Assembly: GCA_047495785.1 (NCBI GenBank)
Contig: JBLDXI010000043.1
Coordinates: forward strand, 558,001-622,000
Source of the DNA: Lepidodermella squamata
Lineage: Eukaryota > Animalia > Gastrotricha
Direction: 5' to 3'
DNA length: 64,000 bases
Numbering within the stretch: position 1 is the stretch's first letter; the number at the start of each line of letters is the position of its first letter. The notes below the pieces were generated by a model that ran no database searches, was not told where the DNA came from, and worked only from the letters and a program-made list of their open reading frames with translations. Both the position numbers and the translations under genes were made by a program. Shown in pieces: positions 1-64,000 of the stretch.

Positions 1-379
1 CATGGATAATTTATTCTGCGTTTGTTTTTCAATTTCGCTGTTGTTTTCTAATAAAAAATTGACCTTTCACGCACTACTGAATCAGCCGCAGGTATACTCA
101 GATTTTGCGCATTTGCCCAAACTTACGGCAGCTGAAACGTCCATTTTTTACAATAGGGTAAAAGCATGCTCTCAATTTTATCAGGTAAGGAAGCTATATT
201 GCTTGAAAGCTTCTCAGCTCTCTATACTGAGACGACATACATCATGAAACTATATCATTGTGGGCTATTGGCAGCAAGCAACATCGATATCCATCTTTTA
301 TTAGCGTGATGAATGCGTTCCTGGTTTACACTCTATTTTGAATCGCCTGTCACGCGAGCGGACAGGGTAATTTTCCTAA

Positions 380-430
380 CAGAGCGCGAAGTACGGGGGG
401 AATGAGGGGTATCGTACCCCCCAGTTCGGC
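380..430. mobile_element. Solitary terminus related to the hAT-like MITE at 16261-16411
   Basis: cagagcgcgaagtacgggggg...ggggtatcgtacccc resembles cagggtgcgaagtacaggggtg...caccccag at 16261; no matching right end was found. Confidence 0.4.
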
Positions 431-525
431 CGAACCTAAAAATTTCCCCCTAAAGATTTGCGACAAATGGGAATCTGATTTATTCCGCAATAATAACTTG
501 AAAATTTGGCGAAAAAGCAAATGAA

Positions 526-1245
526 ATGGACCCGTGGTTATTATTCATATTTTCAAAACGTTGTTGTTATGAAGCCAAGCTGATGGCGAGAGGTTTGCAA
601 GCATGTCACATCTGCTCGAAATCATCATCACTAAATTCAAATTGTAACCGTGAAACGTTTCAACACGCCATGTTAGAGCCCATTTTAAAGAATTTGCGTT
701 TGAACACTATCAAGAGATTTTTACAATGGAAAATACAGACAACATCAGGCCATTACGTCTACATTTTCGGCGAGGACAACTCGTCATGGGTCGCCTTGGA
801 TCCTATTAGGGACGATACAGAGCTTGAAGCAGCTCGCCATCTCATGAACTCTTCGATAAGTCGCGGCGACTGGTACCGCCATTTACGGCCTTTATCCCCG
901 CAGGAATTCCGTAATAATTTCGCGAAAATCGGCAACCCAAACTTTCAATGGTTCGTCATGACCGGGTCGGAGAAATTCGCGAAGAAAACCGGGCGAATAA
1001 TTGCGACTGCTCGAGTTGAGCTCATCCCGTACCACAACAAACGAGACCGCCGTCTCATGTCAGCGTTCATTTTCGCAAATGCCGACTACGCGTCGCATGA
1101 CTTCACGATTTGGAAGGTGTTCGATTGGTTCCTGCGGTACCCGGCCTTTGGCTTCACGGACAGGTCGCCGATCAAATCAGTGCTGGTCATGAACAATCGA
1201 ACCGCTTTTATTATGGATTTTTACAATAATGATTTGTTTGTTTAA
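526..1245 (+). CDS. Uncharacterised protein (probably the last exon of a spliced gene; true start uncertain)
   Basis: 239-codon ORF; the part after about 740 is GC-richer and protein-like; AATAAA at about 1255 just after the stop; no recognisable domain. Confidence 0.5.
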   Translation: MDPWLLFIFSKRCCYEAKLMARGLQACHICSKSSSLNSNCNRETFQHAMLEPILKNLRLNTIKRFLQWKIQTTSGHYVYIFGEDNSSWVALDPIRDDTELEAARHLMNSSISRGDWYRHLRPLSPQEFRNNFAKIGNPNFQWFVMTGSEKFAKKTGRIIATARVELIPYHNKRDRRLMSAFIFANADYASHDFTIWKVFDWFLRYPAFGFTDRSPIKSVLVMNNRTAFIMDFYNNDLFV

Positions 1246-1800
1246 TGATTGATTAATAAACTTCTTTAATAATAGGGCCAGTCTTTTTTATCAATTTTAC
1301 TGTTTTTCGAACTTTGGCGAGTTTTAAAGTGAGCTTTCTTTTTCTGCATTTCTCGAATTTGACTTCTCGAAAATCCCCAAGGGAATTCCCAAAAGCTTAT
1401 TCTTTATCTTGACGAAAAGACGGAAACAATGTCGAATGGAAACCCAGAGGGCAGTCCAGCGCCGCTTTTAGTGTAATTTCTATAAAATATAAAATATAAC
1501 TTCAGCCGTACTCGTGTATTTCGTTTCATATCTCAGTCCCTTCACTCCACAACAGACATAAATTACTCAATTCTCAGCAAAATCAATGTTATAACGTTGG
1601 ACAAGTGCCAATTGTAGATCGCCTAAGGTAATTTAGAGCGGCAGCTAGGTCGCGCCATCGATTAAACGCATTTTCTACTGCGAACCCCTTGTTTTTTCGT
1701 TTAGTTTATTGTCTTTATGCAGTTTGTCGAATCGATGAGCTGCCATCATCATTTATTATTAACGTAAGTCTTTATTCTTTTATCCCCTGCTGAGATAGAG

Positions 1801-3153
1801 TCCAGCCTAATAACGCCTTTTTTCTCTCCACGTAAAGAAATGTTTGCTATTAGCTGGAAAGATTTTGCTCGGGATAAACTGCTTCCAATATCCTATGCGA
1901 CTTACACGAAGTTGCAAGACGTTTCGACAAGCGAAATCTACGACAGGGCGAAACACATAGAACTTGAGCTCAACTTACAGAAATTCGTCGAACGATTGAA
2001 GCGGTTACTGGAGCCTGACTTCAAAATAGAGGAGGCCGAAGTACTGAGGCCATTCAATGACGCGCAACGCATTTCGAGTCATTTTAGCCCGTGGCTGAAT
2101 CAAATATTAACTGAGAATTGGCAGAAAGCTCAGAAAGACCAGCATAGGCTCGTTCCTGCGAGAGGATCCGATGAACCCAGCCCCGAGCAAACGTAAGCTT
2201 GCTGAAATTAATCTTCCAAATTTTGGACCTTTATTCAATTTTATTAATTCCAAATTGCGAATCCATTTTTCAGAATTGAGCTTATACGGCGAAGTATCGA
2301 ATGCATGGAAAAGGTCGCTTGCGTGATCAGCATCGTCAAAGATCACCTTAATTCGAGTCCCGAGCGAGTCAAAGCTTTCAATGCGAAAATCAGCCAAGCA
2401 TTCGATAGATCTTACAAATTCCTGATACCTATGCTGAAATTGGGCCTGGTTGCTGTTAAAAGTAGTCCGACCCTGCTGAACCCAGTCGAGGACGATAAAG
2501 GCGATGCAGAACTTCTGGAGATCGAAAAGACCTTCTCGGTCGGATTCACGGCCATTCAGATCACAAAGCGAGTCATGGCCTTGAAAACCCGATGGGAACG
2601 TGAAAACGTGACTCAAACAATCGACATAAGAGGAAAGGCAATCGCTGAGGCAAAAGCCCTTCGAGAGGCGAAAAATCTGGACAGGAGGCGGAAACAAGCC
2701 GAGAAGCAGAGGATCTTTCTAGAGCGGCGAAAATCTCAAAATATTCCTCAGTTTTCCGCGCCAGGCCTCGAAGTCTCGAGTAGTTGGAACTATGACATCA
2801 AACCGAAGAATGACATGGAAATCGCTTTTGGTCAAAATTCAGACCTTCGACATGCGAAAAGCCTTGAATCCGTCCTGTACAAGAAATATCGATCAAGCAA
2901 TGTCAGTTTGCTGCCTGAAATCAAATCGAAAAAGCTGAGGAGCGATAAGCAACTGGCGAAACTTGGCGCAAGGCTTTTGACTAAAGAAGATTTCACGAGT
3001 CGGGAGATTGAAGTTACGAATTATTCAACTTTCGACTCTTCGTTGTCGACCAGAGCGATAAAACTGTCTTTCAAGCTGCCGGAAATCGGCTTCAATCGAA
3101 CTATGATTGATGATGATGATGATGACCGTTCTGATGTAACCATAAATTTATGA
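1801..3153 (+). CDS. Uncharacterised multi-exon protein with a charged helical region; 5' end uncertain
   Basis: ORFs 1840-2196 and 2305-3153 join in frame through GT-AG intron 2193-2273 (phase 2); upstream gtaag donor at about 1763. Confidence 0.6.
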
Positions 3154-3226
3154 ATGACGTGATCCCTCCAAAATGTCTGACGAATAATGAAACTAGCTAA
3201 CTAACATAACACTAGCTTTTTCCGAC

Positions 3227-4163
3227 GAAGAAACCTTTTTTCAGCAGCAGATTTCTTTTTTCAGCAGCAGAATACTTTTTTCTGCAGCAGATACTTTTCC
3301 CAGCAGCAGATACTTTATTCAGCAGCAGATTATACTTTTTTCAGCAGCAAATTTTAAAATATCGATTTTCATTAAAAAAATGTAACCATTTTGATAGACA
3401 CGTTTTCATGAGTTCAATAATACATAAGTTCCCATATGAAATGGGCAGCATTAGATGAACACGTGCTGTTTACAAAATAAGCGCACGCGACCGGTTATTT
3501 TCACAACTGTTCGTTTGAAATATTTATGTGATTCAAGCACAAAGTTTAAATCAAATTGATTATGAGAGAACTACTGTTGTCATCGCCTTCTACCATAAAA
3601 AGCTCCCCTGATCAATCCGACGTGGAGACTTCGGCCCGGGTGCGAGGAAAGGCGGTAGTCTATGTCTACTCAGGAAACCGGTTCCCCGACTGGGCGACGG
3701 CATCGGCTAGTTGAATGCCCTTTGATTGAAATCTTGCCCTTGAAAAGCGGTAAAGGCCGTAAAAAGACTATATCCTTGTTTTACACGGGTGCACACTACA
3801 TGGCCCTAGGCCGCTGAATTTTTCTTGATAGAACAGACTGAATTAACTGACTTTCCATTCTCGGATGTTAAATCTAATAAGAGTAATGACGAGTATATGG
3901 AAATAAGCGCCAAATCATTTTAGGCGCGGTTGCTGCTTATAACGAAATATGTAACGAAATATGTATACATATTTGAACTCAGGAAAGCGTGTCTATCAAA
4001 ATGGTTACATTTTTTTAATGAAAATCGATATTTTAAAATTTGCTGCTGAAAAAAGTATAATCTGCTGCTGAATAAAGTATCTGCTGCTGGGAAAAGTATC
4101 TGCTGCAGAAAAAAGTATTCTGCTGCTGAAAAAAGAAATCTGCTGCAGAAAAAAGAGCTATCC
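3227..4163. mobile_element. Non-autonomous DNA transposon with about 190-bp TIRs containing tandem CAGCAGCAGAT units and an 8-bp TSD (Merlin/foldback-like)
   Basis: 3236-3417 is a near-perfect reverse complement of about 3973-4155; TTTCCGAC flanks both sides (3219-3226 and 4164-4171). Confidence 0.8.
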
Positions 4164-4291
4164 TTTCCGACTATTATGACTAACAATTGCACAAATGGAG
4201 ATAAGCAAAATGATAAGACAACATTTTCTCCATAAGCTATCAGTATCGAAATTTGCGTAAATTTGCGTATTTCCGTGTTGGCTGAAGTGCA

Positions 4292-5019
4292 ATGGCTGTA
4301 CAAGATCAGTTCCAACCTGAGATTGAACTGGAAAAGGTTAGATATACTTGGTAATTTTTGGATATTTTACGATTTTCAATCAAGCATTCTATATCGCATG
4401 TGCTGACGGTAGAATTGCCGAGGTTGAAGACTTCTTATCATCCTCATTTTCTCTCGACCTAATCAATACGAGATTTTCAAGAGATCGTCATGGTGTCGAA
4501 ATAGCCGGAATGGCCCTGATCAACAGCGAAACTTGCTTACGCTCGATTTGCTCACGGGGCAACGAAGTAAAGCTGAACCTGATTCTATCGGCAAAGCTCC
4601 GCCTTGAACAAGAAATAAATGGCTCAACTAAGAACCAAGCGATGGAGGAAGTCAGAGCTTTCGTCAATTCGCAAGATGAAGATGGCTTCTCTGCTCTTTG
4701 TTACGCGAGCTGTTGTCGAGCTTTGAAATGCGTCAAAGTTCTCTAAGAGTTCGAATCGCGAGGCGCCGCGGCATCGTTTGCTGATGTCAACGTGAGGACA
4801 AATGACGGCTGGACTCCGTTGATGATGGCTGCGTACGCGAATCGTGAGGAAACAATGCGGTACTTGCTGGATAAAGGCGCTCGGCTGCATGACAAAAATC
4901 GCAATGGTGAAACTGCACGAGAAATCGCTGAAAGCCACGGTTTCTACAATGTTTTGCGCCATCTCGATTCAGTGGAACAGACTTATTGCCAAGTCGGAAA
5001 TCAGCCATGTCGAAAATAA
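4292..5019 (+). pseudogene. Ankyrin-repeat gene with an in-frame stop; paralog of the gene at 11370-12067
   Basis: ORFs 4348-4746 and 4792-5019 share a frame and are separated only by TAA at 4744 (CVKVL*EFES...VNVRTNDGWTPLMMAA); the acceptor reads CAA where the paralog has CAG. Confidence 0.7.
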
Positions 5020-5515
5020 ATGTTTTACTTTGTTGTGATACAATATCCAAGCTTTCATCAGTTTCAGAGAATATCAAAGTTACTTATTTCACTAAAATGA
5101 CACTTCGTATTCCCAAACCATCGCCAATGAGGCTTTTGACCTGGGATCAGTTTCGAAACCTTAAACGCTGCAGCATTATAGCCAAATTCCTACTATATTC
5201 GTCGTTTCAAAACTCTGGGTTTACATTAACGCCTGTTTTGGAGTTGTGAACCAATCGTGAAATCGAAACATGAATATTCATAATTATAGGACAAATTTAT
5301 TATCTTACAGTAACGCATACATTTCGAATATGATTGCACTAAATAACCTTAATTAGCTGCTAAGCACAACACGACAATTCAATCAGAGATCAAATAATGT
5401 TGAAGCTACGTACAAAATATTGCCAGGGTGGTGTTATTATTCATGCAAAAATCTCCTAAATACAAGAGTATTGCCGTTAACATGGTATAATAAGCAGAAG
5501 TGACATGAAAACCGG

Positions 5516-7339
5516 CTATTTTTCAAAAGTAGCAGCTGGGTTGTCGTTCGATGTCGGCGACCGAACCACCGGAGCGTCCTTGTTGAAGCTATTCGGGGTC
5601 ACCCAGTTCGGCAGCGGCAGTGTCGAAGCGCCGTGGAACTCAGGCGTTGAGGCTGTAGTCGTAAGGGTCAACCCACCAGGTGAACCATCAATCTGCGGGC
5701 CAGACGGACTCTGGCGCATTTGCTGGGCTAAATCCGACATGAACGAAGCAGCGGTTGAATTCGCATTCCGCAAGGGCACAGTCTCAGGCGGGGAGGTTCG
5801 GACTACGCAATTCGCGAAATCGTACCTCGGGTTCAAATGGCCGCCTTCGAATAGGAACATGGTCAGCCAAGATACGAGAACAATCGCAAGGAACGAGCAT
5901 AACATGGACAGGGTCTTGAATGGGAACGGCTGAATAGGCAGCCCGTTTTCATCCGGATAGTAACCGGGGTAGGGGATGAAAGCTGGCAACATCAAGAGCG
6001 GCTCTCCGCCGCCTAATCTCAACAGAAAACCAACTACATAGCCGACGAATGAGCCGTAAGTATTCGTCCAGCGTAGATAGACCACGCAAAGTAACTGCGG
6101 GAATAGGATTACGTAGACAAAATCAGAACACAGGTACCATAGGCCGTAGATAGTATTGATGGTTAGGCCTAAGATACAGGCTGCAGTTCCAACCCCAAAA
6201 ATCGAAACCCGCATCACCCACATGATTTCTTTTTCTGATGCGTTGTGGCGGAATACGAGTTTGTAAATATTTCGAGCGAACATTGAAGATGCTGAGAGGA
6301 TTGATGAGTCGGCTGAGGACATTACAGCGGCAGCTACAGCGCCTAATCCAATGAATGAAACCCAGGGCGGGCAGAGGTAGCGTAGGGTTAGTGGCAGGAC
6401 CAATTTCTGTTCCTCCGGCGTGATTTCCTTGCCATACTCGGTCTGGGTCCAATTCGCGTTTTTCGCAACGGCCCCGATGAGGACGGGCGGGATGGCGAGG
6501 ATGAAACAACCCAGAGCTGCGACGTAGGACAAAACCTGGGCGTAGGTCGAAGTTCGGCTAGACAGGACCCTTTGAAAGTAAACCTGCCACGGAATCCCGC
6601 CGAATATCAGTAGGAGGTAAGAATCGATGTAGGTTCCCAACTCTGAGCCGTGGAGTGTCCCCATCCACACATCGACATCACGGCTGAGGGGTTCGACATT
6701 TTCGTTGTACAACGCGAAGGGGATGCAGAGCAACAGCCCGAATAGGATACAAATCATCTGGACGACATCGGTGTACGCTACGGCGTAGAGACCTCCGAAC
6801 AACGTGTAACCAACTGCGATTACAGCTGATAAAATCACGGAAAATGTGTTGTTGAGATTGATGACAACGGACAGGGTAGCGCCTAGGGCTGAGAGGATTG
6901 CCGCCGACCAGAAAACTTCACCCAGTAACGCAGGGATGAAGAGAAGGCCGCCCATTCTCTCGCCGTAGCGAATTTGAAACGGGTCCAGCATTGTTACGTA
7001 GCCTTCATCTCGCATTTTTCTCGCGAAGAGGAGTCCGCCGAAAATTAGGCTCATAGCGTAGCCGAACGGGGCCTGGCACGCGAGTAGGCCGTTTGAGTAT
7101 AACATTTCGGCTGTTCCGTTGATGTAGCCGCCGCCGACCCAAGTCGCCGTCATGGTGCAGATCCCGACCAGCGGGCCGATGTTGCGGCCGGCTAGCATTA
7201 CGGTCTCGGTTTCAGTTGACTCGCCTTCGCGCTGGGCTTTGCCGCCCTTTCTCGCCGCCCAGATGCCGACGAATAGGATGCCGATGTAAAATAGGACGAC
7301 GCCGCCCAAGCCGACCCAGTTGACGGATTCGAAGAACAT
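5516..7339 (-). CDS. SLC5A7: High-affinity choline transporter (sodium:solute symporter family), single exon, 607 aa
   Basis: Signature segments [69 protein letters not shown]; many TM helices. Confidence 0.95.
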
Positions 7340-10067
7340 TTTTTGAGCTTAGGGTCGAAATTAAATTCTTGCGATGGAATCTCCTTCAATTAATCTCATC
7401 CTTAATCTCTATGAAGCAAGAATATTAGAGTGGTTTGGATGTAGGAAAAAAATCGTGAATCGCGAGAGATGTCGATGGGGAAGATTTCGCCAAGAGGGGT
7501 TAATTATTCATGCGATCAATAGTTCGTAATACGTGATAAATCTCGTTACTGCAAGTCGGGTGGTATCACTGATTTTGATCGATCGTTCCCCACACGTTGA
7601 TTTATATCGTACGCTTTAGCATGGAATAGAGGCGGATTTATGAATGACGACATGTCTAGATTCTAGCCATTTGGATTGCCACGACTTGCCGAATATTTCG
7701 GGAAAATTGTTATGAAATGAAAAACGCTTGCACTATACAAGTCTGCAATAACTGTCCTGATTAAAAAAAATATTGAAAATGGCAATTTTTACAAATGACC
7801 TTTTAGGGCTGAATTTTGAAAATTTCTGCTAAATTGAGCTGATAAGGTTGAATCAAATCAATGAAGAATACCCATATGATAAACTGCAACATACAACACT
7901 ACGGTCGTGATAGATTGAACTGTTAAGACTATGTTTCAGTGTCGCTACATGTATTGGTCACTAGTAATGCACCGCTTATAGAGAACAGTTGTAAGTAGCC
8001 TATAGCTTGAAATCGGTAGTAGTTTGAAGTCTCAAGATGAAACTGGAGAATTTTTACTTGGAAGCAGCAATATTGGGATGAATTGAAATGCGATATTGAA
8101 ATGCGTCACATTATTGGATCGAGTGGTACTATTTTCTCAAATGAGCACGCCCTCTGGGACGGGAAAAAGCTCAGTCATAATAATAGGAGCCATTATTTTT
8201 AGACGGCTGACTCGGGCTATCAACGTCTTCTTCATTATTAAATTCCGGAAAAATGAATAAAACGATGAGTAAAAAAGTGTTGTTACTACTCAAATGGAGT
8301 GTAGGCTTCAGTGGTGAAATTAAATTAACTAATATTACTCGGCTGCTGGCCGACAACAATGTGCAGTACAGATAATACTTCAGAACTGGGCGGACTTATC
8401 GCTATAACACATATATACGAGCTTCACGACTGAGTGAAAATGCGTACGCATGGAATGAGGCGCTGAATATGCGGCAAAACACCAATGCCCAGCCACATAT
8501 TTTTTGATCGATTTGATCGAAAAAATGACTCCAAAGAGAAAGATGTAAAATATTTCAAATCTTAGGGTGGAGGAGAGACAGAGGAAACGCAACTATCAAG
8601 GCTATAGCAAGGATAAATTAGAACTCATTGGACCACGGGACATGACTGCGAAGACGTTTGACCATTCTTCGCTTACTAAATATCCATTTCAATGTTTCAG
8701 GTTTCTTTTGAAAGGCGAACCTCGGGGCTATCGTCTGCACTTTGAACGTTCTTCAGATTCACCAGAGTTGGAGAAGAATTAACGTTCAAAGTCAAACGTA
8801 TCCGAAATCGCCCCGTCCAAAATAAGACCGGTCTGCGGTATCGTTCTAGATCTACGAGATCCTGGTGAGAAACAAAATCAGGCCCAGAAGGCTAGAAACA
8901 ATATAGCTGACGACATTATAATCCGCTTTTATTTGCGATTAAATAGAACACGGGAAAGGAACAAAAATGAGCCTAAGATTTTGACCGTTAGTGCGGATTG
9001 ATGTTTGCAGCGACCTCTGATGTTTGGGAATAGGTGGCGAAGAATTTGCATTGATTTGCGCGCTGTGTTTGCGCACCCGGCGCGGCATGCGATACGGGTA
9101 ATAACGCGGGCGAGAGCGTGCCGAATAGCAGGCTGCAGTGTATGCTCGCCAAGCGAAAGCTGTGGGCGAACAATTTGACACAAATCTGTACTAAGTGACA
9201 CTTTCGATGATCTGAAATGAAGAAACAATCTGAAAGAAATAAACAATTGGCTCACCCTCTGGTAAACTGTTCAGGTCAAAATGGCCTATTGCAATGATTC
9301 TGAGGCTATTTTTTCAAACCAAGCCTTGCTAGTGGTACTTGTAATCTCTAAAATAATGGGCAAAATCTTCTTGATAAAATTAACTTTATCAACCGATAGC
9401 TCTTTATTCATTCACAGCAATAATTCAAGTTTTGAGCTCATGGAATCCGGAATACTAATATGTTTTCTGAAGGTGCCTTTCAGTCTCCTCTGTTTGGGGA
9501 CGCTGACCATTCATGATTTTCGGTGGCCGATTTCTGGACCAGCAACAGGCGTTACAATTATCGATTAGAACCAATCGATTTCATGAATAGCTAATGACTC
9601 GAGCCGTCCTTATGACATCGACTGCGCCACGATTATCGACCGCCATAAGCTGTATGACACGCACTAATGCGATAAAGCTAACGTAGCACGAACGCATTTT
9701 ACAATATCGCTACGACGAGACTTCACACGTCTTGTTTGCATTTTGTACGCATCGCCAACTCACACTTGTAGTTATGATTATCGGCGCCGATCTTATTCCA
9801 GGCACCAGTGTCCAGCCGCACAAATCACACCACGCGCCCAGTCGGCCAGATATCGACCAAGAACGGGTAATTTATCAAATGATCACCTTATTGGATAGCG
9901 TTAAAGCGCGAACAAGTGACAAGTTGGATTAGATGGGTTTAACGCCTTCTGGAAAAAATTCACGGAAATTCAGGAAAACTTCAATTTTTTGTGTAATGCA
10001 AAAGGCCCATAAAATGGCGTAAAATGAAGGTGGAAGAGTTGGCTTGCGAATATCCAGCATCATGTTA

Positions 10068-11175
10068 CTTGACTTAAAGAGTTTCTCTCTGATCGATATT
10101 TTCGCGTTGTGATTGGTGGGGCGTTTTCAGAATGGGCGCCAGCTCCATCGGGCGTGCCGCAGGGTTCGGTTCTGGGACCTACGTTATTTATTATTTTCAC
10201 AATATTTTCTAATGACGTCCTTACTAGTGCTATGGCCAAATATTTTGCGGATGATACGAAACTATACAAGGTGATACACTCTATTAATGACTGTCTTTCT
10301 TTACAACATGACCTTGATAATATCACAATGTACTATAATACTAATGGGCTTTCCGTGAATCCTAAAAAGTGCGTGGTTCTTAGATTGGGCAAAAGTGCTA
10401 TCGATTTTGAATACACTATAAATGGTAATAAATTGGTTTTCGAAAAAGTTGTTAAGGATCTCGGTGTATATATTGACAACAAGCTAAATCTTTCTTATAA
10501 TACTTCTCAAGTGATTGACAAATGTGCCAGAGTTACTAATGCTATATTTAAATGTTTTAAATCAAAGGAAATGCGACTTAAAGCCTTTAAAACACACGTT
10601 ATACCTCTTGTTGAGTATTGTCCTGCGGTAGCTTCTCCTATTTTACTTTCCGACATAGATGACCTAGAAAGTGTGCAAATTAATTTTACTAAAAAATTGT
10701 CATGTCCTGGCTCTTTGTTTTATACTTCTGTCGACGGTTTTAATTATGATGAACGACTGAAAAAACTTGACTTGCGAAAACTAGAGGAACGTCGTCTCAT
10801 CAGGGATATTTGTCTCTGTCACAAAATGTATCAAAATACTGTTGATCTTAATTTTTATGATTTTTTTTCTATTTCTAGTCGCCGTAGAGCCGTTGCTCAC
10901 GAAATTAGTTTTATACCTACGAACATTGACTCTTATAAATATTCCTTCGTCAGACGTGTCAGACCTCTATGGAATGCAATACCGACTGAATATATCAATA
11001 ATTCTCATTACAATTTCAAAAAATATGTGGAAAAGCTTGACCTAACTAAATTTCTAACATCAGTAGTGAGGCGCCTCGATATTTTGTATCTTTGAAATCT
11101 GTGTGGGTGTGTGCATGACCATTTCGCCACTGTTGTTCGCGAACTTGAAAGGAATAATATGACGATATGACGATG
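10068..11175 (+). mobile_element. 5'-truncated CR1-like non-LTR retrotransposon (RT C-terminal half)
   Basis: SGVPQGSVLGPTLF, FADDTKLY, VKDLGV, LEERR, WNAIP motifs; short ATATGACG tandem tail at about 11157-11175. Confidence 0.9.
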
Positions 11176-11369
11176 TTTATTTGAAGATAGTTAGGAGAAT
11201 AGTGGACTGGCCAAAAATGTTGCTGAGAAACGGAGGTTCAAATTTCGTAAGAACTTCAGTGATCAACTCTGACCCCACAAAGGTTCGGTCGACCTTTAAC
11301 TATTCCGCTGAAGTGTCAATGTCTCCTGTGATTTTGACTAGATACTAAATTTAATGATGTTCGTTTCAG

Positions 11370-12067
11370 GAATTTCTCTGCGCCTGCATAACCGGCGATG
11401 TTGAAGCTGTTCAAACTATGTTATCGACTGGTTCGAAGAAGTTCATTCTAGCTCTGTTAAATTCTCGCTACTCAAAGGGCGGCCACGCCATCGACTTGCC
11501 GATGAGCAAGTACGTCAACGCCAACAACTCGACAGCTTTGCACTTCGCAAGCGACAACGGCCACGCTGCAATCATAGAACTAGTGCTCAACGCTAAATTC
11601 GCCATTGAACTAGAATTCAATAACTCGTCTCGCCTTCAAACCATGCCGAAAGTGAAGCATTTTGCAGGTGCGTAACAGCTGGAACTTGTGATATTTCGAG
11701 GAATTAATCTCATTTTTATCCTTTATTCTATCTAGGGCGACAAAATGGAAATGCCTTTGACGAGTACTCCCCCCTACATCTGGCCGCCGGAAAAGGACAT
11801 CTCGACTGCGTTGAGTTGTTGTGTGATTTCGAATCAATCGGCCAACCTCCCTTGGTCGATCTCGACGTTCGGGATCGGTGTTACGGCGAGACGCCGCTGA
11901 TTTGGGCTTCGAAATGGGACCACGCCAATGTTGCAGATTTCGTGTTGAAACGCGGCGCGAGTGTCAATGAGCGGGATTACAGCAAGCGAACTGCCTTGAA
12001 ATGGGCCAAAGAGACGAAGCGAAATGACGTTGTCAAGGTTTTGCGCCGATTTAAAGCCATCGAATGA
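11370..12067 (+). CDS. Ankyrin-repeat protein (exons 11370-11667 and 11736-12067, plus an unresolved short first exon, possibly ATG 11319)
   Basis: TALHFASDNGH, SPLHLAAGKGHLDCVELL, GETPLIWASKW, TALKWA; GT-AG intron 11668-11735 restores the frame; AATAAA at about 12118. Confidence 0.85.
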
Positions 12068-12641
12068 GGATTACGTTGAATTTTGTTTACTGTAATCTGC
12101 GTGCTTCTTATGACTCGAATAAATTGTTCCTCTGAGTCAAGGTTTTTATTCAATTTCAGTACTACAATTGGTCAATTTGGTTTGAAATTTAAGTTTGTTT
12201 CCGTGACGAACGACCATGACTAGATTAGACCTCGCTTGAAGCTTTGGAAGCCCGGAAATCGCGTCGACATTTACGCAGCTATCGAATAATATCGACTTTC
12301 TTGTCAATATATCAGGCAATATCCACGTTTTCTCAAAATTGGTCCTGCGTGAAAATTATTATCGGATGTTTCAAATGAACCTGAAAAAATGACTTTGTTT
12401 GTGTCCAGCTAAAACGGTTCAGTAGCCCAGATACGAGATTTTTTAACACCAGCTTGGCTCGCCGTGACAAATATTCAAGCACGCGATTCGTAGTAGCATG
12501 CGATAACAAAATTTCAATTCAAATATTTAGGCCTAATAAACTAATAAAAAAATTATTTTGTTTCATTTGTATAACTTCGAAATCCCAGCATTGAATTTTG
12601 TTATTTAGATTGAATGCTATATCTCTCAATATTCTTCTTAG

Positions 12642-15600
12642 ATGTCACGTTTCTCAATCATTGCTTTTTTACTGGTTGCCGACATGGCGGGTTCGGCTGT
12701 CGTCCCTTCCGTAACTGACCTGCAAGATTTTCGAAGTTTGACCGCATTGCTAGAGCGCATGGGGGCGGCGAGGCAGGCGGATAGCGAATCGCCCGATACC
12801 GCACCGCTCCTTCGCAACACCCCTACGCCTTCAACGTCTCTTGCTTCGCCGATAAAGTTGTGGTTTGGCAACACTTCGCAACCTGGATGGACTGATCCTT
12901 TGTACGTCGAAGCAGGCATGATCAATTCAAAATGAAATTGTTTTCAAAAATTCGTTTATTTTATTCATCCTTTACAGGTCCTTTGATTCGAGCAGAATTC
13001 ATGAAGATGCAGGCCTTTCTGTCCAGCGTTACATGCATACAATTCGAAAATCCAACCACCTTCACTCCTGGCCAAGCTGGCCTGGCAATCTTCAGCGAGA
13101 TTCCAGATGCGCTGTATGCCTTATTATAATAAAACAAATGAACCGTCCCCCTATTTTTGTTGCAACTTGCAGTTCTTCGACCGCTAAGATCGAACCGGAC
13201 ACATTGCTGCTAGCCATGCCAGACAAAGTTTTGACAGTTAAACAGTTGGTAGGCAAATTTCTTTCTTGTTTGCTCGTGAAGATTAATGATTGCCCAATGC
13301 CCAATGCCTGAGACTTAAAAAGCAGGCTGAATCCCCGACTGTGTTTCAAATATACGGAAATTATGTACGATATCTAGCATTTTGTTTCGCTACTAATAGA
13401 GAAATCAGGTTCCTGCCACGTTCTTCCTATTATCGGGATTCGCATGGGAAGTGCTGCGATCTGACTTACGCGATTACATGGAAGTCGACCCTGTTCTTCA
13501 AAACGAAACGTAAGTGATAACTAAGCAGAATGTCATCAACCGATCTGTGTAATCTATTCTAGGATTGACTACTTTATACAACGGTATCCCGACCTGACTT
13601 TCGGAGTGCCATTCGACTACGACTCTGGGACTCATACATCATTGCTCGCTGACAATGAAACCCGGTTGTTGCTACATCCGTACGACTCGCGCTACCTATC
13701 GACCATTGGGCATCGCAACTATATGTCTCATTACGATTTACTGAAAATGAATCATCTTTACAACTGCTTCGGTAAGCATTTTCGGAAACACAACATAGCT
13801 ATGGCATTTCATTTATGGATTCGAGATTATTCCTGCCAAATTTATCGACGAACCCATCTACTTGTACTTTTTATCACCCTTTCTTAACATCTTTCCAGAC
13901 TTGAAAACTAAAGTGATCTCTATTATTTGTCAGCTGATCCAAATTGCAACGGTACAAAATGCGAGAACGGTGGCTTCCCAAATCCTGCTAAAAACTGCAC
14001 GATATGCCAGTGCCCGTTCGGATTCGTAGGCCCTCGGTGCGAAACTTTCGCGTCTGCTGTTCCGCCGGGCAGCTGTGGCGGCCCAGTTGTAGTCTCTCCG
14101 TGCAACAAAACGTTCATCGAGTCTCCAGCTAGTTACACCGCTGGCAGCAGCTGTTCGTGGCTCGTTTCAACTGTTAGATTCATTTTACAATTTGCGGAAG
14201 AATATTTTATTCTTAAAAATATTAACAATCTTTTACTCTTTCTCATTATGTGCACTTTGACTTCATATCAGGGAGCCGATAGCGGTTTGATTTTCGTCTT
14301 CGAAAAAAGGCCCAACCTGCAATGTTCAAACGGTAAGGCCTAGCTTGTTTGATCTATGATCTGAAAACTCGGTGATTATTCTTTTAATTAAAGTGTCCAA
14401 AGTTTGTGACGATTTCGTTCTTATTCGCGATCTTGGTGGCGCGGAAAGCTATCCAGGATTCAAGTAAGTCTTTTCAACGCTGGCACCTCAAAACATAGAT
14501 TGAGGGCCTTAAATTGATGAGGCTAAAGAAAATTATAGGATGGACGGTATTGAAAAACATTGAATCAGCCTAATCAATTTAATATTGCAGATTTTGCGCG
14601 TGTGGTGTCAGCAGTGGTCGAGCGTTCGTCACAGACAAACCACAAGCTATGGTGCACATGCAGGCGATAGTCGGGCAGCAGTCGCCAGATCAGGGCTTCC
14701 AACTTGTTGTCTACGCAACTTGCAAGGGCGTTAAAGCTTCGAACCTGTCGAAGGAGATCATCCTCACGTCGACGGGTTACGACTACGAAGGCACGGACCT
14801 GAAGACAACCAGCTCCAATGAAACCTGCATCCCATGGACAGCGCAGTCTGTCTACGCCGATCTGGACCTTCCGGGAGGCGGCCTCAACGCTTCGCAGAAC
14901 GCATGTCGCAATCCTAACTCGGGACCTGGCCTCTCTTGTTTCGTCGGAAATTCGACTACGCTGGCTAGCTGCTCGACTCGTAAGCTCTCTCGTTAATTTT
15001 CCCATTTTTCCAAATGCAATTTTGTTTTCATATAGCGGTGAATAATGCAACTCAGCCAATGCGCTTTGTTCGCTGTGTCAACACTCAGACGAGCGAATTC
15101 GTTAGCTGTCGCCAGAATACGTGCCTATCAGGCGAGACTACTCTCAGCGGCAAAGCTGATTTGAAATCGTGCAACCAAGGCGTAAGTTTCAGACGGAAGA
15201 TTCTGGCCACTCGCCAAGCTCTCCCAACTTGAACTAAATTTACAGCTTGGACACTAGATGTCGGGTTTCCCAAACCTTAGGTTTCAGGTCTAGGGATAAG
15301 ATCCGTGGGCGCTTTACACTAGGATTTCTGATTTCCAGCAGTGGATGGGTTACGTCTTTAGGTCTTCGGTTTACCTTTTTTGTCTTTAGGTTACAAAGAG
15401 GTGCTACACGGGGAAAATATTCCGTTGTGTTATGAATACCATGAAGTGTGACAAGCCTGGCGAAACTGAGGTGAGCTATTTAACATGAAAAGAAGGGCTT
15501 CGCTACTATTTCTTTACCTAATAGAGCACGGCAACGGGACCTTTCAACGTGTTCCGCTACTTCTCTCGCAACTGGCTCGACTGTCAACACGTCGATGGCA

Positions 15601-15859
15601 TGGTACGCTTGAACTTGCTTCAACTTGTAAAATGTGCTCCCCTCAATGTTGATATTTTGCAGGAGTATTATCAGTGCTTTAAGAAAGGCTCATCTCCGCC
15701 TGCCTTCGTAGATTGCCGCCGCGACAAATGTCTTGATGATGAAGTTGGTATTTTTGACACTCTCTTTCTATGTAGCTGCGAATTCTTTTCGTCCTTTTTC
15801 AGAATCCAGTCGGACCTTTTGGGACGCCGATAAGTTGTTTTGCGAATAACAATAACTAA
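12642..15859 (+). CDS. Secreted inactive astacin-like / EGF / CUB / kringle-like / Cys-rich-tail protein, paralog 1 (many short exons)
   Basis: Signal peptide MSRFSIIAFLLV; TCIQFE; degenerate zinc motif ATFFLLSGFAWEVLRSD; PFDYDS; IGHRNYMSHYDLLKMNHLYNC; CENGGFPNPAKNCTICQCPFGFVG; CGG...CSWLV; DYEG...CIPW...ACRNPNSGPGLSCF; intron phases checked match paralogs 2 and 3. Confidence 0.85.
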
Positions 15860-16260
15860 GCTCGAAGTTGCCGAGGTTGCCAAGTCGCAGAAATATGGAT
15901 AAACAGCTTAATGTGATTTACGCTCCATACATGTATGATCTTTTATCTGTTTATTGTGATATAATAAGTTGAAATAATCTTACCGTCTATTTATTGCGCT
16001 GATTTGATGATAATTAAAGTTATTTGTGAAATAATTAGGAAAACAATGACGTGAATAAGTATCTCTCTGAAATAGTGAACAAGCAGGAACTGATGCTCAG
16101 AGAGCTCGAACTTTTATTTATTCTGTTGTTCTTTTGACTTTCAATTGTTATTAATTTTCATTTGTTCAGATTCATTTTCAAGTATACCAAAACAGCTGTT
16201 TCCACCGTCTTACTAATTGAGAGACCCCACAATGTCTGCTTTTATACAAAAGCTTTCAAG

Positions 16261-16411
16261 CAGGGTGCGAAGTACAGGGGTGCTGGGGTGTCGCAACACC
16301 CCAGCTCCGGAACTCCAACCAGAGGAAGGCTGAAAAAACCTCTTTGGTTTCTTCGGTTGGGTCCTAGAAAACAAGTAGAAAACAAGCTCCCGGATCCTAC
16401 TTCGCACAGTG
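16261..16411. mobile_element. hAT-like MITE, 151 bp
   Basis: Imperfect TIRs CAGGGTGCGAAGTA / TACTTCGCACAGTG; 8-bp TSD CTTTCAAG / CTTTTAAG (one mismatch). Confidence 0.7.
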
Positions 16412-17899
16412 CTTTTAAGGAAGATTTACATGTCGCGCGGTTCGGTGTTGATGTAGGTATAAGTACATACACATTTGGGGGCAGAAGGATGTACTGGTTT
16501 ATTTGTTTGTCGTCTGGCACTCGAATTTTGAAAGAACTTGAACCGCCTGCCGTGTGACTTTGCCATGGCCTGGAGTCGAACACGTTCGAATGAATTTTTA
16601 AATAATCACCGGGACCTACTCACCACTCAATGACATACATTTTCGGCTTAAATACGAAATCGACACCTTCCTTCACAATCAAGTAGGGTTCAGCTCGATG
16701 GTCAATGGCTTTGATCAATTAGCAAAATTGAACTTACCGTGGCGTTGATTTACCTGTTCTGTGAAAAAGGGCTAAAAATTGCGTTGATTGTTCGAGTACG
16801 GCCTTTCCGCCGTAGTTTTCGGTATTTTCAATTGCGGTGCAATCAGTCTTTTATGCTGTAATCTTACGTAATTCGATCGATTAGTAAGGGGGTGATTTCT
16901 CCCATCGTCAGATGAACCATCAATGACCTCAATCAAAATTTTCGATTTAAGACTCAATCGAGCGCCGAATCTAGACGAATTCATAACTAAACGATTCCCC
17001 ATCATAAAAACCGCAAATTTGCTTGAAACTCGAACCAAAAATTCGGCTTGCGTAATTGCTATGGTTGACTAGGCCTGGGCTTGGAGGTCCTCTTTTAAAA
17101 TTTGGAGCCTCTAGCTATCTGCTTACCTGGTCAAAAATGGAAGGCCATTGTCCTCATTTCAGCCAAATTTAAATTTAAATAACAATAAATCGATCTTTAT
17201 TCGACGTAGCATGTTTGATGGTTGCCATCGATAACAACTATCAAATTGAGATGTGAGCATGAGGCATGAGAATTAGGAAAATAAGCTTTTTCGAATTGGA
17301 ACTTGTCTTGCTAAACTAGTTTATTTACCATTAACGCTTTTTCACCCGGCTAGTTGACTATTTTTTTAGTTTAAAATTTAAAGTGGAACGTTCAGGTTCA
17401 AAAAATCACGTCAACATCAATCTATCGAACTATTTTTAGAGTGGACTTCGCTCCGGCCATCACGCGTGCCATGGCGTTACAGTTTTCACTTTTTCTTATT
17501 TTTCCACTTCTCAATTTTTCAAGTTAACAGTGATTTTGCGATAATAACGATATTAAGAAATTAAAATCTTTATCAAGATATTTCCTGAATTGCTGCCTAA
17601 TAAGGTTGTTATTCGACGTCGAATTCTGATAACTAGCAGGTGCTATCTATCATGTGCTACCTTCTCTCTTACCTCATAATGAGGCGCTATCTGAAAGCTG
17701 TATATACCATGCAAATTTGAGCCTTTTCAAAATTGTTCAACCTGTTAAATCTGTTACATTGAATAGCACATCAAAATTGGCTCTCATCTCAAACCTTTTC
17801 TGGTGGCCGATGACCGATGATTCGACTGCTGATTCATTCTCACCTTGTCCGTCATGCCGCAATTGTTGATTTTATAGACTTTTGGATTTTTATAGTGAA

Positions 17900-20800
17900 A
17901 TGTTCGGCATCGCGATAGCTCTCGGCTGCTTGGTTGGACTTTCTTTCGCGCAGTATGTGACTGATATGCCAGCAGCGGTGAATGGAGCTTACCCGGAACC
18001 CACGTATTCGTCACCGATTAAGGTCTACATTCCAGAAGATCCTAAATGGGACGGAGGACTATTCGAAAGATTAAAAGTACCCCTCGTAGGTAAGAAAAAT
18101 CACCTGTCACGTATCAATTAGACCGGCCATTCGCCACGAAAATTATATTTCTTTATTAATCGGATTGAATACGTGAATACAAATAATAATTTGGTTAGAA
18201 TTGGCATTTTGGCAAAATAGCAACGATTACGTTTAGGCTCGAATTGGACAGTTCAGAATACAGCGGAATTGGGACTACAGGGACTATTTATACAATTTAT
18301 ACAGTATATACAGTATATCGGCCAACAGATTAGAATTGCTATTAGCATAGAATAGCATAGACCTGCCATAAGCAGTGGTTTGGATTTGATTTGATTTGCC
18401 ACTATTTTTGGCTATTTAGATTTATAGTGATTGATTGACGCGGGGCTGCCTTTTGATTTGATTTATTTTAATTTACCGTGAGGGATGCAATCGAAAAACT
18501 TGAATTCTTGGATGTCGCTGAACTATGATATTTCCGCCTTTTTTGATAGAAATTCGCTTTGGAGACCGACGTCAGTATCAAATTCGCGTTTTTTATCCAT
18601 AGCTTGAATTTTCAAAGCCCCCAGATTGGTGAACATCCTGATGTTCATGACTTATTGTGATTTATCGGTATCAATTATATAATTTGATTGATTAAATTAA
18701 TCAAGATTAAGTTCAGTAAAAGTCGTTGATTTTGATTGATTGAAAGAGGTCCGTGATTTAAATCCAAAGCTCTGACATCTCTATCAAGTTAGCCGACAAA
18801 TTTCTGCCTTTCATTTCAAACAGGACCGACTGCACTGAGCGCCTTCAATCTAGCATTACAACAATTTACGAGCACAACGTGCATCCGATTCGAATTTATA
18901 AAGAACGACAGCTTCACGATGGGCATGAAAGCCTTCGTACCAATCGGAAAGTTTGTGTGAGTATTAGAGATTTTGTCTTGAATCGGAACACGCGCAACAT
19001 CGAAAACTGTCTGTTTTCAGTGGTTTCGATACAGCTTTGCTTGGTGCTGGTTATTCAAACATCTACCCCTTCACTCAGTCTGCTTGCCTACCAGAAATAG
19101 ACGAAAGTGTGTACAAGCAGAAAGGGCTATCTGCCTACGTAAGTTATTGACGTGTTATAGTAGTTTCAAGTAATTAATAAAATCATGGAGGAATTTCCCG
19201 CGACTGTGCCAGTGAAGGCTCAAAAAGTCGACTTTCAGGCCAATAATATGATGTGCTCATAAACATATCCATATCCATATCCATATCCATATCCATATCC
19301 ATATCCATATCCATAAGTTGAATATCTGAATTGACACCCATATCAGACCAAAAATCAGATAGAAACGCAAGCCTCGAGTAAAAATGTGTTTATTTGTATT
19401 TTCAGGTGGAAGTGATTGTGCGAGGCATGATGTACGCCTTTGGCTTCCGGTGGGGCATCCGACGCCCGGATCAGGATGCTTACGTCAAAATCAATTCAGA
19501 TTGGGGGTAATTTAATTTAAACGTCGAAATCCTCACTAAATTTTGACCCCGCCTAACCTTAGGTACATCATTGTCCCAAATATGACGACATTCGACACAC
19601 CCTTCGACTACGATACGCTAGTTTCAGACCAAAATCGCTACACCGATGATGTAGCTGCCATTGAGCCGGTCGATTTGCGCAGCCTCATGTTCATTGGCAG
19701 CCTCGACCGCCTGTCGCATTACGACATCCTGCAGTTGAACCGTCACTATAGATGCTTCGGTGAGTTGCACCTCAAGTTTTGAGCGATTCATTTAGATCTG
19801 CATAGCGCAGCTGCTTTTTATCGAAGCGGACAAATCCGCACAATGAAGGAAGTAAAATTGCCTGTCTAGGAAAATAACAAGTTTGAGCCTATATTATTAA
19901 TATTATGAACAAATAAACAAATTAATCCGGTCGCGTTTAATTTTTCAAGTTTCCGCCTCCATAGTGCGATTTTCTATTATGCTTCTGCTAAAAGTGGCTG
20001 AGCTATTCAGAATTTCCGATTTAGATTTTTGCCTAATAACTGCCCTACTTCTGAAATGCTAAGTCAATCGAACCTTTTATGACAAAATCTTTTGTGGGAG
20101 GTAGACATATATTCGAATACCGCAGCCATTCCTTATATTATATGCTTTTCTAGATAATTTTACGAAATGCCAAACTCTGACGTGCCAAAACGGCGGTTAT
20201 CCCGACCCGACTCAATCGTGCGAAAAATGCCGATGTCCTAACGGATTCGGAGGAGATCAATGTGATACCTTCGCCCCGGCTATTCCGCCCAACAGCTGCG
20301 GCGGTCCGTTGGCCGTGACGCCATGCAAATCAACCACCATTATGTCGCCGAATTACCCGGGCCAGTACGCTCCTGGCAGTTCGTGCTCTTGGCTTGTCTC
20401 ATCGGTGACCTGCCTAACAACAGAACTGAGAACATTTGGTGATTTAATTTTTTGTATCCATAGAATTACACCAGCGGATTGATTTTTGCCTTTGAGGAGC
20501 CTCCCAAGCTGTCTTGTTTACAACGTTAGTCACCTCGTGTTTGTGAAACACCATGTTTACCAATTTTTCTTGTCATCAGTCACCAATATCTGCGATGACT
20601 ACGTCATTATTCGCGATATTGGCGCCGAAGGATACCCTGGCTTCAAGTATTGTTTTATATCATTGGAGGATGAACGGGAAACAACTCTTTCAACAGGTTC
20701 TGCGCTTGTGGCGTGAACAGCGGTCGGGTCTTTGTCACGGATAAGAGCCAGGCGGTAGTCTTTTTCCGATCAAAAGGCACAACAGCTCAGAACGGCTTCA

Positions 20801-21603
20801 AACTGGTTGTCTACGCGACTTGCCCGGGCATCGCCGCCTCGAGCCTCAGCCCCGAGTCGATCATCACACAGAGTGCTTATGACTACGAAGGCTCGGCCAC
20901 CGCGACCAGCATCTCGAACGGACCTTGCCTCGACTGGAACACGGCCGGGCAGAACTACTCGAAGCTGTTGTTCCCTCGCGGCAGCCGCGTCGATTCTGGC
21001 AAGGCATGCCGCAATTTAGGCACTGGGGCTGGGCTCGTCTGCCTGGCTGGGAACCCACCGACGCTGTCTCCATGCACTGCGCCGCCAAAGTTAGGTAAGA
21101 ACCCTTTATCGATGCTATTCTTGCTTGCAATGTGAATTTTAATGATGCGAATTAAATCGCATTCTTTTTATAGTGACGAGCGAGAATTCAACCGGCACGA
21201 GCAATTCAACATCGGACAAGGTGCGTGTGCGATGCGGCTCAAAGACCACGCTTCGATTCGTCGCTTGCCGCCGGCAGTGCAACAATGCAACTGAATTCAC
21301 GTTCCTCAGCCATGGCACTGTCTATGAAGATAGATGCAACGTAGCGGTGAATTATTATTATGATATTTCTTTAAATTTCTACGTTCTATAATTCTACTGC
21401 GCTTAGACTGCCCGGAAGTGCAGTACACCTGGAAAAGGTTTCAGGTGCGATGGCAAGTGCCTGGAAGGAGAGACTGAGGTAAGCCTATTCTTTATTAGTC
21501 ATTTATATTTTGAAATGTGTATCATCGGCCGCAGGTGAAGTACAACACGTACCTGCCATTCGCTAGGAACATTGACCAATGTTTGGGTTTGCCGCTGCAA
21601 TGA
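17900..21603 (+). CDS. Secreted inactive astacin-like / EGF / CUB / kringle-like protein, paralog 2
   Basis: Signal peptide MFGIAIALGCLVGLSFA; TCIRFE; IVRGMMYAFGFRWGIRRPDQDAYVKIN (exon at 19406); LSHYDILQLNRHYRC; CQNGGYPDP; SPNYPG; DYEG...CLDW...ACRN. Confidence 0.85.
19264..19315. repeat. (ATATCC)8 microsatellite in an intron
   Basis: Perfect hexamer tandem array. Confidence 0.95.
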
Positions 21604-23161
21604 TCCGGTTGCAAAGCTGACTCGATTGATAATTTTGAAATATATGTGGATATACTGTTATAATTTGATCACAAGTCCTGTTCTCGGCTAACTATGCCCA
21701 CATAATGTAATCGATAGTCGTCGTGTTTGAAACAACAATGATTATATGTAAATGTTAAACTTACCATTCAGCTCACTAACTTGAATGTAGAAAATGTGCA
21801 CTCTTTATGTCGAAATTACTCGCTATAGGCGTGGTAGTGAAAAATGTATCTCTTAATAATGGATACTGGATACTCATATCCACATTTGACTTCGCTCTTT
21901 GATCGAAACCAAACGCACCAAACGCATCCAATACGCACCTTGTATGATTGGCGATATAGGATGATATAGGATATCGCATATAGGATGATTGGCGAATATC
22001 CGTTGTGACTCTTAAATTCTCGTTTATTCTTGATGAAATAAAAAATGCAATTATTTATTCAGTCCGCATATCCGCATTTTTGAACCATTGCGTACAAATG
22101 GTTGGCCGAAGAAGACAACATCAAGCTTGCAGTTTCAGCATAATTTTTTCGAACCCATGCCCGTATGTAGCAGGTAGCAGTGTTGCAAATTCCAGAAATA
22201 AATCTCGAGATTCACGCTTGCCTCGATGCCTCTGGTTAAAAAACACTACACGCCGGTGGGTTTCCAGGCAGAAAGTTGAAAATCCGAGTTTAATGAAAGC
22301 TCCAATCAAAGGTCATTTTACTATTTTGCCTCTTCACAAGTTTCCCTGGAGACGTTCTCCTTTCCATGCTTTTGCGACCTTCTATTACTTTCAGGTATTT
22401 TGATATGCTCGCCAACCCTCACATCCGCCTCTTATCGAATGGAGCTTTGGTCGCATAACAACCAATCTACTAAAGCATCGAACAGTCCACTTAAACGGGT
22501 TAAGATTTCCTAATTAGAAGCCTTATGTGCTTCATGTGATACAATGCGGCAACTCTTGTACTAAATTATACATCACACTCAAATAATAAAGGGCTGGTCT
22601 TTTCCTAATCAATCGCCCAGGGTATTATATATGGCCCTATATTGATTAGGCTCTCTTGCAAGCGAGTTCAACTTTCCCAGTTCGGTGTGCAAAAATGGAC
22701 AGAAAGCACATTTGCAGTTACAGCACCTAAGTAGTTTACCGTGATTCTAGAATTCGACATGCCTGCCAAGGCGATCAGCATCCAAGTTGGCGAGTTTTTC
22801 CACGTTCAAAAGAAGCCGATCCAGCGAAGGACTAGCAACCTCGATCCCACAATCAAGGTTTGCCCACAATTGCGATCACCCCGAGCGCTTGAAATTCCAA
22901 TTTCATAGCTATTTTTCACGGCTGGCTAAAATGTCGAAAATTCCCGAACCAGTTTCCGTCGGGTTTTCCCGGGTTCCACTTTTGCTTTTGCTTCGAGTTG
23001 GTGCCATTTTAGTGAAATATGAAATACATAAATTCCCGCCAAACTTTGCAAAATGAGAATTTGTTGGCTCCACTTATGTATTCCGGGACTTCTTTAACTC
23101 ACACATTTCAAATTGTTGACTTGAATTTTGAACTTTGACAAAAATTCGGTATTTTATTTAG

Positions 23162-24007
23162 CTGCATGCAGCAATCAAAACTGGGAACCTCAAGCGTGTT
23201 CAAACGCTATTCAAGCGGACCCTTCACGCCAAGGAGCGTCTGGCTATGGTGCTAGAGTGTGACTCAAATGGCGATAGCGCGTTCAACCTCGCCGCTTTTC
23301 ACGGCCAGCTGGCCATGCTCAACTACTTCCTTCAAAAAGTTGGCGAGAAATCATGGGAGCAGCTGTTGGAAACTCGCGGCTACGCTGGCCGAACGCCGCT
23401 AATGTCAGCCTGTGAATCGACATCGGGCAGCAAACTATCGGTGATAAGATTTCTAGTTGAAATCGGGGCTGATGTCTACGCGAGAGATGGCGATCAGGGC
23501 TCGATGGCGATTCATCTAGCCTGCGAAATCGGAGACCTGGCAACGGTTCGTTACCTCCTCCAAATGAGAAAGGATTTGATCGAAGTGACGAGCGGTCAAT
23601 ATCAACGAACTCCCCTTCTCCACGCATGTATGGCCCCTGGCAGTAGCAATCTCGCCACAGTTCGGTATCTAATCGAAGAGCTAAAGGCCGATCTTAATGC
23701 TGAGGAGTCAGAAGAAGGTGCTATGGCCATCCATCTCGCAGCTGAGTATGACACATCAGCCGAGCTAGTTTCCTATCTGTTAGACAAGAGGCCTGACTGG
23801 TTAGATGTTAGGACGAGTATAACAGGCTGGACCCCGTTGTTATACGCTATAGCTACCGGCAATCTCGAGGCTATTCGGTTGTTGATAGTAGAACGTAAGG
23901 CGAATCGCAAGGTCATCGTCAGCTCAGAAGGCAAAGCGGCTATCAAGTACGCGAAAGGCCATTGTCATTGGGATAAAGTGAAAAACTACCTTCGCGAGCT
24001 TCTGTAG
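23162..24007 (+). CDS. Ankyrin-repeat protein (about 7 repeats); first exon not resolved
   Basis: Acceptor AG at 23160-61 then LHAAIKTG, GDSAFNLAAFHG, GRTPLMSAC, AIHLAC, RTPLLHAC, GWTPLLYA; AATAAA at about 24033. Confidence 0.9.
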   Translation: MHAAIKTGNLKRVQTLFKRTLHAKERLAMVLECDSNGDSAFNLAAFHGQLAMLNYFLQKVGEKSWEQLLETRGYAGRTPLMSACESTSGSKLSVIRFLVEIGADVYARDGDQGSMAIHLACEIGDLATVRYLLQMRKDLIEVTSGQYQRTPLLHACMAPGSSNLATVRYLIEELKADLNAEESEEGAMAIHLAAEYDTSAELVSYLLDKRPDWLDVRTSITGWTPLLYAIATGNLEAIRLLIVERKANRKVIVSSEGKAAIKYAKGHCHWDKVKNYLRELL

Positions 24008-24044
24008 AGACTATGTGATAAAGTCGTTTCGGAATAAAGTTGAT

Positions 24045-24072
24045 AGGAATTCAAGGAATTCAAGGAATTCAA
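24045..24072. repeat. (GGAATTCAA)3 tandem at the ankyrin 3' end / LINE 5' junction
   Basis: aggaattcaaggaattcaaggaattcaag. Confidence 0.8.
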
Positions 24073-24074
24073 GT

Positions 24075-27000
24075 TTCATTCTGAAAACAACATCGATTTT
24101 TTGTTTTAATTTTTGTAACCTTGGTCGCGTGCTTTGCAGTGCTAAATGACGCTTTCACAGCAAGACCTAGGGGAAATCAAAAAGATCTCCGAGGCCTCTA
24201 GCAAGCAGTTGCTTGATAAACTCGAACAACTTATTACTCGCCTCGCCGAACTTGAAAAGCAAAATTCTAAACAAGCTGCTACCATCAAGGAGCAAGGAGA
24301 GCGCATTTTCAGGCTTGAGTTGCGACTCAACGAAGCCGATGAACAACGTCTTCGACATACGGTGGTACTTCACAATGTGGAGCCGGCGGCAAGCGAAGTC
24401 TACTAGTCTCGCCCAGCACGTTGAGAAAAAGGTCCCAGACCTAGCTGGTGTTGAGTTCGAGGCTTTCCGCATGTCTCGCCAAGCCCCGAAACTGGTCAAG
24501 GTCGTCGTCAAAGGCGCCTCGGCTGACCAGGTTGTGAGGAAGGTTCTCGGCAATCGATCTGTCAAAAAATTTCGAACCGCCTTCCGGCAAAAAATCAACA
24601 AGGCTCTTTCGGCCAAAATCAAAGCTCTGCAGGACCTTCGTGCTGGCTCTGGTCAAGGTGAGCTGGTGTTCAAAATTCGGCTCAACGGGCTCCGGCTCGA
24701 GACTGAGGGTGCTGGCACATTCGCCTACGACCATGTGGCTGATGCCTTCGTCCCGATCGACATTGGAACGGATAACGTCTCAACCGGTCGGCGCGGCGGC
24801 AAGACTGGCGCGTAGGTTTCAGCAGGGCTACCTTTGAACCATGAACAATCTTGTGCTCTATCGTTTATTCTGTTTGCTATATCTGTTTATAGTCTAAATT
24901 GCAGGAGTGTAAAAAAAATAATTTAGCTGCCTTAACTAAATTTCTGATTTCATGTGAATATGACGTAATATGTCTTTGTGAGACGTGGCTATACCCTGGC
25001 ATCACTAATGCTATGTTAGAAGTGGGTTGTTATCGCGTGGCAGCTCGACGTGATAGGCCTACAAGGGCCGGTGGTGTGTGCATTCTTATAAAAAATCACT
25101 TCCAATTTTACGAGATCGATAAATTGAATGTAGATTCTGAAATTGTGGCTATTAATCTAATTTGTTCGAATAATCTATCAATTACTATTGCTTGTGTGTA
25201 TCGCCCGCCTTATAACGATGCGCCTTATCTGTCTGACCTAACCAAATGCATGAATTATCTGTGTGAAACTTCCACTTCTACAATTATCTTTCTCGGTGAT
25301 TTTAATTTTCCTCGCATTGATTGGCTAGATCCGAATTCTAACATTTTCAGCGATAAAACACTAGAATCAACTTTTCTGAATTGTTGCCAAGAAAATTCTC
25401 TCAGCCAATTAGTCTCTAAACCCACTTATCCCTCTTCAAACAGCATACTTGACCTTCTTCTCACTAACAACGCATCTTTAATTCATGATGTCGATGTCAA
25501 TTGCCCTTTTATCTTTTCTAACCATGACGCGGTCACTTTTAAAATTAAGCTCGAAAATCCCGTCCTATCGGAAAATAATTTTAATAATTCCAATAAAAAT
25601 TTCAGAAAAGCCAATTATGATGCCATATCTCGCGACCTTGCCAATGTTGACTGGATCACCTTCTTCTATGGCATCAATGACGTTGATTCAATGTATAAAA
25701 AATTGTTAATTCTTCTGAATGAACTCGTAGAAGCGCACGTGCCTAATCGCATTTTTCGTTCTCCTAATTCTTCTAATACTTGTAAATATCCTAAGCATAT
25801 ACGTCGTCTCGCTAAGAAAAAATTAGACATTTGGAAAAAACTGAAAAAATTACAAAAAAATTCCTTTGATCATTCTGTTCTTCTAACCAAATATAAAAAA
25901 ATATCTTTAAAATATGAAAAAACCGTGAAAGAATTCAACAACAACAGTGTGGTCAGCCTGATTGCTTCGAATAATATTCGCCTCTTGTGTAATTATGCTA
26001 ATAATCGTCTCAATTCTCGTTCTCATATTCCGGCTCTTGTCAATGCGCAAAATAATATTTGCACCTCTGATGTAGACAAGGCGGAGGCGTTAAATACTCA
26101 ATTTTCTTCTGTTTTTACCGTTGATAACAATACTTTACCTCCCATTTCTGAAAATGTCTCTAATCTAAAGCTCTCTTCTATCGAAATTGAGGACATCACA
26201 GTCCTAAATTCAATGCTGAGTCTATCTGATTCGTACGCCATCTGTCCTGACGGTCTCCCTACCATTTTCTTCAAAAAGCTCGCGCACTCCTTATATAAGC
26301 CTCTTGCTCACATATTCAGATTTTCTATTTCTCTATCTCATTTACCTAAAATTTGGCAAATTGCGTCTGTCAAACCGATACCAAAAAAAATTAACTCGAA
26401 AAGGCCGGTTGATTATCGACCAATTTCTTTGACCTCAGGGGCCTGCAGAATTCTTGAATCACTTATTAAATCGGCTATTCTTGATTTTTTACTTGAAAAT
26501 TCCTTAATTACAGCCGAGCAACATGGGTTTTTATCTCGCAAGTCGACTGCCTCTCAAATGCTCGAATGTTCCTTGGATTGGTGTTTTGCCATAGAATGCG
26601 GCGAATTCGTAGATATTGTATATATTGATTTTGCGAAAGCCTTTGACTCCGTATGTCACTCGAAGCTACTCGAAAAATTATCCCGCATTGGTCTTGATGG
26701 CGAAATTTTAAGTTGGATTTCTTCATATCTTTCTAATCGCACTCAATACGTTGTTGTAAATAATTCTGCTAGCTCTACAACGTCAGTCACTAGTGGTGTC
26801 CCTCAAGGCTCTGTCCTGGGCCCCTTACTTTTTCTCATTTATATCAACGATTTAGTTCCTATTCTTCCTGATGGAGTCAAAGTCAAGCTATTTGCCGATG
26901 ACTGCAAGTTGTATATAAAATTTTCTTTTGATAACGCGTTATTTTCTTCTTCTAACCTATCTCTCGCTCTTGAAAAAATCTTCGCTTGGGTCAGTGATTG

Positions 27001-27900
27001 GCAGCTCGGTCTCTCGTTTGAAAAGTGCGCTGTTATGCATCTTGGCCACAATAATCCTCATATTTCTTACTCTATTGGTGGACACAAACTTTCGATTTGC
27101 AATTCTTATAAAGACTTGGGCATTATTGTTGACAATGAACTTACCTTCCGATCTCACTATAATTCCATCATAACTAAACCCTACAATAGCGTTAATACTA
27201 TTCTTCGTGCTTTTAACGGCCAATCACCCTCAATGCTTACGTGGGCGTACCGTGTTTATACTAGGCCCTTGTTGGAATATTTACCTTCTCTTTGGTCGCC
27301 CTATAAAAAATGTGATGTGGAGCTTATCGAAAAAGTTCAAAAATATTTTACTCGCCGTGCTCTAGGCTTTAATTCTTATGACCTAACTCGCCCTTCGTAC
27401 AAAGAACGGCTTCGAATTTTAAAACTTGATTCTCTCGAAACTCGCCGCATTCACCTTGATCTTTATCTTCTTTATAAAATCTATAATAATCAAATTGATA
27501 CTTCGATCTCAAGAAATATACAATTACTTGATTCTAATACTCGCGGCCATCCTCATCGCCTCATGTTTTGCCTTCCTAACGGATCCTATCGTAATGCTAC
27601 CAAACCTATTTTTATAAATTATTTTCTAAATCGTGTCTTGCTTATATGGAACAATCTTCCTGATTCTGTTTTCATTTCTTCGGATAATTTTACTACCAAA
27701 TTCAAATTTTTCAAATCCAAAATTACTAAACTCGACTTTTCCAAATACTGTCCGTCCTGTAACTGATATCTTTTTATACATTGTGATTTGTGAATAGTAA
27801 AACTGCATACTCTTATTGTCGCACAACTCGATTAACTTACACTATATATGTACTAATTGGTTCAAAGTTAGCGGCCTGCGTGCCCTTTTGAAACCACGAA
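24075..27900 (+). mobile_element. Near full-length CR1-like LINE: ORF1 (24146-24815, one frameshift) and ORF2 with APE endonuclease and RT (about 24880-27766)
   Basis: ORF1 coiled coil plus VVLHNVE; ORF2 SLNCRS, DVICLCETWL, GDFNFP, ILDLLL, NHD, YRPISLTS, DFAKAFDSV, GVPQGSVLGPLLF, LFADD; boundaries approximate. Confidence 0.92.
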
Positions 27901-30568
27901 TTTCTTTTTGTACCAAATTTTTATACGAAAGTATATTTTTCGATATTTTTCGAATAGCTTTTTTCGTTTTAAAAGCAACTTGCCTTTTTTCGCGAATTAA
28001 ATCGCGTGCTACCACACTCTATTCATCTACACTAATAATCTCTCAATGGAACAAGTCAATGAGGAGGCTCAAATCGCCCAGCTAAGGGCAGAAGTCGACG
28101 AACTGAAGGCAGAGGTCAAGGAGCTTAAATTGGCTGCCAGCGATCTGGCAAGAAGAACCAGTCGTATAGAAGGTCATGTGTGGCGAGCTTCGCTGCTCGT
28201 TGGAGGCATTCCCGAAACCGCCCGCGAATCCGAGGAACTTCTAATCGACAAGGTATACGAGGCGGTACCGATGCTTTGCAACGTACCGATGACTTGCCAG
28301 CGATTCGGACCCCCTCGCAGAAACGCGGAAGGTACCTTGATTAACCGTCAAATACATGTGACTCTTACGCCGGAGGCGGTTTCCTGTGTCTACTCCTGTG
28401 TCAACGGGGTTTATATCCCTCCCTAGCAGTTCTATATACTAAGATCCTTGGAACGGGCGAATACCCAGAATGCTGGCGTAAAGCATTGCTGATCCCTATT
28501 TATAAGAAAAACAGCCGATTAGATCCTAAAAATTATAGACCTATCTCACTTCTGTCAGTATTTTCCAAAATATTTTCAAGTATCCTAGAGAAACGCTTGC
28601 GAGAATGGTGCACGGCTAAAAAAATATTACGCCCCGAACAGTTCGGATTCACGCCAAAAATAGGCACAGTAGATGCGTGTACTCTATTCTACGCCATCGT
28701 GGCTTATTACCTTACTAGGAAAAAGAAAATATACACAGCCTTCGTAGATTTTTCAAATGCGTTCGACAAAATTAGCCGTGCTCTCTTAATGAAGAAGCTT
28801 AGAAAAATAGGACTGCCTTTGTCCTTTATTGAGGTCATTAGGAACATGTATGCCGACAATACATTGCTGCTTAGAATGAAATCGACTATTCTATTCGATA
28901 AGCCAATAAAGTCAAACGTGGGAGTCCGACAGGGTGACCCATTATCACCACTTTTGTTTTCAATTTTTATAAACGATCTCATTCCTTTCCTAATGAAAGT
29001 TTTCCCTGGCTTGACCTTCGGTGAATATGTAGTCTTGGCAATCCTATACGCCGATGACTTGGTCCTACTGGCAGAAAGCGCTGAGCAGCTGCAGAGCCTC
29101 CTGGATGAGCTAGTAGCTTATGCTGAAGAAAATTCATTAATAATTAACGTCGATAAAACAAAAATCTTGATTTTTGAAAAGAACTTTGTTGAGAATAATC
29201 AACTAAAATTTTATCTAAACGGCGAACAACTCGAAAGAGTTAAAGAATTTAAATACCTAGGAGTTTATTTTACTAATAATTTGAATTTTGATAAAATGGT
29301 GGAGGTTGTCAATGCGAATGCGAAACGAATTGCCGCTTTTATACCCAACATGATCGATCGGTTCACCACATATCTACCACCCAAAACGTTTCACCTTCTC
29401 TATAATTCCTATCTGGTTAGCAACTATTCCTATGCTGGAGGATTTTGGGGTCAATCAAAAAAGGCCAAAATTTTTCCTTTCAATACTCATTTCGTAAAAC
29501 AGCTCTGCCGAATTCCCGCCGCGGCGAGAGACGAGCTCGTGAAACGTGAATTCTACCTAGACCCTCCAAGCCTAATCCTCACTAAAGCAGCTATACGTCA
29601 CTTTCTTAAACTCAAATTCGAGGACAACCATATACTGCTGAAGACAGCTTTCGAAATAATTGACTCAAACAAAAATATATATAAACATATCTTCAAAAAT
29701 TTACCAGAAGATGTTGAAAAATTGGGCGGATAAGAAATTTTCAATGCTACATCTAAATTTGAGGGCCTAGCCCTGCTTGAGAGATGGTATGAGAAATGGG
29801 TCGAAAATGACAAATGGTCGACGACCTCTTCTCTAAAATCGCTCTATCAAAATCCTGTTTACTCTGAAGAAAAATTTGACAAACTACTAATGTACTCGAG
29901 TACGCGGCAAGCTTTCTGGTCACTTAAAAATATCCAAACGCTAGCTATGATTAGAACTAATTCCATTCATAAACCGTTTTGCTTTATAAATAACTTCGGC
30001 CTTAGATGTATTTTCTGCTATAAAAATAGTAACAATCCCGTCCTATCTCTAAATAGCTTCGCTGACTCAGTAGAACTTTTAACTCACCTATACCTAGAAT
30101 GCAACTACTTGCCGTATCTACATAATATAAATAACGCTGAAATGAAACCTGATAAAACTGACATAATTAATTCTATAATTTGCTGTGAATCTAGCGGCTC
30201 TGCACATTTATCGAAATTACTATCCCTCGCCTACAATTACCGGATGACTCTAAAATTGCATACATATCCGCCTATTCCATCTACCTAATCTTGACCAACT
30301 ATATCGGCAATATTAATAAAAAATGTGAATAAATATTACTCTGAGCATCACTCTGGAAAAAATTACCTCTGCCTATGATATTTTTGTGTGTGTGGTACCA
30401 TACTGTGCTATATTACATTTATTATATATTATACGATATTATTATAACGATATTTCTGATGCGCCCGAAGCCCAATCGTGGCCGGTGCTTTTATTTTCGT
30501 TTTGAAACAATAAAACCAACAGCTATTTATTTTTCGAAATAAACATAATAATAATAATAATAATAATA
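27900..30568 (+). mobile_element. Second non-LTR retrotransposon (RTE-X/L1-like RT), internally deleted, with a (TAA)n tail
   Basis: ORF1-like 28046 to about 28400 (coiled coil plus LLVGGIPE) abuts the RT at about 28410; NYRPISLLS, QFGF, DFSNAFD, GVRQGDPLSPLLF, YADD; in-frame TAA at 29731; C-terminal CxxC...H...C; (TAA)n at 30546-30568. Confidence 0.88.
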
Positions 30569-31545
30569 TTGTTCATCATTTTCATTTTCACCGATAGCCA
30601 TTATGCATAGCTATTCACATTACTGCAGAAAATTGCTTTCCTCAGCAATGGCGCAATTCAGTGTAAACAATTCAGTGAGAAATATCGATATCGAATTCGA
30701 AGCACGAAGAAGTGAGAAGAAAGTGAGAAAAAGTACATACGCGTTGCGCAAATTGCCGCAGAGGGCTGCACATAGTACAATATAAAAGGGAGCAAAATCA
30801 TTATTTTTACTTGTCCCTTTATCAGTGCCCAGTTCTTTCAATAATTTGAAATAAGATAGACAGAAAAAGCTGAAATAATGAAAAATCGTAGACTCGGTCA
30901 AAACGACTAGGCCAAACGCTTGTCTAATAACTGTCCAGCGTGTCGTCGTCGCTCTTTCTTGAATTCGACTACAAATAGCTGCCTTATGCACACAATGAAA
31001 TGAAGCAGAACTTTAGATGATTGCAGTGCATGAATTAAGTTCTTGCGCTAGAAATGAAACCGCAATGCCTCTGCAAAACAAAATTGAGGAAACGATGTGG
31101 CCGATCGACACGATAAAAGTATAAAGAAGACAGCTACGCACGTGGGAATTATAGATCCATTCCAATTCGGCCAATAATGAAATTGGCATGAAGTGCATGC
31201 ATAACTGCAAAGCAGTGGTTATGTTTCCTGCGTTACCTCAGTCACAAAATTATTGCAACAATTCGAAGCCCGAACATGAATGCATACCAGTTAGAGCCGT
31301 GCATTCGACTTGAAATTCGTGTCCCCATCATCGATTCTGAGGCAACATCTTCGGGATATAGAGACGTAGTAAATCGACGAGCCATATTATTATCTCAGAA
31401 ATGGCAGAATTCTTGAAATTAGTGAAGCACGTCGTAAACTGTTTTCAAATACCTTGCAACTTGCAAGTGGCAAGTAAGATCAGGTCTAACTTCGCTTTTT
31501 ATTCAGTTCAGCTTTAATAGTTAGGTAACGATTGCCGGTTAGGCA

Positions 31546-33505
31546 TCATTGTGTCACTGTGTGGTTGCTTTGTGCAGCGTTCGACTGATCCGCGACATTG
31601 TTTCGATTTCTTGAGCCCATCTGAGCCAGGATGGCCTTGTCGTAGAAGCGTGACGCAAACTGGCCGTGCCAGCGAGTAACAGGGTCGTCGAAGAAGATGG
31701 GCGGGCGGAGAGGCATAGTTGGCCGTTGTCCACGGCTTCTGCTTCGACTTCGAGATCTCGATACGAAGCTCGAACTTGCGTCAGAGGGCGAGGAAGAGCT
31801 GCGGGCACCTCCGATCACAACTTGAGCAAACTCGCGCCGGCGTTCGATCATCATAGGTGTACACAGCACGAAAGCGAGCGATATCAAGCATCCTAAAGAT
31901 TGGAAAGGCAAATGTCAAATGTCAAAATAAGCCAACTTGAACTTTTGCAGCCTGCTTTCAGTTCTCGCTAAACTACATTCAATTCGAATCGGACCAAATG
32001 ACCAAATGAATTCGTCGTAGTCGTAGTCCCCTAAACCCCCGCAAAGGCAAAGGCCCGTAAACCGTGGAGGACTTTAAATAAAGCATTTTCATTCGGTCAT
32101 TTGGCCAATCGATCGGTCAACCATTTTCAATTGGTCTCATTATCTCCCGCCCTGCAGTCTCATTGCGTCTCGTTGCAGTTTTTCATACCTAGGAACATTG
32201 CAAAGAATGCGAGTGAGACTGACAGCGCTTCAGCCGCATATTTCGCATCGTCGAAAAGGGCCGAGTCGAAACAGCCCTGCGTCGCCCAGGCCGAAGACAA
32301 GCGAACAGTCGCGTTTCGGCTCGCATTGGCGTACTGCATGGTGTCGTTGAGGCACGCTTCGAACTTGCCCATCTGACAGCACGCCATTGGCACGCGTCGA
32401 AGCGTGAAATTGCCGTACGTTGAGTTGAACACCTTGCGCCATTTTCTCGTGTGCCAGAACGACTCTTCGCCATCTACGCCACAGCAGTTGTAACGGCGTT
32501 GCAGGAAGTTGGCGAGACGCGAGAAGTCGTTGAAGCTCATGTCGCCGCGATAATTAGCCGAAAACGTAAAATTCGCCATTTCTCTTGCATAGTCAACGGC
32601 ACCCTGGAAAATACGAAAAAAATCATACATGGATTTATGGGAATGTGAATTTTGAAAACATTGCAGGAAAACTTGGAAAGCTTCATTGAAATTAAATTAG
32701 GCCATCGGTAGGCCTGGATAATTGAGAACTAATTAGGGTTAAAATGAAATTGTTTAATTACCGTACTGCCCGTAACTAATGTCAGCCTCAAATAAATGTC
32801 AGGGTAGGAATTTGGTCGCTGGGTCGAGCATTCGAAAGTAATAAATGACATGGTTTTTAATTCGGGCAGTACGGTAATTCATTGCCAAAAAATCAGTTTT
32901 CAGATTGAAAAATGAGCGCTTAACAATTTAACTAAATTCTTCGATTTTTCAAAATAATCCGAAATTTTGAAAATTTGAAATTGTACTTTTTCGTATTAAC
33001 TCACGTATTGAATAACCGGATCTTTCGCCGTCCAATAAACAATAAGAATGCCGAATAAAATTGTAAAACTGGTAATGATGATACCAATATAGACGCTGAT
33101 GCTCCAAAAATGCGGCCACGTGACGGCTGAAATTCCGAGCAGGCCAACTGCGAACAGAATCAGCCCGATGACTATAACAGCCGCCTTCATATCCGACGAG
33201 AATATATTGCTCAGGTCAAGGCATTCCGTGTACAGCCGCAATGGGTAGATTTCCTTGAGCGCATCTCGAAGCAGGTCCCTGTAGATGAAACAGAGGCCTT
33301 CCTGTGAGAAGGCGATCAAAAATCCAATAATAATAATTCCAGCTCCGATTAGGGTCAAAATCGTGTTGACAACAAGCCATGTTGTAACTACACAAGAACG
33401 ACTCTAGCCGAAAATTTTTATAATGATTTTCAAATTTAGAAAAATTATAAAGAAATTACTTTTCTCAGGGTCATTTTTTCGGGATCGAAAATTTTCTTCA
33501 GCCAT
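31546..33505 (-). CDS. Tetraspanin, 4 coding exons (about 33460-33505, 33006-33388, 32190-32603, 31546-31893)
   Basis: Four TM segments; large extracellular loop with YNCCG, VPMACC and TQGC; GT-AG junctions preserve the frame. Confidence 0.85.
32761..32874. mobile_element. Tiny Tc1/mariner-pogo-like MITE (114 bp) in a tetraspanin intron
   Basis: TIR CCGTACTGCCCG / CGGGCAGTACGG flanked by TA on both sides. Confidence 0.75.
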
Positions 33506-35633
33506 CGTAAAATGTCGTCCATTTTATGCCGCAAAAGGTGAGTAAATTTTATACATCAGCCTAACGTATATCCTATACATGTGTTGCGCGTAAAACTTGA
33601 GCCCTTGCATGTAAGTTAGTTGTATCCCTCAGCCTACTCCGAGCGTTGTTACCTTAGCGTTGTTTTCACATCCCGTGCTCGTGTAGCTAGAGCCCTCTCT
33701 ACTTACCTACGTGCTCGCCTGTGTTGCATTGAGTAAACAACCGCAGTGGTATTGCAGTGCGAGAGCGAGCGAGAGAGTGGCCGCTGCTTTTGAAGAAAAA
33801 ATAAATCCGCGTGTTTCCTTTCTTGGGCCTCGAGGGGCGACGCGTTGGGACATTTTTCACGTCTACAAGTTCACATTTTTTCATTAAGCGCCAAGCCGAA
33901 AGTTTGAGCTTCACGCACCATCGTTGCGGATCACATTTTTCCGATTCACTCGAATATTTGTCTAAAAAATCGAAAATTCTGGAAAGCAGTAACTGAAAAA
34001 TATGACAAGTTATCATTGGATAAGGTTCATTTTTCGTTGAAATTGTTGTTATTCTCAAGAATCAATGATTTGAAGAATCGATACTTGAAATTTTTTTCGT
34101 GGCGCGAAAATCTACCGCGGTTTGATAAGCGGACATAATTTCAAATTTTCAGGTAGTTATCACTGATTTCGAGTTTCGAAAATGTTATTATTATTTCTTC
34201 TTCGTTACAAATGTGCAAATCCGGATTAGGCAAATGCTCTCACTACTTGATGGAATTTTTTAATATTTTTTATTCGTTCCTGTCTCAAATGCTGCGATGT
34301 GTTCCCACATTCCTCTGATTTTGTTCAAGGATTAGAATTGCTGAGCCATTTAATGAGTTGTCTCACATTTCAACAGTGATTTCTTCCCATTAATGGATAT
34401 AAATCGAAAAATCCTTGCCGAAAACAGCTGTCCAGCGTGGGTTGCATCAATTAGCAACAGGCCGGATCGACTGCGAAAAAAACAACAACAAATGATACAT
34501 GTTGGCGATTATGGAGCACGGTTGAGTGACGATGCCGAGTTGGTGGCTCTCGCGATGACCACTTTTTCCAGGATAAAAAGCCTTAACAGAAAGTTATACG
34601 CACGTTAACCTTGATCTTATATGCGCGCGCGCGCTGTTTTGTTACGCGCTCTCGTAAAAAGATGCGCGAGTGTGCGCGCACTTTAATGCGCGCGCGCGTA
34701 GTAAATTATTACTGCGCAACAATAATCTGCGGTGCGGCGATCATCGCGCGGCTAAATTGCACGGCGAAGAGTCGCGAGTGTCGAGTGATAGCGACCATGC
34801 TACCTCGCTGCCCAGTGCTACCTAATATAACTTATAACTACAGCTCATCGTTAGCTCGTTTTTTCTTCAAGCTTCTCCCTTGATATTCCAATATTGCTAG
34901 GCGCCATACGTTAAACGCCTCAAAAACCGCAGCAGCTGTTCATCAATAAGCCGTTAGTCGAAGTTATGCGTAACGTTTACTATATTTACCTACCAACTGG
35001 TTTTTTTTACCAAGTCCTTAAATGAGAAAAACAGCCCCCTTATTCGCCACTGATAATCTTCAAAAATGACTCTCACAAGAAAATTATTGGACCTCTCTAA
35101 CTGAAAATGACCACCATTTTCAATTCAATATATTTCGGTCTATAGTATATGTAGAAAACATATTAAAAAATTTCGAATAATTTCTGAATTTTTTTATGCT
35201 ATCAGTATTTTCAGTAATTTTTAATTATTGAAAATTTCTTTGCCTAGAAAGCGGAGCCCAGTTGAAAATTTGGATAGCTAGGAAGTAGTAGGTATAAGCT
35301 ATTAATTAATGAATAGATAATTTTCTGCAATTTGTAAGCATTTACACTCGAAGCAGTTTTGAATTCTTGTTCCGATGATTTCAAGTTACTTGGCTTTATT
35401 ATTTTTGGAAAATTTCGAAACTTTCAAAAATTAACATAAAATCTATTTAGAGTAATTAGAGTAATCATTCAAACATCACTGATCATTTCTATGATTTGTA
35501 TAGAAATTGCGAACTCAGGTGAATTGGATTTTTTAGGTCTCAATATTGGGCCGATAACAATTATTGATACTATTTTTTTAAATATTTGTAGACTTTTTTC
35601 TTGTTAAGTGAAAAGAGGGTGAGCAGTAGAAAA

Positions 35634-38600
35634 ATGCCTGGCGGTCACTTTGACCCGGCCGATGCCGAGTACGAGTACCTGGTCGTCGACAAGAAGAAGT
35701 TCCAAGCGTTGTTCACGCGCGAGTTCGACATGAAGAAGAACTGCTGGATCCCGGACGAGAAGGAGGGCTACCTGCAGGCGACAATTGAATCGTCGAAAGG
35801 CGACGAGGTGACGGTGGCGACGAACCGCGGCGAGACGCGCACCGTCAAAAAGGACGACGTGCAGCAGTTGAACCCGCCCAAGTTCGAAATGGCGCCGGAC
35901 ATGGCTGATTTGACGATTCTCAACGAGGCGTCCATCCTGCACAACCTGAAAACGCGATACGCCAACAACCTCATCTACGTAAGTCACACTGTAAAATATG
36001 ATCAAGTGTCTTATAAACACAGTAGTAATCCAATTTAAGCCGAGAAAAATTTAATGAAAATTTAAAACAATAAATGATAAAGGACAATTTTTTAAATTGA
36101 AATTTTTCCATATTTCAATGAAAAATGAAAATTTGCAGGAATTATCGCAGGTCAGGACACTTCGCGCTAAACAGCGTTTCTTTCTTATTCTAATTGCTGT
36201 AAAATTAATTTTGAATGATTAATTGCGTCAATATTTAGTTCAGGGATTTTTGTACGGGCAACTTTCTATTATGCAACCAAGCCTGCACCATTTTTTCAGT
36301 ATTAAATGCGTCATTTCAGGAAATTCCAGTTTTTGTCCCTGAATTTGTTTTTAAATTACCAGATTAATTTTTTTCATAAATTTCAAATTTTTTAATTTTA
36401 ATTGAAAAACTGCGTCTATTGTTTGAAAAAATTCGTAGACTTATTCTGGGCTGTTTTGCGTCACCGTGAACCCGTACCGCTGGCTGCCGATCTACACGGA
36501 CACGGTGATCAACAAATTCCGAGGCAAACGGCGCCAGGAAATGCCACCGCACCTGTTCGCGGTCGCCGATAACGCCTACCAGTACATGCTGCAGGACCGC
36601 GAAAATCAATCAGTCCTCATTACGTAAAAACAATAATCAAAAACCTTTAAATCAGAAATTTCAAATTTCGATTTCCAGGGGTGAATCCGGCGCGGGTAAA
36701 ACTGAGAATACGAAAAAGGTCATCCAGTTCTTCGCCCGAGTTGCCCAGAGCCAGGACCCAGCCGCTCCGGGTCAGATCGGCCTCGAGGACCAGATCGTGC
36801 AGTGCAACCCGGTGCTGGAAGCGTTCGGTAACGCAAAAACTGTCCGCAACAACAACTCGTCACGCTTCGTTGGTTTTTTTTAACAACTATTGATTTTCAA
36901 GGATTTAATGAGTAATTGTTTCGCAATGCAGGGTAAATTCATCCGAATTCACTTTGGCCCACAAGGCAAGATTTCAGGCGCTGACATCGAGACTTGTAAG
37001 TCATTTCGAATTTTTTCGCAATTTTTCAATTGAATAATTTCGCTATTTTTAAAGACCTTCTCGAAAAGTCTCGAGTTACGTCGCAGCAGAAGGCCGAGCG
37101 TGGCTTCCACATCTTCTACCAACTGACTTCGAATGCCATCCCTGGCCTATGTGGTAAGCTTTGAGACCTGAAACAAATTATGCCTAAATTTCGCCAACAC
37201 TTTTGAAAATTGAAACGTTTTCTTGCGATTCCCGTGCTTGATGGATGTTGAATTTTTGAAAGCAACACTAGAAACGTTCTGTTTATCTGATTTTTTTCAA
37301 AGTATTTGGGATTTTATTTGAATTCGAAATCAAAATCAAATCTCGCTCTCTCTAAAATTATTTCCCCATCCAAAAATCATATCTCAAAAAACTGAAATCG
37401 CTGATATCTTAAATGTTTCAAAATTTCGGGAATCATGTTTGCTAGATTCAACCACAAAATTTCCGAGAAATTTACTACTCGAAATCTAGACTGGGAATTT
37501 TCTGCTTTTCATTATCCTTAAATTTAGTCCTTGAACCTCAAGTTTTGTCATGCGAATATCTTTCACCAGCTGTTGCTCAGTTATTATTTATTATTTTTAT
37601 TCAGACAAACTGCTGTTGAACCCGGACCCGTCGCAGTACACCGTTTGCAGCCACGGCGTGCTCACAGTCGAAGGCATCAACGACAAGGAAGAAATGATGG
37701 CGACGGACAAAGCCGCCGAGATTCTCGGCTTCTCCGACGAAGAACGAGCGAGCATGTACAAGAGCGCGGCCGCCATCATGTGGATGGGCGAGATGAAGTT
37801 CAAGCAACGGCCCAAGGACGAACAGGCCGAGGCAGACGGTACGGCCGAGGCCGAAAAGGTCGCCTACCTTCTCGGCATCAACGCCGCAGACCTGCTGAAA
37901 GCCCTCCTCCGACCCAAGGTCAAGGTCGGCAATGAAATGGTGGAGAAGGGCCAGAACTTGGAACAGGTCCTTTACGCGGTTAACGCCCTGGCTAAATCGC
38001 TGTACTGCCGGTTCTTCGACTGGCTGGTCCGGCGTTGCAACCAAACCTTAGACACAAATGCGAGACGGCAGTACTTCATCGGCGTCCTCGATATCGCCGG
38101 GTTCGAAATTTTCGAATTCAACTCGTTCGAACAACTTTGCATCAACTATACGAACGAACGCCTGCAGCAGTTCTTCAACCACCACATGTTCGTCCTGGAA
38201 CAGGAAGAGTACAAACGCGAGGAGATCGAATGGACCTTCATCGACTTCGGCCTCGACCTGCAAATGTGCATCGACCTCATCGAGAAACCGATGGGCATTC
38301 TGTCGATCCTCGAGGAGGAATGCATGTTCCCGAAAGCGACGGACAAAACCTTCCTCGAGAAGGTTTTCCACGGCCACATGGGCAAGTCGCCGAACTTAGC
38401 CAAGCCGAAGATGGGCGGCACGCAGCAGGCTCATTTCGAGATCATCCACTACGCCGGCACGGTTGGCTACAACACAAACGGCTGGCTCGAACGTAACAAG
38501 GACCCTTTGAACGAAACTGTTGTAGCCCTGATGGCCTCGGCTAAGGATAAAGTGTTGTCCTCACTTTTCGAGGCTCCGAAAGAGGAAGCTGGTAAGAAGA

Positions 38601-41600
38601 AGAAAGGTTCGTCCTACGCCACTGTCTCGGCGACCCATCGCGAGTCGCTGAATAAACTCATGAAGAACCTGTACTCGACGCATCCTCATTTCGTGCGTTG
38701 CATCATCCCGAACGAGCGGAAACAGCCCGGGGCAGTTGATGCGCATCTAGTCTTACATCAACTTCGCTGTAATGGTGTGTTGGAGGGCATTCGCATTTGC
38801 AGAAAAGGATTCCCGAACCGAATGATCTACCCGGACTTCAAACAACGCTACACCATCCTAGCCCCTAACGCCATACCACAAACTGGGTTCGTCGACGCGA
38901 AAGTTGTGGCGGAGAAGGTTCTCAAGGCGTTGAATCTCGATTTGAACGAGTACAGACTGGGCAAGACGAAGGTCTTCTTCCGAGCTGGGGTTCTGGCGCG
39001 TTTGGAAGATTTGCGTGACACGCGCCTGTCTGCTTCGATTTCGTACTTCCAAGCTTGGGTCCGAGGCTACATGATGCGAAAGTCCTACAAGAAACTGGAC
39101 GACCAACGAGTTGCCTTGGCTATGATTCAACGAAATATTCGAAAGTACCTAAGCGTCCGTGATTGGAAGTGGTGGAAATTGTACACTTTGATCAAGCCCC
39201 TTCTCAGCCAAGTACGTGCCGAGGATGAAATGCGCAAAAAGGAGGAAGAACTCGAGAAAACCAAAGCAGAACTCGAAAGAGTCGAGAAACTCGCGAAGGA
39301 GCTTGAGGAACAAAATGTTCGAATCACCCAACAGAAGAACGATTTGTTCATCCAGTTGCAGACCGAACAAGATTCAATGGCCGAGGCTGACGAGAAAATC
39401 GCTGGTTTAGTGACGAAAAAGGCTGAGATGGAGCAGCAGATTCGAGATGTCGAGGCGAAACTTCAGGAGGAGGAACAACGGGCTGAAACCCTGGAGAACG
39501 ATAAGACAAAACTTACTGAAACTATCGAATCTCTTCACAACAACATCTCGGACCTTGAGCATAACTTGGCGAAGGTCGAGCAGGATAAACTAGGCCGGGA
39601 ACAGCAGATTCGGAAGATGCAGGAGGAAATGAATCAGCAAGACCAATCTCTGGCTAAACTTGCCAAGGAGAAGAAAAACACTGAGGAACAGCTCCGTCAA
39701 ACCGCCGAAGCTCTTCAGGCCGAGGAAGATAAGGCGAATGGCCTGATGCGGCTGAAGCAGAAGCTCGAGCAGAACATCGACGAGTTAGAGCAAGCCTTGG
39801 ATAAGGAGAAGAAGACGCGCATCGATATCGAGAAGGCTAAACGTCGCATCGAGGCCGATATGAAGCAGACTCAAGCGGCTGTCGAGGAGTTGGAAAGGAT
39901 TCAGAAGGAGCTGGATGAAGCTTGTAAGAAAAAGGACCGTGAGCTTCAAGATTCGGCTCGGAAGTTCGACGATCAGGCTAGCGTGATTTCCCAGCTTCAG
40001 AAGAAGATCAAGGAACTCACGCAACGAATCGCCGAACTTGAGGACGAGCTCGAGCGAGAACGCCAGGGTCGTATCAAAGCTGAAAAAGCTCGGCAGGAGC
40101 TTCAGAAAGAAATGGACGATCTCGGCCAGCGATTGGACGAGGCAGGTGGGGCTTGCCAGGCCCAGGTCGAAATGAACCGCAAACGCGAGCAAGATCTTGC
40201 GAAGGCTAAGCAGGAAATCGAAACTCAGCGCGTGAACTTCGACGAGCAACTTGCTTCGGCTCGAAAGCGAGCCCAAGACCAGCTTGCAGAACTCTCCGAA
40301 CAGCTTGAACAGGTTCAACGGGCTAAATCGAAGGCGGAGAAGGAACGGAACCAAATCAAGCAGGAAGCTGACGAGCTTCATACCCAACTCGAAACTCTGG
40401 TGAAGACTAAGCCTGGTGTTGAAAAAGCTGTTAAGCAGCTCGAAGCTCAACTTGCCGAGGTGACTGCTCGCTTCGAGGAATCTCAGCGAGCTGCCCAAGA
40501 CGCGATTAGTTCAAGGTCGAAGCTAGCCCAGGAGAATGTCGAGCTAATCGAGCAGTTGGACGAAGCTCAACGTCAAGTTACAGCTTTGTCGAAGCTCAAG
40601 AACCAGATCGCTGCCCAGTTGGAAGATTCGAAGAAAGCAGTTGATGAAGAGGGTCGAGCTAAAACTCGTCTGCTAGCCGAACTCCGAGCTGCTCAGGGTG
40701 AGTTGGAGCGCCTCCGTGAACAAATGGAGGAAGACGAGGAATTGAAGAACCAACTCCAGAGACAACTCAATAAATCTACCCAAGAACTCTCCGACCTGAA
40801 AGCAAAGATCGCTAGTGGCCAAATCGGCGGGAATCAAGAGCAGGTCGAAGAGGTTCGCCGCAAGCTGAACGCTCGCCTCCTGGAGCTCGAGCAGCAGTTG
40901 GAAACGGTCACTTCGAAGGTCGTAACCCTGGAGAAACAAAAGGCGAAATTGGTCGCTGAATTAGATGATGCTAACATCTCTGCGGAAAGAGCCAATCTAG
41001 CTGCGCTTCAAGCCGAGAAGAAACAGCGCATTATCGACAAGTTGATCGAAGATTACCAGGGTAAAGTCAAAGCTGCGAACGCTGAGGCCGATGAGGCGAA
41101 ACGTGAATTGCGATCCCGATCGGCTGACGTCTTCCAACTGAAAAGTATGCTGGAGGAAGCTCGGGATGTTTCTGAAGCTCTTCGAAAAGAGAACAAGAAT
41201 CTTACTGAGGAAATCAAAGATTTGACTGATCAGTTAAACGAAGGTGGCCGATCTGTTGGCGAGGTCGAGAAACTACGTCGCCGGCTTGAAAACGAGAAGC
41301 AAGAACTTCAAGCCGCTCTGTCTCAGACTGAAAACGCCCTGCGGAATGAGGAATTGAAACTTCAACGAACCCTAGTCGACATCGCTCAATTGAAGCAAGA
41401 CCTCGAGAAGCGGCTTCAGGAGAAGGACGAGGAGCTAGAGGTTGCTCGGAAGTCACATCAACGAGCCTTGGAATCTGTCCAGGCTAGTTTCGAAGCTGAA
41501 ATCAAAGCTAAGAACGAAGCTTTGAAGGCTAGGAAGAAACTTGAGGAAGACGTGGCTGAACTCGAAGTTCAGGTCGATCAGGCTAATAAGACTAAGGCGG

Positions 41601-42713
41601 ACCAAGAGAAGTCACTCCGTCGTCTTCAACAGCAGGTCCAGGAGAACCAGCGAGTATTGGACGAAGTTACAGCTGAGCGGGATGATCTTCGAGAGCAGTT
41701 GTACTCACTAGACCGGCGTCAGATGGCGACTCATGGCGAACTTGCTGAGTTGCAATCTGCCCTGGAGCAATCTGAGAAGGCTCGTAAAACTGCCGAGACT
41801 GATCTGAGAGAGGCTGTTGATCGGCTGTACGAGTTCCAACAACAGGCTGGGTCGTTGACTGCTGCTAAGCGTAAACTTGAGGCTGATGTTCAGGCCATGA
41901 ACGTAAGGCATCAACTCATCAGCAATTTTCTTTCAAATTAGTATTATTTTTCTTAGACTGATCTCGATGATGCTATGCAACAGGCGAAAGATGCGGAGGA
42001 GCAAAGCAAAAAGTACCAGAGCGAGGTGAATCGACTTGTCGATAGTTTGAAGGCTGCTCAAGAGGCGGCTTCGCAATCGGAGCGTTTGCGAAAGCAGGCC
42101 GAACAGCAGCTGCGTGAGATGCAGTCGCGAATTGACGAGGCGGAACAGTTGACGTCACATACGAACAAGCGGCATCTGACGCGGATGGAGCAGTCGGTTC
42201 GCGAACTCGAGGCTGAGCTGGATGCGGAACGGCGGGCTCATGCTGAGACGCAGAAAATCGCCCGGAAGGCTGAACAACGAGCTAAAGATTTCCAGGCAAG
42301 TTTAGATTAATGCTATGATTGCGACGATGTTTTTCTCGAAATTTTAGGTTGAGGCCGAGGAAGAGAGACGGGGCCAAGCGAAGATGAAGGAGAGCATTGA
42401 TCTGTTCACGCAGAAGCTCAAATTCTACAAGCGTCAAATCGATGAAGCTGAAGAACTGGCAGCCGTTAACTTGGCGAAATTTCGCAAATCCCAGGCCGCT
42501 CTCGAGGAGGCCGAACAGCGCATCGAAGAGGTCGAGATTCAGATGGGCAAGCTGAAGTCTCAGTCACGCTCGACAGCCTCTCTGGCTGGAGGCCAGGGCG
42601 GCCAGTCAGGACCTAGTCGGGCAACGAGCACTATCGGCATCACCTCGTCCTCGGTGTCAAACCTGGCGACCTTCCCGGAAATGGTCATGAGCCCTCGCAA
42701 TAATCGAAAATAA
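35634..42713 (+). CDS. Mhc: Muscle-type myosin II heavy chain, 8 coding exons (35634-35978, 36439-36623, 36679-36868, 36932-36995, 37055-37153, 37605-41902, 41957-42295, 42348-42713), 1961 aa
   Basis: [15 protein letters not shown]-loop, [46 protein letters not shown] motifs, long heptad rod; exon lengths sum to 5886 nt in frame. Confidence 0.97.
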
Positions 42714-44181
42714 CAAGAATTGACAAACAAGTGTGTGCTGCATGCGCTGGTACCGAGTTCCAGGTCAAGTGAAGATGATAGCTTCAAAATGACACTTTCG
42801 CAATCGCGTCGAGCTTTGCAATGAGACTAACCCGCGTTACCCTGGTAGATTACAATTTTAGAAGGCTCTTCCTAAAAAAACTCGATTTTATTTTCGGTCT
42901 CAGGCTTGACGCGTAGCTAGACTTTTCTTGCCAGACAGGTACCTGGTTTTAGGACTAGATATCTTGGGTATTTGTTATTTTTCATTCTATTTTTACGTGA
43001 GTTGTTTTCGAAGAGATGATATTGCCGTGAGTTTTAGAAACCGATGACATTTTTACTGCTTCAAACAATTTATTACGACAATTTGAGAATTTGAAAGAAT
43101 CACTGCCGCAATATTTATCATAATATGAGAAAAGTTGGGTGTCGTAAAATAAAGTTATTTACTAGAAATTTCTAAGAGACTGGTTTACACCCCAGCTCGT
43201 CCTCACTACTCAATATCATCAGCAAGGCGGTCTTAATGTTTAAAGGACAAGGAAACCTTACGGATTCCGTACGGAAGCTGAATCGAATAAAACTGGAAAA
43301 TCAGGCGGGCAGCGGGCAGTCTGAATGATGTTAGCAGCATAATATTCTGCTTCAATGTGGAAACATTCCGGCTTACTTGGGTGTATTTTCAAGGAACATG
43401 TCGGTCAATTTCTAATCTTTCAGGTTTCCCAGCCATTACAATGTTGGGACTTTCATCAGCAAACCTTAAATTCACACCTCAAACGAGGTTTGTCAACCTA
43501 CTGCAATCCCTATAGTATAGGTATGTAGCATATTCACTGGATTTTCTTTCGCATAACAGTGTTGGCGAGGACGCGCAATTAATGTCAGGAAGAATTCTAG
43601 ACTTGAGTGTGCTGAAATTGTTTGGGTATGATCCCTGTTGGCCGAATTGGGTAGTTGTTCTTCTATACAATCAGTTAGCTGCCACATTAATTAATAGCCA
43701 CATTAAATTCGTCTTGCGATCCGGAGTTGAGCTAGTTTTTTTAGAATTATTATTAATTTTGTTTACTTAAAATTGTTTGTCTATGTTTTTTGCAGGTAGA
43801 TAGAGGTCAAAAAAGTTGCCGTCGAGTTGCGACTTGTTCACATTATTCACACGTGTTGCCTATCTTGTTGACAATTTTTTGTAATCCGCAAAAGAAAACG
43901 CAAAAACAAAATGTTGACTCGGTCTTGAGTTTAGCACCTCATAAATGTTGTCATCTATCGCATTAGCATGTGACATGCTTGTTATCATTAGAGTCGCGCG
44001 CGCGCACACACAACACAGAGAAGCATAGAGAGCAAAAACACAAGGCTTGGTATGCGGCTCTTTAATTATAACGGCACCGTGTGCGACTTTTACCTGAGAG
44101 AGAGAGACAACAAAAAACAAATAACAGCAAAACACGCGGCAGGATGTTGACTGTTTTTCGGCGAACGAATGATTTTTCGGC

Positions 44182-44188
44182 TATAAAA
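44182..44188 (+). promoter_or_regulatory. TATA box of the Gly-rich protein gene
   Basis: TATAAAA about 25-30 bp before a short non-coding exon ending at donor 44244; intron 44244-44299 directly precedes ATG 44301. Confidence 0.7.
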
Positions 44189-44300
44189 GCAGCGAACGGG
44201 CGCCGCAAATCTTCATTCATCGCTTTTGGTCTCAACTCGAAAGGTGAGCTTACTTACAACTATAACTTCATCCTATAATTTTCCCCATCGCATGTTTAGA

Positions 44301-45224
44301 ATGAACTCGTTCGCGGCTCTGCTGGTCTTCGCTCTAGTCGGCTATTCCCAGGCGAGTGGCCTCGGCCTCGGTCTCGGTGCCAACGCGGCGGCGGCCAACA
44401 ACAACGCCGGCCACGTCGCGCATCAGGTCGGAGGCGCCCATGCGAATCAAGCGGCGGCTGGTAGCCATGGCAACCACGCCAATGCGGCTGGAGCCCACGC
44501 TTCCCAGGCCCAGGGCGCTCAGGGCTCGAACGGCGGCTTCGCTTACAACCACGGCAAACAACACGCTGATGCTCAACAGGCTGCCGGACGTTACGACCAT
44601 GCTGCCTCTCTGCTAGCCGCCTCGGACCGCACCTCGGCCGCTGCTGAACAGGCTGGTGGTGACCATTCATCGTCCTACGCCTTCGGTGGGGCCCAGGGCG
44701 CCCAGGGCTCGCAGGGATCCCAGGGAGCTGCTGGCAAGGCGTCGGGTGCCGAGGCTGCCGGAGCTGAGTTCGCTCATCACAATGCTGGTGCCCACGCTGG
44801 ATCCCAGGGTGCTCAGCAGGGTGCTCACAACCAGGCCGTCCAGCAGGTTCAGCCAGCCGTTCAGAAGGTTGTCTACCAGCCGATCTACACCGGCTTCGGC
44901 GTTGGCGGTCATGGCTTCGGCAACTTGGGCTACGGTTACGGCAGCGGTGTTGGCCTTGGCTACGGAAACGGTCTCGGATTCGGTGGCCACGCTGGTTTCG
45001 GCGGTTACGGTCTCGGCCAGGCGTCGGGTGCCAACGCAAACATTGCTGGAGCTCAGGCTGGTCAGACGAGCGGTTTCAACGGATTGGGCTTCGGTCGCGG
45101 TCTTGGCTTCGGCTACGGAAACGGATTCGGCCACGGTTTCAACGGCTTCAACAACGGATTGGTCAACAACCGCGTCGGCTTCCTCAACAACAACCACGGC
45201 TTCGGGCGATTCGGCTACTATTAA
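44301..45224 (+). CDS. Secreted Gly/Ala/Asn/His-rich low-complexity structural protein, 307 aa
   Basis: Signal peptide MNSFAALLVFALVGYSQA; AQG/SQG-rich middle; GFG/GYG/GLG-rich C-terminal third ending GYY; AATAAA at about 45357. Confidence 0.88.
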   Translation: MNSFAALLVFALVGYSQASGLGLGLGANAAAANNNAGHVAHQVGGAHANQAAAGSHGNHANAAGAHASQAQGAQGSNGGFAYNHGKQHADAQQAAGRYDHAASLLAASDRTSAAAEQAGGDHSSSYAFGGAQGAQGSQGSQGAAGKASGAEAAGAEFAHHNAGAHAGSQGAQQGAHNQAVQQVQPAVQKVVYQPIYTGFGVGGHGFGNLGYGYGSGVGLGYGNGLGFGGHAGFGGYGLGQASGANANIAGAQAGQTSGFNGLGFGRGLGFGYGNGFGHGFNGFNNGLVNNRVGFLNNNHGFGRFGYY

Positions 45225-46035
45225 AGCTATTTGTCCTCCTTCCGCAGACCGCTTATTGCTTTCAAACTTATGGATTTAACTGTTGTAATGATTTAAATCG
45301 TAATCATCAAAACATCTGTGCGATGAGATCGCCTTTTTCTTTGCGGGTTACTCTGGTAATAAAAGTGACTGATCGCTCAATGGTCTGGGCTTTTTCATTT
45401 TTCGAAATAGAGATGAAGATGTGCAAAATTGGAATCGTTTTATAAAAATGCCGTGACCAGCAACTTTATTTGCCGAGTTAAGTTAAGTCCAGCAGTTTTG
45501 GCGTAGTACATTTTTATTCTCAGCTTTTTGTGCTGAGCAAATCTAAAGATTTATATTCAGTTTGATGATTAGGTACTGTGTGTGAGTTACAGCAAACATA
45601 AGAGGCTCATAAACGCGCGTATTATAAACATTTAAAAAAATGCACATCAAGGTATAGACGGGCAATTTTTCCACGTCAGGTTTTTCCTCCAGGTTAATCG
45701 CAACGATAATCATCTCTCTTGGCTGCGCTAAGTTGTCAATAGTTACATCTTCCCGCGCTCACAGGTAGTTCTGCGCAGCTCTTGCGTGATAGTGATAGTT
45801 TATCCAGTCGAGAACAATTAAAGTTCGGGCATGTTGAAAGACGCACGTTTGGGTTTTCTCAGCAAAGCGTGCCAGGTGTCGCGATCAGCTCGTGTTCGCA
45901 GTTGTCAGCAGTTGATCGCGTGCTTTGAAAAAGAATTCCGATGTTTAAAATTTCAATTCAACATTCAAAATTCAACATTTGCTTAATTTTTCCAAGATTG
46001 CTGATTCGCCTTCTTTTCACAATTTTCAAATAATT

Positions 46036-49000
46036 ATGATAATGAAGCGGTTAGCTGCAAAGTTTTGCAATGTTGCCGTCACAGCACTCTGTCTGCATGT
46101 CGCTAGCTGTTTAGCACAAACAACTGGATTGAAATACAAGAATGGTGGCTTGAACTTGGCAATAGAACTTATGGCAGTGTTTTACGGCGACGGGTTTAAC
46201 CCTTCGAGTCCGCCCTCCACGGCTGCCTGGAACCTGCCCATTCCGTTCGCCATTGCGCAGGGCGGCAACTGGTGGTACATAAATGGCCTTCAAGAGCTGT
46301 CTGCCAACCTGAGTGAGTGCGATATAATCGAACGCTGATATTGTTTTGATGACGTTGATTCTTTTTCTTTATTTGCGAAGATGAATCGGAAGCATCTGCG
46401 GTTAGGACAGCCATCGCCATGATCGAAAATTCGACCTGTGTCAACTTTACTGAGAAAACAGTTGTCTCGCCAAGCGATTCGCAATCTCTCATTTTCTTGG
46501 CTGACAGGTAAAAAGAGTGCAAGCTAATTCGGATTCCCAACTTCACATTGCCCTATTTTAATGTTCGTAGGATCAGCGACAAGGTGTATCGCACTACGTT
46601 TGTGTCGACAGCCATCAACGTGGTTTCAAATGACAGTCCGTCCTTGGTGCGTTACTTTTTCTAGTTGTGTGCTAGAAGAAACGCTCAATGTTTTCGAAAA
46701 TTGAAGCCGTCGAGACATCTTTGCGTTTCAACGTGAACCTTACGCTTCAGACCTGAAAATTCACAGAGTATTACATACACAGCAAATTAGGCCGTCCACT
46801 TCTAAATATTATAGATGAAGCCATCTGCAATGTTTTCTCAATTAGGTGGGCGACATTGTCAGTCAAATTCTCTTCTCGCTCGGCCTCACCTACGAACTGC
46901 GCCGGCCAGACCGTGACCAATACGTCAAGTTCCTCAGCTCTAGTATCGAACAAAAGTAGACTAATGCGAACAATCGCTATCATTGTAATTGCCGTCATTC
47001 ACATTTTTCAACACAGCTACGAAATATTCCCGGATGCGCCCACATATGGAAGCAAATTCGACGTCGAGTCGCTTCTGGCGCCGCACGTCATCTTCCGCGA
47101 CCCTCCCAAGCCCCAGAAGGACATCGAGCCCATAAACACCAATTACATTGGCAATTTCGCGCAAAAGCTGCGCCTGTCCCACTACGACATCTACAAGCTG
47201 AATATGCGGTTCAACTGCTTCGGTTCGCAATGCCCGTGAAATGATATATTATTCTCGGTTGTTTTCATTTCAGCAACGTGCACTGGTAGCCAGGCGGTTT
47301 GCCAGAACGGCGGTTTTCCGAACCCGAAACTGAACTGCGCCAAATGCGTTTGCCCGGCCGGCTTTGGCGGTGACCTGTGCGAAACCTACGCCCCGTCGGT
47401 CAACGCTCAGTGTGGCGGTGAAGTCGCCGTGTCGCCTTGCGATACTGTCATCTTCGAAACACCCAATTACCCCAACGTATACCCTGCTGACGCGAAGTGC
47501 TCCTGGCTGGTCAAAACCGTAAGCTGTTCTCCGTCAAGTAATTTCAATAACAAATTTCAATAATGTCACTTAGACAGCCGGCAGTGGACTGATTCTTGCC
47601 TTCGAACGCGATCCAGGACTCGCGGTCGCCAACAACAGTGAGTAGTTGCCACGCCTTGGAAAATGTTACAACGATTCGCCAATGCATAGGTGACAAATTC
47701 TGCGTCGATTTCATACAAGCTCGTGATTTAGGTGCTGATGGCTACTCAGGCTTCAGGTTAGTGATGGTCATTGCCATGATTATAGCTAAAATCTTAATGT
47801 TGTGCCTGGCAGGAGCTGTGCTAGCGGCGTTAGTGCCGGCCGGTGGTTTGTCACCGATAGAAATCAAGCTCTCGTTCGAGTCAGACAGCATCGACCAGGG
47901 CGGCAATGCTCGCGTGTACGCCTACGCGACGTGCCGCGGCGTGCGTGCTTCGACGTTCACGAAAGAGTGCCGCATCACGCCACAGGCCTTCGATTACGAG
48001 GGCGCCGCGGTGAATACAGGCTCGGAAGGCCAGCCTTGCGGGCGATGGGCAGTCGGGGGCAAGTTGATAAATTACTTGCAGTTGCCACATGGCAGCAACA
48101 TTCAGTCAGACGGCAAATGCCGAAGGATAAGCCGATGGGGCCAATTCTTGTGCATCCAAGATGAGTACTACACGGTCGACTGTAATCTGCCGCCCCTTTG
48201 CCGTAAGACTTTGCTTTTGTATAAATCATTTATTATGTGATCTGCTATTCAGCCTAAAAAACTAGGTCATTAATAACTCCAAAATATTGTCTCGAGATGA
48301 AATCCAGCGATTGAAGTACGAGATTAGGATGTAATCAAGGTAGATTCAGTAAATTTTTGAGACACATTTTTCGCTGGATTGGCGGGCATAATTCTCTTGC
48401 GAAACTGGTTTTAGGAAATGATAATTTGTTTGGCTTTGCAGGCTCTATCCTCACGAGGTGTGTTGCTTCGGCGACCGGCGAGTGGCGCGGCTGCCGGCGT
48501 GGCTGCTTAGCTGACGAGTACATGCTCAAGGGATCGGTCAACCATGTCAAAAAGAATTGCAACCGCGGGGTAATAATGACGCTAGGATCGATTTCTTTGC
48601 TTAATGATGATTGCTAATACAGCCCGCCAGAAAGTGCATAAATCGAGCTACCGGAGCTTTTCGATGCATCGGCAACGACATGAAGTGCAAGAAAGACGAG
48701 GGAGTACGTGTCGCGAAGTTGCCTCCGATTCGCTCGCTATTGTTTTGTGCCTGTTTCAGGTCCAAATCTACAATTCTTACAGGCTGTTCCGCCGCAACTG
48801 GATCCACTGCCAGCATAAAAGCGGAATGGTTGTAAAATGACAAGTGTGGGCTCTCCAAAATGTGACTTTTGTGCGTGTTTCGTAGAAATACGTTAGGTGC
48901 TTCGATGGCAAGACGCGTCGATTCAAAGACTGCCGTCGCAAGGATTTGGGCTGCCACGTCGGCGAGGTGAGCAGGCAAACGCCCAATTTTAAATTATACC

Positions 49001-49102
49001 TATTCGGTTATTGTTTAGATTTCCCTTGGACTGACCTACGCCGACCCGGTCACGTGCTACACCGAAATTCGACGGATTGTCGTTCCCGATGACCAAGTCT
49101 AA
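46036..49102 (+). CDS. Secreted inactive astacin-like / EGF / CUB / kringle / Cys-rich-tail protein, paralog 3
   Basis: Signal peptide; IENSTCVNF; IVSQILFSLGLTYELRRPDRDQYVKF (exon at 46846); LSHYDIYKLNMRFNC; CQNGGFPNP; TPNYPN; six-Cys kringle ECRIT...DYEG...CGRW...CRR...C...C...C. Confidence 0.85.
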
Positions 49103-50349
49103 TAGCGACAACGCCAACCATCAACAGCCAACTTCAGATTAAATCAGATGATATGATGTTCTGTTCCATTTAACGTTTACTTTCAACCACCAAATCCATT
49201 CATGACCGCTATAGGTAAAACAAAACTATTTATTGTAGAGGATATTTTTTATGTTACCTCTTTGTGCTGAATAGCAATCGCGTATGCTCCATTCTGTTAA
49301 AATAAAATACGGAATCTCGTGGTTGATGCATGAAATATGAAGTCCCGACCGGTAGACATTTACTAAAGGCTTCGGCACGCAGCCCTGTGACCTCAGATGA
49401 AAATCTGTCCAGTTTGTAGCATCACCTTGGATCCGGCTCTTGTTCGGTACATGTTGGGGTCTAAGTCTGCCGGTTGCCGGTTGGGTCAGGTCGTCGGTTG
49501 GGTTTGGGTCGCTTAAATTCCAGCCGATTGACCGGTAAATTGAAATTTTCAGCATGAAAGCACCAAATTTAAATAATTGTACGCGGTAGATAGTGAAAAT
49601 CACGCGAACAATTCTTCGTGGCAGGCTTAGAAAGGAAGCTTTTATCAACAAACTGTGGCCTGCGCCAATTGGTTTGTAGAATTTTGGTGATTCATAGTGG
49701 TTGAAAGACATTTTGAACTATAAAGGGGGCCATTGCATGTTTCACGCTTTTTTTTTGGTAAACAAAAAAGCCGGTTGGGTCGCCGGTCGGGTTAGGGCGC
49801 GAGTTTTCCTGACCTGTTTCCACCTCTACAGCTTCTCTCTTTTCCCATTTTTTACCTCATTTGATCATCAATTATGATTAACTGTCTTGTTTTTGATCTT
49901 CAAACCGTTGAAATAGATTGTCCCCAACTCGCCGCCAGCGGAAGCCTATGTTGGGGAAGCCAGTTTCATGGCAGACGACCTTTATTCAGGATTTGAATAA
50001 AAACAAGTAGCCGTTTCTACGTTCCTGTTTATACATGCCAACCATAATTACATGTGCCAACCCTTTTACCATAAGTGGACAAAATAAGTCACATAGACTT
50101 AGCCCTATAATTCAATATCAACCTTTCACTTTGCTTTGACATTTTTCTTTTCCACTCAACATGTGGTTGCAAAAAGACTGAACTATTGCCGGGCACGACG
50201 ATCGGATTTTATTAGCAATCATATCAACTTCATCACTTGCGTGTTCACTTTTCACATTCAACTCGATGATTCCTAGCTGAGACATTGTAAAAATAACCTA
50301 AGATAGCATGCGCTTTTTACAACACGGCAAGCGACACAAAAATAAAGAT

Positions 50350-50371
50350 AGAGAGAGAGAGAGAGAGAGAG
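50350..50371. repeat. (AG)11 microsatellite in a 3' UTR
   Basis: Perfect dinucleotide run. Confidence 0.95.
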
Positions 50372-50409
50372 TGCAAAGATTCAGCTTAAGCTACGACAGC
50401 CTCCTCGAT

Positions 50410-51246
50410 TTACTTGCCGTTGTTGCCGTTCCAGCTGACAGCCATGTTGTTGGTGTTCCAGTTGGCCCAGTTCGAGGCATCGTTGAACGTCGGGACACCG
50501 ACAACGACAGGCTGAGCGACCCAGGTCGTCTGTGCGACCCATGTCGTCTGGGCGACCCAGTTCGTCTGGACAACAGGCTGGGCGACCCACGCCGGCTGAG
50601 CGACCCACGCTGGCTGAGCGACCCAGTTGCTGTTGTCAGTCCAGGTTGGGGTGACCCAGTTGGTCCATGTCTGGGTGCGGCGCTCCTCAGCCCAGCGGGG
50701 GAACGACAGGACGGGGCAGGTCGACCATGCGCCACCGCGGACCGAACGCCACGTCTGGCCACCGATGATCCACTGGCCCTTGTCAGCCGGAGCTGTCAAC
50801 ATGTTGTTGCTGTTGTCGTAGTAGCCAGAGTTGTCGTTGTTGTTGGTGTTCCAGTTGACGTTCGCGTTGGCGTTGCTGCCATCCCAGTTGGCGTTGGCAT
50901 TGACGTTAACGTTGCCGTTGTTGCCGTTGTTGTTCCAGTTCGACCACGTGTTGGTGTTGAGACGGTCGCCGGTCCAGGTGGGCCAGTAGCCGTAGACGGC
51001 GCGCGAGCTGCGGCCGTCGCTGTTCCACTTGGGCTGTTTGCACGACAGAATGGGCCCGACGAATCGGTCCTGCCAGTTGTAGATGATACCGCTGTACGCG
51101 ATGATCAGACAGATGTTGATGAGGGTGAAGGCGAGCGAGACGATCAACAGCGTCATGTGGCTGATTCCGACGTCGACTATAATCAAAATTGATTTCAAAT
51201 TTCAATCGATCAATCAGCCATAATCATCGATAGATGACTTACCCAT
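50410..51246 (-). CDS. Trp/Asn-rich signal-anchored repeat protein A, 256 aa (exons 51243-51246 and 50410-51176)
   Basis: ATGG|GTAAGT micro-exon; N-terminal hydrophobic helix; NWN repeats; six WVAQ repeats; strong C/G third-position bias; paralogous to B, C and D. Confidence 0.85.
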
Positions 51247-53214
51247 TTTTGCAGATGGATGGGGCTCTGTTTTTTCTCGGTGTTTGTAAGTGAGTGTGTC
51301 TACTTACACGAAAATGTAGCTGGAATGAGGCGGCGAGGCGAGCCGCGAGCCGCCATATGAGGCGACACGGCGCTGTGTTGTGGATACTTTTCAGCACCGC
51401 TGTCATGGCTCGCCTCCATGGCGCATTCAGCCGCGCCATCGCCTAGGAGCGATTGAGCCGAAAAAACGCGTCGTTAAAAACACCCCGCGCCCAGTCAGGT
51501 GGCCTCGTCGTCTCTTCGCTTCACGCTGCCTTCGTCAATGAAACGGGGTCGTCGCTGTTTTAGACCACCACGCCAGGTGTTGACTGGCGATGGGCGATGA
51601 TGGCAAGGTGGTACACTATCATTATTAAAAACTTGCCAAGTACACTCGTTTTAGACGCAGGCAATTAAGACACTTCAAGCCCGAGTAGTAACACTTTTCG
51701 AATACAAAAAGCATCAGCATAGCAGAGGGGGAAAGCAATGTTTTGAAATTATCGTCAATAACCGCTGAGTGTCTGTCGAGCTTGACTGACTCAGAGCTTC
51801 GAGCATCGCGTCTTGTAAAAAAAGCACCACTCCTTATTTCCGATAGTGTAAGAATCGAGAAAATTCAGTGTCCACGTTGCATTAAATGCATTAGTTTCCA
51901 GCGCACAAGCTCGGTTACAATAGAAATGAGGATCGAGATATCAGCAGCAGAGTTACATGGTATGTAATAGGTTCATTCTACATCCCGCGAAAAGGAATGA
52001 CTTTTATTTTTCGCATTCATGACAAGACCTTCAACGCGTTCGAAGGAAAGGACGATTTCGGAATTTCGACTTTGAAAATGCGCAGAAAATTGAATTTGAT
52101 GAATTCTTGATCGCCCTGAGGAATATTTTGAGGAATAATGCTTTTAAATGTTGGCTACAAGGTTTTAAAGCCAGGACACCGTTATCTTGCATGGTCAGGA
52201 CATACTTGCAGTTCGAACGTATTCAACCTGAGATTGAAATTTCGATTTTTTTTTCAACTTGAAATTTCATAGGTTTCTGATCATTGTTTGATCCAACAAA
52301 AAATACCAAAGTGTCTGCCTTAGTCTCATTGACCCCTGTGTAAATTCGAGTTGGAAATAAAAGATGGCGACGCTATTGAACTTCAATCAAACCGGCCGAA
52401 TTCGTCCTATCCGCCAGGACTTATACAGGCGGAGTGCGTGATTTTTGTGCTGCAAAAACTGTCGCGAGAAAAACTAGAAACGCTGAATTCAGATCTAAAT
52501 GCTGAGCCTCCAAAACTTGTTTAAACAAAACTTTTTCGGTGATATAAGTGCGGGAGAAACTTCATAGGAGTAATTTAAAATCGAAAACTCCAAAGCTGAA
52601 GGCGCCCGACACAGAAATTAGGGTGCTCGAAAAATCGACTGAAATCAGCTGGGCGGATAGGACGATTTCGGCGAGTTTTTGTACAGCCTTAACGGTGATA
52701 GATAAAGACAAACGGATTTCAAAATCGTGGCCTTCGAAATCTCCTAGAATTGCCGTCAACATTTTTTTCTACTGCAGATAAATAATTCTGCTATGAAAGG
52801 GTTAGGATGGTCTTTTCAGCCAAATGAACGAACAAGGAATGAGTTAATTGAGGTTGCTTTCCTCGATGTATCTCCGTTAAACATTGTGTGGGCCCTGCTT
52901 ATTAACACATAAAGTCCAACTTCACGCTCAACAACCTGTCTCACCTCATCTCCCCGTTGCCCTTCCTAAAAGCGAAAGTTTGATTAATATTTTTTTAAAC
53001 TAAAAAAGGAATCAGTGCGCTGCAGCATACTACTCGGCTGCTGTAATTGAGAAAGTAGTCCCAACCTTTCCTAGTCTCGCGAGACAGACGCAGACGAAAC
53101 TGCGGTAATAACAGGAGTCGCATTGTTAAAAGCAAACTGTAAGTTTATTTAATTCAAAAGCCCATCAGCACCAGCACCATAGTACTGCTTTCGTTGCATC
53201 ACATCACGTTTCTC

Positions 53215-53720
53215 TCATTGTTCGACTATCCATTTTCGCTTAACTATGCGGGGGAAAGCCAGAACAGGGCACGTCGACCACGCGCCGCCTCGCACCGACC
53301 GAAACTCCTGCCCGCCAATGATCCACTGGCCCGTGTCAGTCGAAGGTGTCATTATCAAAAAGTCATTCCAGCCAATGTTAAATCGGGCGTAATTGGCATT
53401 GTCGCCACTCCACGCCGATGGCGAGTTCGGTTCCATCCGGTCTTCCGCCCACGTGGGCCAGTAGCCGTGGGCCACGCGCTGCGTTCGACCCTCGCCGCTC
53501 CACTTGGGCTGTTCGCAGCTGAGGACTGGCCCGACGAATCGGTCATGCCAGTTGTAGATGATACCGCTGTACGCGATGATCAGACAGATGTTGATGAGGG
53601 TGAAGGCGAGCGAGACAATCAACAGCGTCATATTGCTGATTCCGAATTGACCTGATTACATGAACCATTATTTCAATTCATGGCTTTCAATCGATTATCA
53701 CGACGGAATTACTTACCCAT
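53215..53720 (-). CDS. Trp-rich signal-anchored protein B, 146 aa, core only (exons 53717-53720 and 53215-53651)
   Basis: Same micro-exon and conserved core (WHDRFVGPVLSC...QWIIGGQ...SVRGGAWSTCPVL) without the repeats. Confidence 0.82.
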
Positions 53721-54522
53721 TTCGAGGGTAAACTGTTTGCAACTTTATATGTGTATCAATGTGGCCTTGCACCAAAGCCGAGAGCGTATTGATGCCACAC
53801 CGTCGCCTAGGAGCTATTTTGAGAGTCTCGTCAAAAGCAAGAAAAAAGAAAGAGGGTAAAGATGACCGGGAGAGTCTTAAAAAATACATGGCCCTAGTCC
53901 AATGGTCGTTTAGTCGCTTCAGATTTTCCTCGAGATTTCTTGGCAATTGAGCCTTAAACATTAAACAACTGGCGACGAGCCCATGCACGATACATTATTA
54001 CTGTGACTTTCATGATTCAAAACTGCTTCTGACCACAAGCCCTAATTCGGAAAACAAGTTAATAGTCCTAAATTCCAAATAGCATTTAAAGTTCATTCAT
54101 TTTATTATCGGACATTTTATTGTGTTACAGAGTTTCTGCGTCAATAACAGTTTACTTTCGAGTTGCCACTAACGCAACCAAAGTAAATTAATAGCTAGTG
54201 AAACTTCGTGAAATTCTGATTTGATTTCACATCTGATTATAAATTATATACCAATTCAGAAACAAGTCTGCAAGTGGCATGGGCACGGCGATAGTTTTTT
54301 ATTTTTGAAGCATTTTTCACTGTCTGTTTCATGTCATCATCATCAACAAGCGCAGTTAAAATCGTCCACCAGCGTCACAAAAGCCTGTGTTTCCACTCAA
54401 GGTAGGCTCACGAGAACACGAAAGAAGCTACAACACAGAGAGATTCAAGAAAAAATAGAGAAATTTCCTATAAAATGAGATGAGAAGATGCAGGAAGCGA
54501 GCGGTCGAGCGAGCGAGGATCT

Positions 54523-55364
54523 TTACTTGCCGTTGTTGCCGTTCCAGCTGACAGCCATGTTGTTGGTGTTCCAGTTGGCCCAGTTCGAGACATCGTTGAA
54601 CGTCGGGACACCGACAACGACAGGCTGAGCGACCCAGGTCGTCTGCGCGACCCATGTCGTCTGGGCGACCCAGTTCGTCTGGACAACAGGCTGGGCGACC
54701 CACGCCGGCTGAGCGACCCACGCTGGCTGAGCGACCCAGTTGCTGTTGTCGGTGTAAGGAACGGCGCCGCTCCAGCCGGCCCAGTTGTTGTTCGTGTTGA
54801 CCCAATTGGTCGACGGCTGCGTGCGGGTCTCGGCCCAGCGCGGGTACGACAGGACGGGGCAGGTCGACCACGAGCCGCCGCGGACAGACGTGAAGGTCTG
54901 GCCGCCGACGATCCACTGGTAGGCGGCGTTGTAGGTGCGGGCGGTGGCCGCGTCGATGTAGTTGTTGTTATTGTTGTTGTTGGTGTTCCAGTTGACGTTC
55001 GCGTTGGCGTTGTTACCATTCCAGTTGGCGTTGGCATTGACGTTGCCGTTGTTGTTCCAGTTCGACCACGTGTTGGTGTTTCCGTTGTAGTCATCACCGG
55101 TCCAGGTGGGCCAGTAGCCCCAGGCGACGCGCTGTGTGCGGCCGTCGCTGTTCCACTTGGGCTGGTCGCACTTGAGGACGGGTCCGACGAAGCGGTCCTG
55201 CCAGTTGTAGATGATACCGCCAGTCGCGATGATCAAGCAGATGTTGATGAGGAAGAACGCGAGCGCGATAATCAACAGCGTCATGTGGCTGATTCCGACG
55301 TCTAAATCGAAATCGATCGAATAATAATCGAAAAATCACTCAGGCACTCAGTTGACTTACCCAT
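54523..55364 (-). CDS. Trp/Asn-rich signal-anchored repeat protein C, 260 aa (exons 55361-55364 and 54523-55301)
   Basis: Same architecture as A; C-terminal coding region nearly identical to A. Confidence 0.85.
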
Positions 55365-55728
55365 TTTTTCGGTTTCTTAGCTGTTTCTCACAGGAACACA
55401 GGAGTGTAAAAATGTGCGAAATTCGGCTGTATGGCGGCGGCTGCGGCAAAGTACGCGTTTTTGAAGGCGCCCGCGTTGCCTGGCGGCCGCGTGAAAGGTA
55501 TCCGCGGCCTTTCACGCGCGTCCCCTAGTCGACTGGCGTTTGTTTTCGCTACGCTGCATTCAGCGCCCGTGGCAGCGCGCCGCGCGTCGCCTAAACAAGC
55601 CGGCGACTTAAAACGCCGTGTAAGCCCGCCCTGCCGTGCCATATCGCCAAAAACCTTGTATCACACTGGTTTGCATTTTGCATCAGTTATATCATAACAA
55701 GCGGTAAAAAAACCAACACCACTCAGCA
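55365..55728. promoter_or_regulatory. Probable bidirectional promoter between genes C and D
   Basis: 364 bp between divergent ATGs; CpG-rich; carries TCGCCTA-like motifs also seen upstream of A and B. Confidence 0.55.
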
Positions 55729-56132
55729 ATGGGTAAGTAAAATCACTGCAACATGCCTATTTGTTTATTCGATTTCGCTATTCCCTAACAGAGACCACCC
55801 TGATCCAAGCCATCACCGCCATCGCCATCATCCAGTTCGTGTTCGTGCTGTCGACCGGTGTCATCGTGTTCTACTGGCAGGACAAGTTCTGGGGCCCGTA
55901 CCTGCGCTGCGAGTCGATCAAGTACGACTGCTCTGACAACCGCGACACCCGCACCAACACCTGGACCAACTGGAACACCAACACCAACTGGAACACCAAC
56001 GGCAACTGGAACTCGTGGAACAACCAGCCCGTCGCCCAGCCAACCGTCTTCTCGTCGTCGTCTGGCTCCGTGTCGATCACCAACAACGGCGACTCGTGGT
56101 CCAGCTCGTGGAACACCAACCAGGGCAAGTAA
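55729..56132 (+). CDS. Trp/Asn-rich signal-anchored protein D, 114 aa, divergent member (exons 55729-55732 and 55792-56132)
   Basis: ATGG|GTAAGT micro-exon; TM then WQDKFWGPYLRC; NWNTNTNWNTNGNWNSWNN; VAQP; ends SWNTNQGK; AATAAA at about 56350. Confidence 0.82.
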
Positions 56133-57696
56133 ATCGCTGCGCAAGGTTATTTGCCACCTTTTGCCTTCAACCTTCTGAATCTTTCCTTCTGCTTCTTCTT
56201 CTGGACTTCTCTTCGAATCGACTCGGCATGAAACAAATTAGGCGACTTGATCATACCTGATGCGTTCACGTAATCTATTTTTGTGTCTGTCTCATCGATC
56301 TCCTTGTTTATTATCAGTTATTTCAACAAATCATTGTAAATCATTTAAAAATAAAACAACGGGCACGACGGTATTCAACACCAGACTTTTTGTTATATAC
56401 TGCTATTCCGGGTGTTAAAAACTGCATTCATTGAGGGATCATATGGAGAAGCTCCAGCGCGTCCTTGGCAACCGCGCGCACACACACAGAAAAAAAAACA
56501 AACAAGTGGGTTGCCAGTTTTCCAGTTTTCACGTCTGTTATTTTGCTCCAAATCTGTCGTTGCTTAGTTACCATTCATTCCAAAGTAAACAGTACTATCA
56601 ATTAGTCCTATTTCCATAGGCGATCGTCACCTGAGCCCGTGGTTTGATTTCACGCTTCAATGGCCTCAACCACGTGCCCAGGTCATCGTTTAAAGAAAGC
56701 CACCCCTTGCTACCAAGGAGACAAAATTAGGCCGTCAATTCACCTGGTTTATTTGCCGTTCTAGCCGAGATACCGCACTAAACGCTCATATCCATGCTGA
56801 AAAATCCCTAAATGACAAACAACAAATAAAGAAGCGATTTGAATTAAGAAAAGAAGAAAATACGATGTCCTCACTCTGACTCACTAGAGTACGGCGCATC
56901 TTTCCACTCTTCTCGTGAATAGCAGGGAGCATTACAGATTACAGACTTTCCGGACTTTGAACATACCGGATGTGCTAACGAAGCGGAAAATTTACGAGCT
57001 GTGAGCTATTACTATTATTCATCTCATCATCCGTGAAGTCGCCATTTAAGTACTTAATTCAACATATCAAAAAGCCAGCATTTTCTCATTTTTTCAGCAA
57101 TCCTTGCGTATTGTGTATCTAGTGGGCGAATTGCTCACTTGAGTGATCAGTAAAAAAACTGCAGTTAGCAAAATATCAGATTTTTTTGTTCGTCCGTCGA
57201 GATTTCAGCCTGCTCTCAACTGATACTGTGGTGACGGCACGTGTGAAAATCGACATCATATCGTCTTAGAATAGAAAAAACGGCGGTGTCAAGAGCGGTC
57301 ACTCTCGATTTGCTGCAATATTAGGCGTAAAAACAAACGCATTTGTGCTGCTACTGCAACTGAAGAAGCGGCATCAGGCACATCGCACTGGCGCGTCTCG
57401 AGTGCACCGCATCGCATCGCAGATAATAATACAAGGCGTGTTTTTTCTGTCTTAATACTACTACGACTTGTGGCTGGGTTGCTGGCTGGTCGCTGGTCGG
57501 TAAACACACCATCACGGCTGGTTGTTGAAACAGAGGCTAGGCGGGTGGTCAGCTCGAATTTCACTGTTTTTTATTACTACCAATTACAACCTGCCATATC
57601 GCACCGTCCTTTGTTCTAACCGGTCTCTTGTCTCTTTATGCAACATCGCCGTATCTGGGCGTTTCCAAGGCTAGAACGAAACCCGTTGAAAGCGCC

Positions 57697-58740
57697 ATGC
57701 AGTTGATACCAGCATTGCTACTTGTGCTTCTTCTTCCGATCGAAGCGGCAATCGCTGCCACAGCCGAAGCGTGGTTGCTATCCAGTTCAGATTCCGCCCT
57801 AATCAATTTCGGATCCGATCAAGATCAGCGACTCTGTAACGGCGTTTTCGCAATTTCAGCATTTCGCACTAAGGAATTCAGGCCTAACCCTGAGACACAG
57901 CCATGTCACGCTGCATTCGTCAATCCTAACAACCGTCCCGAGTTATCACTCGCTGTTTTAGTCACCCCGCAATCGGAAGAAGAATCAGACGAAGCTTGGC
58001 GGGTTGAAATCGCCGGTGTGCGGGCGTCAAACCCGCAGGCATCACCTGTGCCACTTTTCGACTCGGATGACATTGACGATATCAAATCGTCTCAATTCAT
58101 CTCACTTTTACCTGTTTCTTTAGTCTCACCCGCAACTCTAGCTGTTAAGATCGAACAATCTGAGCGGAAAGGCTTGTCAAATTTCGATTATTCAATCAGT
58201 ATAATCGCCCAAATTGATCAGGACGGAAATTGCCCGCAAGATATGCCAAACGTTTTCGACCACTGCCCCGAGTTAGGTCTATGCCTGCCCGAGGCCTTGC
58301 TCTACGCGGCGATGTGGAACGGCTCGGCATCTCTGGCTGACTTCTGCCGAACTCCGCCGAAAGAACACATCCTAACAGCGATTATACCAATGTCGAACGA
58401 CGCGATTTGCAGTTTGGTCACTCTGATCCTCTACGCTGTAGTTGGATTGCTCACTGTTGCGATTGGGTTGAGAGTGGTCCGTCTTTCGAGATGTGTTTTT
58501 ACGAAAATTATGACGGTGAAATCTCAACCGAACAGCCGGAGGATGTCGCGGCAGAACTCGATACCTCAACAATTGATGGAAGACGTGGCGGCAAAGGTTG
58601 TCAGTCTCAAGAGCGTAGTCGCTACGTTGACGCACCGGAAAGTGGAACCGGAACCTGTCAATGATGCAGAACCTGAAGCCGAATTGCCTAACGATGACGG
58701 TGATGAGGATCACGCAGGAGAGGAAGAGGAAGATGAGTAA
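57697..58740 (+). CDS. Single-pass type I membrane protein with a divergent CUB-like and a degenerate LDLa-like region; acidic tail; intronless
   Basis: Signal peptide MQLIPALLLVLLLPIEAAIA; LCNG...PCHAAF; CPQD...HCPELGLCLPEAL; TM ICSLVTLILYAVVGLLTVAIGL; domain names are inferred. Confidence 0.7.
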   Translation: MQLIPALLLVLLLPIEAAIAATAEAWLLSSSDSALINFGSDQDQRLCNGVFAISAFRTKEFRPNPETQPCHAAFVNPNNRPELSLAVLVTPQSEEESDEAWRVEIAGVRASNPQASPVPLFDSDDIDDIKSSQFISLLPVSLVSPATLAVKIEQSERKGLSNFDYSISIIAQIDQDGNCPQDMPNVFDHCPELGLCLPEALLYAAMWNGSASLADFCRTPPKEHILTAIIPMSNDAICSLVTLILYAVVGLLTVAIGLRVVRLSRCVFTKIMTVKSQPNSRRMSRQNSIPQQLMEDVAAKVVSLKSVVATLTHRKVEPEPVNDAEPEAELPNDDGDEDHAGEEEEDE

Positions 58741-60011
58741 GAAAACGGGTCAAGACTGCAATCAATCAACCAATCAATCAGCAGTACGCACCACACTTTT
58801 AGTTTATATAGAAGTACTCTCATGTTTGTACACACTGACATAAAATAAAAGCTGTGTTTTCTAAATGTTGCCTTTTTGCTACGACGATTGGCGATGATTT
58901 CACGCCAGATGATTTCAGAGAGACGGGAGAAAGCTGCCGTCGTGCACTTTGGTGCATCCAAAGTTTTTGTTGCGGATAGAAAAAACACACAGGCCGCATG
59001 TTTATCGCATTGTTATGCCTGCGCGCAGCAATCAATCGATCGCGCGCTCTTTTAACGTTAAACGCGAGCGAGCGCGCGACTGCTGCTGTGTCCCGCCGGC
59101 CCGCGCCAATTACCGGCGCCGCTGCTATGCTATGCTATCTATCCATCTGATGATGATGATGTCGATGATTGTGATGATGATGATGATGATGGCGATTGAT
59201 GTTACTTACTTATGAGGAGGACAACCATCGAAAGCGATCTGCCGAGAATTGCGGCCAGGCCCGCCTAAAATATGCGCCAGCCAATTAGCAGCGCTGGTTA
59301 GCAGACTGCTCGAGTTACCATACTCATCATCATCGTCGCCACAGCACTTGTCCTTATTTTTGCTCGCTGTAAATCACTCGCCATAAATAAAAACGTCTTG
59401 CCAAAAAATTGTCCGTCATTCCCGCGCACATACACACTGAGTCTTTCTATGCCCTGCGCCTTGTGTGACCTCCTAGCCTGCCCAAGTTCCCAATTTTCAA
59501 GTGCATCTAAAATAAGTTCAAGCCTTTGGTTAGCTTTCGCTTTTTCAAACTGACTCACTGTAAATTGCTTGCGCGAGACCTGTTAGAACAATCGCAATAA
59601 ATTCAATATCGTGAGAAATTTCCGGTTCCCGAGATTTCCCAACCCAAGAAATAACCTAATCTTGTCCTGCTTGGTGCTTAAGCCGTGTATAGTGCGGTAT
59701 TATAGTACGATAGCTCTTGCAATTTCAGCGTTTTTTGATAGCTCTTCGATAGCCTCGAGCATTGACAGATGCTAATTCTATTACTCCTTAGAACGAGCAC
59801 TTCAATTTCAAAACAGCAATTCCAGTATTACACTAATCAATTGCATTGGCAAACGCCTTCGTTATTTCTTATTTGATCAGCTCGACATTTTTTGCTTCTT
59901 GAGTCTTGAGCGAGAAAAGATGTCTACCGGAGTTGAGAGAATTCACCCTTTCCAGGATAAGCGATTCTAAGGCTACTAAGGGTTTTAAGGGTAAAAAGAA
60001 TAATTGCTTAT

Positions 60012-60515
60012 CACTTTAACTGCCAAAAATAGACTGCGAGGTCCGATATTTGGGTCTAATTCCTGGGTCTGTCAAAAAGTCATTTTTTTCGGGTCAACGA
60101 TGCGTCGAGGGGCAAAATGCCTGACGGCAAAGTGTAGGCCATGACCTGGCAGTTCTTTTGACACCAAATTTGGGGCCAAAGACATCAAGGAACGCACAGA
60201 AATCAAACTTGAAAAACAGTGACATTTCGATTGTTGCGTCATAATCTGGGTCTAATAATTAGGTCCAATTCTTGGGTCTGATTTTTGGCTCTAATCCAAA
60301 ATTTCGACGTTATTTCACTGTCATTTTCAATGACCTGCTCAGACCTTGTGGCCCCGAATTCGGTGTCAAAAGAACCGCCAGGTCATGGCCTACACTTTGC
60401 CGTCAGGCATTTTGCCCCTCGACGCATCGTTGACCCGAAAAAAATGACTTTTTGACAGACCCAGGAATTAGACCCAAATATCGGACCTCGCAGTCTATTT
60501 TTGGCAGTTAAAGTG
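60012..60515. mobile_element. MITE (504 bp) with about 165-bp TIRs and a TTAT 4-bp TSD (piggyBac-like)
   Basis: 60012 to about 60178 is the reverse complement of about 60349-60515 with few mismatches; TTAT at 60008-60011 and 60516-60519. Confidence 0.85.
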
Positions 60516-60687
60516 TTATTTTGTCTCAGTTTTTAGATCTTTTACAGAATTGCAGCAATGGATGCGAGTGTAATACTCTAGAGTTACTTAGTTACGGAAG
60601 CTGGGCGTTCCGGCTCCGGTAATCAACCAGCAGCAACTGATGGCGCCCACACGGCTTGAGGCGTCCATCGCCCGCTGTTAGCCCGAG

Positions 60688-63600
60688 ATGGCGGGCACGT
60701 TGCTGGAGAGCTCAGAACACGCCGCTCGCCTGCTCGCCAGCATCCTAGCAGCCGCGAACCGCACTCTCGCCGCGCGTCTCGAGGGCAACTACGGCACCGA
60801 TGACGATGACGACGGCGACCTGTGGAACGGCGACGCGGGCGGGGCGGGGCTCGGGCCGTGGGACCCCAGCCGGGCCATCCGATCAACGCAGCAGCCCGCC
60901 AGCAAAACCACCCGCCAGCACAAAAACCGGCCGATTTTCCCGCTCTCCACCGTCGTGCCGTCGCTATCTCAGGACCAGACCACATCGGATAGCGATAGAT
61001 CGTCGCCGTTTCTCGCCGTCATCACAGCGACAACGTTCGGCAACTCGACAGTGCCGAATAACGGAACTACGTCGACCAACGCGTCTTCACTCATCAATTT
61101 ACTAGTTTCGTCACTAGCAGATAACGCCAACGAGTTTGAAGTCGCGTACGAACCGCCATCTCTCGGGTCGAACGCCACGTTGACGCATATAATTGGGGCG
61201 GAGTTCGACCTGGAACTAGCAGCTCACGTCGGCATGTTGGCTCTGATAATGCTCATCGTCCTAGTCAATGTTTTCGCTGTGGTCACGTTGTCCTACGGCA
61301 TTCGAACTCCAGTTGCGCCTCTCACGATCTGGACCATGTTCTTCCTGCAGCAAAGCGGCGGGCGGGAGGCGAGGCGGCGAAGTTCGCTCGCAGCTGTTCA
61401 GCAACACCAGTCTCAGTTCAAGCGACGGCGTAGCAGTGCTTGGGACGACCCGCCACTGCCTCTACCTCTACCTGTAGTTCAAGAACAAGAGGAATTCGAT
61501 GCTGAAATTGCGCGGTCGACGATGAATGTCGCCCTGAGGGCGTCGAAAGCTGCTCAAAACATTCGAAGTCGTCGGTTAGCCGTCGCCAGTGCTACGAATG
61601 AGGAAATTCCAAAGTGAGTGTTGGATTTTTTCTGCTTTCAGGGTGAAATTTATATTTTTTCACATTAGTATGGACTGCTCGACTTTCCCGTTTCTGCTGA
61701 GCCTGGCGCTGAGCGATCTGTTCATAGGCGTCGTGATAGCCCCGCTGCAGTTCGAAACTTTCCGCCAGAACGGCGTCTGGAAGCTCGGCCCGGTGTGGTG
61801 CGACATGTGGCGGGCGGCGGACATTTTCTTCTGCACCTGCTCCGCCCTGCACACGGCCGTCATAGCTGTCGATCGGTGGTGGGCACTCTCAAAAAGTCAC
61901 TGTAAGTCAAGAATATCCGATTCCCTCTTTTCAAGGTGTTTTAGGCTTTATGTATCGAAGACAAATGGGCTTATTTATAGGAGTGATTCGTAAAACAAGC
62001 CTTTATCCGTTTGGTAGATCTCATCCCACTGCTTAACTTGAGAGCTGTGTACCAGCCATCATTGTTCTTGAGAACTTTACTGCAGAGTTGCTTTAGCCTG
62101 TCACCGACTTATTCAGCACTGGGATAATTTATGCAAAAGCCATTTTAAGCCCCAGATTTTCTTTCTTTAAAGATTCTTTGCGGATTGAAGTATTTTTCTC
62201 AATTTTATCTGCCTCTGATTCTGTCTTGTGAGGAATAGTGTTCCTATATTCCTCACAAGGATTCAGTGGGTTTCATCTTTCATCAAACACCAAATTAACA
62301 AAATCCACAAATACTATATCATAATCAATCAATAACCAGTTCACATACTACCCGCACAGAAAAAACTGGGTGGAAAGACGACATTTTTACATGTCAGAAT
62401 GTTACATGGAAACTCTGTTCATCTGGCTCCAGGGAACAAGCTGTAAATCTATTACATGGAACAATTGCGCGTTTACATGGAACATTACTAATACTGGTTC
62501 CACCCTTATTCCACCCTCATTCCACCCTAGTTACACCTACTACCACGGCCCTTTTCTAGTTTCTGTTTCCACCCGATTTCATGAAAAACGAGAAGTCCGT
62601 TAGAAGTTTTGTTTATTAAGCACATGCCTGATAAACACAAGTCGAAGACAGCTATAATCTGGAAGTCCAGGATAACAATTTAGACTTGAGCGCCAACATA
62701 AGCAACAGTCACACACCAGCACTTTGCAAATGGTCAATTCAAGAGCGCAAAAAGACGTTAAGAATTTTCGAAGAATATCCTGGTAAATGTTTACAAGATA
62801 GACTGACAATACGATAGAGAGAATAAGAAAATCGTAAGAAAACGCCATTTAACAGATTGACGAACAGATTCACAACATCCAGTTATCGTCGGCTTCGTCC
62901 CCTTGTTTTCTGCCTCTCCAGTCGCAATTTACCTCGAAAGCTCGCATCATCAGCTGCCTGCTTCTTGATCTCCCGAATTTCCGTAGTTGATAATTCAGGC
63001 TCGTCTGTTTGCGTAATTTTCGCATAGGTAGCTCTGTCACCTTTCGACACCATATGAAAGATCGGTCGGTCATCTGAAACGAGCCGGAAAGTTTTCTGTA
63101 CAAACATTCTCCGAGAAAAGTCACTTACCTTTGATGCCGTAACACCTTGAAATTTATGACAGATCTTCCCATTAGGAGTTAAACTGCTACCTAGGTCTTG
63201 CACAAATTAAACATGAATTCTAAAAAGAAAATTTATTGAAAATTACAATAGGAGAACACAAAAAATAATCATTTGAGACAAGTTAGATCAGATAGCAAAC
63301 AAGTTGTGAAAAAATCGTAGTGAATTGCGCCACGTGCAACTTATTTTGCCAAGTTCAAATTTTTGAATCTAACGGACCTCGGCGTGGTGTGACTTGCAAA
63401 CGGGCACGTTAATGCTCAGGCTTCAACAGGAGAACGCATGCTAAATTTGGTGGAATGCGAGGATGTAAAGACGACATTGTTCCATATTATTCCAAATTGT
63501 TTCACGTAAGCAAGACTTCGTGTATTCGCATGTAAAAACTGCGTAGTTACATGTAATTTTTTGGGTGTAATCTTTACAAAATTCCAGCTGGTTTTAATTT

Positions 63601-64000
63601 AACCTTTTTACATGTAAAGTCCTCACTTTACATCGTCGAATTTTTGCTCAATTCCATGTAACCTCTTGGAAGCGCGACATTATTCCAGGTAAAAACAACC
63701 GCCATCTACTTACATCCGCCATTACATGTCAAAATTGCGTCCTTACATGTAAAAATGTCGGATTTACAGCTAATGCCACCCAGTTTTTTCTGTGCGGGTA
63801 CAATTTGGATGCATTTTGTAACGCTGATGAACTTGGATCTCATTCGAGCATCTTTCTCGAGAAAAATTGCTTATAGCTAAAGTTAAGTTGGTCCTTGTAA
63901 CCTATGATTTTATCTTGATTCATGAGGATTTTTCTGATGTTTTTACAGCTCAGTTCAGATGGCGGAAGCGTACGAACATGCAGCGTACAATGCTGATATT
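60688..64000 (+). CDS. Class A GPCR, biogenic-amine-receptor-like, 5' part (exons 60688-61614, about 61669-61901, 63949 onward; continues past the window)
   Basis: N-glycosylation-rich N-terminus; TM1 ...LVNVFAV; TM2 FLLSLALSDLFIG...P; WKLGPVWCDMW; CTCSALH..VIAVDRW; splice phases consistent. Confidence 0.88.
62351..63798. mobile_element. Non-autonomous DNA transposon (1448 bp) in a GPCR intron; 23-bp TIRs, TA TSD, subterminal TTACATG repeats (CMC/EnSpm-like)
   Basis: CCCGCACAGAAAAAACTGGGTGG ... CCACCCAGTTTTTTCTGTGCGGG with TA on both sides; many TTACATG/CATGTAA copies near both ends. Confidence 0.85.

Follow-up and report, generated by a model that had tools for sequence, protein, structure and literature searches.

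The window, a 64,000-nucleotide stretch of the genome of the gastrotrich Lepidodermella squamata, carries three paralogous genes (here P1, P2, and P3) that probably encode secreted, noncatalytic homologs of astacin metalloproteases, or pseudo-astacins. These genes likely descend from an active protease composed of astacin, EGF-like, CUB, and kringle domains, and their products might serve in binding. The predicted architecture begins with a signal peptide and a short N-terminal region, which are followed by an astacin-like domain lacking zinc ligands, an EGF-like domain, a CUB domain, a divergent kringle, and several short Cys-rich modules.

An earlier note had assigned these genes to a span running from 12642 to 49102, with zinc-motif exons starting at 13409, 19406, and 46846, and all of these coordinates are correct. 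The three 18-residue zinc-motif strings begin 6 to 15 bases further on, and occupy 13415-13468, 19421-19474, and 46861-46914 of the + strand. The Met-turn strings begin at 13618 (P1), 19609 (P2), and 47063 (P3). Exon models were built exon by exon without joining, and homology searches were likewise conducted per exon. The splice models, including a GC donor in P1, are predicted from sequence. The features are as follows:

12642-15859, + strand: gene P1, 14 exons with 1998 coding bases, splice sites and phases checked per exon, without a stop
12642-12915, 12978-13113, 13173-13248, 13409-13509, 13563-13771, 13934-14172, 14272-14332, + strand: P1 exons 1-7
14394-14463, 14591-14979, 15036-15181, 15390-15470, 15525-15602, 15663-15743, 15803-15859, + strand: P1 exons 8-14
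12916-12977, + strand: P1 intron 1, predicted GC donor CAG/GCATGA, the sole frame-compatible junction
13409-13509, + strand: P1 exon 4, former zinc-binding helix, reads PATFFLLSGFAWEVLRSDL
13563-13771, + strand: P1 exon 5, astacin C-terminal subdomain with the former Met-turn DSGTHT
13934-14979, + strand: P1 exons 6-9, EGF-like, CUB, and divergent kringle
15036-15859, + strand: P1 exons 10-14, short Cys-rich modules
17900-21603, + strand: gene P2, 12 exons with 1824 coding bases, all junctions GT-AG, without a stop
17900-18089, 18824-18956, 19021-19138, 19406-19506, 19563-19759, 20154-20404, + strand: P2 exons 1-6
20464-20524, 20580-20646, 20697-21094, 21174-21340, 21407-21478, 21535-21603, + strand: P2 exons 7-12
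19406-19506, + strand: P2 exon 4, former zinc-binding helix, reads VRGMMYAFGFRWGIRRPDQ, matches Pfam Astacin positions 78-109 with E 0.0065
46036-49102, + strand: gene P3, 14 exons, with exon 9 frame-broken in the assembly
46036-46312, 46381-46507, 46571-46646, 46846-46955, 47017-47222, 47274-47518, 47574-47637, + strand: P3 exons 1-7
47690-47756, 47813-48202, 48442-48569, 48623-48703, 48760-48828, 48886-48966, 49019-49102, + strand: P3 exons 8-14
46846-46955, + strand: P3 exon 4, former zinc-binding helix, reads VSQILFSLGLTYELRRPDR, matches Pfam Astacin positions 80-114 with E 0.00048

The three genes share a common structure. Their first nine introns agree in position and phase (1,2,0,2,1,0,1,2,1 in each), as the earlier note had observed, and each predicted protein opens with a Met and a hydrophobic stretch of the sort expected for the signal peptides it had proposed. 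All P1 junctions are GT-AG except for the donor of intron 1. For exon 3 of this gene, 13227 or 13236 is possible as an alternative to the 3' end at 13248, and exons 11-13 are each 78 to 81 bases long and are flanked on both sides by phase 0 introns.

Homology of all three proteins to astacins (MEROPS M12A) is supported both by Pfam and by profile searches of PDB. Matches to Pfam Astacin (PF01400) are collinear with the exons, such that exon 2 covers profile positions 11-46, exon 4 covers 78-114, and exon 5 covers 127-188, with P1 exon 5 scoring 28.8 bits against a cut-off of 22.5. Exon 3, which would correspond to profile positions ~47-77, has no match to this profile. A family profile of exon 5 also matches the catalytic domains of solved astacins (3VTG and 3LQB) and of meprins over residues ~140-199. 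The FxGD motif of the astacin propeptide, which contains the aspartate switch, is represented in P3 by FYGD about 20 residues ahead of the domain start. This motif is absent from P1 and P2, and in P2 only ~20 residues separate the signal peptide from the domain. Retention of the Cys residues, another feature claimed previously, is true of the outer astacin disulfide pair (TC[IV]xF in exon 2 and the terminal NCF in exon 5) but not of the inner pair, for which the alignment reveals that both Cys residues are gone in P1 and P3 and that one is left in P2.

Support for the remaining domains is more varied. The first part of the CUB domain (PF00431), which is spread over four exons, scores 18.7-19.6 bits in exon 6 against a cut-off of 21.4. 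The kringle of P1 reaches 28-29 bits with PF00051, under the cut-off of 34.3, and Pfam yields no kringle match for P2 or P3. When a profile of exon 9, which encodes the CUB-kringle region, is compared with a large sequence library, it matches multi-kringle proteins with E 1e-33. Six kringle Cys residues are present in P3, whereas the first and the last are missing from P1 and P2. No annotated full-length relative of the CUB-kringle exon profile was recovered from the large library, and the whole profile is matched only by three or four short fragments, whose contigs encode active astacins. Pfam finds no match for the C-terminal Cys-rich modules of any of the three proteins.

The catalytic site is lost in every case. 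Active astacins of the same genome, which carry HEILHSLGLHHEHQRPDRD and SIMHY, served as the comparison set, and relative to these proteins all three zinc-binding His residues, the catalytic Glu, and the Met-turn Met are replaced in P1, P2, and P3, just as had been noted. The replacements in P1/P2/P3 are A/R/S for the first His, T/G/Q for the Glu, L/Y/F for the second His, and W/W/Y for the third. Thus, the HExxHxxGxxH positions read ATFFLLSGFAW (P1), RGMMYAFGFRW (P2), and SQILFSLGLTY (P3), with only the Gly kept. At the positions of SxMHY, which is SIMHY or SVMHY in active copies, the sequences are SGTHT, TLVSD, and SLLAP, respectively, so that T/V/L stand in place of the Met and T/D/P in place of the Tyr ligand. 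The structural Gly and the R-x-D motif are indeed retained (RSDL in P1, RPDQ in P2, and RPDR in P3, with the final Arg present only in P3). P1 and P3 also have the Glu behind the third His, for which P2 has Gly. A search of every + frame across the spans of the three genes for an alternative exon that could supply HExxH found none. The assertion that the third His is always replaced by an aromatic residue holds for the three genes themselves but fails among the closest paralogs of P1, in which this residue is Y, S, S, and A. The possibility that an aromatic residue plugs the zinc pocket is weakened by the P1 subfamily, where W/Y/S/S/A are found at this position.

The earlier description of a family of three proved too small, because each gene has closer paralogs elsewhere in the genome. 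P1, P2, and P3 are representatives of three old subfamilies within a large expansion. Genome-wide, the CUB-kringle exon yielded 150 scored matches (from 199 candidates), indicating at least 150 copies of the architecture, many of them in tandem arrays. A 33-place pattern identified 37 intact HExxHxxGxxH motifs in the genome, compared with 4 for the control, and a comparison of coordinates places only two of these (C3:3038816 and C7:92955) adjacent to a CUB-kringle exon. Among 30 sampled loci, 24 zinc-motif regions were found by pattern, and 23 of these are dead, with P1, P2, and P3 accounting for three of the 24. The locus at C7:92955 (L051) is an active astacin-EGF-CUB-kringle gene, and active and dead genes of this architecture are neighbors at C7:90-103 kb. 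The active type is also encoded by metagenome contigs L062-L064, which carry HEVGHALGLFHEH, SVMHY, EGF, CUB, and kringle; the nearest named database proteins to L063 are from annelids, molluscs, and nematodes, with no more than 42% identity. When JGI metagenome contigs were scanned with the exon 5 alignment of the dead family, 84 pattern matches were obtained and none was confirmed. A 286-residue open frame at L056 was considered as an intron-less dead domain and rejected, since the frame runs through introns.

Purifying selection acts on P1 and P2. Values of dN/dS were determined by NG86 with counts summed over exons, and the closest-paralog comparisons for both genes lie at dS 0.6-0.9. For P1 against L034, L035, L041, and L042 (dS 0.6-0.7), dN/dS is 0.32-0.38 in exons 2-5 and 0.09-0.14 in exons 6-9, and against L039 it is 0.22 in exons 2-5 at dS 1.0. 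The corresponding values for P2 against L038 and L040 are 0.18-0.26 and 0.10-0.13. On its own branch, P1 has an omega of 0.20-0.26 with bootstrap upper bounds of 0.39-0.77; for the astacin-like exons alone the estimate is 0.33-0.56, and for two of three triplets the bootstrap interval extends up to 1. For the terminal branch of P2, the available outgroups are saturated. Constraint is strongest on the EGF-CUB-kringle part, intermediate on the astacin scaffold, and weakest at the former active site, with omega values in the P1 subfamily of 0.11, 0.23, and 0.48, respectively. P1 and P2 would qualify as pseudopeptidases, in that their catalytic residues are lost yet their coding sequences are under purifying selection. 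The proposal of selected nonenzymatic astacin homologs is thereby borne out for these two genes, whose dN/dS values to their nearest paralogs are well below 1, but not for P3, which has no close paralog, is saturated in dS, and is frame-broken in the assembly.

The distribution of variation raises another possible explanation for the dead genes. In the P1 subfamily, amino acid changes cluster in two stretches, the former zinc helix and the segment that follows the former Met-turn, and the remaining domain is nearly fixed. Given this focus, and the presence of about 150 genes with many in tandem arrays, the expansion including P1-P3 might constitute a diversified extracellular recognition repertoire with an immune-like, adhesive, or prey-binding role, wherein the disused substrate cleft would provide a variable binding surface and the EGF-CUB-kringle part a constant stalk. 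If true, this would be a receptor repertoire built on a metalloprotease scaffold. However, the variable stretches have a pooled dN/dS of ~0.5, and no pair exceeds 0.98, even though they were chosen post hoc as the most variable, and positive selection at the former active site was rejected on these values. Relaxed constraint alone at an active site no longer in use yields the same pattern, and low constraint there would fit such a release at least as well as it fits a new binding role. A recognition repertoire is thus rather unlikely.

It is also quite unlikely that P1, P2, and P3 are all decaying pseudogenes of a family undergoing turnover, whose conservation reflects only past selection. The earlier note had reported no frame breaks, and this is accurate for P1 and P2, which have complete frames over 14 and 12 exons, but not for P3, in which the following disruption was found:

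47874-47878, + strand: frame break in P3 exon 9, with the homologous frame at 47814-47876 and the next frame at 47878-48201

As assembled, P3 would encounter a stop near 48161, ahead of the kringle. Two splicing accounts of the frame change, the use of other acceptors and the retention of intron 8, were considered and rejected, since they would remove or alter sequence conserved among the three genes. A single contig from a public run of unrecorded kind (run X1) spans the break, and it carries 5 extra letters behind 47874 that make the frame continuous. In this version, P3 has a Cys-to-Arg change that affects a conserved cysteine of the EGF-like domain, together with a triple change from Gly to Phe in the kringle, and the listed coding differences from the assembly comprise 10 synonymous and 12 nonsynonymous changes. 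P3 is either a segregating null allele or the site of an assembly error at one place.

Decay of all three genes would be consistent with this frame break and the damaging Cys-to-Arg change in the other allele, with mutation of the intron-1 donor of P1 from GT to GC (the homologous donor is G/GT in five paralogs), and with a C terminus in P2 that is two modules shorter than that of P1. Opposing this explanation are the complete frames and intact splice sites of P1 and P2, the low omega on the branch of P1 with bootstrap upper bounds below 1, and the observation that the P3 exons 3' of the break are all open and correctly spliced, in addition to the continuous frame in run X1.

Pseudoenzymes are often regulators of their active relatives (review PMC11266112), and P1-P3 might similarly control the small number of active astacins in this animal, either as substrate or inhibitor decoys or as noncatalytic partners acting through CUB and kringle. 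The active and dead neighbors at C7:90-103 kb would be compatible with such a function. Nevertheless, this role is very improbable: about 150 dead genes for about two active ones of the architecture are far beyond any regulatory need, and the least conserved residues are those of the cleft, on which a substrate decoy would depend. Finally, it is scarcely credible that P1-P3 are still metalloproteases using other ligands, because the substitutes for the three His residues, the Glu general base, and the Tyr ligand vary from paralog to paralog and no alternative site is conserved in common, and beyond a His in the former Met-turn of P1 and the Glu behind the third His of P1 and P3 no support for this was found.

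Overall, the identification of P1-P3 as secreted pseudo-astacins remains the preferred explanation. The ancestor would have been an active astacin-EGF-CUB-kringle protease of the type that survives in the same genome and in related environmental contigs, and its zinc site was presumably lost prior to the split of the three subfamilies. P1-P3 would then be a small part of an expansion to ~150 genes, nearly all of them dead. The proteins are predicted to bind other molecules outside the cell, perhaps as adaptors, matrix components, or ligands. Most of this function would be carried by the conserved EGF-CUB-kringle part, with the dead protease fold in a structural role or as a second, subsidiary binding module.

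Inactive protease homologs are well known among serine proteases and ADAMs, whereas no astacin-type pseudo-protease family is described in the literature searched. A 2024 review of pseudo-metallopeptidases names no such family (PMC11266112), and a 2023 survey of astacins left out sequences whose zinc motif is not intact. In this genome, dead genes predominate for one astacin architecture, at ~150 compared with about two active ones. If expressed, these genes would represent a protease family that has turned almost wholly into nonenzymatic secreted proteins in this animal. They would also provide a large natural series on a metzincin fold without metal, and would reveal which positions are free to change after catalysis is lost.

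Several known systems resemble P1-P3 in part. The order of signal peptide, astacin, EGF, and CUB is shared with the active dpy-31-like and nas-36-like proteins of annelids, molluscs, and nematodes, and with C. elegans astacin subgroups III and V (for their definitions, see PMC2824743). The closest named proteins to L063 belong to this type. However, those proteins are proteases with HExxHxxGxxH and SxMHY and have TSP1 or nothing behind CUB, whereas in the dead P1-P3 this location is taken by a kringle and Cys-rich modules. The whole architecture, CUB-kringle exon included, is found in L051, C3:3038816, and L062-L064. The Met-turn region and C-terminal subdomain of these active genes align to P1-P3 along their full length, but in contrast to P1-P3 the zinc motif and Met-turn are intact. 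Introns are fewer in the metagenome copies L062-L064, whose kringle is canonical (PWCY, six Cys), whereas P1 and P2 are without the outer kringle disulfide.

Among serine proteases, HGF and MSP combine kringles with a dead protease domain, and the serine-protease homologs of arthropods form large dead families. As proposed for P1-P3, a noncatalytic secreted protease fold is combined in these systems with kringles or other binding modules and acts as a ligand or adaptor. Their fold and catalytic class differ from those of P1-P3, and the likeness is by analogy only. A further parallel is offered by the ADAM pseudopeptidases (ADAM2, 11, 18, 22, 23, and 32; PMC11266112), which are metzincins that similarly lack the His ligands and Glu, and which work by protein binding (PMC11266112). 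Y or W frequently takes the place of their third His (GITYD, GMMWN, GLTYD, GIQWE; PMC11266112), as in P1-P3, which suggests a common way of stabilizing the empty site. The ADAM proteins differ in belonging to another subfamily (M12B), in being membrane proteins that contain a disintegrin domain, in usually keeping the Met-turn, and in numbering only a handful of genes compared with the ~150 of the present family.

The earlier note had described three neighboring astacin-like genes (P1, P2, and P3). Their exon models were derived from tblastx comparisons among the three regions, followed by a listing of all GT/GC-AG pairs compatible with open homologous frames. The exons were checked one at a time, without being joined. 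The resulting predictions are as follows, in window coordinates.

12642-15859, + strand: P1, predicted exon model with 14 exons and 1998 coding bases
17900-21603, + strand: P2, predicted exon model with 12 exons and 1824 coding bases
46036-49102, + strand: P3, predicted exon model with 14 exons

The proposed conservation of intron phases holds for the first nine introns, which occupy homologous positions in P1, P2, and P3 and share the phases 1,2,0,2,1,0,1,2,1, and the predicted gene structure is common to all three and mostly intact. Intron 1 of P1 can be removed in the splice model only from a GC donor (CAG/GCATGA at 12916), and the homologous place reads G/GT in five paralogs elsewhere. Each predicted protein begins with Met and a hydrophobic N-terminus, which suggests that P1-P3 are secreted. 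The C-terminal tails (15390-15743, 21407-21603, and 48623-48966) consist of modules of 23-27 residues, mostly with two or three Cys each in a pattern approximating C-x6-F-x-C-x5-C. Each module occupies one exon with phase 0 introns on both sides, module number varies among paralogs, and no match was found in Pfam. In P2, intron 1 (734 bases) contains GATTT-type repeats, and intron 3 contains about ten copies of the hexanucleotide microsatellite ATATCC (19256-19315).

Several other features share the window. Between P2 and P3 lies a non-LTR retrotransposon (24893-27763, + strand) whose 957-residue open frame holds endonuclease and reverse-transcriptase domains, and two more reverse-transcriptase fragments are found nearby (10073-11092 and 28345-29730). 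A myosin heavy chain gene (35592-42710, + strand) carries most of the motor domain and tail in one 1468-residue exon. On both strands of 50300-56200 there are four tandem gene copies whose hydrophobic N-terminal part is conserved (GISHMTLLIVSLAFTLINICLII...YNWQDRFVGP) and precedes repeats rich in Thr, Pro, and Asn; for these genes Pfam yielded no match.

The genome is eukaryotic, 121 Mb in size, and has short introns, and the window corresponds to C43:558001-622000. All three 18-residue zinc-motif strings and all three Met-turn strings previously reported were found on the + strand, and the exons with the zinc-motif strings begin at 13409, 19406, and 46846, as had been noted. The domain search suggested in the earlier note (Astacin, CUB, and Kringle) was run against Pfam, one exon at a time, on the stop-free segments of each region. 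Collinear Astacin (PF01400) matches were obtained to profile positions 11-46 in exon 2, 78-114 in exon 4, and 127-188 in exon 5, with P1 exon 5 exceeding the curated cut-off. Exon 6 gave weak CUB and EGF matches, and P1 exon 9 gave a Kringle match below threshold. Furthermore, an exon 5 profile of 14 members of the family aligns to residues ~140-199 of astacin catalytic domains with solved structures, including medaka HCE-1 (3VTG), zebrafish hatching enzyme (3LQB), and meprins. These matches argue firmly that P1-P3 are homologous to astacins.

Active astacins of the same genome provide the reference for the catalytic site, with HEILHSLGLHHEHQRPDRD and SIMHY at locus L002 and HEVGHALGMYHEQMRPDRD and SVMHY at locus L051. 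Compared with these, all three zinc-binding His residues, the catalytic Glu, and the Met of the Met-turn are replaced in P1-P3, just as had been proposed.

Residues at the former catalytic positions of P1, P2, and P3, in that order.
First His: A, R, S
Catalytic Glu: T, G, Q
Second His: L, Y, F
Third His: W, W, Y
Met of the Met-turn: T, V, L
Tyr ligand: T, D, P

All three genes retain the structural Gly at the turn as well as R-x-D, and the family-specific Glu after the third His is retained in P1 and P3. The claim that Cys residues are kept applies, by alignment, only to the outer of the two astacin disulfide pairs. Likewise, the third His is always aromatic in P1-P3 themselves, but this rule does not extend to the P1 subfamily, where W, Y, S, S, and A occur. 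The position is invariably W in the P2 subfamily and often Y or F among P3-like genes. Because HExxH is absent from every + frame of the three gene spans, and HExxHxxGxxH from both strands of the window, no alternative exon can supply the site. The loss of the catalytic apparatus is complete. About 20 residues ahead of its astacin-like domain, P3 carries an FYGD motif (46180-46200) resembling the aspartate switch (FxGD) found in astacin propeptides, with no zinc remaining for such a switch to block.

The genes do not form a family of three, since the exon 5 profile gives 95 matches in the genome. In the exon 5 alignment there is one group around each gene: P1 with sampled loci L034, L035, L039, L041, and L042 (69-77% identity in exon 5), two of which, L035 and L041, share the contig of the window and are located 110-120 kb upstream of it; P2 with L036, L037, L038, L040, and L043; and P3, more loosely, with L044 and L045. 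This separation, together with pairwise identities of 26-34% among P1, P2, and P3, argues that these neighbors are old paralogs out of three subfamilies. A search with the CUB-kringle exon (exon 9) gave 150 scored matches (199 candidates), almost all full length with open frames, so that the genome has at least 150 such exons. HExxHxxGxxH, by contrast, has a genome-wide count of just 37, against 4 for the reversed control; this count takes in other metzincins and is blind to intron-split motifs. In the P1-P3 family the whole motif sits in one exon. On comparing the two coordinate lists, an intact motif adjoins a CUB-kringle exon only at C3:3038816 and C7:92955. Among 30 loci sampled with exon 5, a pattern found 24 zinc-motif regions, and 23 of these (including P1-P3) are dead, with replacements that differ by subfamily. 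Nearly the whole astacin-EGF-CUB-kringle class of this genome therefore appears to be catalytically dead, and P1-P3 evidently belong to a very large expansion, nearly all of whose members are dead.

Dead astacins also occur among the best Pfam-scoring, intron-less domains of other architectures, at L004 (C17:2008305), L008 (C17:2080283), L014 (C12:832203), and L018 (C19:85484), which are predicted to represent a second, independent class. These have very high Pfam scores, some are arranged in tandem within a single long open frame, and zinc ligands are missing, as in FWIIFHILGLDAEH and AQQIFVALGFRFEH.

The dN/dS check that had been suggested was carried out with Nei-Gojobori counts summed across exon-wise codon alignments, and its figures concern P1 and P2 against paralogs plus the P1 branch, dS being saturated for P3. 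Against its four closest paralogs (L034, L035, L041, and L042; dS 0.6-0.7), P1 has dN/dS of 0.32-0.38 in astacin-like exons 2-5 and 0.09-0.14 in exons 6-9, and against L039 (dS ~1.0) the value for exons 2-5 is 0.22. Values for P2 against L038 and L040 are 0.18-0.26 in the astacin-like exons and 0.10-0.13 in exons 6-9. A three-point estimate for the P1 terminal branch gives omega of 0.20-0.26 overall (bootstrap upper bounds 0.39-0.77) and 0.33-0.56 for the astacin-like exons alone, where the intervals reach 1 in two of three triplets. Ratios well below 1 argue strongly for purifying selection on P1 and P2. Amino-acid variation in the P1 subfamily gathers in the former zinc helix and in 17 residues from the former Met-turn onward, with the remainder of the astacin-like domain almost fixed. 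These two stretches have a pooled omega of 0.48, a figure biased upward because they were picked after the alignment was seen, with no sign of positive selection; the rest of the scaffold has 0.23 and the EGF-CUB-kringle part 0.11. Such values point clearly to a gradient of constraint across the protein. A binding or scaffold role might best describe P1-P3, in which case the EGF-CUB-kringle part would carry most of the function.

The previously reported absence of frame breaks fails for P3. In this assembly the homologous frame of exon 9 shifts at 47877, with SCASGVSAGRWFVTDRNQALV in one frame and the remaining CUB and the kringle in the next, such that the protein predicted from the assembly terminates near 48161, ahead of the kringle. 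Contigs listed from the one public sequencing run that contains this locus (X1) differ from the window by ~1.5% over most of P3, and the run is therefore tentatively taken to represent another individual or haplotype. A single X1 contig spans the break and has five extra letters behind 47874, with which the frame is continuous and reads QALVHFESDS. Because this contig reads through, the break would reflect either an error of the assembly or an allele that the sequenced individual carries. The five exons after exon 9 are all open with correct splice sites. The listed differences between X1 and the window in P3 comprise 10 synonymous and 12 non-synonymous changes, and in the X1 allele a conserved EGF cysteine (47351) is changed to Arg and a Gly of the kringle, by a triple change, to Phe.

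Relatives outside the genome were sought by searching 1.84 billion representatives with the CUB-kringle exon profile, which matches kringle proteins in general; just three or four short fragments matched it over its whole length. The contigs that carry these fragments (L062-L064, ENA) come from environmental metagenome assemblies and are eukaryotic, probably from a relative of this animal. These contigs carry tandem genes with the same architecture as P1-P3 and could serve as an outgroup. Unlike P1-P3, they have fewer introns, canonical kringles, and an intact zinc motif (HEVGHALGLFHEH or HEIGHTLGLHHEH, with S[VI]MHY), and the dead expansion is derived from an active type with this astacin-EGF-CUB-kringle architecture. 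JGI metagenomes, scanned by pattern for the exon 5 signature of the dead family, gave nothing, so evidence of dead subfamilies is confined to this genome; their absence elsewhere is weak evidence, since no annotated proteome of a close relative is among the collections searched.

Among named proteins, those closest to the active metagenome relative are astacins from annelids, molluscs, and nematodes described as dpy-31-like or nas-36-like, at no more than 42% identity. They are of the astacin-EGF-CUB type, which corresponds to C. elegans subgroups III and V (PMC2824743). A 2023 astacin survey, which lists kringle among accessory domains, kept only sequences with intact motifs, and nothing specific was found in the literature on inactive astacins. 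A review of pseudo-metallopeptidases covers ADAMs and M14 members and includes no astacin (PMC11266112). The ADAM pseudopeptidases it describes resemble P1-P3 in the same tendency to carry Y or W at the place of the third His (PMC11266112).

Follow-up and report, generated by a model that had tools for sequence, protein, structure and literature searches.

The gene cluster and its transcripts

The window, a 64,000-nucleotide stretch of Lepidodermella squamata DNA, carries four genes, A–D, that encode Trp/Asn-rich proteins of 113–260 residues with pairwise identities of 33–82% (Table 1). A four-gene cluster of this kind had been proposed in the initial annotation and was borne out: all four open reading frames (ORFs) were recovered (A, 50410–51198; B, 53215–53631; C, 54523–55284, all on the minus strand; D, 55761–56132, on the plus strand), and the motifs described for them were found again on re-reading. 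The ORF starts first assigned are not the true starts, because in A–D a first coding exon of only 4 nt (ATGG) and a phase-1 GT..AG intron of 59–66 nt precede them, with the joints of A, C and D present in cDNA. After splicing, the N-termini read M-V-D-V-G-I-S-H-M (A), M-G-Q-F-G-I-S-N-M (B), M-D-V-G-I-S-H-M (C) and M-E-T-T-L-I-Q (D), and the predicted D start METTLIQ is identical to that of the independent homologue P0004.

Table 1. Genes, repeats and shared motifs of the cluster, with positions counted along the window
Feature	Position	Strand	Evidence or remark
Gene A	50191..51331	-	ORF, sequence reading, cDNA joint, adaptor
A exon 1	51243-51331	-	5'UTR + ATGG; ATG 51244-51246
A intron	51177-51242, 66 nt	-	splice joint 51176/51243 in cDNA-type runs X1 and X3
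A exon 2	from 51176	-	stop 50410-50412; 3'UTR to about 50191
A WVAQxx arrays	50512..50625	-	18-nt period, 3.2 + 2.8 copies
A upstream motif TAGGCGATG	51437..51445	-	about 110 nt ahead of 5' end
A 3'-end motif CGTCGTGCCC	50191..50200	-	7 nt past AATAAA
Gene B	53215..53720	-	sequence reading; ATGG 53717-53720; exon 2 CDS 53215-53651
B predicted intron	53652-53716, 65 nt	-	GT..AG; sequence only, no cDNA joint listed
B AATAAA	about 65 nt past stop	-	sequence reading
B upstream motif TAGGCGACG	53801..53809	-	ahead of B
Gene C	54275..55435	-	sequence reading, cDNA joint, adaptor, poly(A)
C exon 1	55361-55435	-	ATG 55362-55364
C intron	55302-55360, 59 nt	-	joint 55301/55361 in X1
C exon 2	from 55301	-	stop 54523-54525; poly(A) site at about 54275-54280
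C WVAQxx arrays	54625..54738	-	18-nt period, 3.2 + 2.8 copies
C Asn/Trp tract	54957..55062	-	33-nt repeat x2.5 + AAC run
C upstream motif TAGGCGACG	55585..55593	-	about 155 nt ahead of 5' end
C 3'-end motif CGCCGTGCCC	54281..54290	-	ends at mapped poly(A) site; same motif as A's
Gene D	55638..56398	+	sequence reading, cDNA joint, adaptors
D exon 1	55638/55643-55732	+	ATG 55729-55731
D intron	55733-55791, 59 nt	+	splice joint in X1 and X3
D exon 2	from 55792	+	CDS to 56132; 3'UTR to about 56398
D (T-N-W-N-T-N) repeat	55965..56012	+	18-nt repeat x2.7
D 3'-end motif CGTCGTGCCC	56361..56370	- (opposite to D)	5 nt past AATAAA

In cDNA contigs of runs X1 and X3, A, C and D show GT..AG splice joints on the strand of the gene, SMART template-switch adaptors mark capped 5' ends at 51331 (A), 55435 (C) and 55638 and 55643 (D), poly(T) loose ends at 54275/54280 reveal the poly(A) tail of C, and a 664-nt X3 contig over D extends past 56250. 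Splice direction, cap-side adaptors and poly(A) all support the gene strand, which excludes expression of the opposite-strand ORFs, a possibility raised at the outset. Word depth in X1 was 13,000–41,000 over A and C, 8,500–10,500 over D, at most 589 over B and zero in intergenic bins, with DNA run X2 flat at about 100; these are contig depths, which do not measure or rank expression. GC3 was 0.86–0.95 for A, C and D versus 0.72 for B, the myosin gene in the same window had a GC3 of 0.61, and AAC:AAT counts in the cluster's genes were 40:1, 42:4 and 16:0. A, C and D are genuine spliced, polyadenylated genes and so, more weakly, is B; cDNA coverage is very deep for A, C and D.

An upstream motif has only three matches in the window, each upstream of A, B or C, and the C-side TAGGCGACG sits in the 208-bp divergent promoter region between C and D. 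A second motif marks the 3' end in each of A, C and D, its arrangement at D recurring at D-like genes of the syntenic contig L021; it was not found in B. Given this absence, the low cDNA depth and the relaxed GC3, the suggestion that B is a core-only subunit is doubtful, and B reads as a weakly expressed copy rather than a demonstrated subunit.

Protein architecture and limits of the family

Each protein has a hydrophobic segment of about 25 residues near the N-terminus (Kyte-Doolittle 19-residue mean 2.4–2.9), followed by the post-helix motif WQDRFVGPILSC (A), WHDRFVGPVLSC (B), WQDRFVGPVLKC (C) or WQDKFWGPYLRC (D). GYWPTW and QWI(I/V)GGQxxxSVRGGxWSTCPVL are present in A, B and C, and these three proteins had been credited with two Cys; two do follow the helix, but the total is three, one lying inside the helix (NICL). 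The hydrophobic helix recognised at the outset proved to be the best-conserved part and the only region that AlphaFold2 modelled with confidence, as a continuous helix at residues 5–37 and 6–39 (pLDDT 70–88). Invariant alignment positions are L9, F15, N19, L22, I24, I30, W33, C44, Q46-P47-K48-W49, G53 and C147-P148. A polar Asn, Gln or Glu lies at fixed depth, 14 residues ahead of Trp, and the helix ends in an aromatic Y/F-x-W; one-sided helical periodicity of conservation was not found along the helix. Between D and its homologue, dN/dS was 0.17 over the helix module, compared with 0.86 over the tail.

Only eight genes of the family occur in the genome, together in a single 33-kb locus: A–D and, 17–19 kb past the window end on the same contig and strand, four microproteins of 48–77 residues. 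A–D match the helix-module profile with E values from 1.7e-34 to 2.8e-22 and the microproteins from 1e-27 to 4e-9, and A–D all carry the defining Asn/Gln 14 residues before the invariant Trp, then Q-D/N-R/K-F/Y-x-G-P-x-L-x-C. Among 1.84 billion (1.84e9) representative proteins, eight clusters matched, none of them named, one on contig L021, where a long minus-strand gene ending in GK accompanies plus-strand D-like genes. Pfam-A returned no family at E<=1 for any of the four proteins, the ESM Atlas gave no match, and PDB profile searches (A2, A3) gave only chance matches (E 0.8–2.3), one of them to a low-complexity Asn run. The family was thus rightly called unrecognised, and, as judged from these searches, A–D belong to a previously undescribed orphan family restricted to the lineage of this animal.

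Beyond the helix, the proteins are dominated by Trp and Asn (Trp 9.3–9.4% and Asn 16–18% in A and C; Trp 8% and Asn 14% in D). Re-reading confirmed both the six WVAQ(PA/PV/TT) hexapeptides in each of A and C and the SWN...GK ends, which read ...SWNGNNGK in A and C and ...SWNTNQGK in D; NTNTWSNWNNNGNVNANANW was found in C. In the Asn tracts of A, C, D, P0001 and P0003, N-x-N alternation is strict over runs of 10–16 residues, which pair Asn with V/A/T/W, have Gly/Asp-rich turns between them and carry very few charges; both the alternation and the longest runs exceed shuffles (p<=0.002). WSNW, WPTW, WTNW and WANW also occur, together with a near-invariant WSTC, WSSWS in P0004 and three WSxW in P0003; only C (p=0.03) and P0003 (p=0.0002) are significantly richer in WxxW than shuffled sequences.

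The tracts vary in length among P0001, P0014 and P0015, and that of C is itself length-polymorphic, with a 15-nt in-frame insertion at 55041 in X2. Between A and C, dS is 0.096 in the 3' third and 0.44 in the middle. Because two long homologues, P0002 and the long gene of L021, lack the tracts, the function of the family cannot depend on them; they are an optional, fast-evolving insert and not the family core. Their alternation had been taken to suit a cross-beta or beta-solenoid arrangement, and the polar/non-polar N-x-N pattern is indeed that of amphipathic beta-strands, but AlphaFold2 gave no confident fold for the tails. Its models contain no beta-solenoid and fall below pLDDT 50 beyond the helix, which, with 11–12 aligned sequences, is not evidence against one. 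The alternating runs span 10–16 residues and the DNA repeats reach only 2.5–3.2 copies. An amyloid or beta-solenoid is a possible structure for the Asn/Trp tails. Tails of such low pLDDT may also simply be disordered.

Membrane orientation and a working model

Several features bear on which side of the membrane the tails face. Nearly all members, long and micro alike, have two Cys past the helix. N-x-S/T sequons number 1 against 12.9 expected in C, D and P0001–3 with Asn positions fixed (P=3.5e-5). C-termini of the GK, GKK or G type are seen in A, C, D, P0001/14/15, P0002 and the long gene of L021, as well as in microproteins m1 and m3; across lineages they were counted in 8 of about 17 members. 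The sequon depletion may partly come from repeat periodicity that the fixed-Asn shuffle misses. PHM-type Cu monooxygenase genes (PF01082, best E 2e-39) and two DPY19 genes are present in the genome. From the paired Cys, the sequon depletion and the Gly-Lys ends, the tails are most likely extracytoplasmic. The earlier surface-tethered reading is supported as far as the helix and a probably extracytoplasmic tail are concerned; the cuticle, scale, jaw, adhesive, optical or ice-related roles suggested with it are conjectural. The charge flanking the helix is nearly balanced, so the positive-inside rule cannot fix the orientation. N-out insertion is also possible for a long hydrophobic segment preceded by a short N-terminus. 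On the features at hand, namely a 25-residue segment modelled as one helix, Cys pairs, few sequons and GK ends, and with the balanced flanks as a reservation, we lean slightly towards a retained type II signal anchor (N-terminus in, tail out) over a cleaved signal peptide.

The reading that we tentatively prefer is that A–D are signal-anchored, unglycosylated, self-associating surface or matrix proteins. From the features above we infer the topology, disulfide, amidation, possible C-mannosylation, self-assembly and structural role of the products as follows. The conserved helix would take each product into the secretory pathway, and the juxtamembrane WQD(R/K)FxGPxLxC Cys would pair with the second invariant Cys (WSTCP), closing a loop. 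Within it, some members would hold the Trp-studded, charge-poor, sequon-free N-x-N tracts of strand length. Past the loop would come the short WVAQPx repeats of Pro/Val/Trp and, at the C-terminus, a Gly-Lys that may be trimmed and alpha-amidated; C-mannosylation at WSxW/WSTC is possible. The unglycosylated tails could then bind to one another by way of Asn ladders and Trp/Val faces, forming an abundant surface or secretory-matrix layer tethered to the membrane. Slippage of the repeats, together with gene conversion, would let the tails change quickly, with purifying selection holding the helix module.

Of the alternatives, the one that fares best, itself unlikely, makes A–D a superfamily of secreted peptides, in which the signal is cleaved, WQDRFxGPxLxC is a pro-region and hypervariable, amidated Trp-rich tails are released for defence, toxin-like or signalling purposes. 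Small residues occupy -3/-1 (ATG|G, AYS|G, STG|V, AAA|I, SGA|I) just before IIY/IIF-x-W in every member, and a conserved N-terminus with a tail dN/dS of 0.86, a tandem cluster of paralogues of very unequal lengths, G, GK or GKK ends and very deep cDNA coverage all fit. However, the hydrophobic stretch spans about 25 residues, has a conserved Asn at mid-helix and runs unbroken into its aromatic end, AlphaFold models it as one 33-residue helix, and signal-peptide cores are usually much shorter. The tails, moreover, are nearly without positive charge, unlike Trp-rich antimicrobial peptides, and no conserved dibasic processing sites were found in the paralogue alignment.

It is likewise improbable, and a little more so, that the helix module is the functional part and binds a membrane partner such as a pump, channel or transporter, in the manner of the micro-regulators phospholamban, sarcolipin and FXYD; the 48–77-residue microproteins would then represent the family in its minimal state, and the long tails would be secondary additions. 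The helix module alone is common to the eight paralogues and to every outside homologue, it is the most strongly constrained part (omega 0.17), its polar Asn/Gln/Glu keeps a fixed depth 14 residues ahead of Trp, and we take it to resemble the Asn-containing helices of SERCA regulins. Yet PDB profile searches that included phospholamban and sarcolipin chains gave nothing related, conservation along the helix is not one-sided, the module is not known to have a partner, and a stoichiometric regulator would not be expected to carry 200-residue tails with strong codon optimisation.

A more far-reaching extension of the preferred reading, and a rather improbable one, is that the eight genes of the locus build a single membrane-rooted material: the helix modules would co-assemble long and micro subunits, and the tails of A, C and D, unglycosylated, amidated and possibly C-mannosylated, would form a surface cross-beta layer through Asn ladders and Trp faces. 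If true, this would be a new animal functional amyloid or surface skeleton from an orphan family.

We consider the reverse orientation quite unlikely, with a short N-terminus outside and a cytosolic Asn/Trp tail forming a prion-like membrane-attached condensate or a submembrane skeletal lamina. The long hydrophobic segment, the short uncharged N-terminus and the Arg/Lys after the helix (WQDRF...K.C.QPKW) would allow it, and Asn-rich tracts are a usual mark of prion-like domains in the cytosol; but Cys pairs kept in nearly all members, depleted sequons and recurring amidation-type ends are unexpected for a cytosolic tail. Very improbable is an ice-binding or antifreeze surface protein, in which flat Asn/Thr faces of alternating strands bind ice: N-x-N and N-T-N-T alternation does give one pure Asn face, and flat repetitive polar faces are a hallmark of beta-type antifreeze proteins, but no antifreeze or ice-binding Pfam family matches, the arrays are Asn-based rather than regular T-x-T or T-x-N, the tracts are irregular, vary among paralogues and are missing from the two long homologues, and AlphaFold2 predicts no regular solenoid.

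Comparison with known systems

The nearest relatives, the microproteins of the same locus, share with A–D the hydrophobic helix with Asn 14 before Trp, WQ(D/N)(R/K)(F/Y)xGPxLxC and the second Cys, and one of them ends in GKK; they are almost tail-less, whereas A–D are 70–210 residues longer. Phospholamban and sarcolipin likewise combine a short N-terminus with one helix bearing a mid-helix Asn and an aromatic-rich lumenal end, and the microproteins are of similar size, but the PDB searches detected no sequence relation and A–D are long-tailed. Membership of the SERCA regulins, tail-anchored peptides of fewer than about 60 residues, was rejected, given the length of A–D (113–260 residues) and the lack of any regulin PDB chain at E<=10 with profile A2.

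Conotoxins and amphibian skin peptides show the same conserved hydrophobic N-terminus, fast-evolving C-terminus, tandem paralogues and Gly(-Lys) ends. In A–D, however, the hydrophobic segment is of anchor length with a conserved polar residue, and, where those peptides are short and cationic or Cys-knotted, these products are large, uncharged and built of repeats. With C-mannosylated thrombospondin repeats and cytokine receptors the likeness lies in WxxW/WSxW-type motifs and the DPY19 genes of the genome; A–D differ in having no TSR or fibronectin-III domain, the modification is putative, and the enrichment over shuffles is significant in two members only. Binary-patterned beta-sheet and amyloid formers, designed or natural, and the steric zippers of Asn ladders resemble A, C and D in the strict alternation of Asn with V/A/T/W over 10–16 residues, in the Gly/Asp-rich turns between runs and in their few charges. 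The AlphaFold2 models of the family show no beta structure, and, unlike in those systems, the tracts would lie in a Cys-closed loop of a membrane-anchored protein and are optional in the family.

Gene structure and transcription

The window belongs to contig C43 (558–622 kb) of a 121-Mb, 151-contig genome, and its gene content, namely a myosin heavy chain, LINE-type reverse transcriptases, an ankyrin gene and a sodium:solute symporter, is eukaryotic. The four paralogous Trp/Asn-rich ORFs A–D of the initial annotation were recovered together with every motif quoted for them. The two cysteines counted after the helix of A, B and C were also confirmed, but a third, within the helix, had been overlooked. 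The listed ORF starts are not the translation starts, which lie upstream of A–D: each of the four is preceded by ATGG and then GTAAGT, with a phase-1 AG acceptor 59–66 nt further on. Exon 1 contributes only Met and one base, and all searches were run with exon-2 references.

Coordinates of features in the window
Feature	Position	Strand	Remark
Gene A ORF	50410–51198	-	
Gene B ORF	53215–53631	-	
Gene C ORF	54523–55284	-	
Gene D ORF	55761–56132	+	
Splice joint, A	51176/51243	-	X1 and X3
Splice joint, C	55301/55361	-	X1
Splice joint, D	55732/55792	+	X1 and X3
5' ends with GTATCAACGCAGAGTACATGGGG	51331; 55435; 55638/55643		A; C; D
Poly(T) loose ends, C	54275–54280		poly(A) site
TAGGCGAYG	51437–51445; 53801–53809; 55585–55593	-	upstream of A; B; C
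CGTCGTGCCC	50191–50200; 54281–54290; 56361–56370		A; C; after D
(AG)13 microsatellite	50346–50371		3'UTR of A
High-copy repeat	51892–52886		between A and B
Myosin heavy chain ORF	37550–41941	+	1463 codons
LINE-type reverse transcriptase ORFs	10109–11095; 24899–27766; 28486–29733	+	Pfam
370-codon ORF	57628–58740	+	no Pfam match
309-codon ORF	60688–61617	+	no Pfam match

Three public runs were aligned to positions 50300–56250. The genomic DNA run X2 covered this interval about 100-fold throughout, apart from the repeat between A and B, and coverage by the cDNA-type runs X1 and X3 was confined to the genes and contained the predicted splice joints. The joints of A, C and D are all GT..AG on the strand of their own gene, and the loose ends at their 5' ends read GTATCAACGCAGAGTACATGGGG, which we take to be the SMART template-switch adaptor. 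Because this adaptor directly abuts genomic sequence, the 5' ends in the cDNA runs carry no spliced leader on A, C or D transcripts. A rotifer spliced-leader sequence had no match in the genome, which is evidence neither for nor against a rotifer. The initial annotation had considered that the opposite-strand ORFs might be the expressed ones; however, splice direction, adaptor ends and the poly(A) site of C all fall on the gene strands, and therefore they are not. These ORFs are by-products of GC-rich third positions.

It is established that A, C and D are genuine transcripts with deep cDNA coverage. Word depth in X1, a contig depth that cannot rank genes, was 13,000–41,000 over A and C and 8,500–10,500 over D, did not exceed 589 over B and fell to zero in intergenic bins. 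The codon usage of A, C and D agrees with heavy expression, GC3 being 0.86, 0.88 and 0.95, respectively, versus 0.72 in B, 0.61 in the myosin and 0.33 in a LINE ORF, and Asn is encoded by AAC 98 times versus 5 for AAT. B is weaker than the other three in both cDNA depth and codon bias. With an omega of 0.43 against A, it is an intact, constrained but weakly expressed copy without the family 3' motif; a role for B is possible, and core-only forms exist elsewhere (protein match P0005).

Two short motifs accompany the genes. TAGGCGAYG has three occurrences in the 64-kb window, one each before A, B and C, at 100–160 nt upstream and on their strand, making it a candidate shared promoter element. 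The 10-mer CGTCGTGCCC follows the AATAAA of A at 7 nt and, in reverse orientation, that of D at 5 nt; in C, with one mismatch, its end coincides with the mapped poly(A) site. It also terminates the transcript-like contig L005 (937–946) and, on metagenome contig L021, comes after the long gene and after two of the D-like genes (682–691, 2243–2252 and 3274–3283). Thus it is found at or beside poly(A) sites of members in at least three species, always on the strand of the long genes and so antisense after D-like genes. A general 3'-end signal of the genome was rejected (40 genomic copies versus 29 for a control), and the combination with AATAAA is unique to gene A genome-wide; rare and without genome-wide enrichment, the 10-mer is thus a conserved 3' element specific to this family.

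Several neighbours of the cluster are of separate note. The myosin, of muscle type and about 8 kb upstream, is one uninterrupted ORF comprising the head from profile position 207, an IQ motif and the tail. One LINE ORF, of 955 codons with an apurinic-type endonuclease domain, looks full length. The 370-codon ORF combines hydrophobic segments with a strongly acidic C-terminus. The repeat between A and B, with an X2 depth of 3,000–9,000 versus about 100 nearby and many internal deletion joints, is probably a transposable element family.

Limits of the family

A profile of the N-terminal module, which comprises the hydrophobic helix and WQD(R/K)FxGPxLxC, found eight members genome-wide, all at 608–641 kb of C43: A–D and four microprotein genes 17–19 kb past the window, whose common N-terminal module was confirmed by direct comparison. 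Among 1.84 billion representative proteins, the same profile retrieved only eight credible clusters, which are long (P0001–3), D-like (P0004 and P0006), core-only (P0005), micro-like (P0008) or Gln-rich in the tail (P0012), and none has a name in any source. Matches P0007, P0009–11 and P0013, long bacterial Ig-like repeat proteins, were discarded as spurious, with only about 20 profile positions matched, several times over. The Pfam scan of the A–D proteins gave no match, PDB profile searches gave chance matches only, the ESM Atlas feature search gave no usable match, the metagenome scan for the locus returned nothing beyond one already known JGI contig, and the literature on Trp-rich or Asn-rich repeat transmembrane proteins yielded nothing relevant. 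The initial description of the family as unrecognised therefore stands, and it is established as an orphan family, restricted to one clade and, in this genome, to a single locus.

Several cluster sequences lie on contigs of about 0.9–1.2 kb with a terminal AATAAA, joined on contig L007 by a poly(A) run, and these short contigs therefore look like transcripts. The start of P0004, METTLIQ, is exactly the predicted spliced start of D. The 4.7-kb contig L021 is syntenic, with a long gene ending in ATGK and, on the opposite strand, three D-like genes, an arrangement that mirrors the divergent C/D pair. P0012 has a genomic setting different from that of A–D, being flanked on L020, a 5.7-kb ENA metagenome contig, by a SOCS-box gene and a 654-residue gene without Pfam match.

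The membrane helix and the side of its tail

The hydrophobic segment spans about 25 residues, and AlphaFold2, run on C with alignment A3 and on B with alignment A4, modelled one helix of 33–34 residues both times (pLDDT 70–88). Every member has small residues directly before the conserved IIY-x-W. Nevertheless, the segment length, a conserved mid-helix Asn/Gln and the aromatic end favour retention over cleavage, and we consider it somewhat likelier that the helix stays as an anchor than that it is removed. A superfamily of secreted peptides is accordingly an unlikely reading, even with C-termini that resemble processing substrates, as described below.

Across 12 long or core-only sequences, the invariant positions (L9, F15, N19, L22, I24, I30, W33, C44, Q46-P47-K48-W49, G53 and C147-P148) belong to the helix, to the juxtamembrane stretch that continues it and to the two cysteines. 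A shared helical face for the invariant helix residues was rejected, conservation lacking a 100-degree periodicity. Between D and its homologue on contig L022, dN/dS is 0.17 in the helix module versus 0.86 in the tail; strong constraint on the module and fast, repeat-driven change in the tails are established. One could read the family as regulators of a membrane partner, with the tail secondary; we regard such a role as quite improbable. If the helix module is what matters, the locus offers a graded natural series of tails, from 48 to 260 residues, for finding that partner.

Charges flanking the helix are nearly balanced and give the positive-inside rule nothing to decide on. A lumenal or extracellular tail is indicated by three independent sequence features: the two cysteines, sequon depletion and Gly-Lys ends. 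After the helix, almost all long and micro members have exactly two cysteines, separated by about 100 residues in long forms but near each other in D-like and micro forms; a disulfide between them is rather likely. The tails hold 15–44 Asn and 23–35 Ser plus Thr, yet N-x-S/T sequons are almost absent (1 observed versus 12.9 expected with Asn positions fixed in C, D and P0001–3; Poisson P = 3.5e-5). The C-terminus is Gly-Lys in A, C, D, P0001, P0014, P0015 and the long gene of L021, Gly-Lys-Lys in one microprotein, and Gly in P0002 and a further microprotein. A Gly-Lys end is the classical substrate of a carboxypeptidase and peptidylglycine alpha-amidating monooxygenase, and PHM-type copper monooxygenases (PF01082, PHM/DBH-like) are strikingly expanded in the genome, with 39 six-frame matches, the best being L019. 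About 25 of the 39 cluster outside the window on contig C13 (about 1.99–2.36 Mb), several with stops. The chances of C-terminal amidation seem even. WxxW/WxxC is the consensus for C-mannosylation; the family has a near-invariant WSTC and a recurrent WSxW, above shuffles in C and P0003 only, and the genome has two DPY19 genes. C-mannosylation is no more than a possibility. Overall, the tail probably lies outside the cytoplasm, and a cytosolic low-complexity tail, which the silent charge rule would permit, is very unlikely.

Tail patterning and its significance

A and C contain 9.3–9.4% Trp and 16–18% Asn, Lys, Arg and Glu are almost absent from the repeats, and in each of the two genes the hexapeptide arrays form two tandem repeats with an 18-nt period. 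Strict alternation of Asn with V, A, T or W is seen in A, C, D, P0001 and P0003, in runs of 10–16 residues (p ≤ 0.002 versus shuffles), for example NVNVNANANW, NANANVNWNTN and NANWNTNTNVNTNTNW, and Gly/Asp/Asn-rich stretches separate the runs. N-W-N tracts were rejected as a widespread genomic feature, being essentially confined to the A–D locus. On an extended strand, such alternation sets every Asn on one side, opposite the apolar or aromatic residues, and alternating polar/apolar patterns favour beta-sheet self-association.

The tails change readily. The Asn tract of gene C is polymorphic in length and sequence: X2 contains a 15-nt in-frame insertion (Asn-Gly-Asn-Gly-Asn) at 55041 and a SNP cluster at 55013–55046, and X1 contains two variants at 54805 and 55015. 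Tract length also differs among P0001, P0014 and P0015. Gene conversion is a further source of difference, dS between A and C being 0.096 in the 3' third versus 0.44 in the middle. P0002 and the long gene of L021 have no Asn/Trp tract at all and keep the core with short Pro/Val(/Trp) repeats (REPVVVR and PQPVWVA); the tracts thus occur as an optional insertion within the inter-cysteine loop. Tail sequences differ between species yet share the recurring pattern, an indication that selection acts on the patterning itself.

In the AlphaFold2 models, everything past the helix had pLDDT below 50, which with only 11–12 aligned sequences carries little weight either way, and a weak hairpin appeared at QWI(I/V)GGQ..SVRGG in both runs. 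The amyloid or beta-solenoid proposed in the initial annotation would be compatible with the N-x-N patterning, and we tentatively favour a self-associating structural or surface role while rating it at somewhat under even. The particular materials named in that annotation are guesses. Ice binding, one of the uses suggested there, is most improbable.

Should the tails form a surface or secretory material, a microscopic invertebrate would provide a new means of building an extracellular layer, and binary-patterned, Asn-ladder self-assembly could be studied in a natural example. Experiments are directly feasible, since the family has few members, lies in one cluster and is clearly delimited, its transcript ends are mapped, and a promoter motif and a 3' motif are shared. 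No new principle is shown, and the novelty is the family itself: near-uncharged proteins of 9% tryptophan and 17% asparagine with a conserved membrane helix, which stand without a described counterpart.
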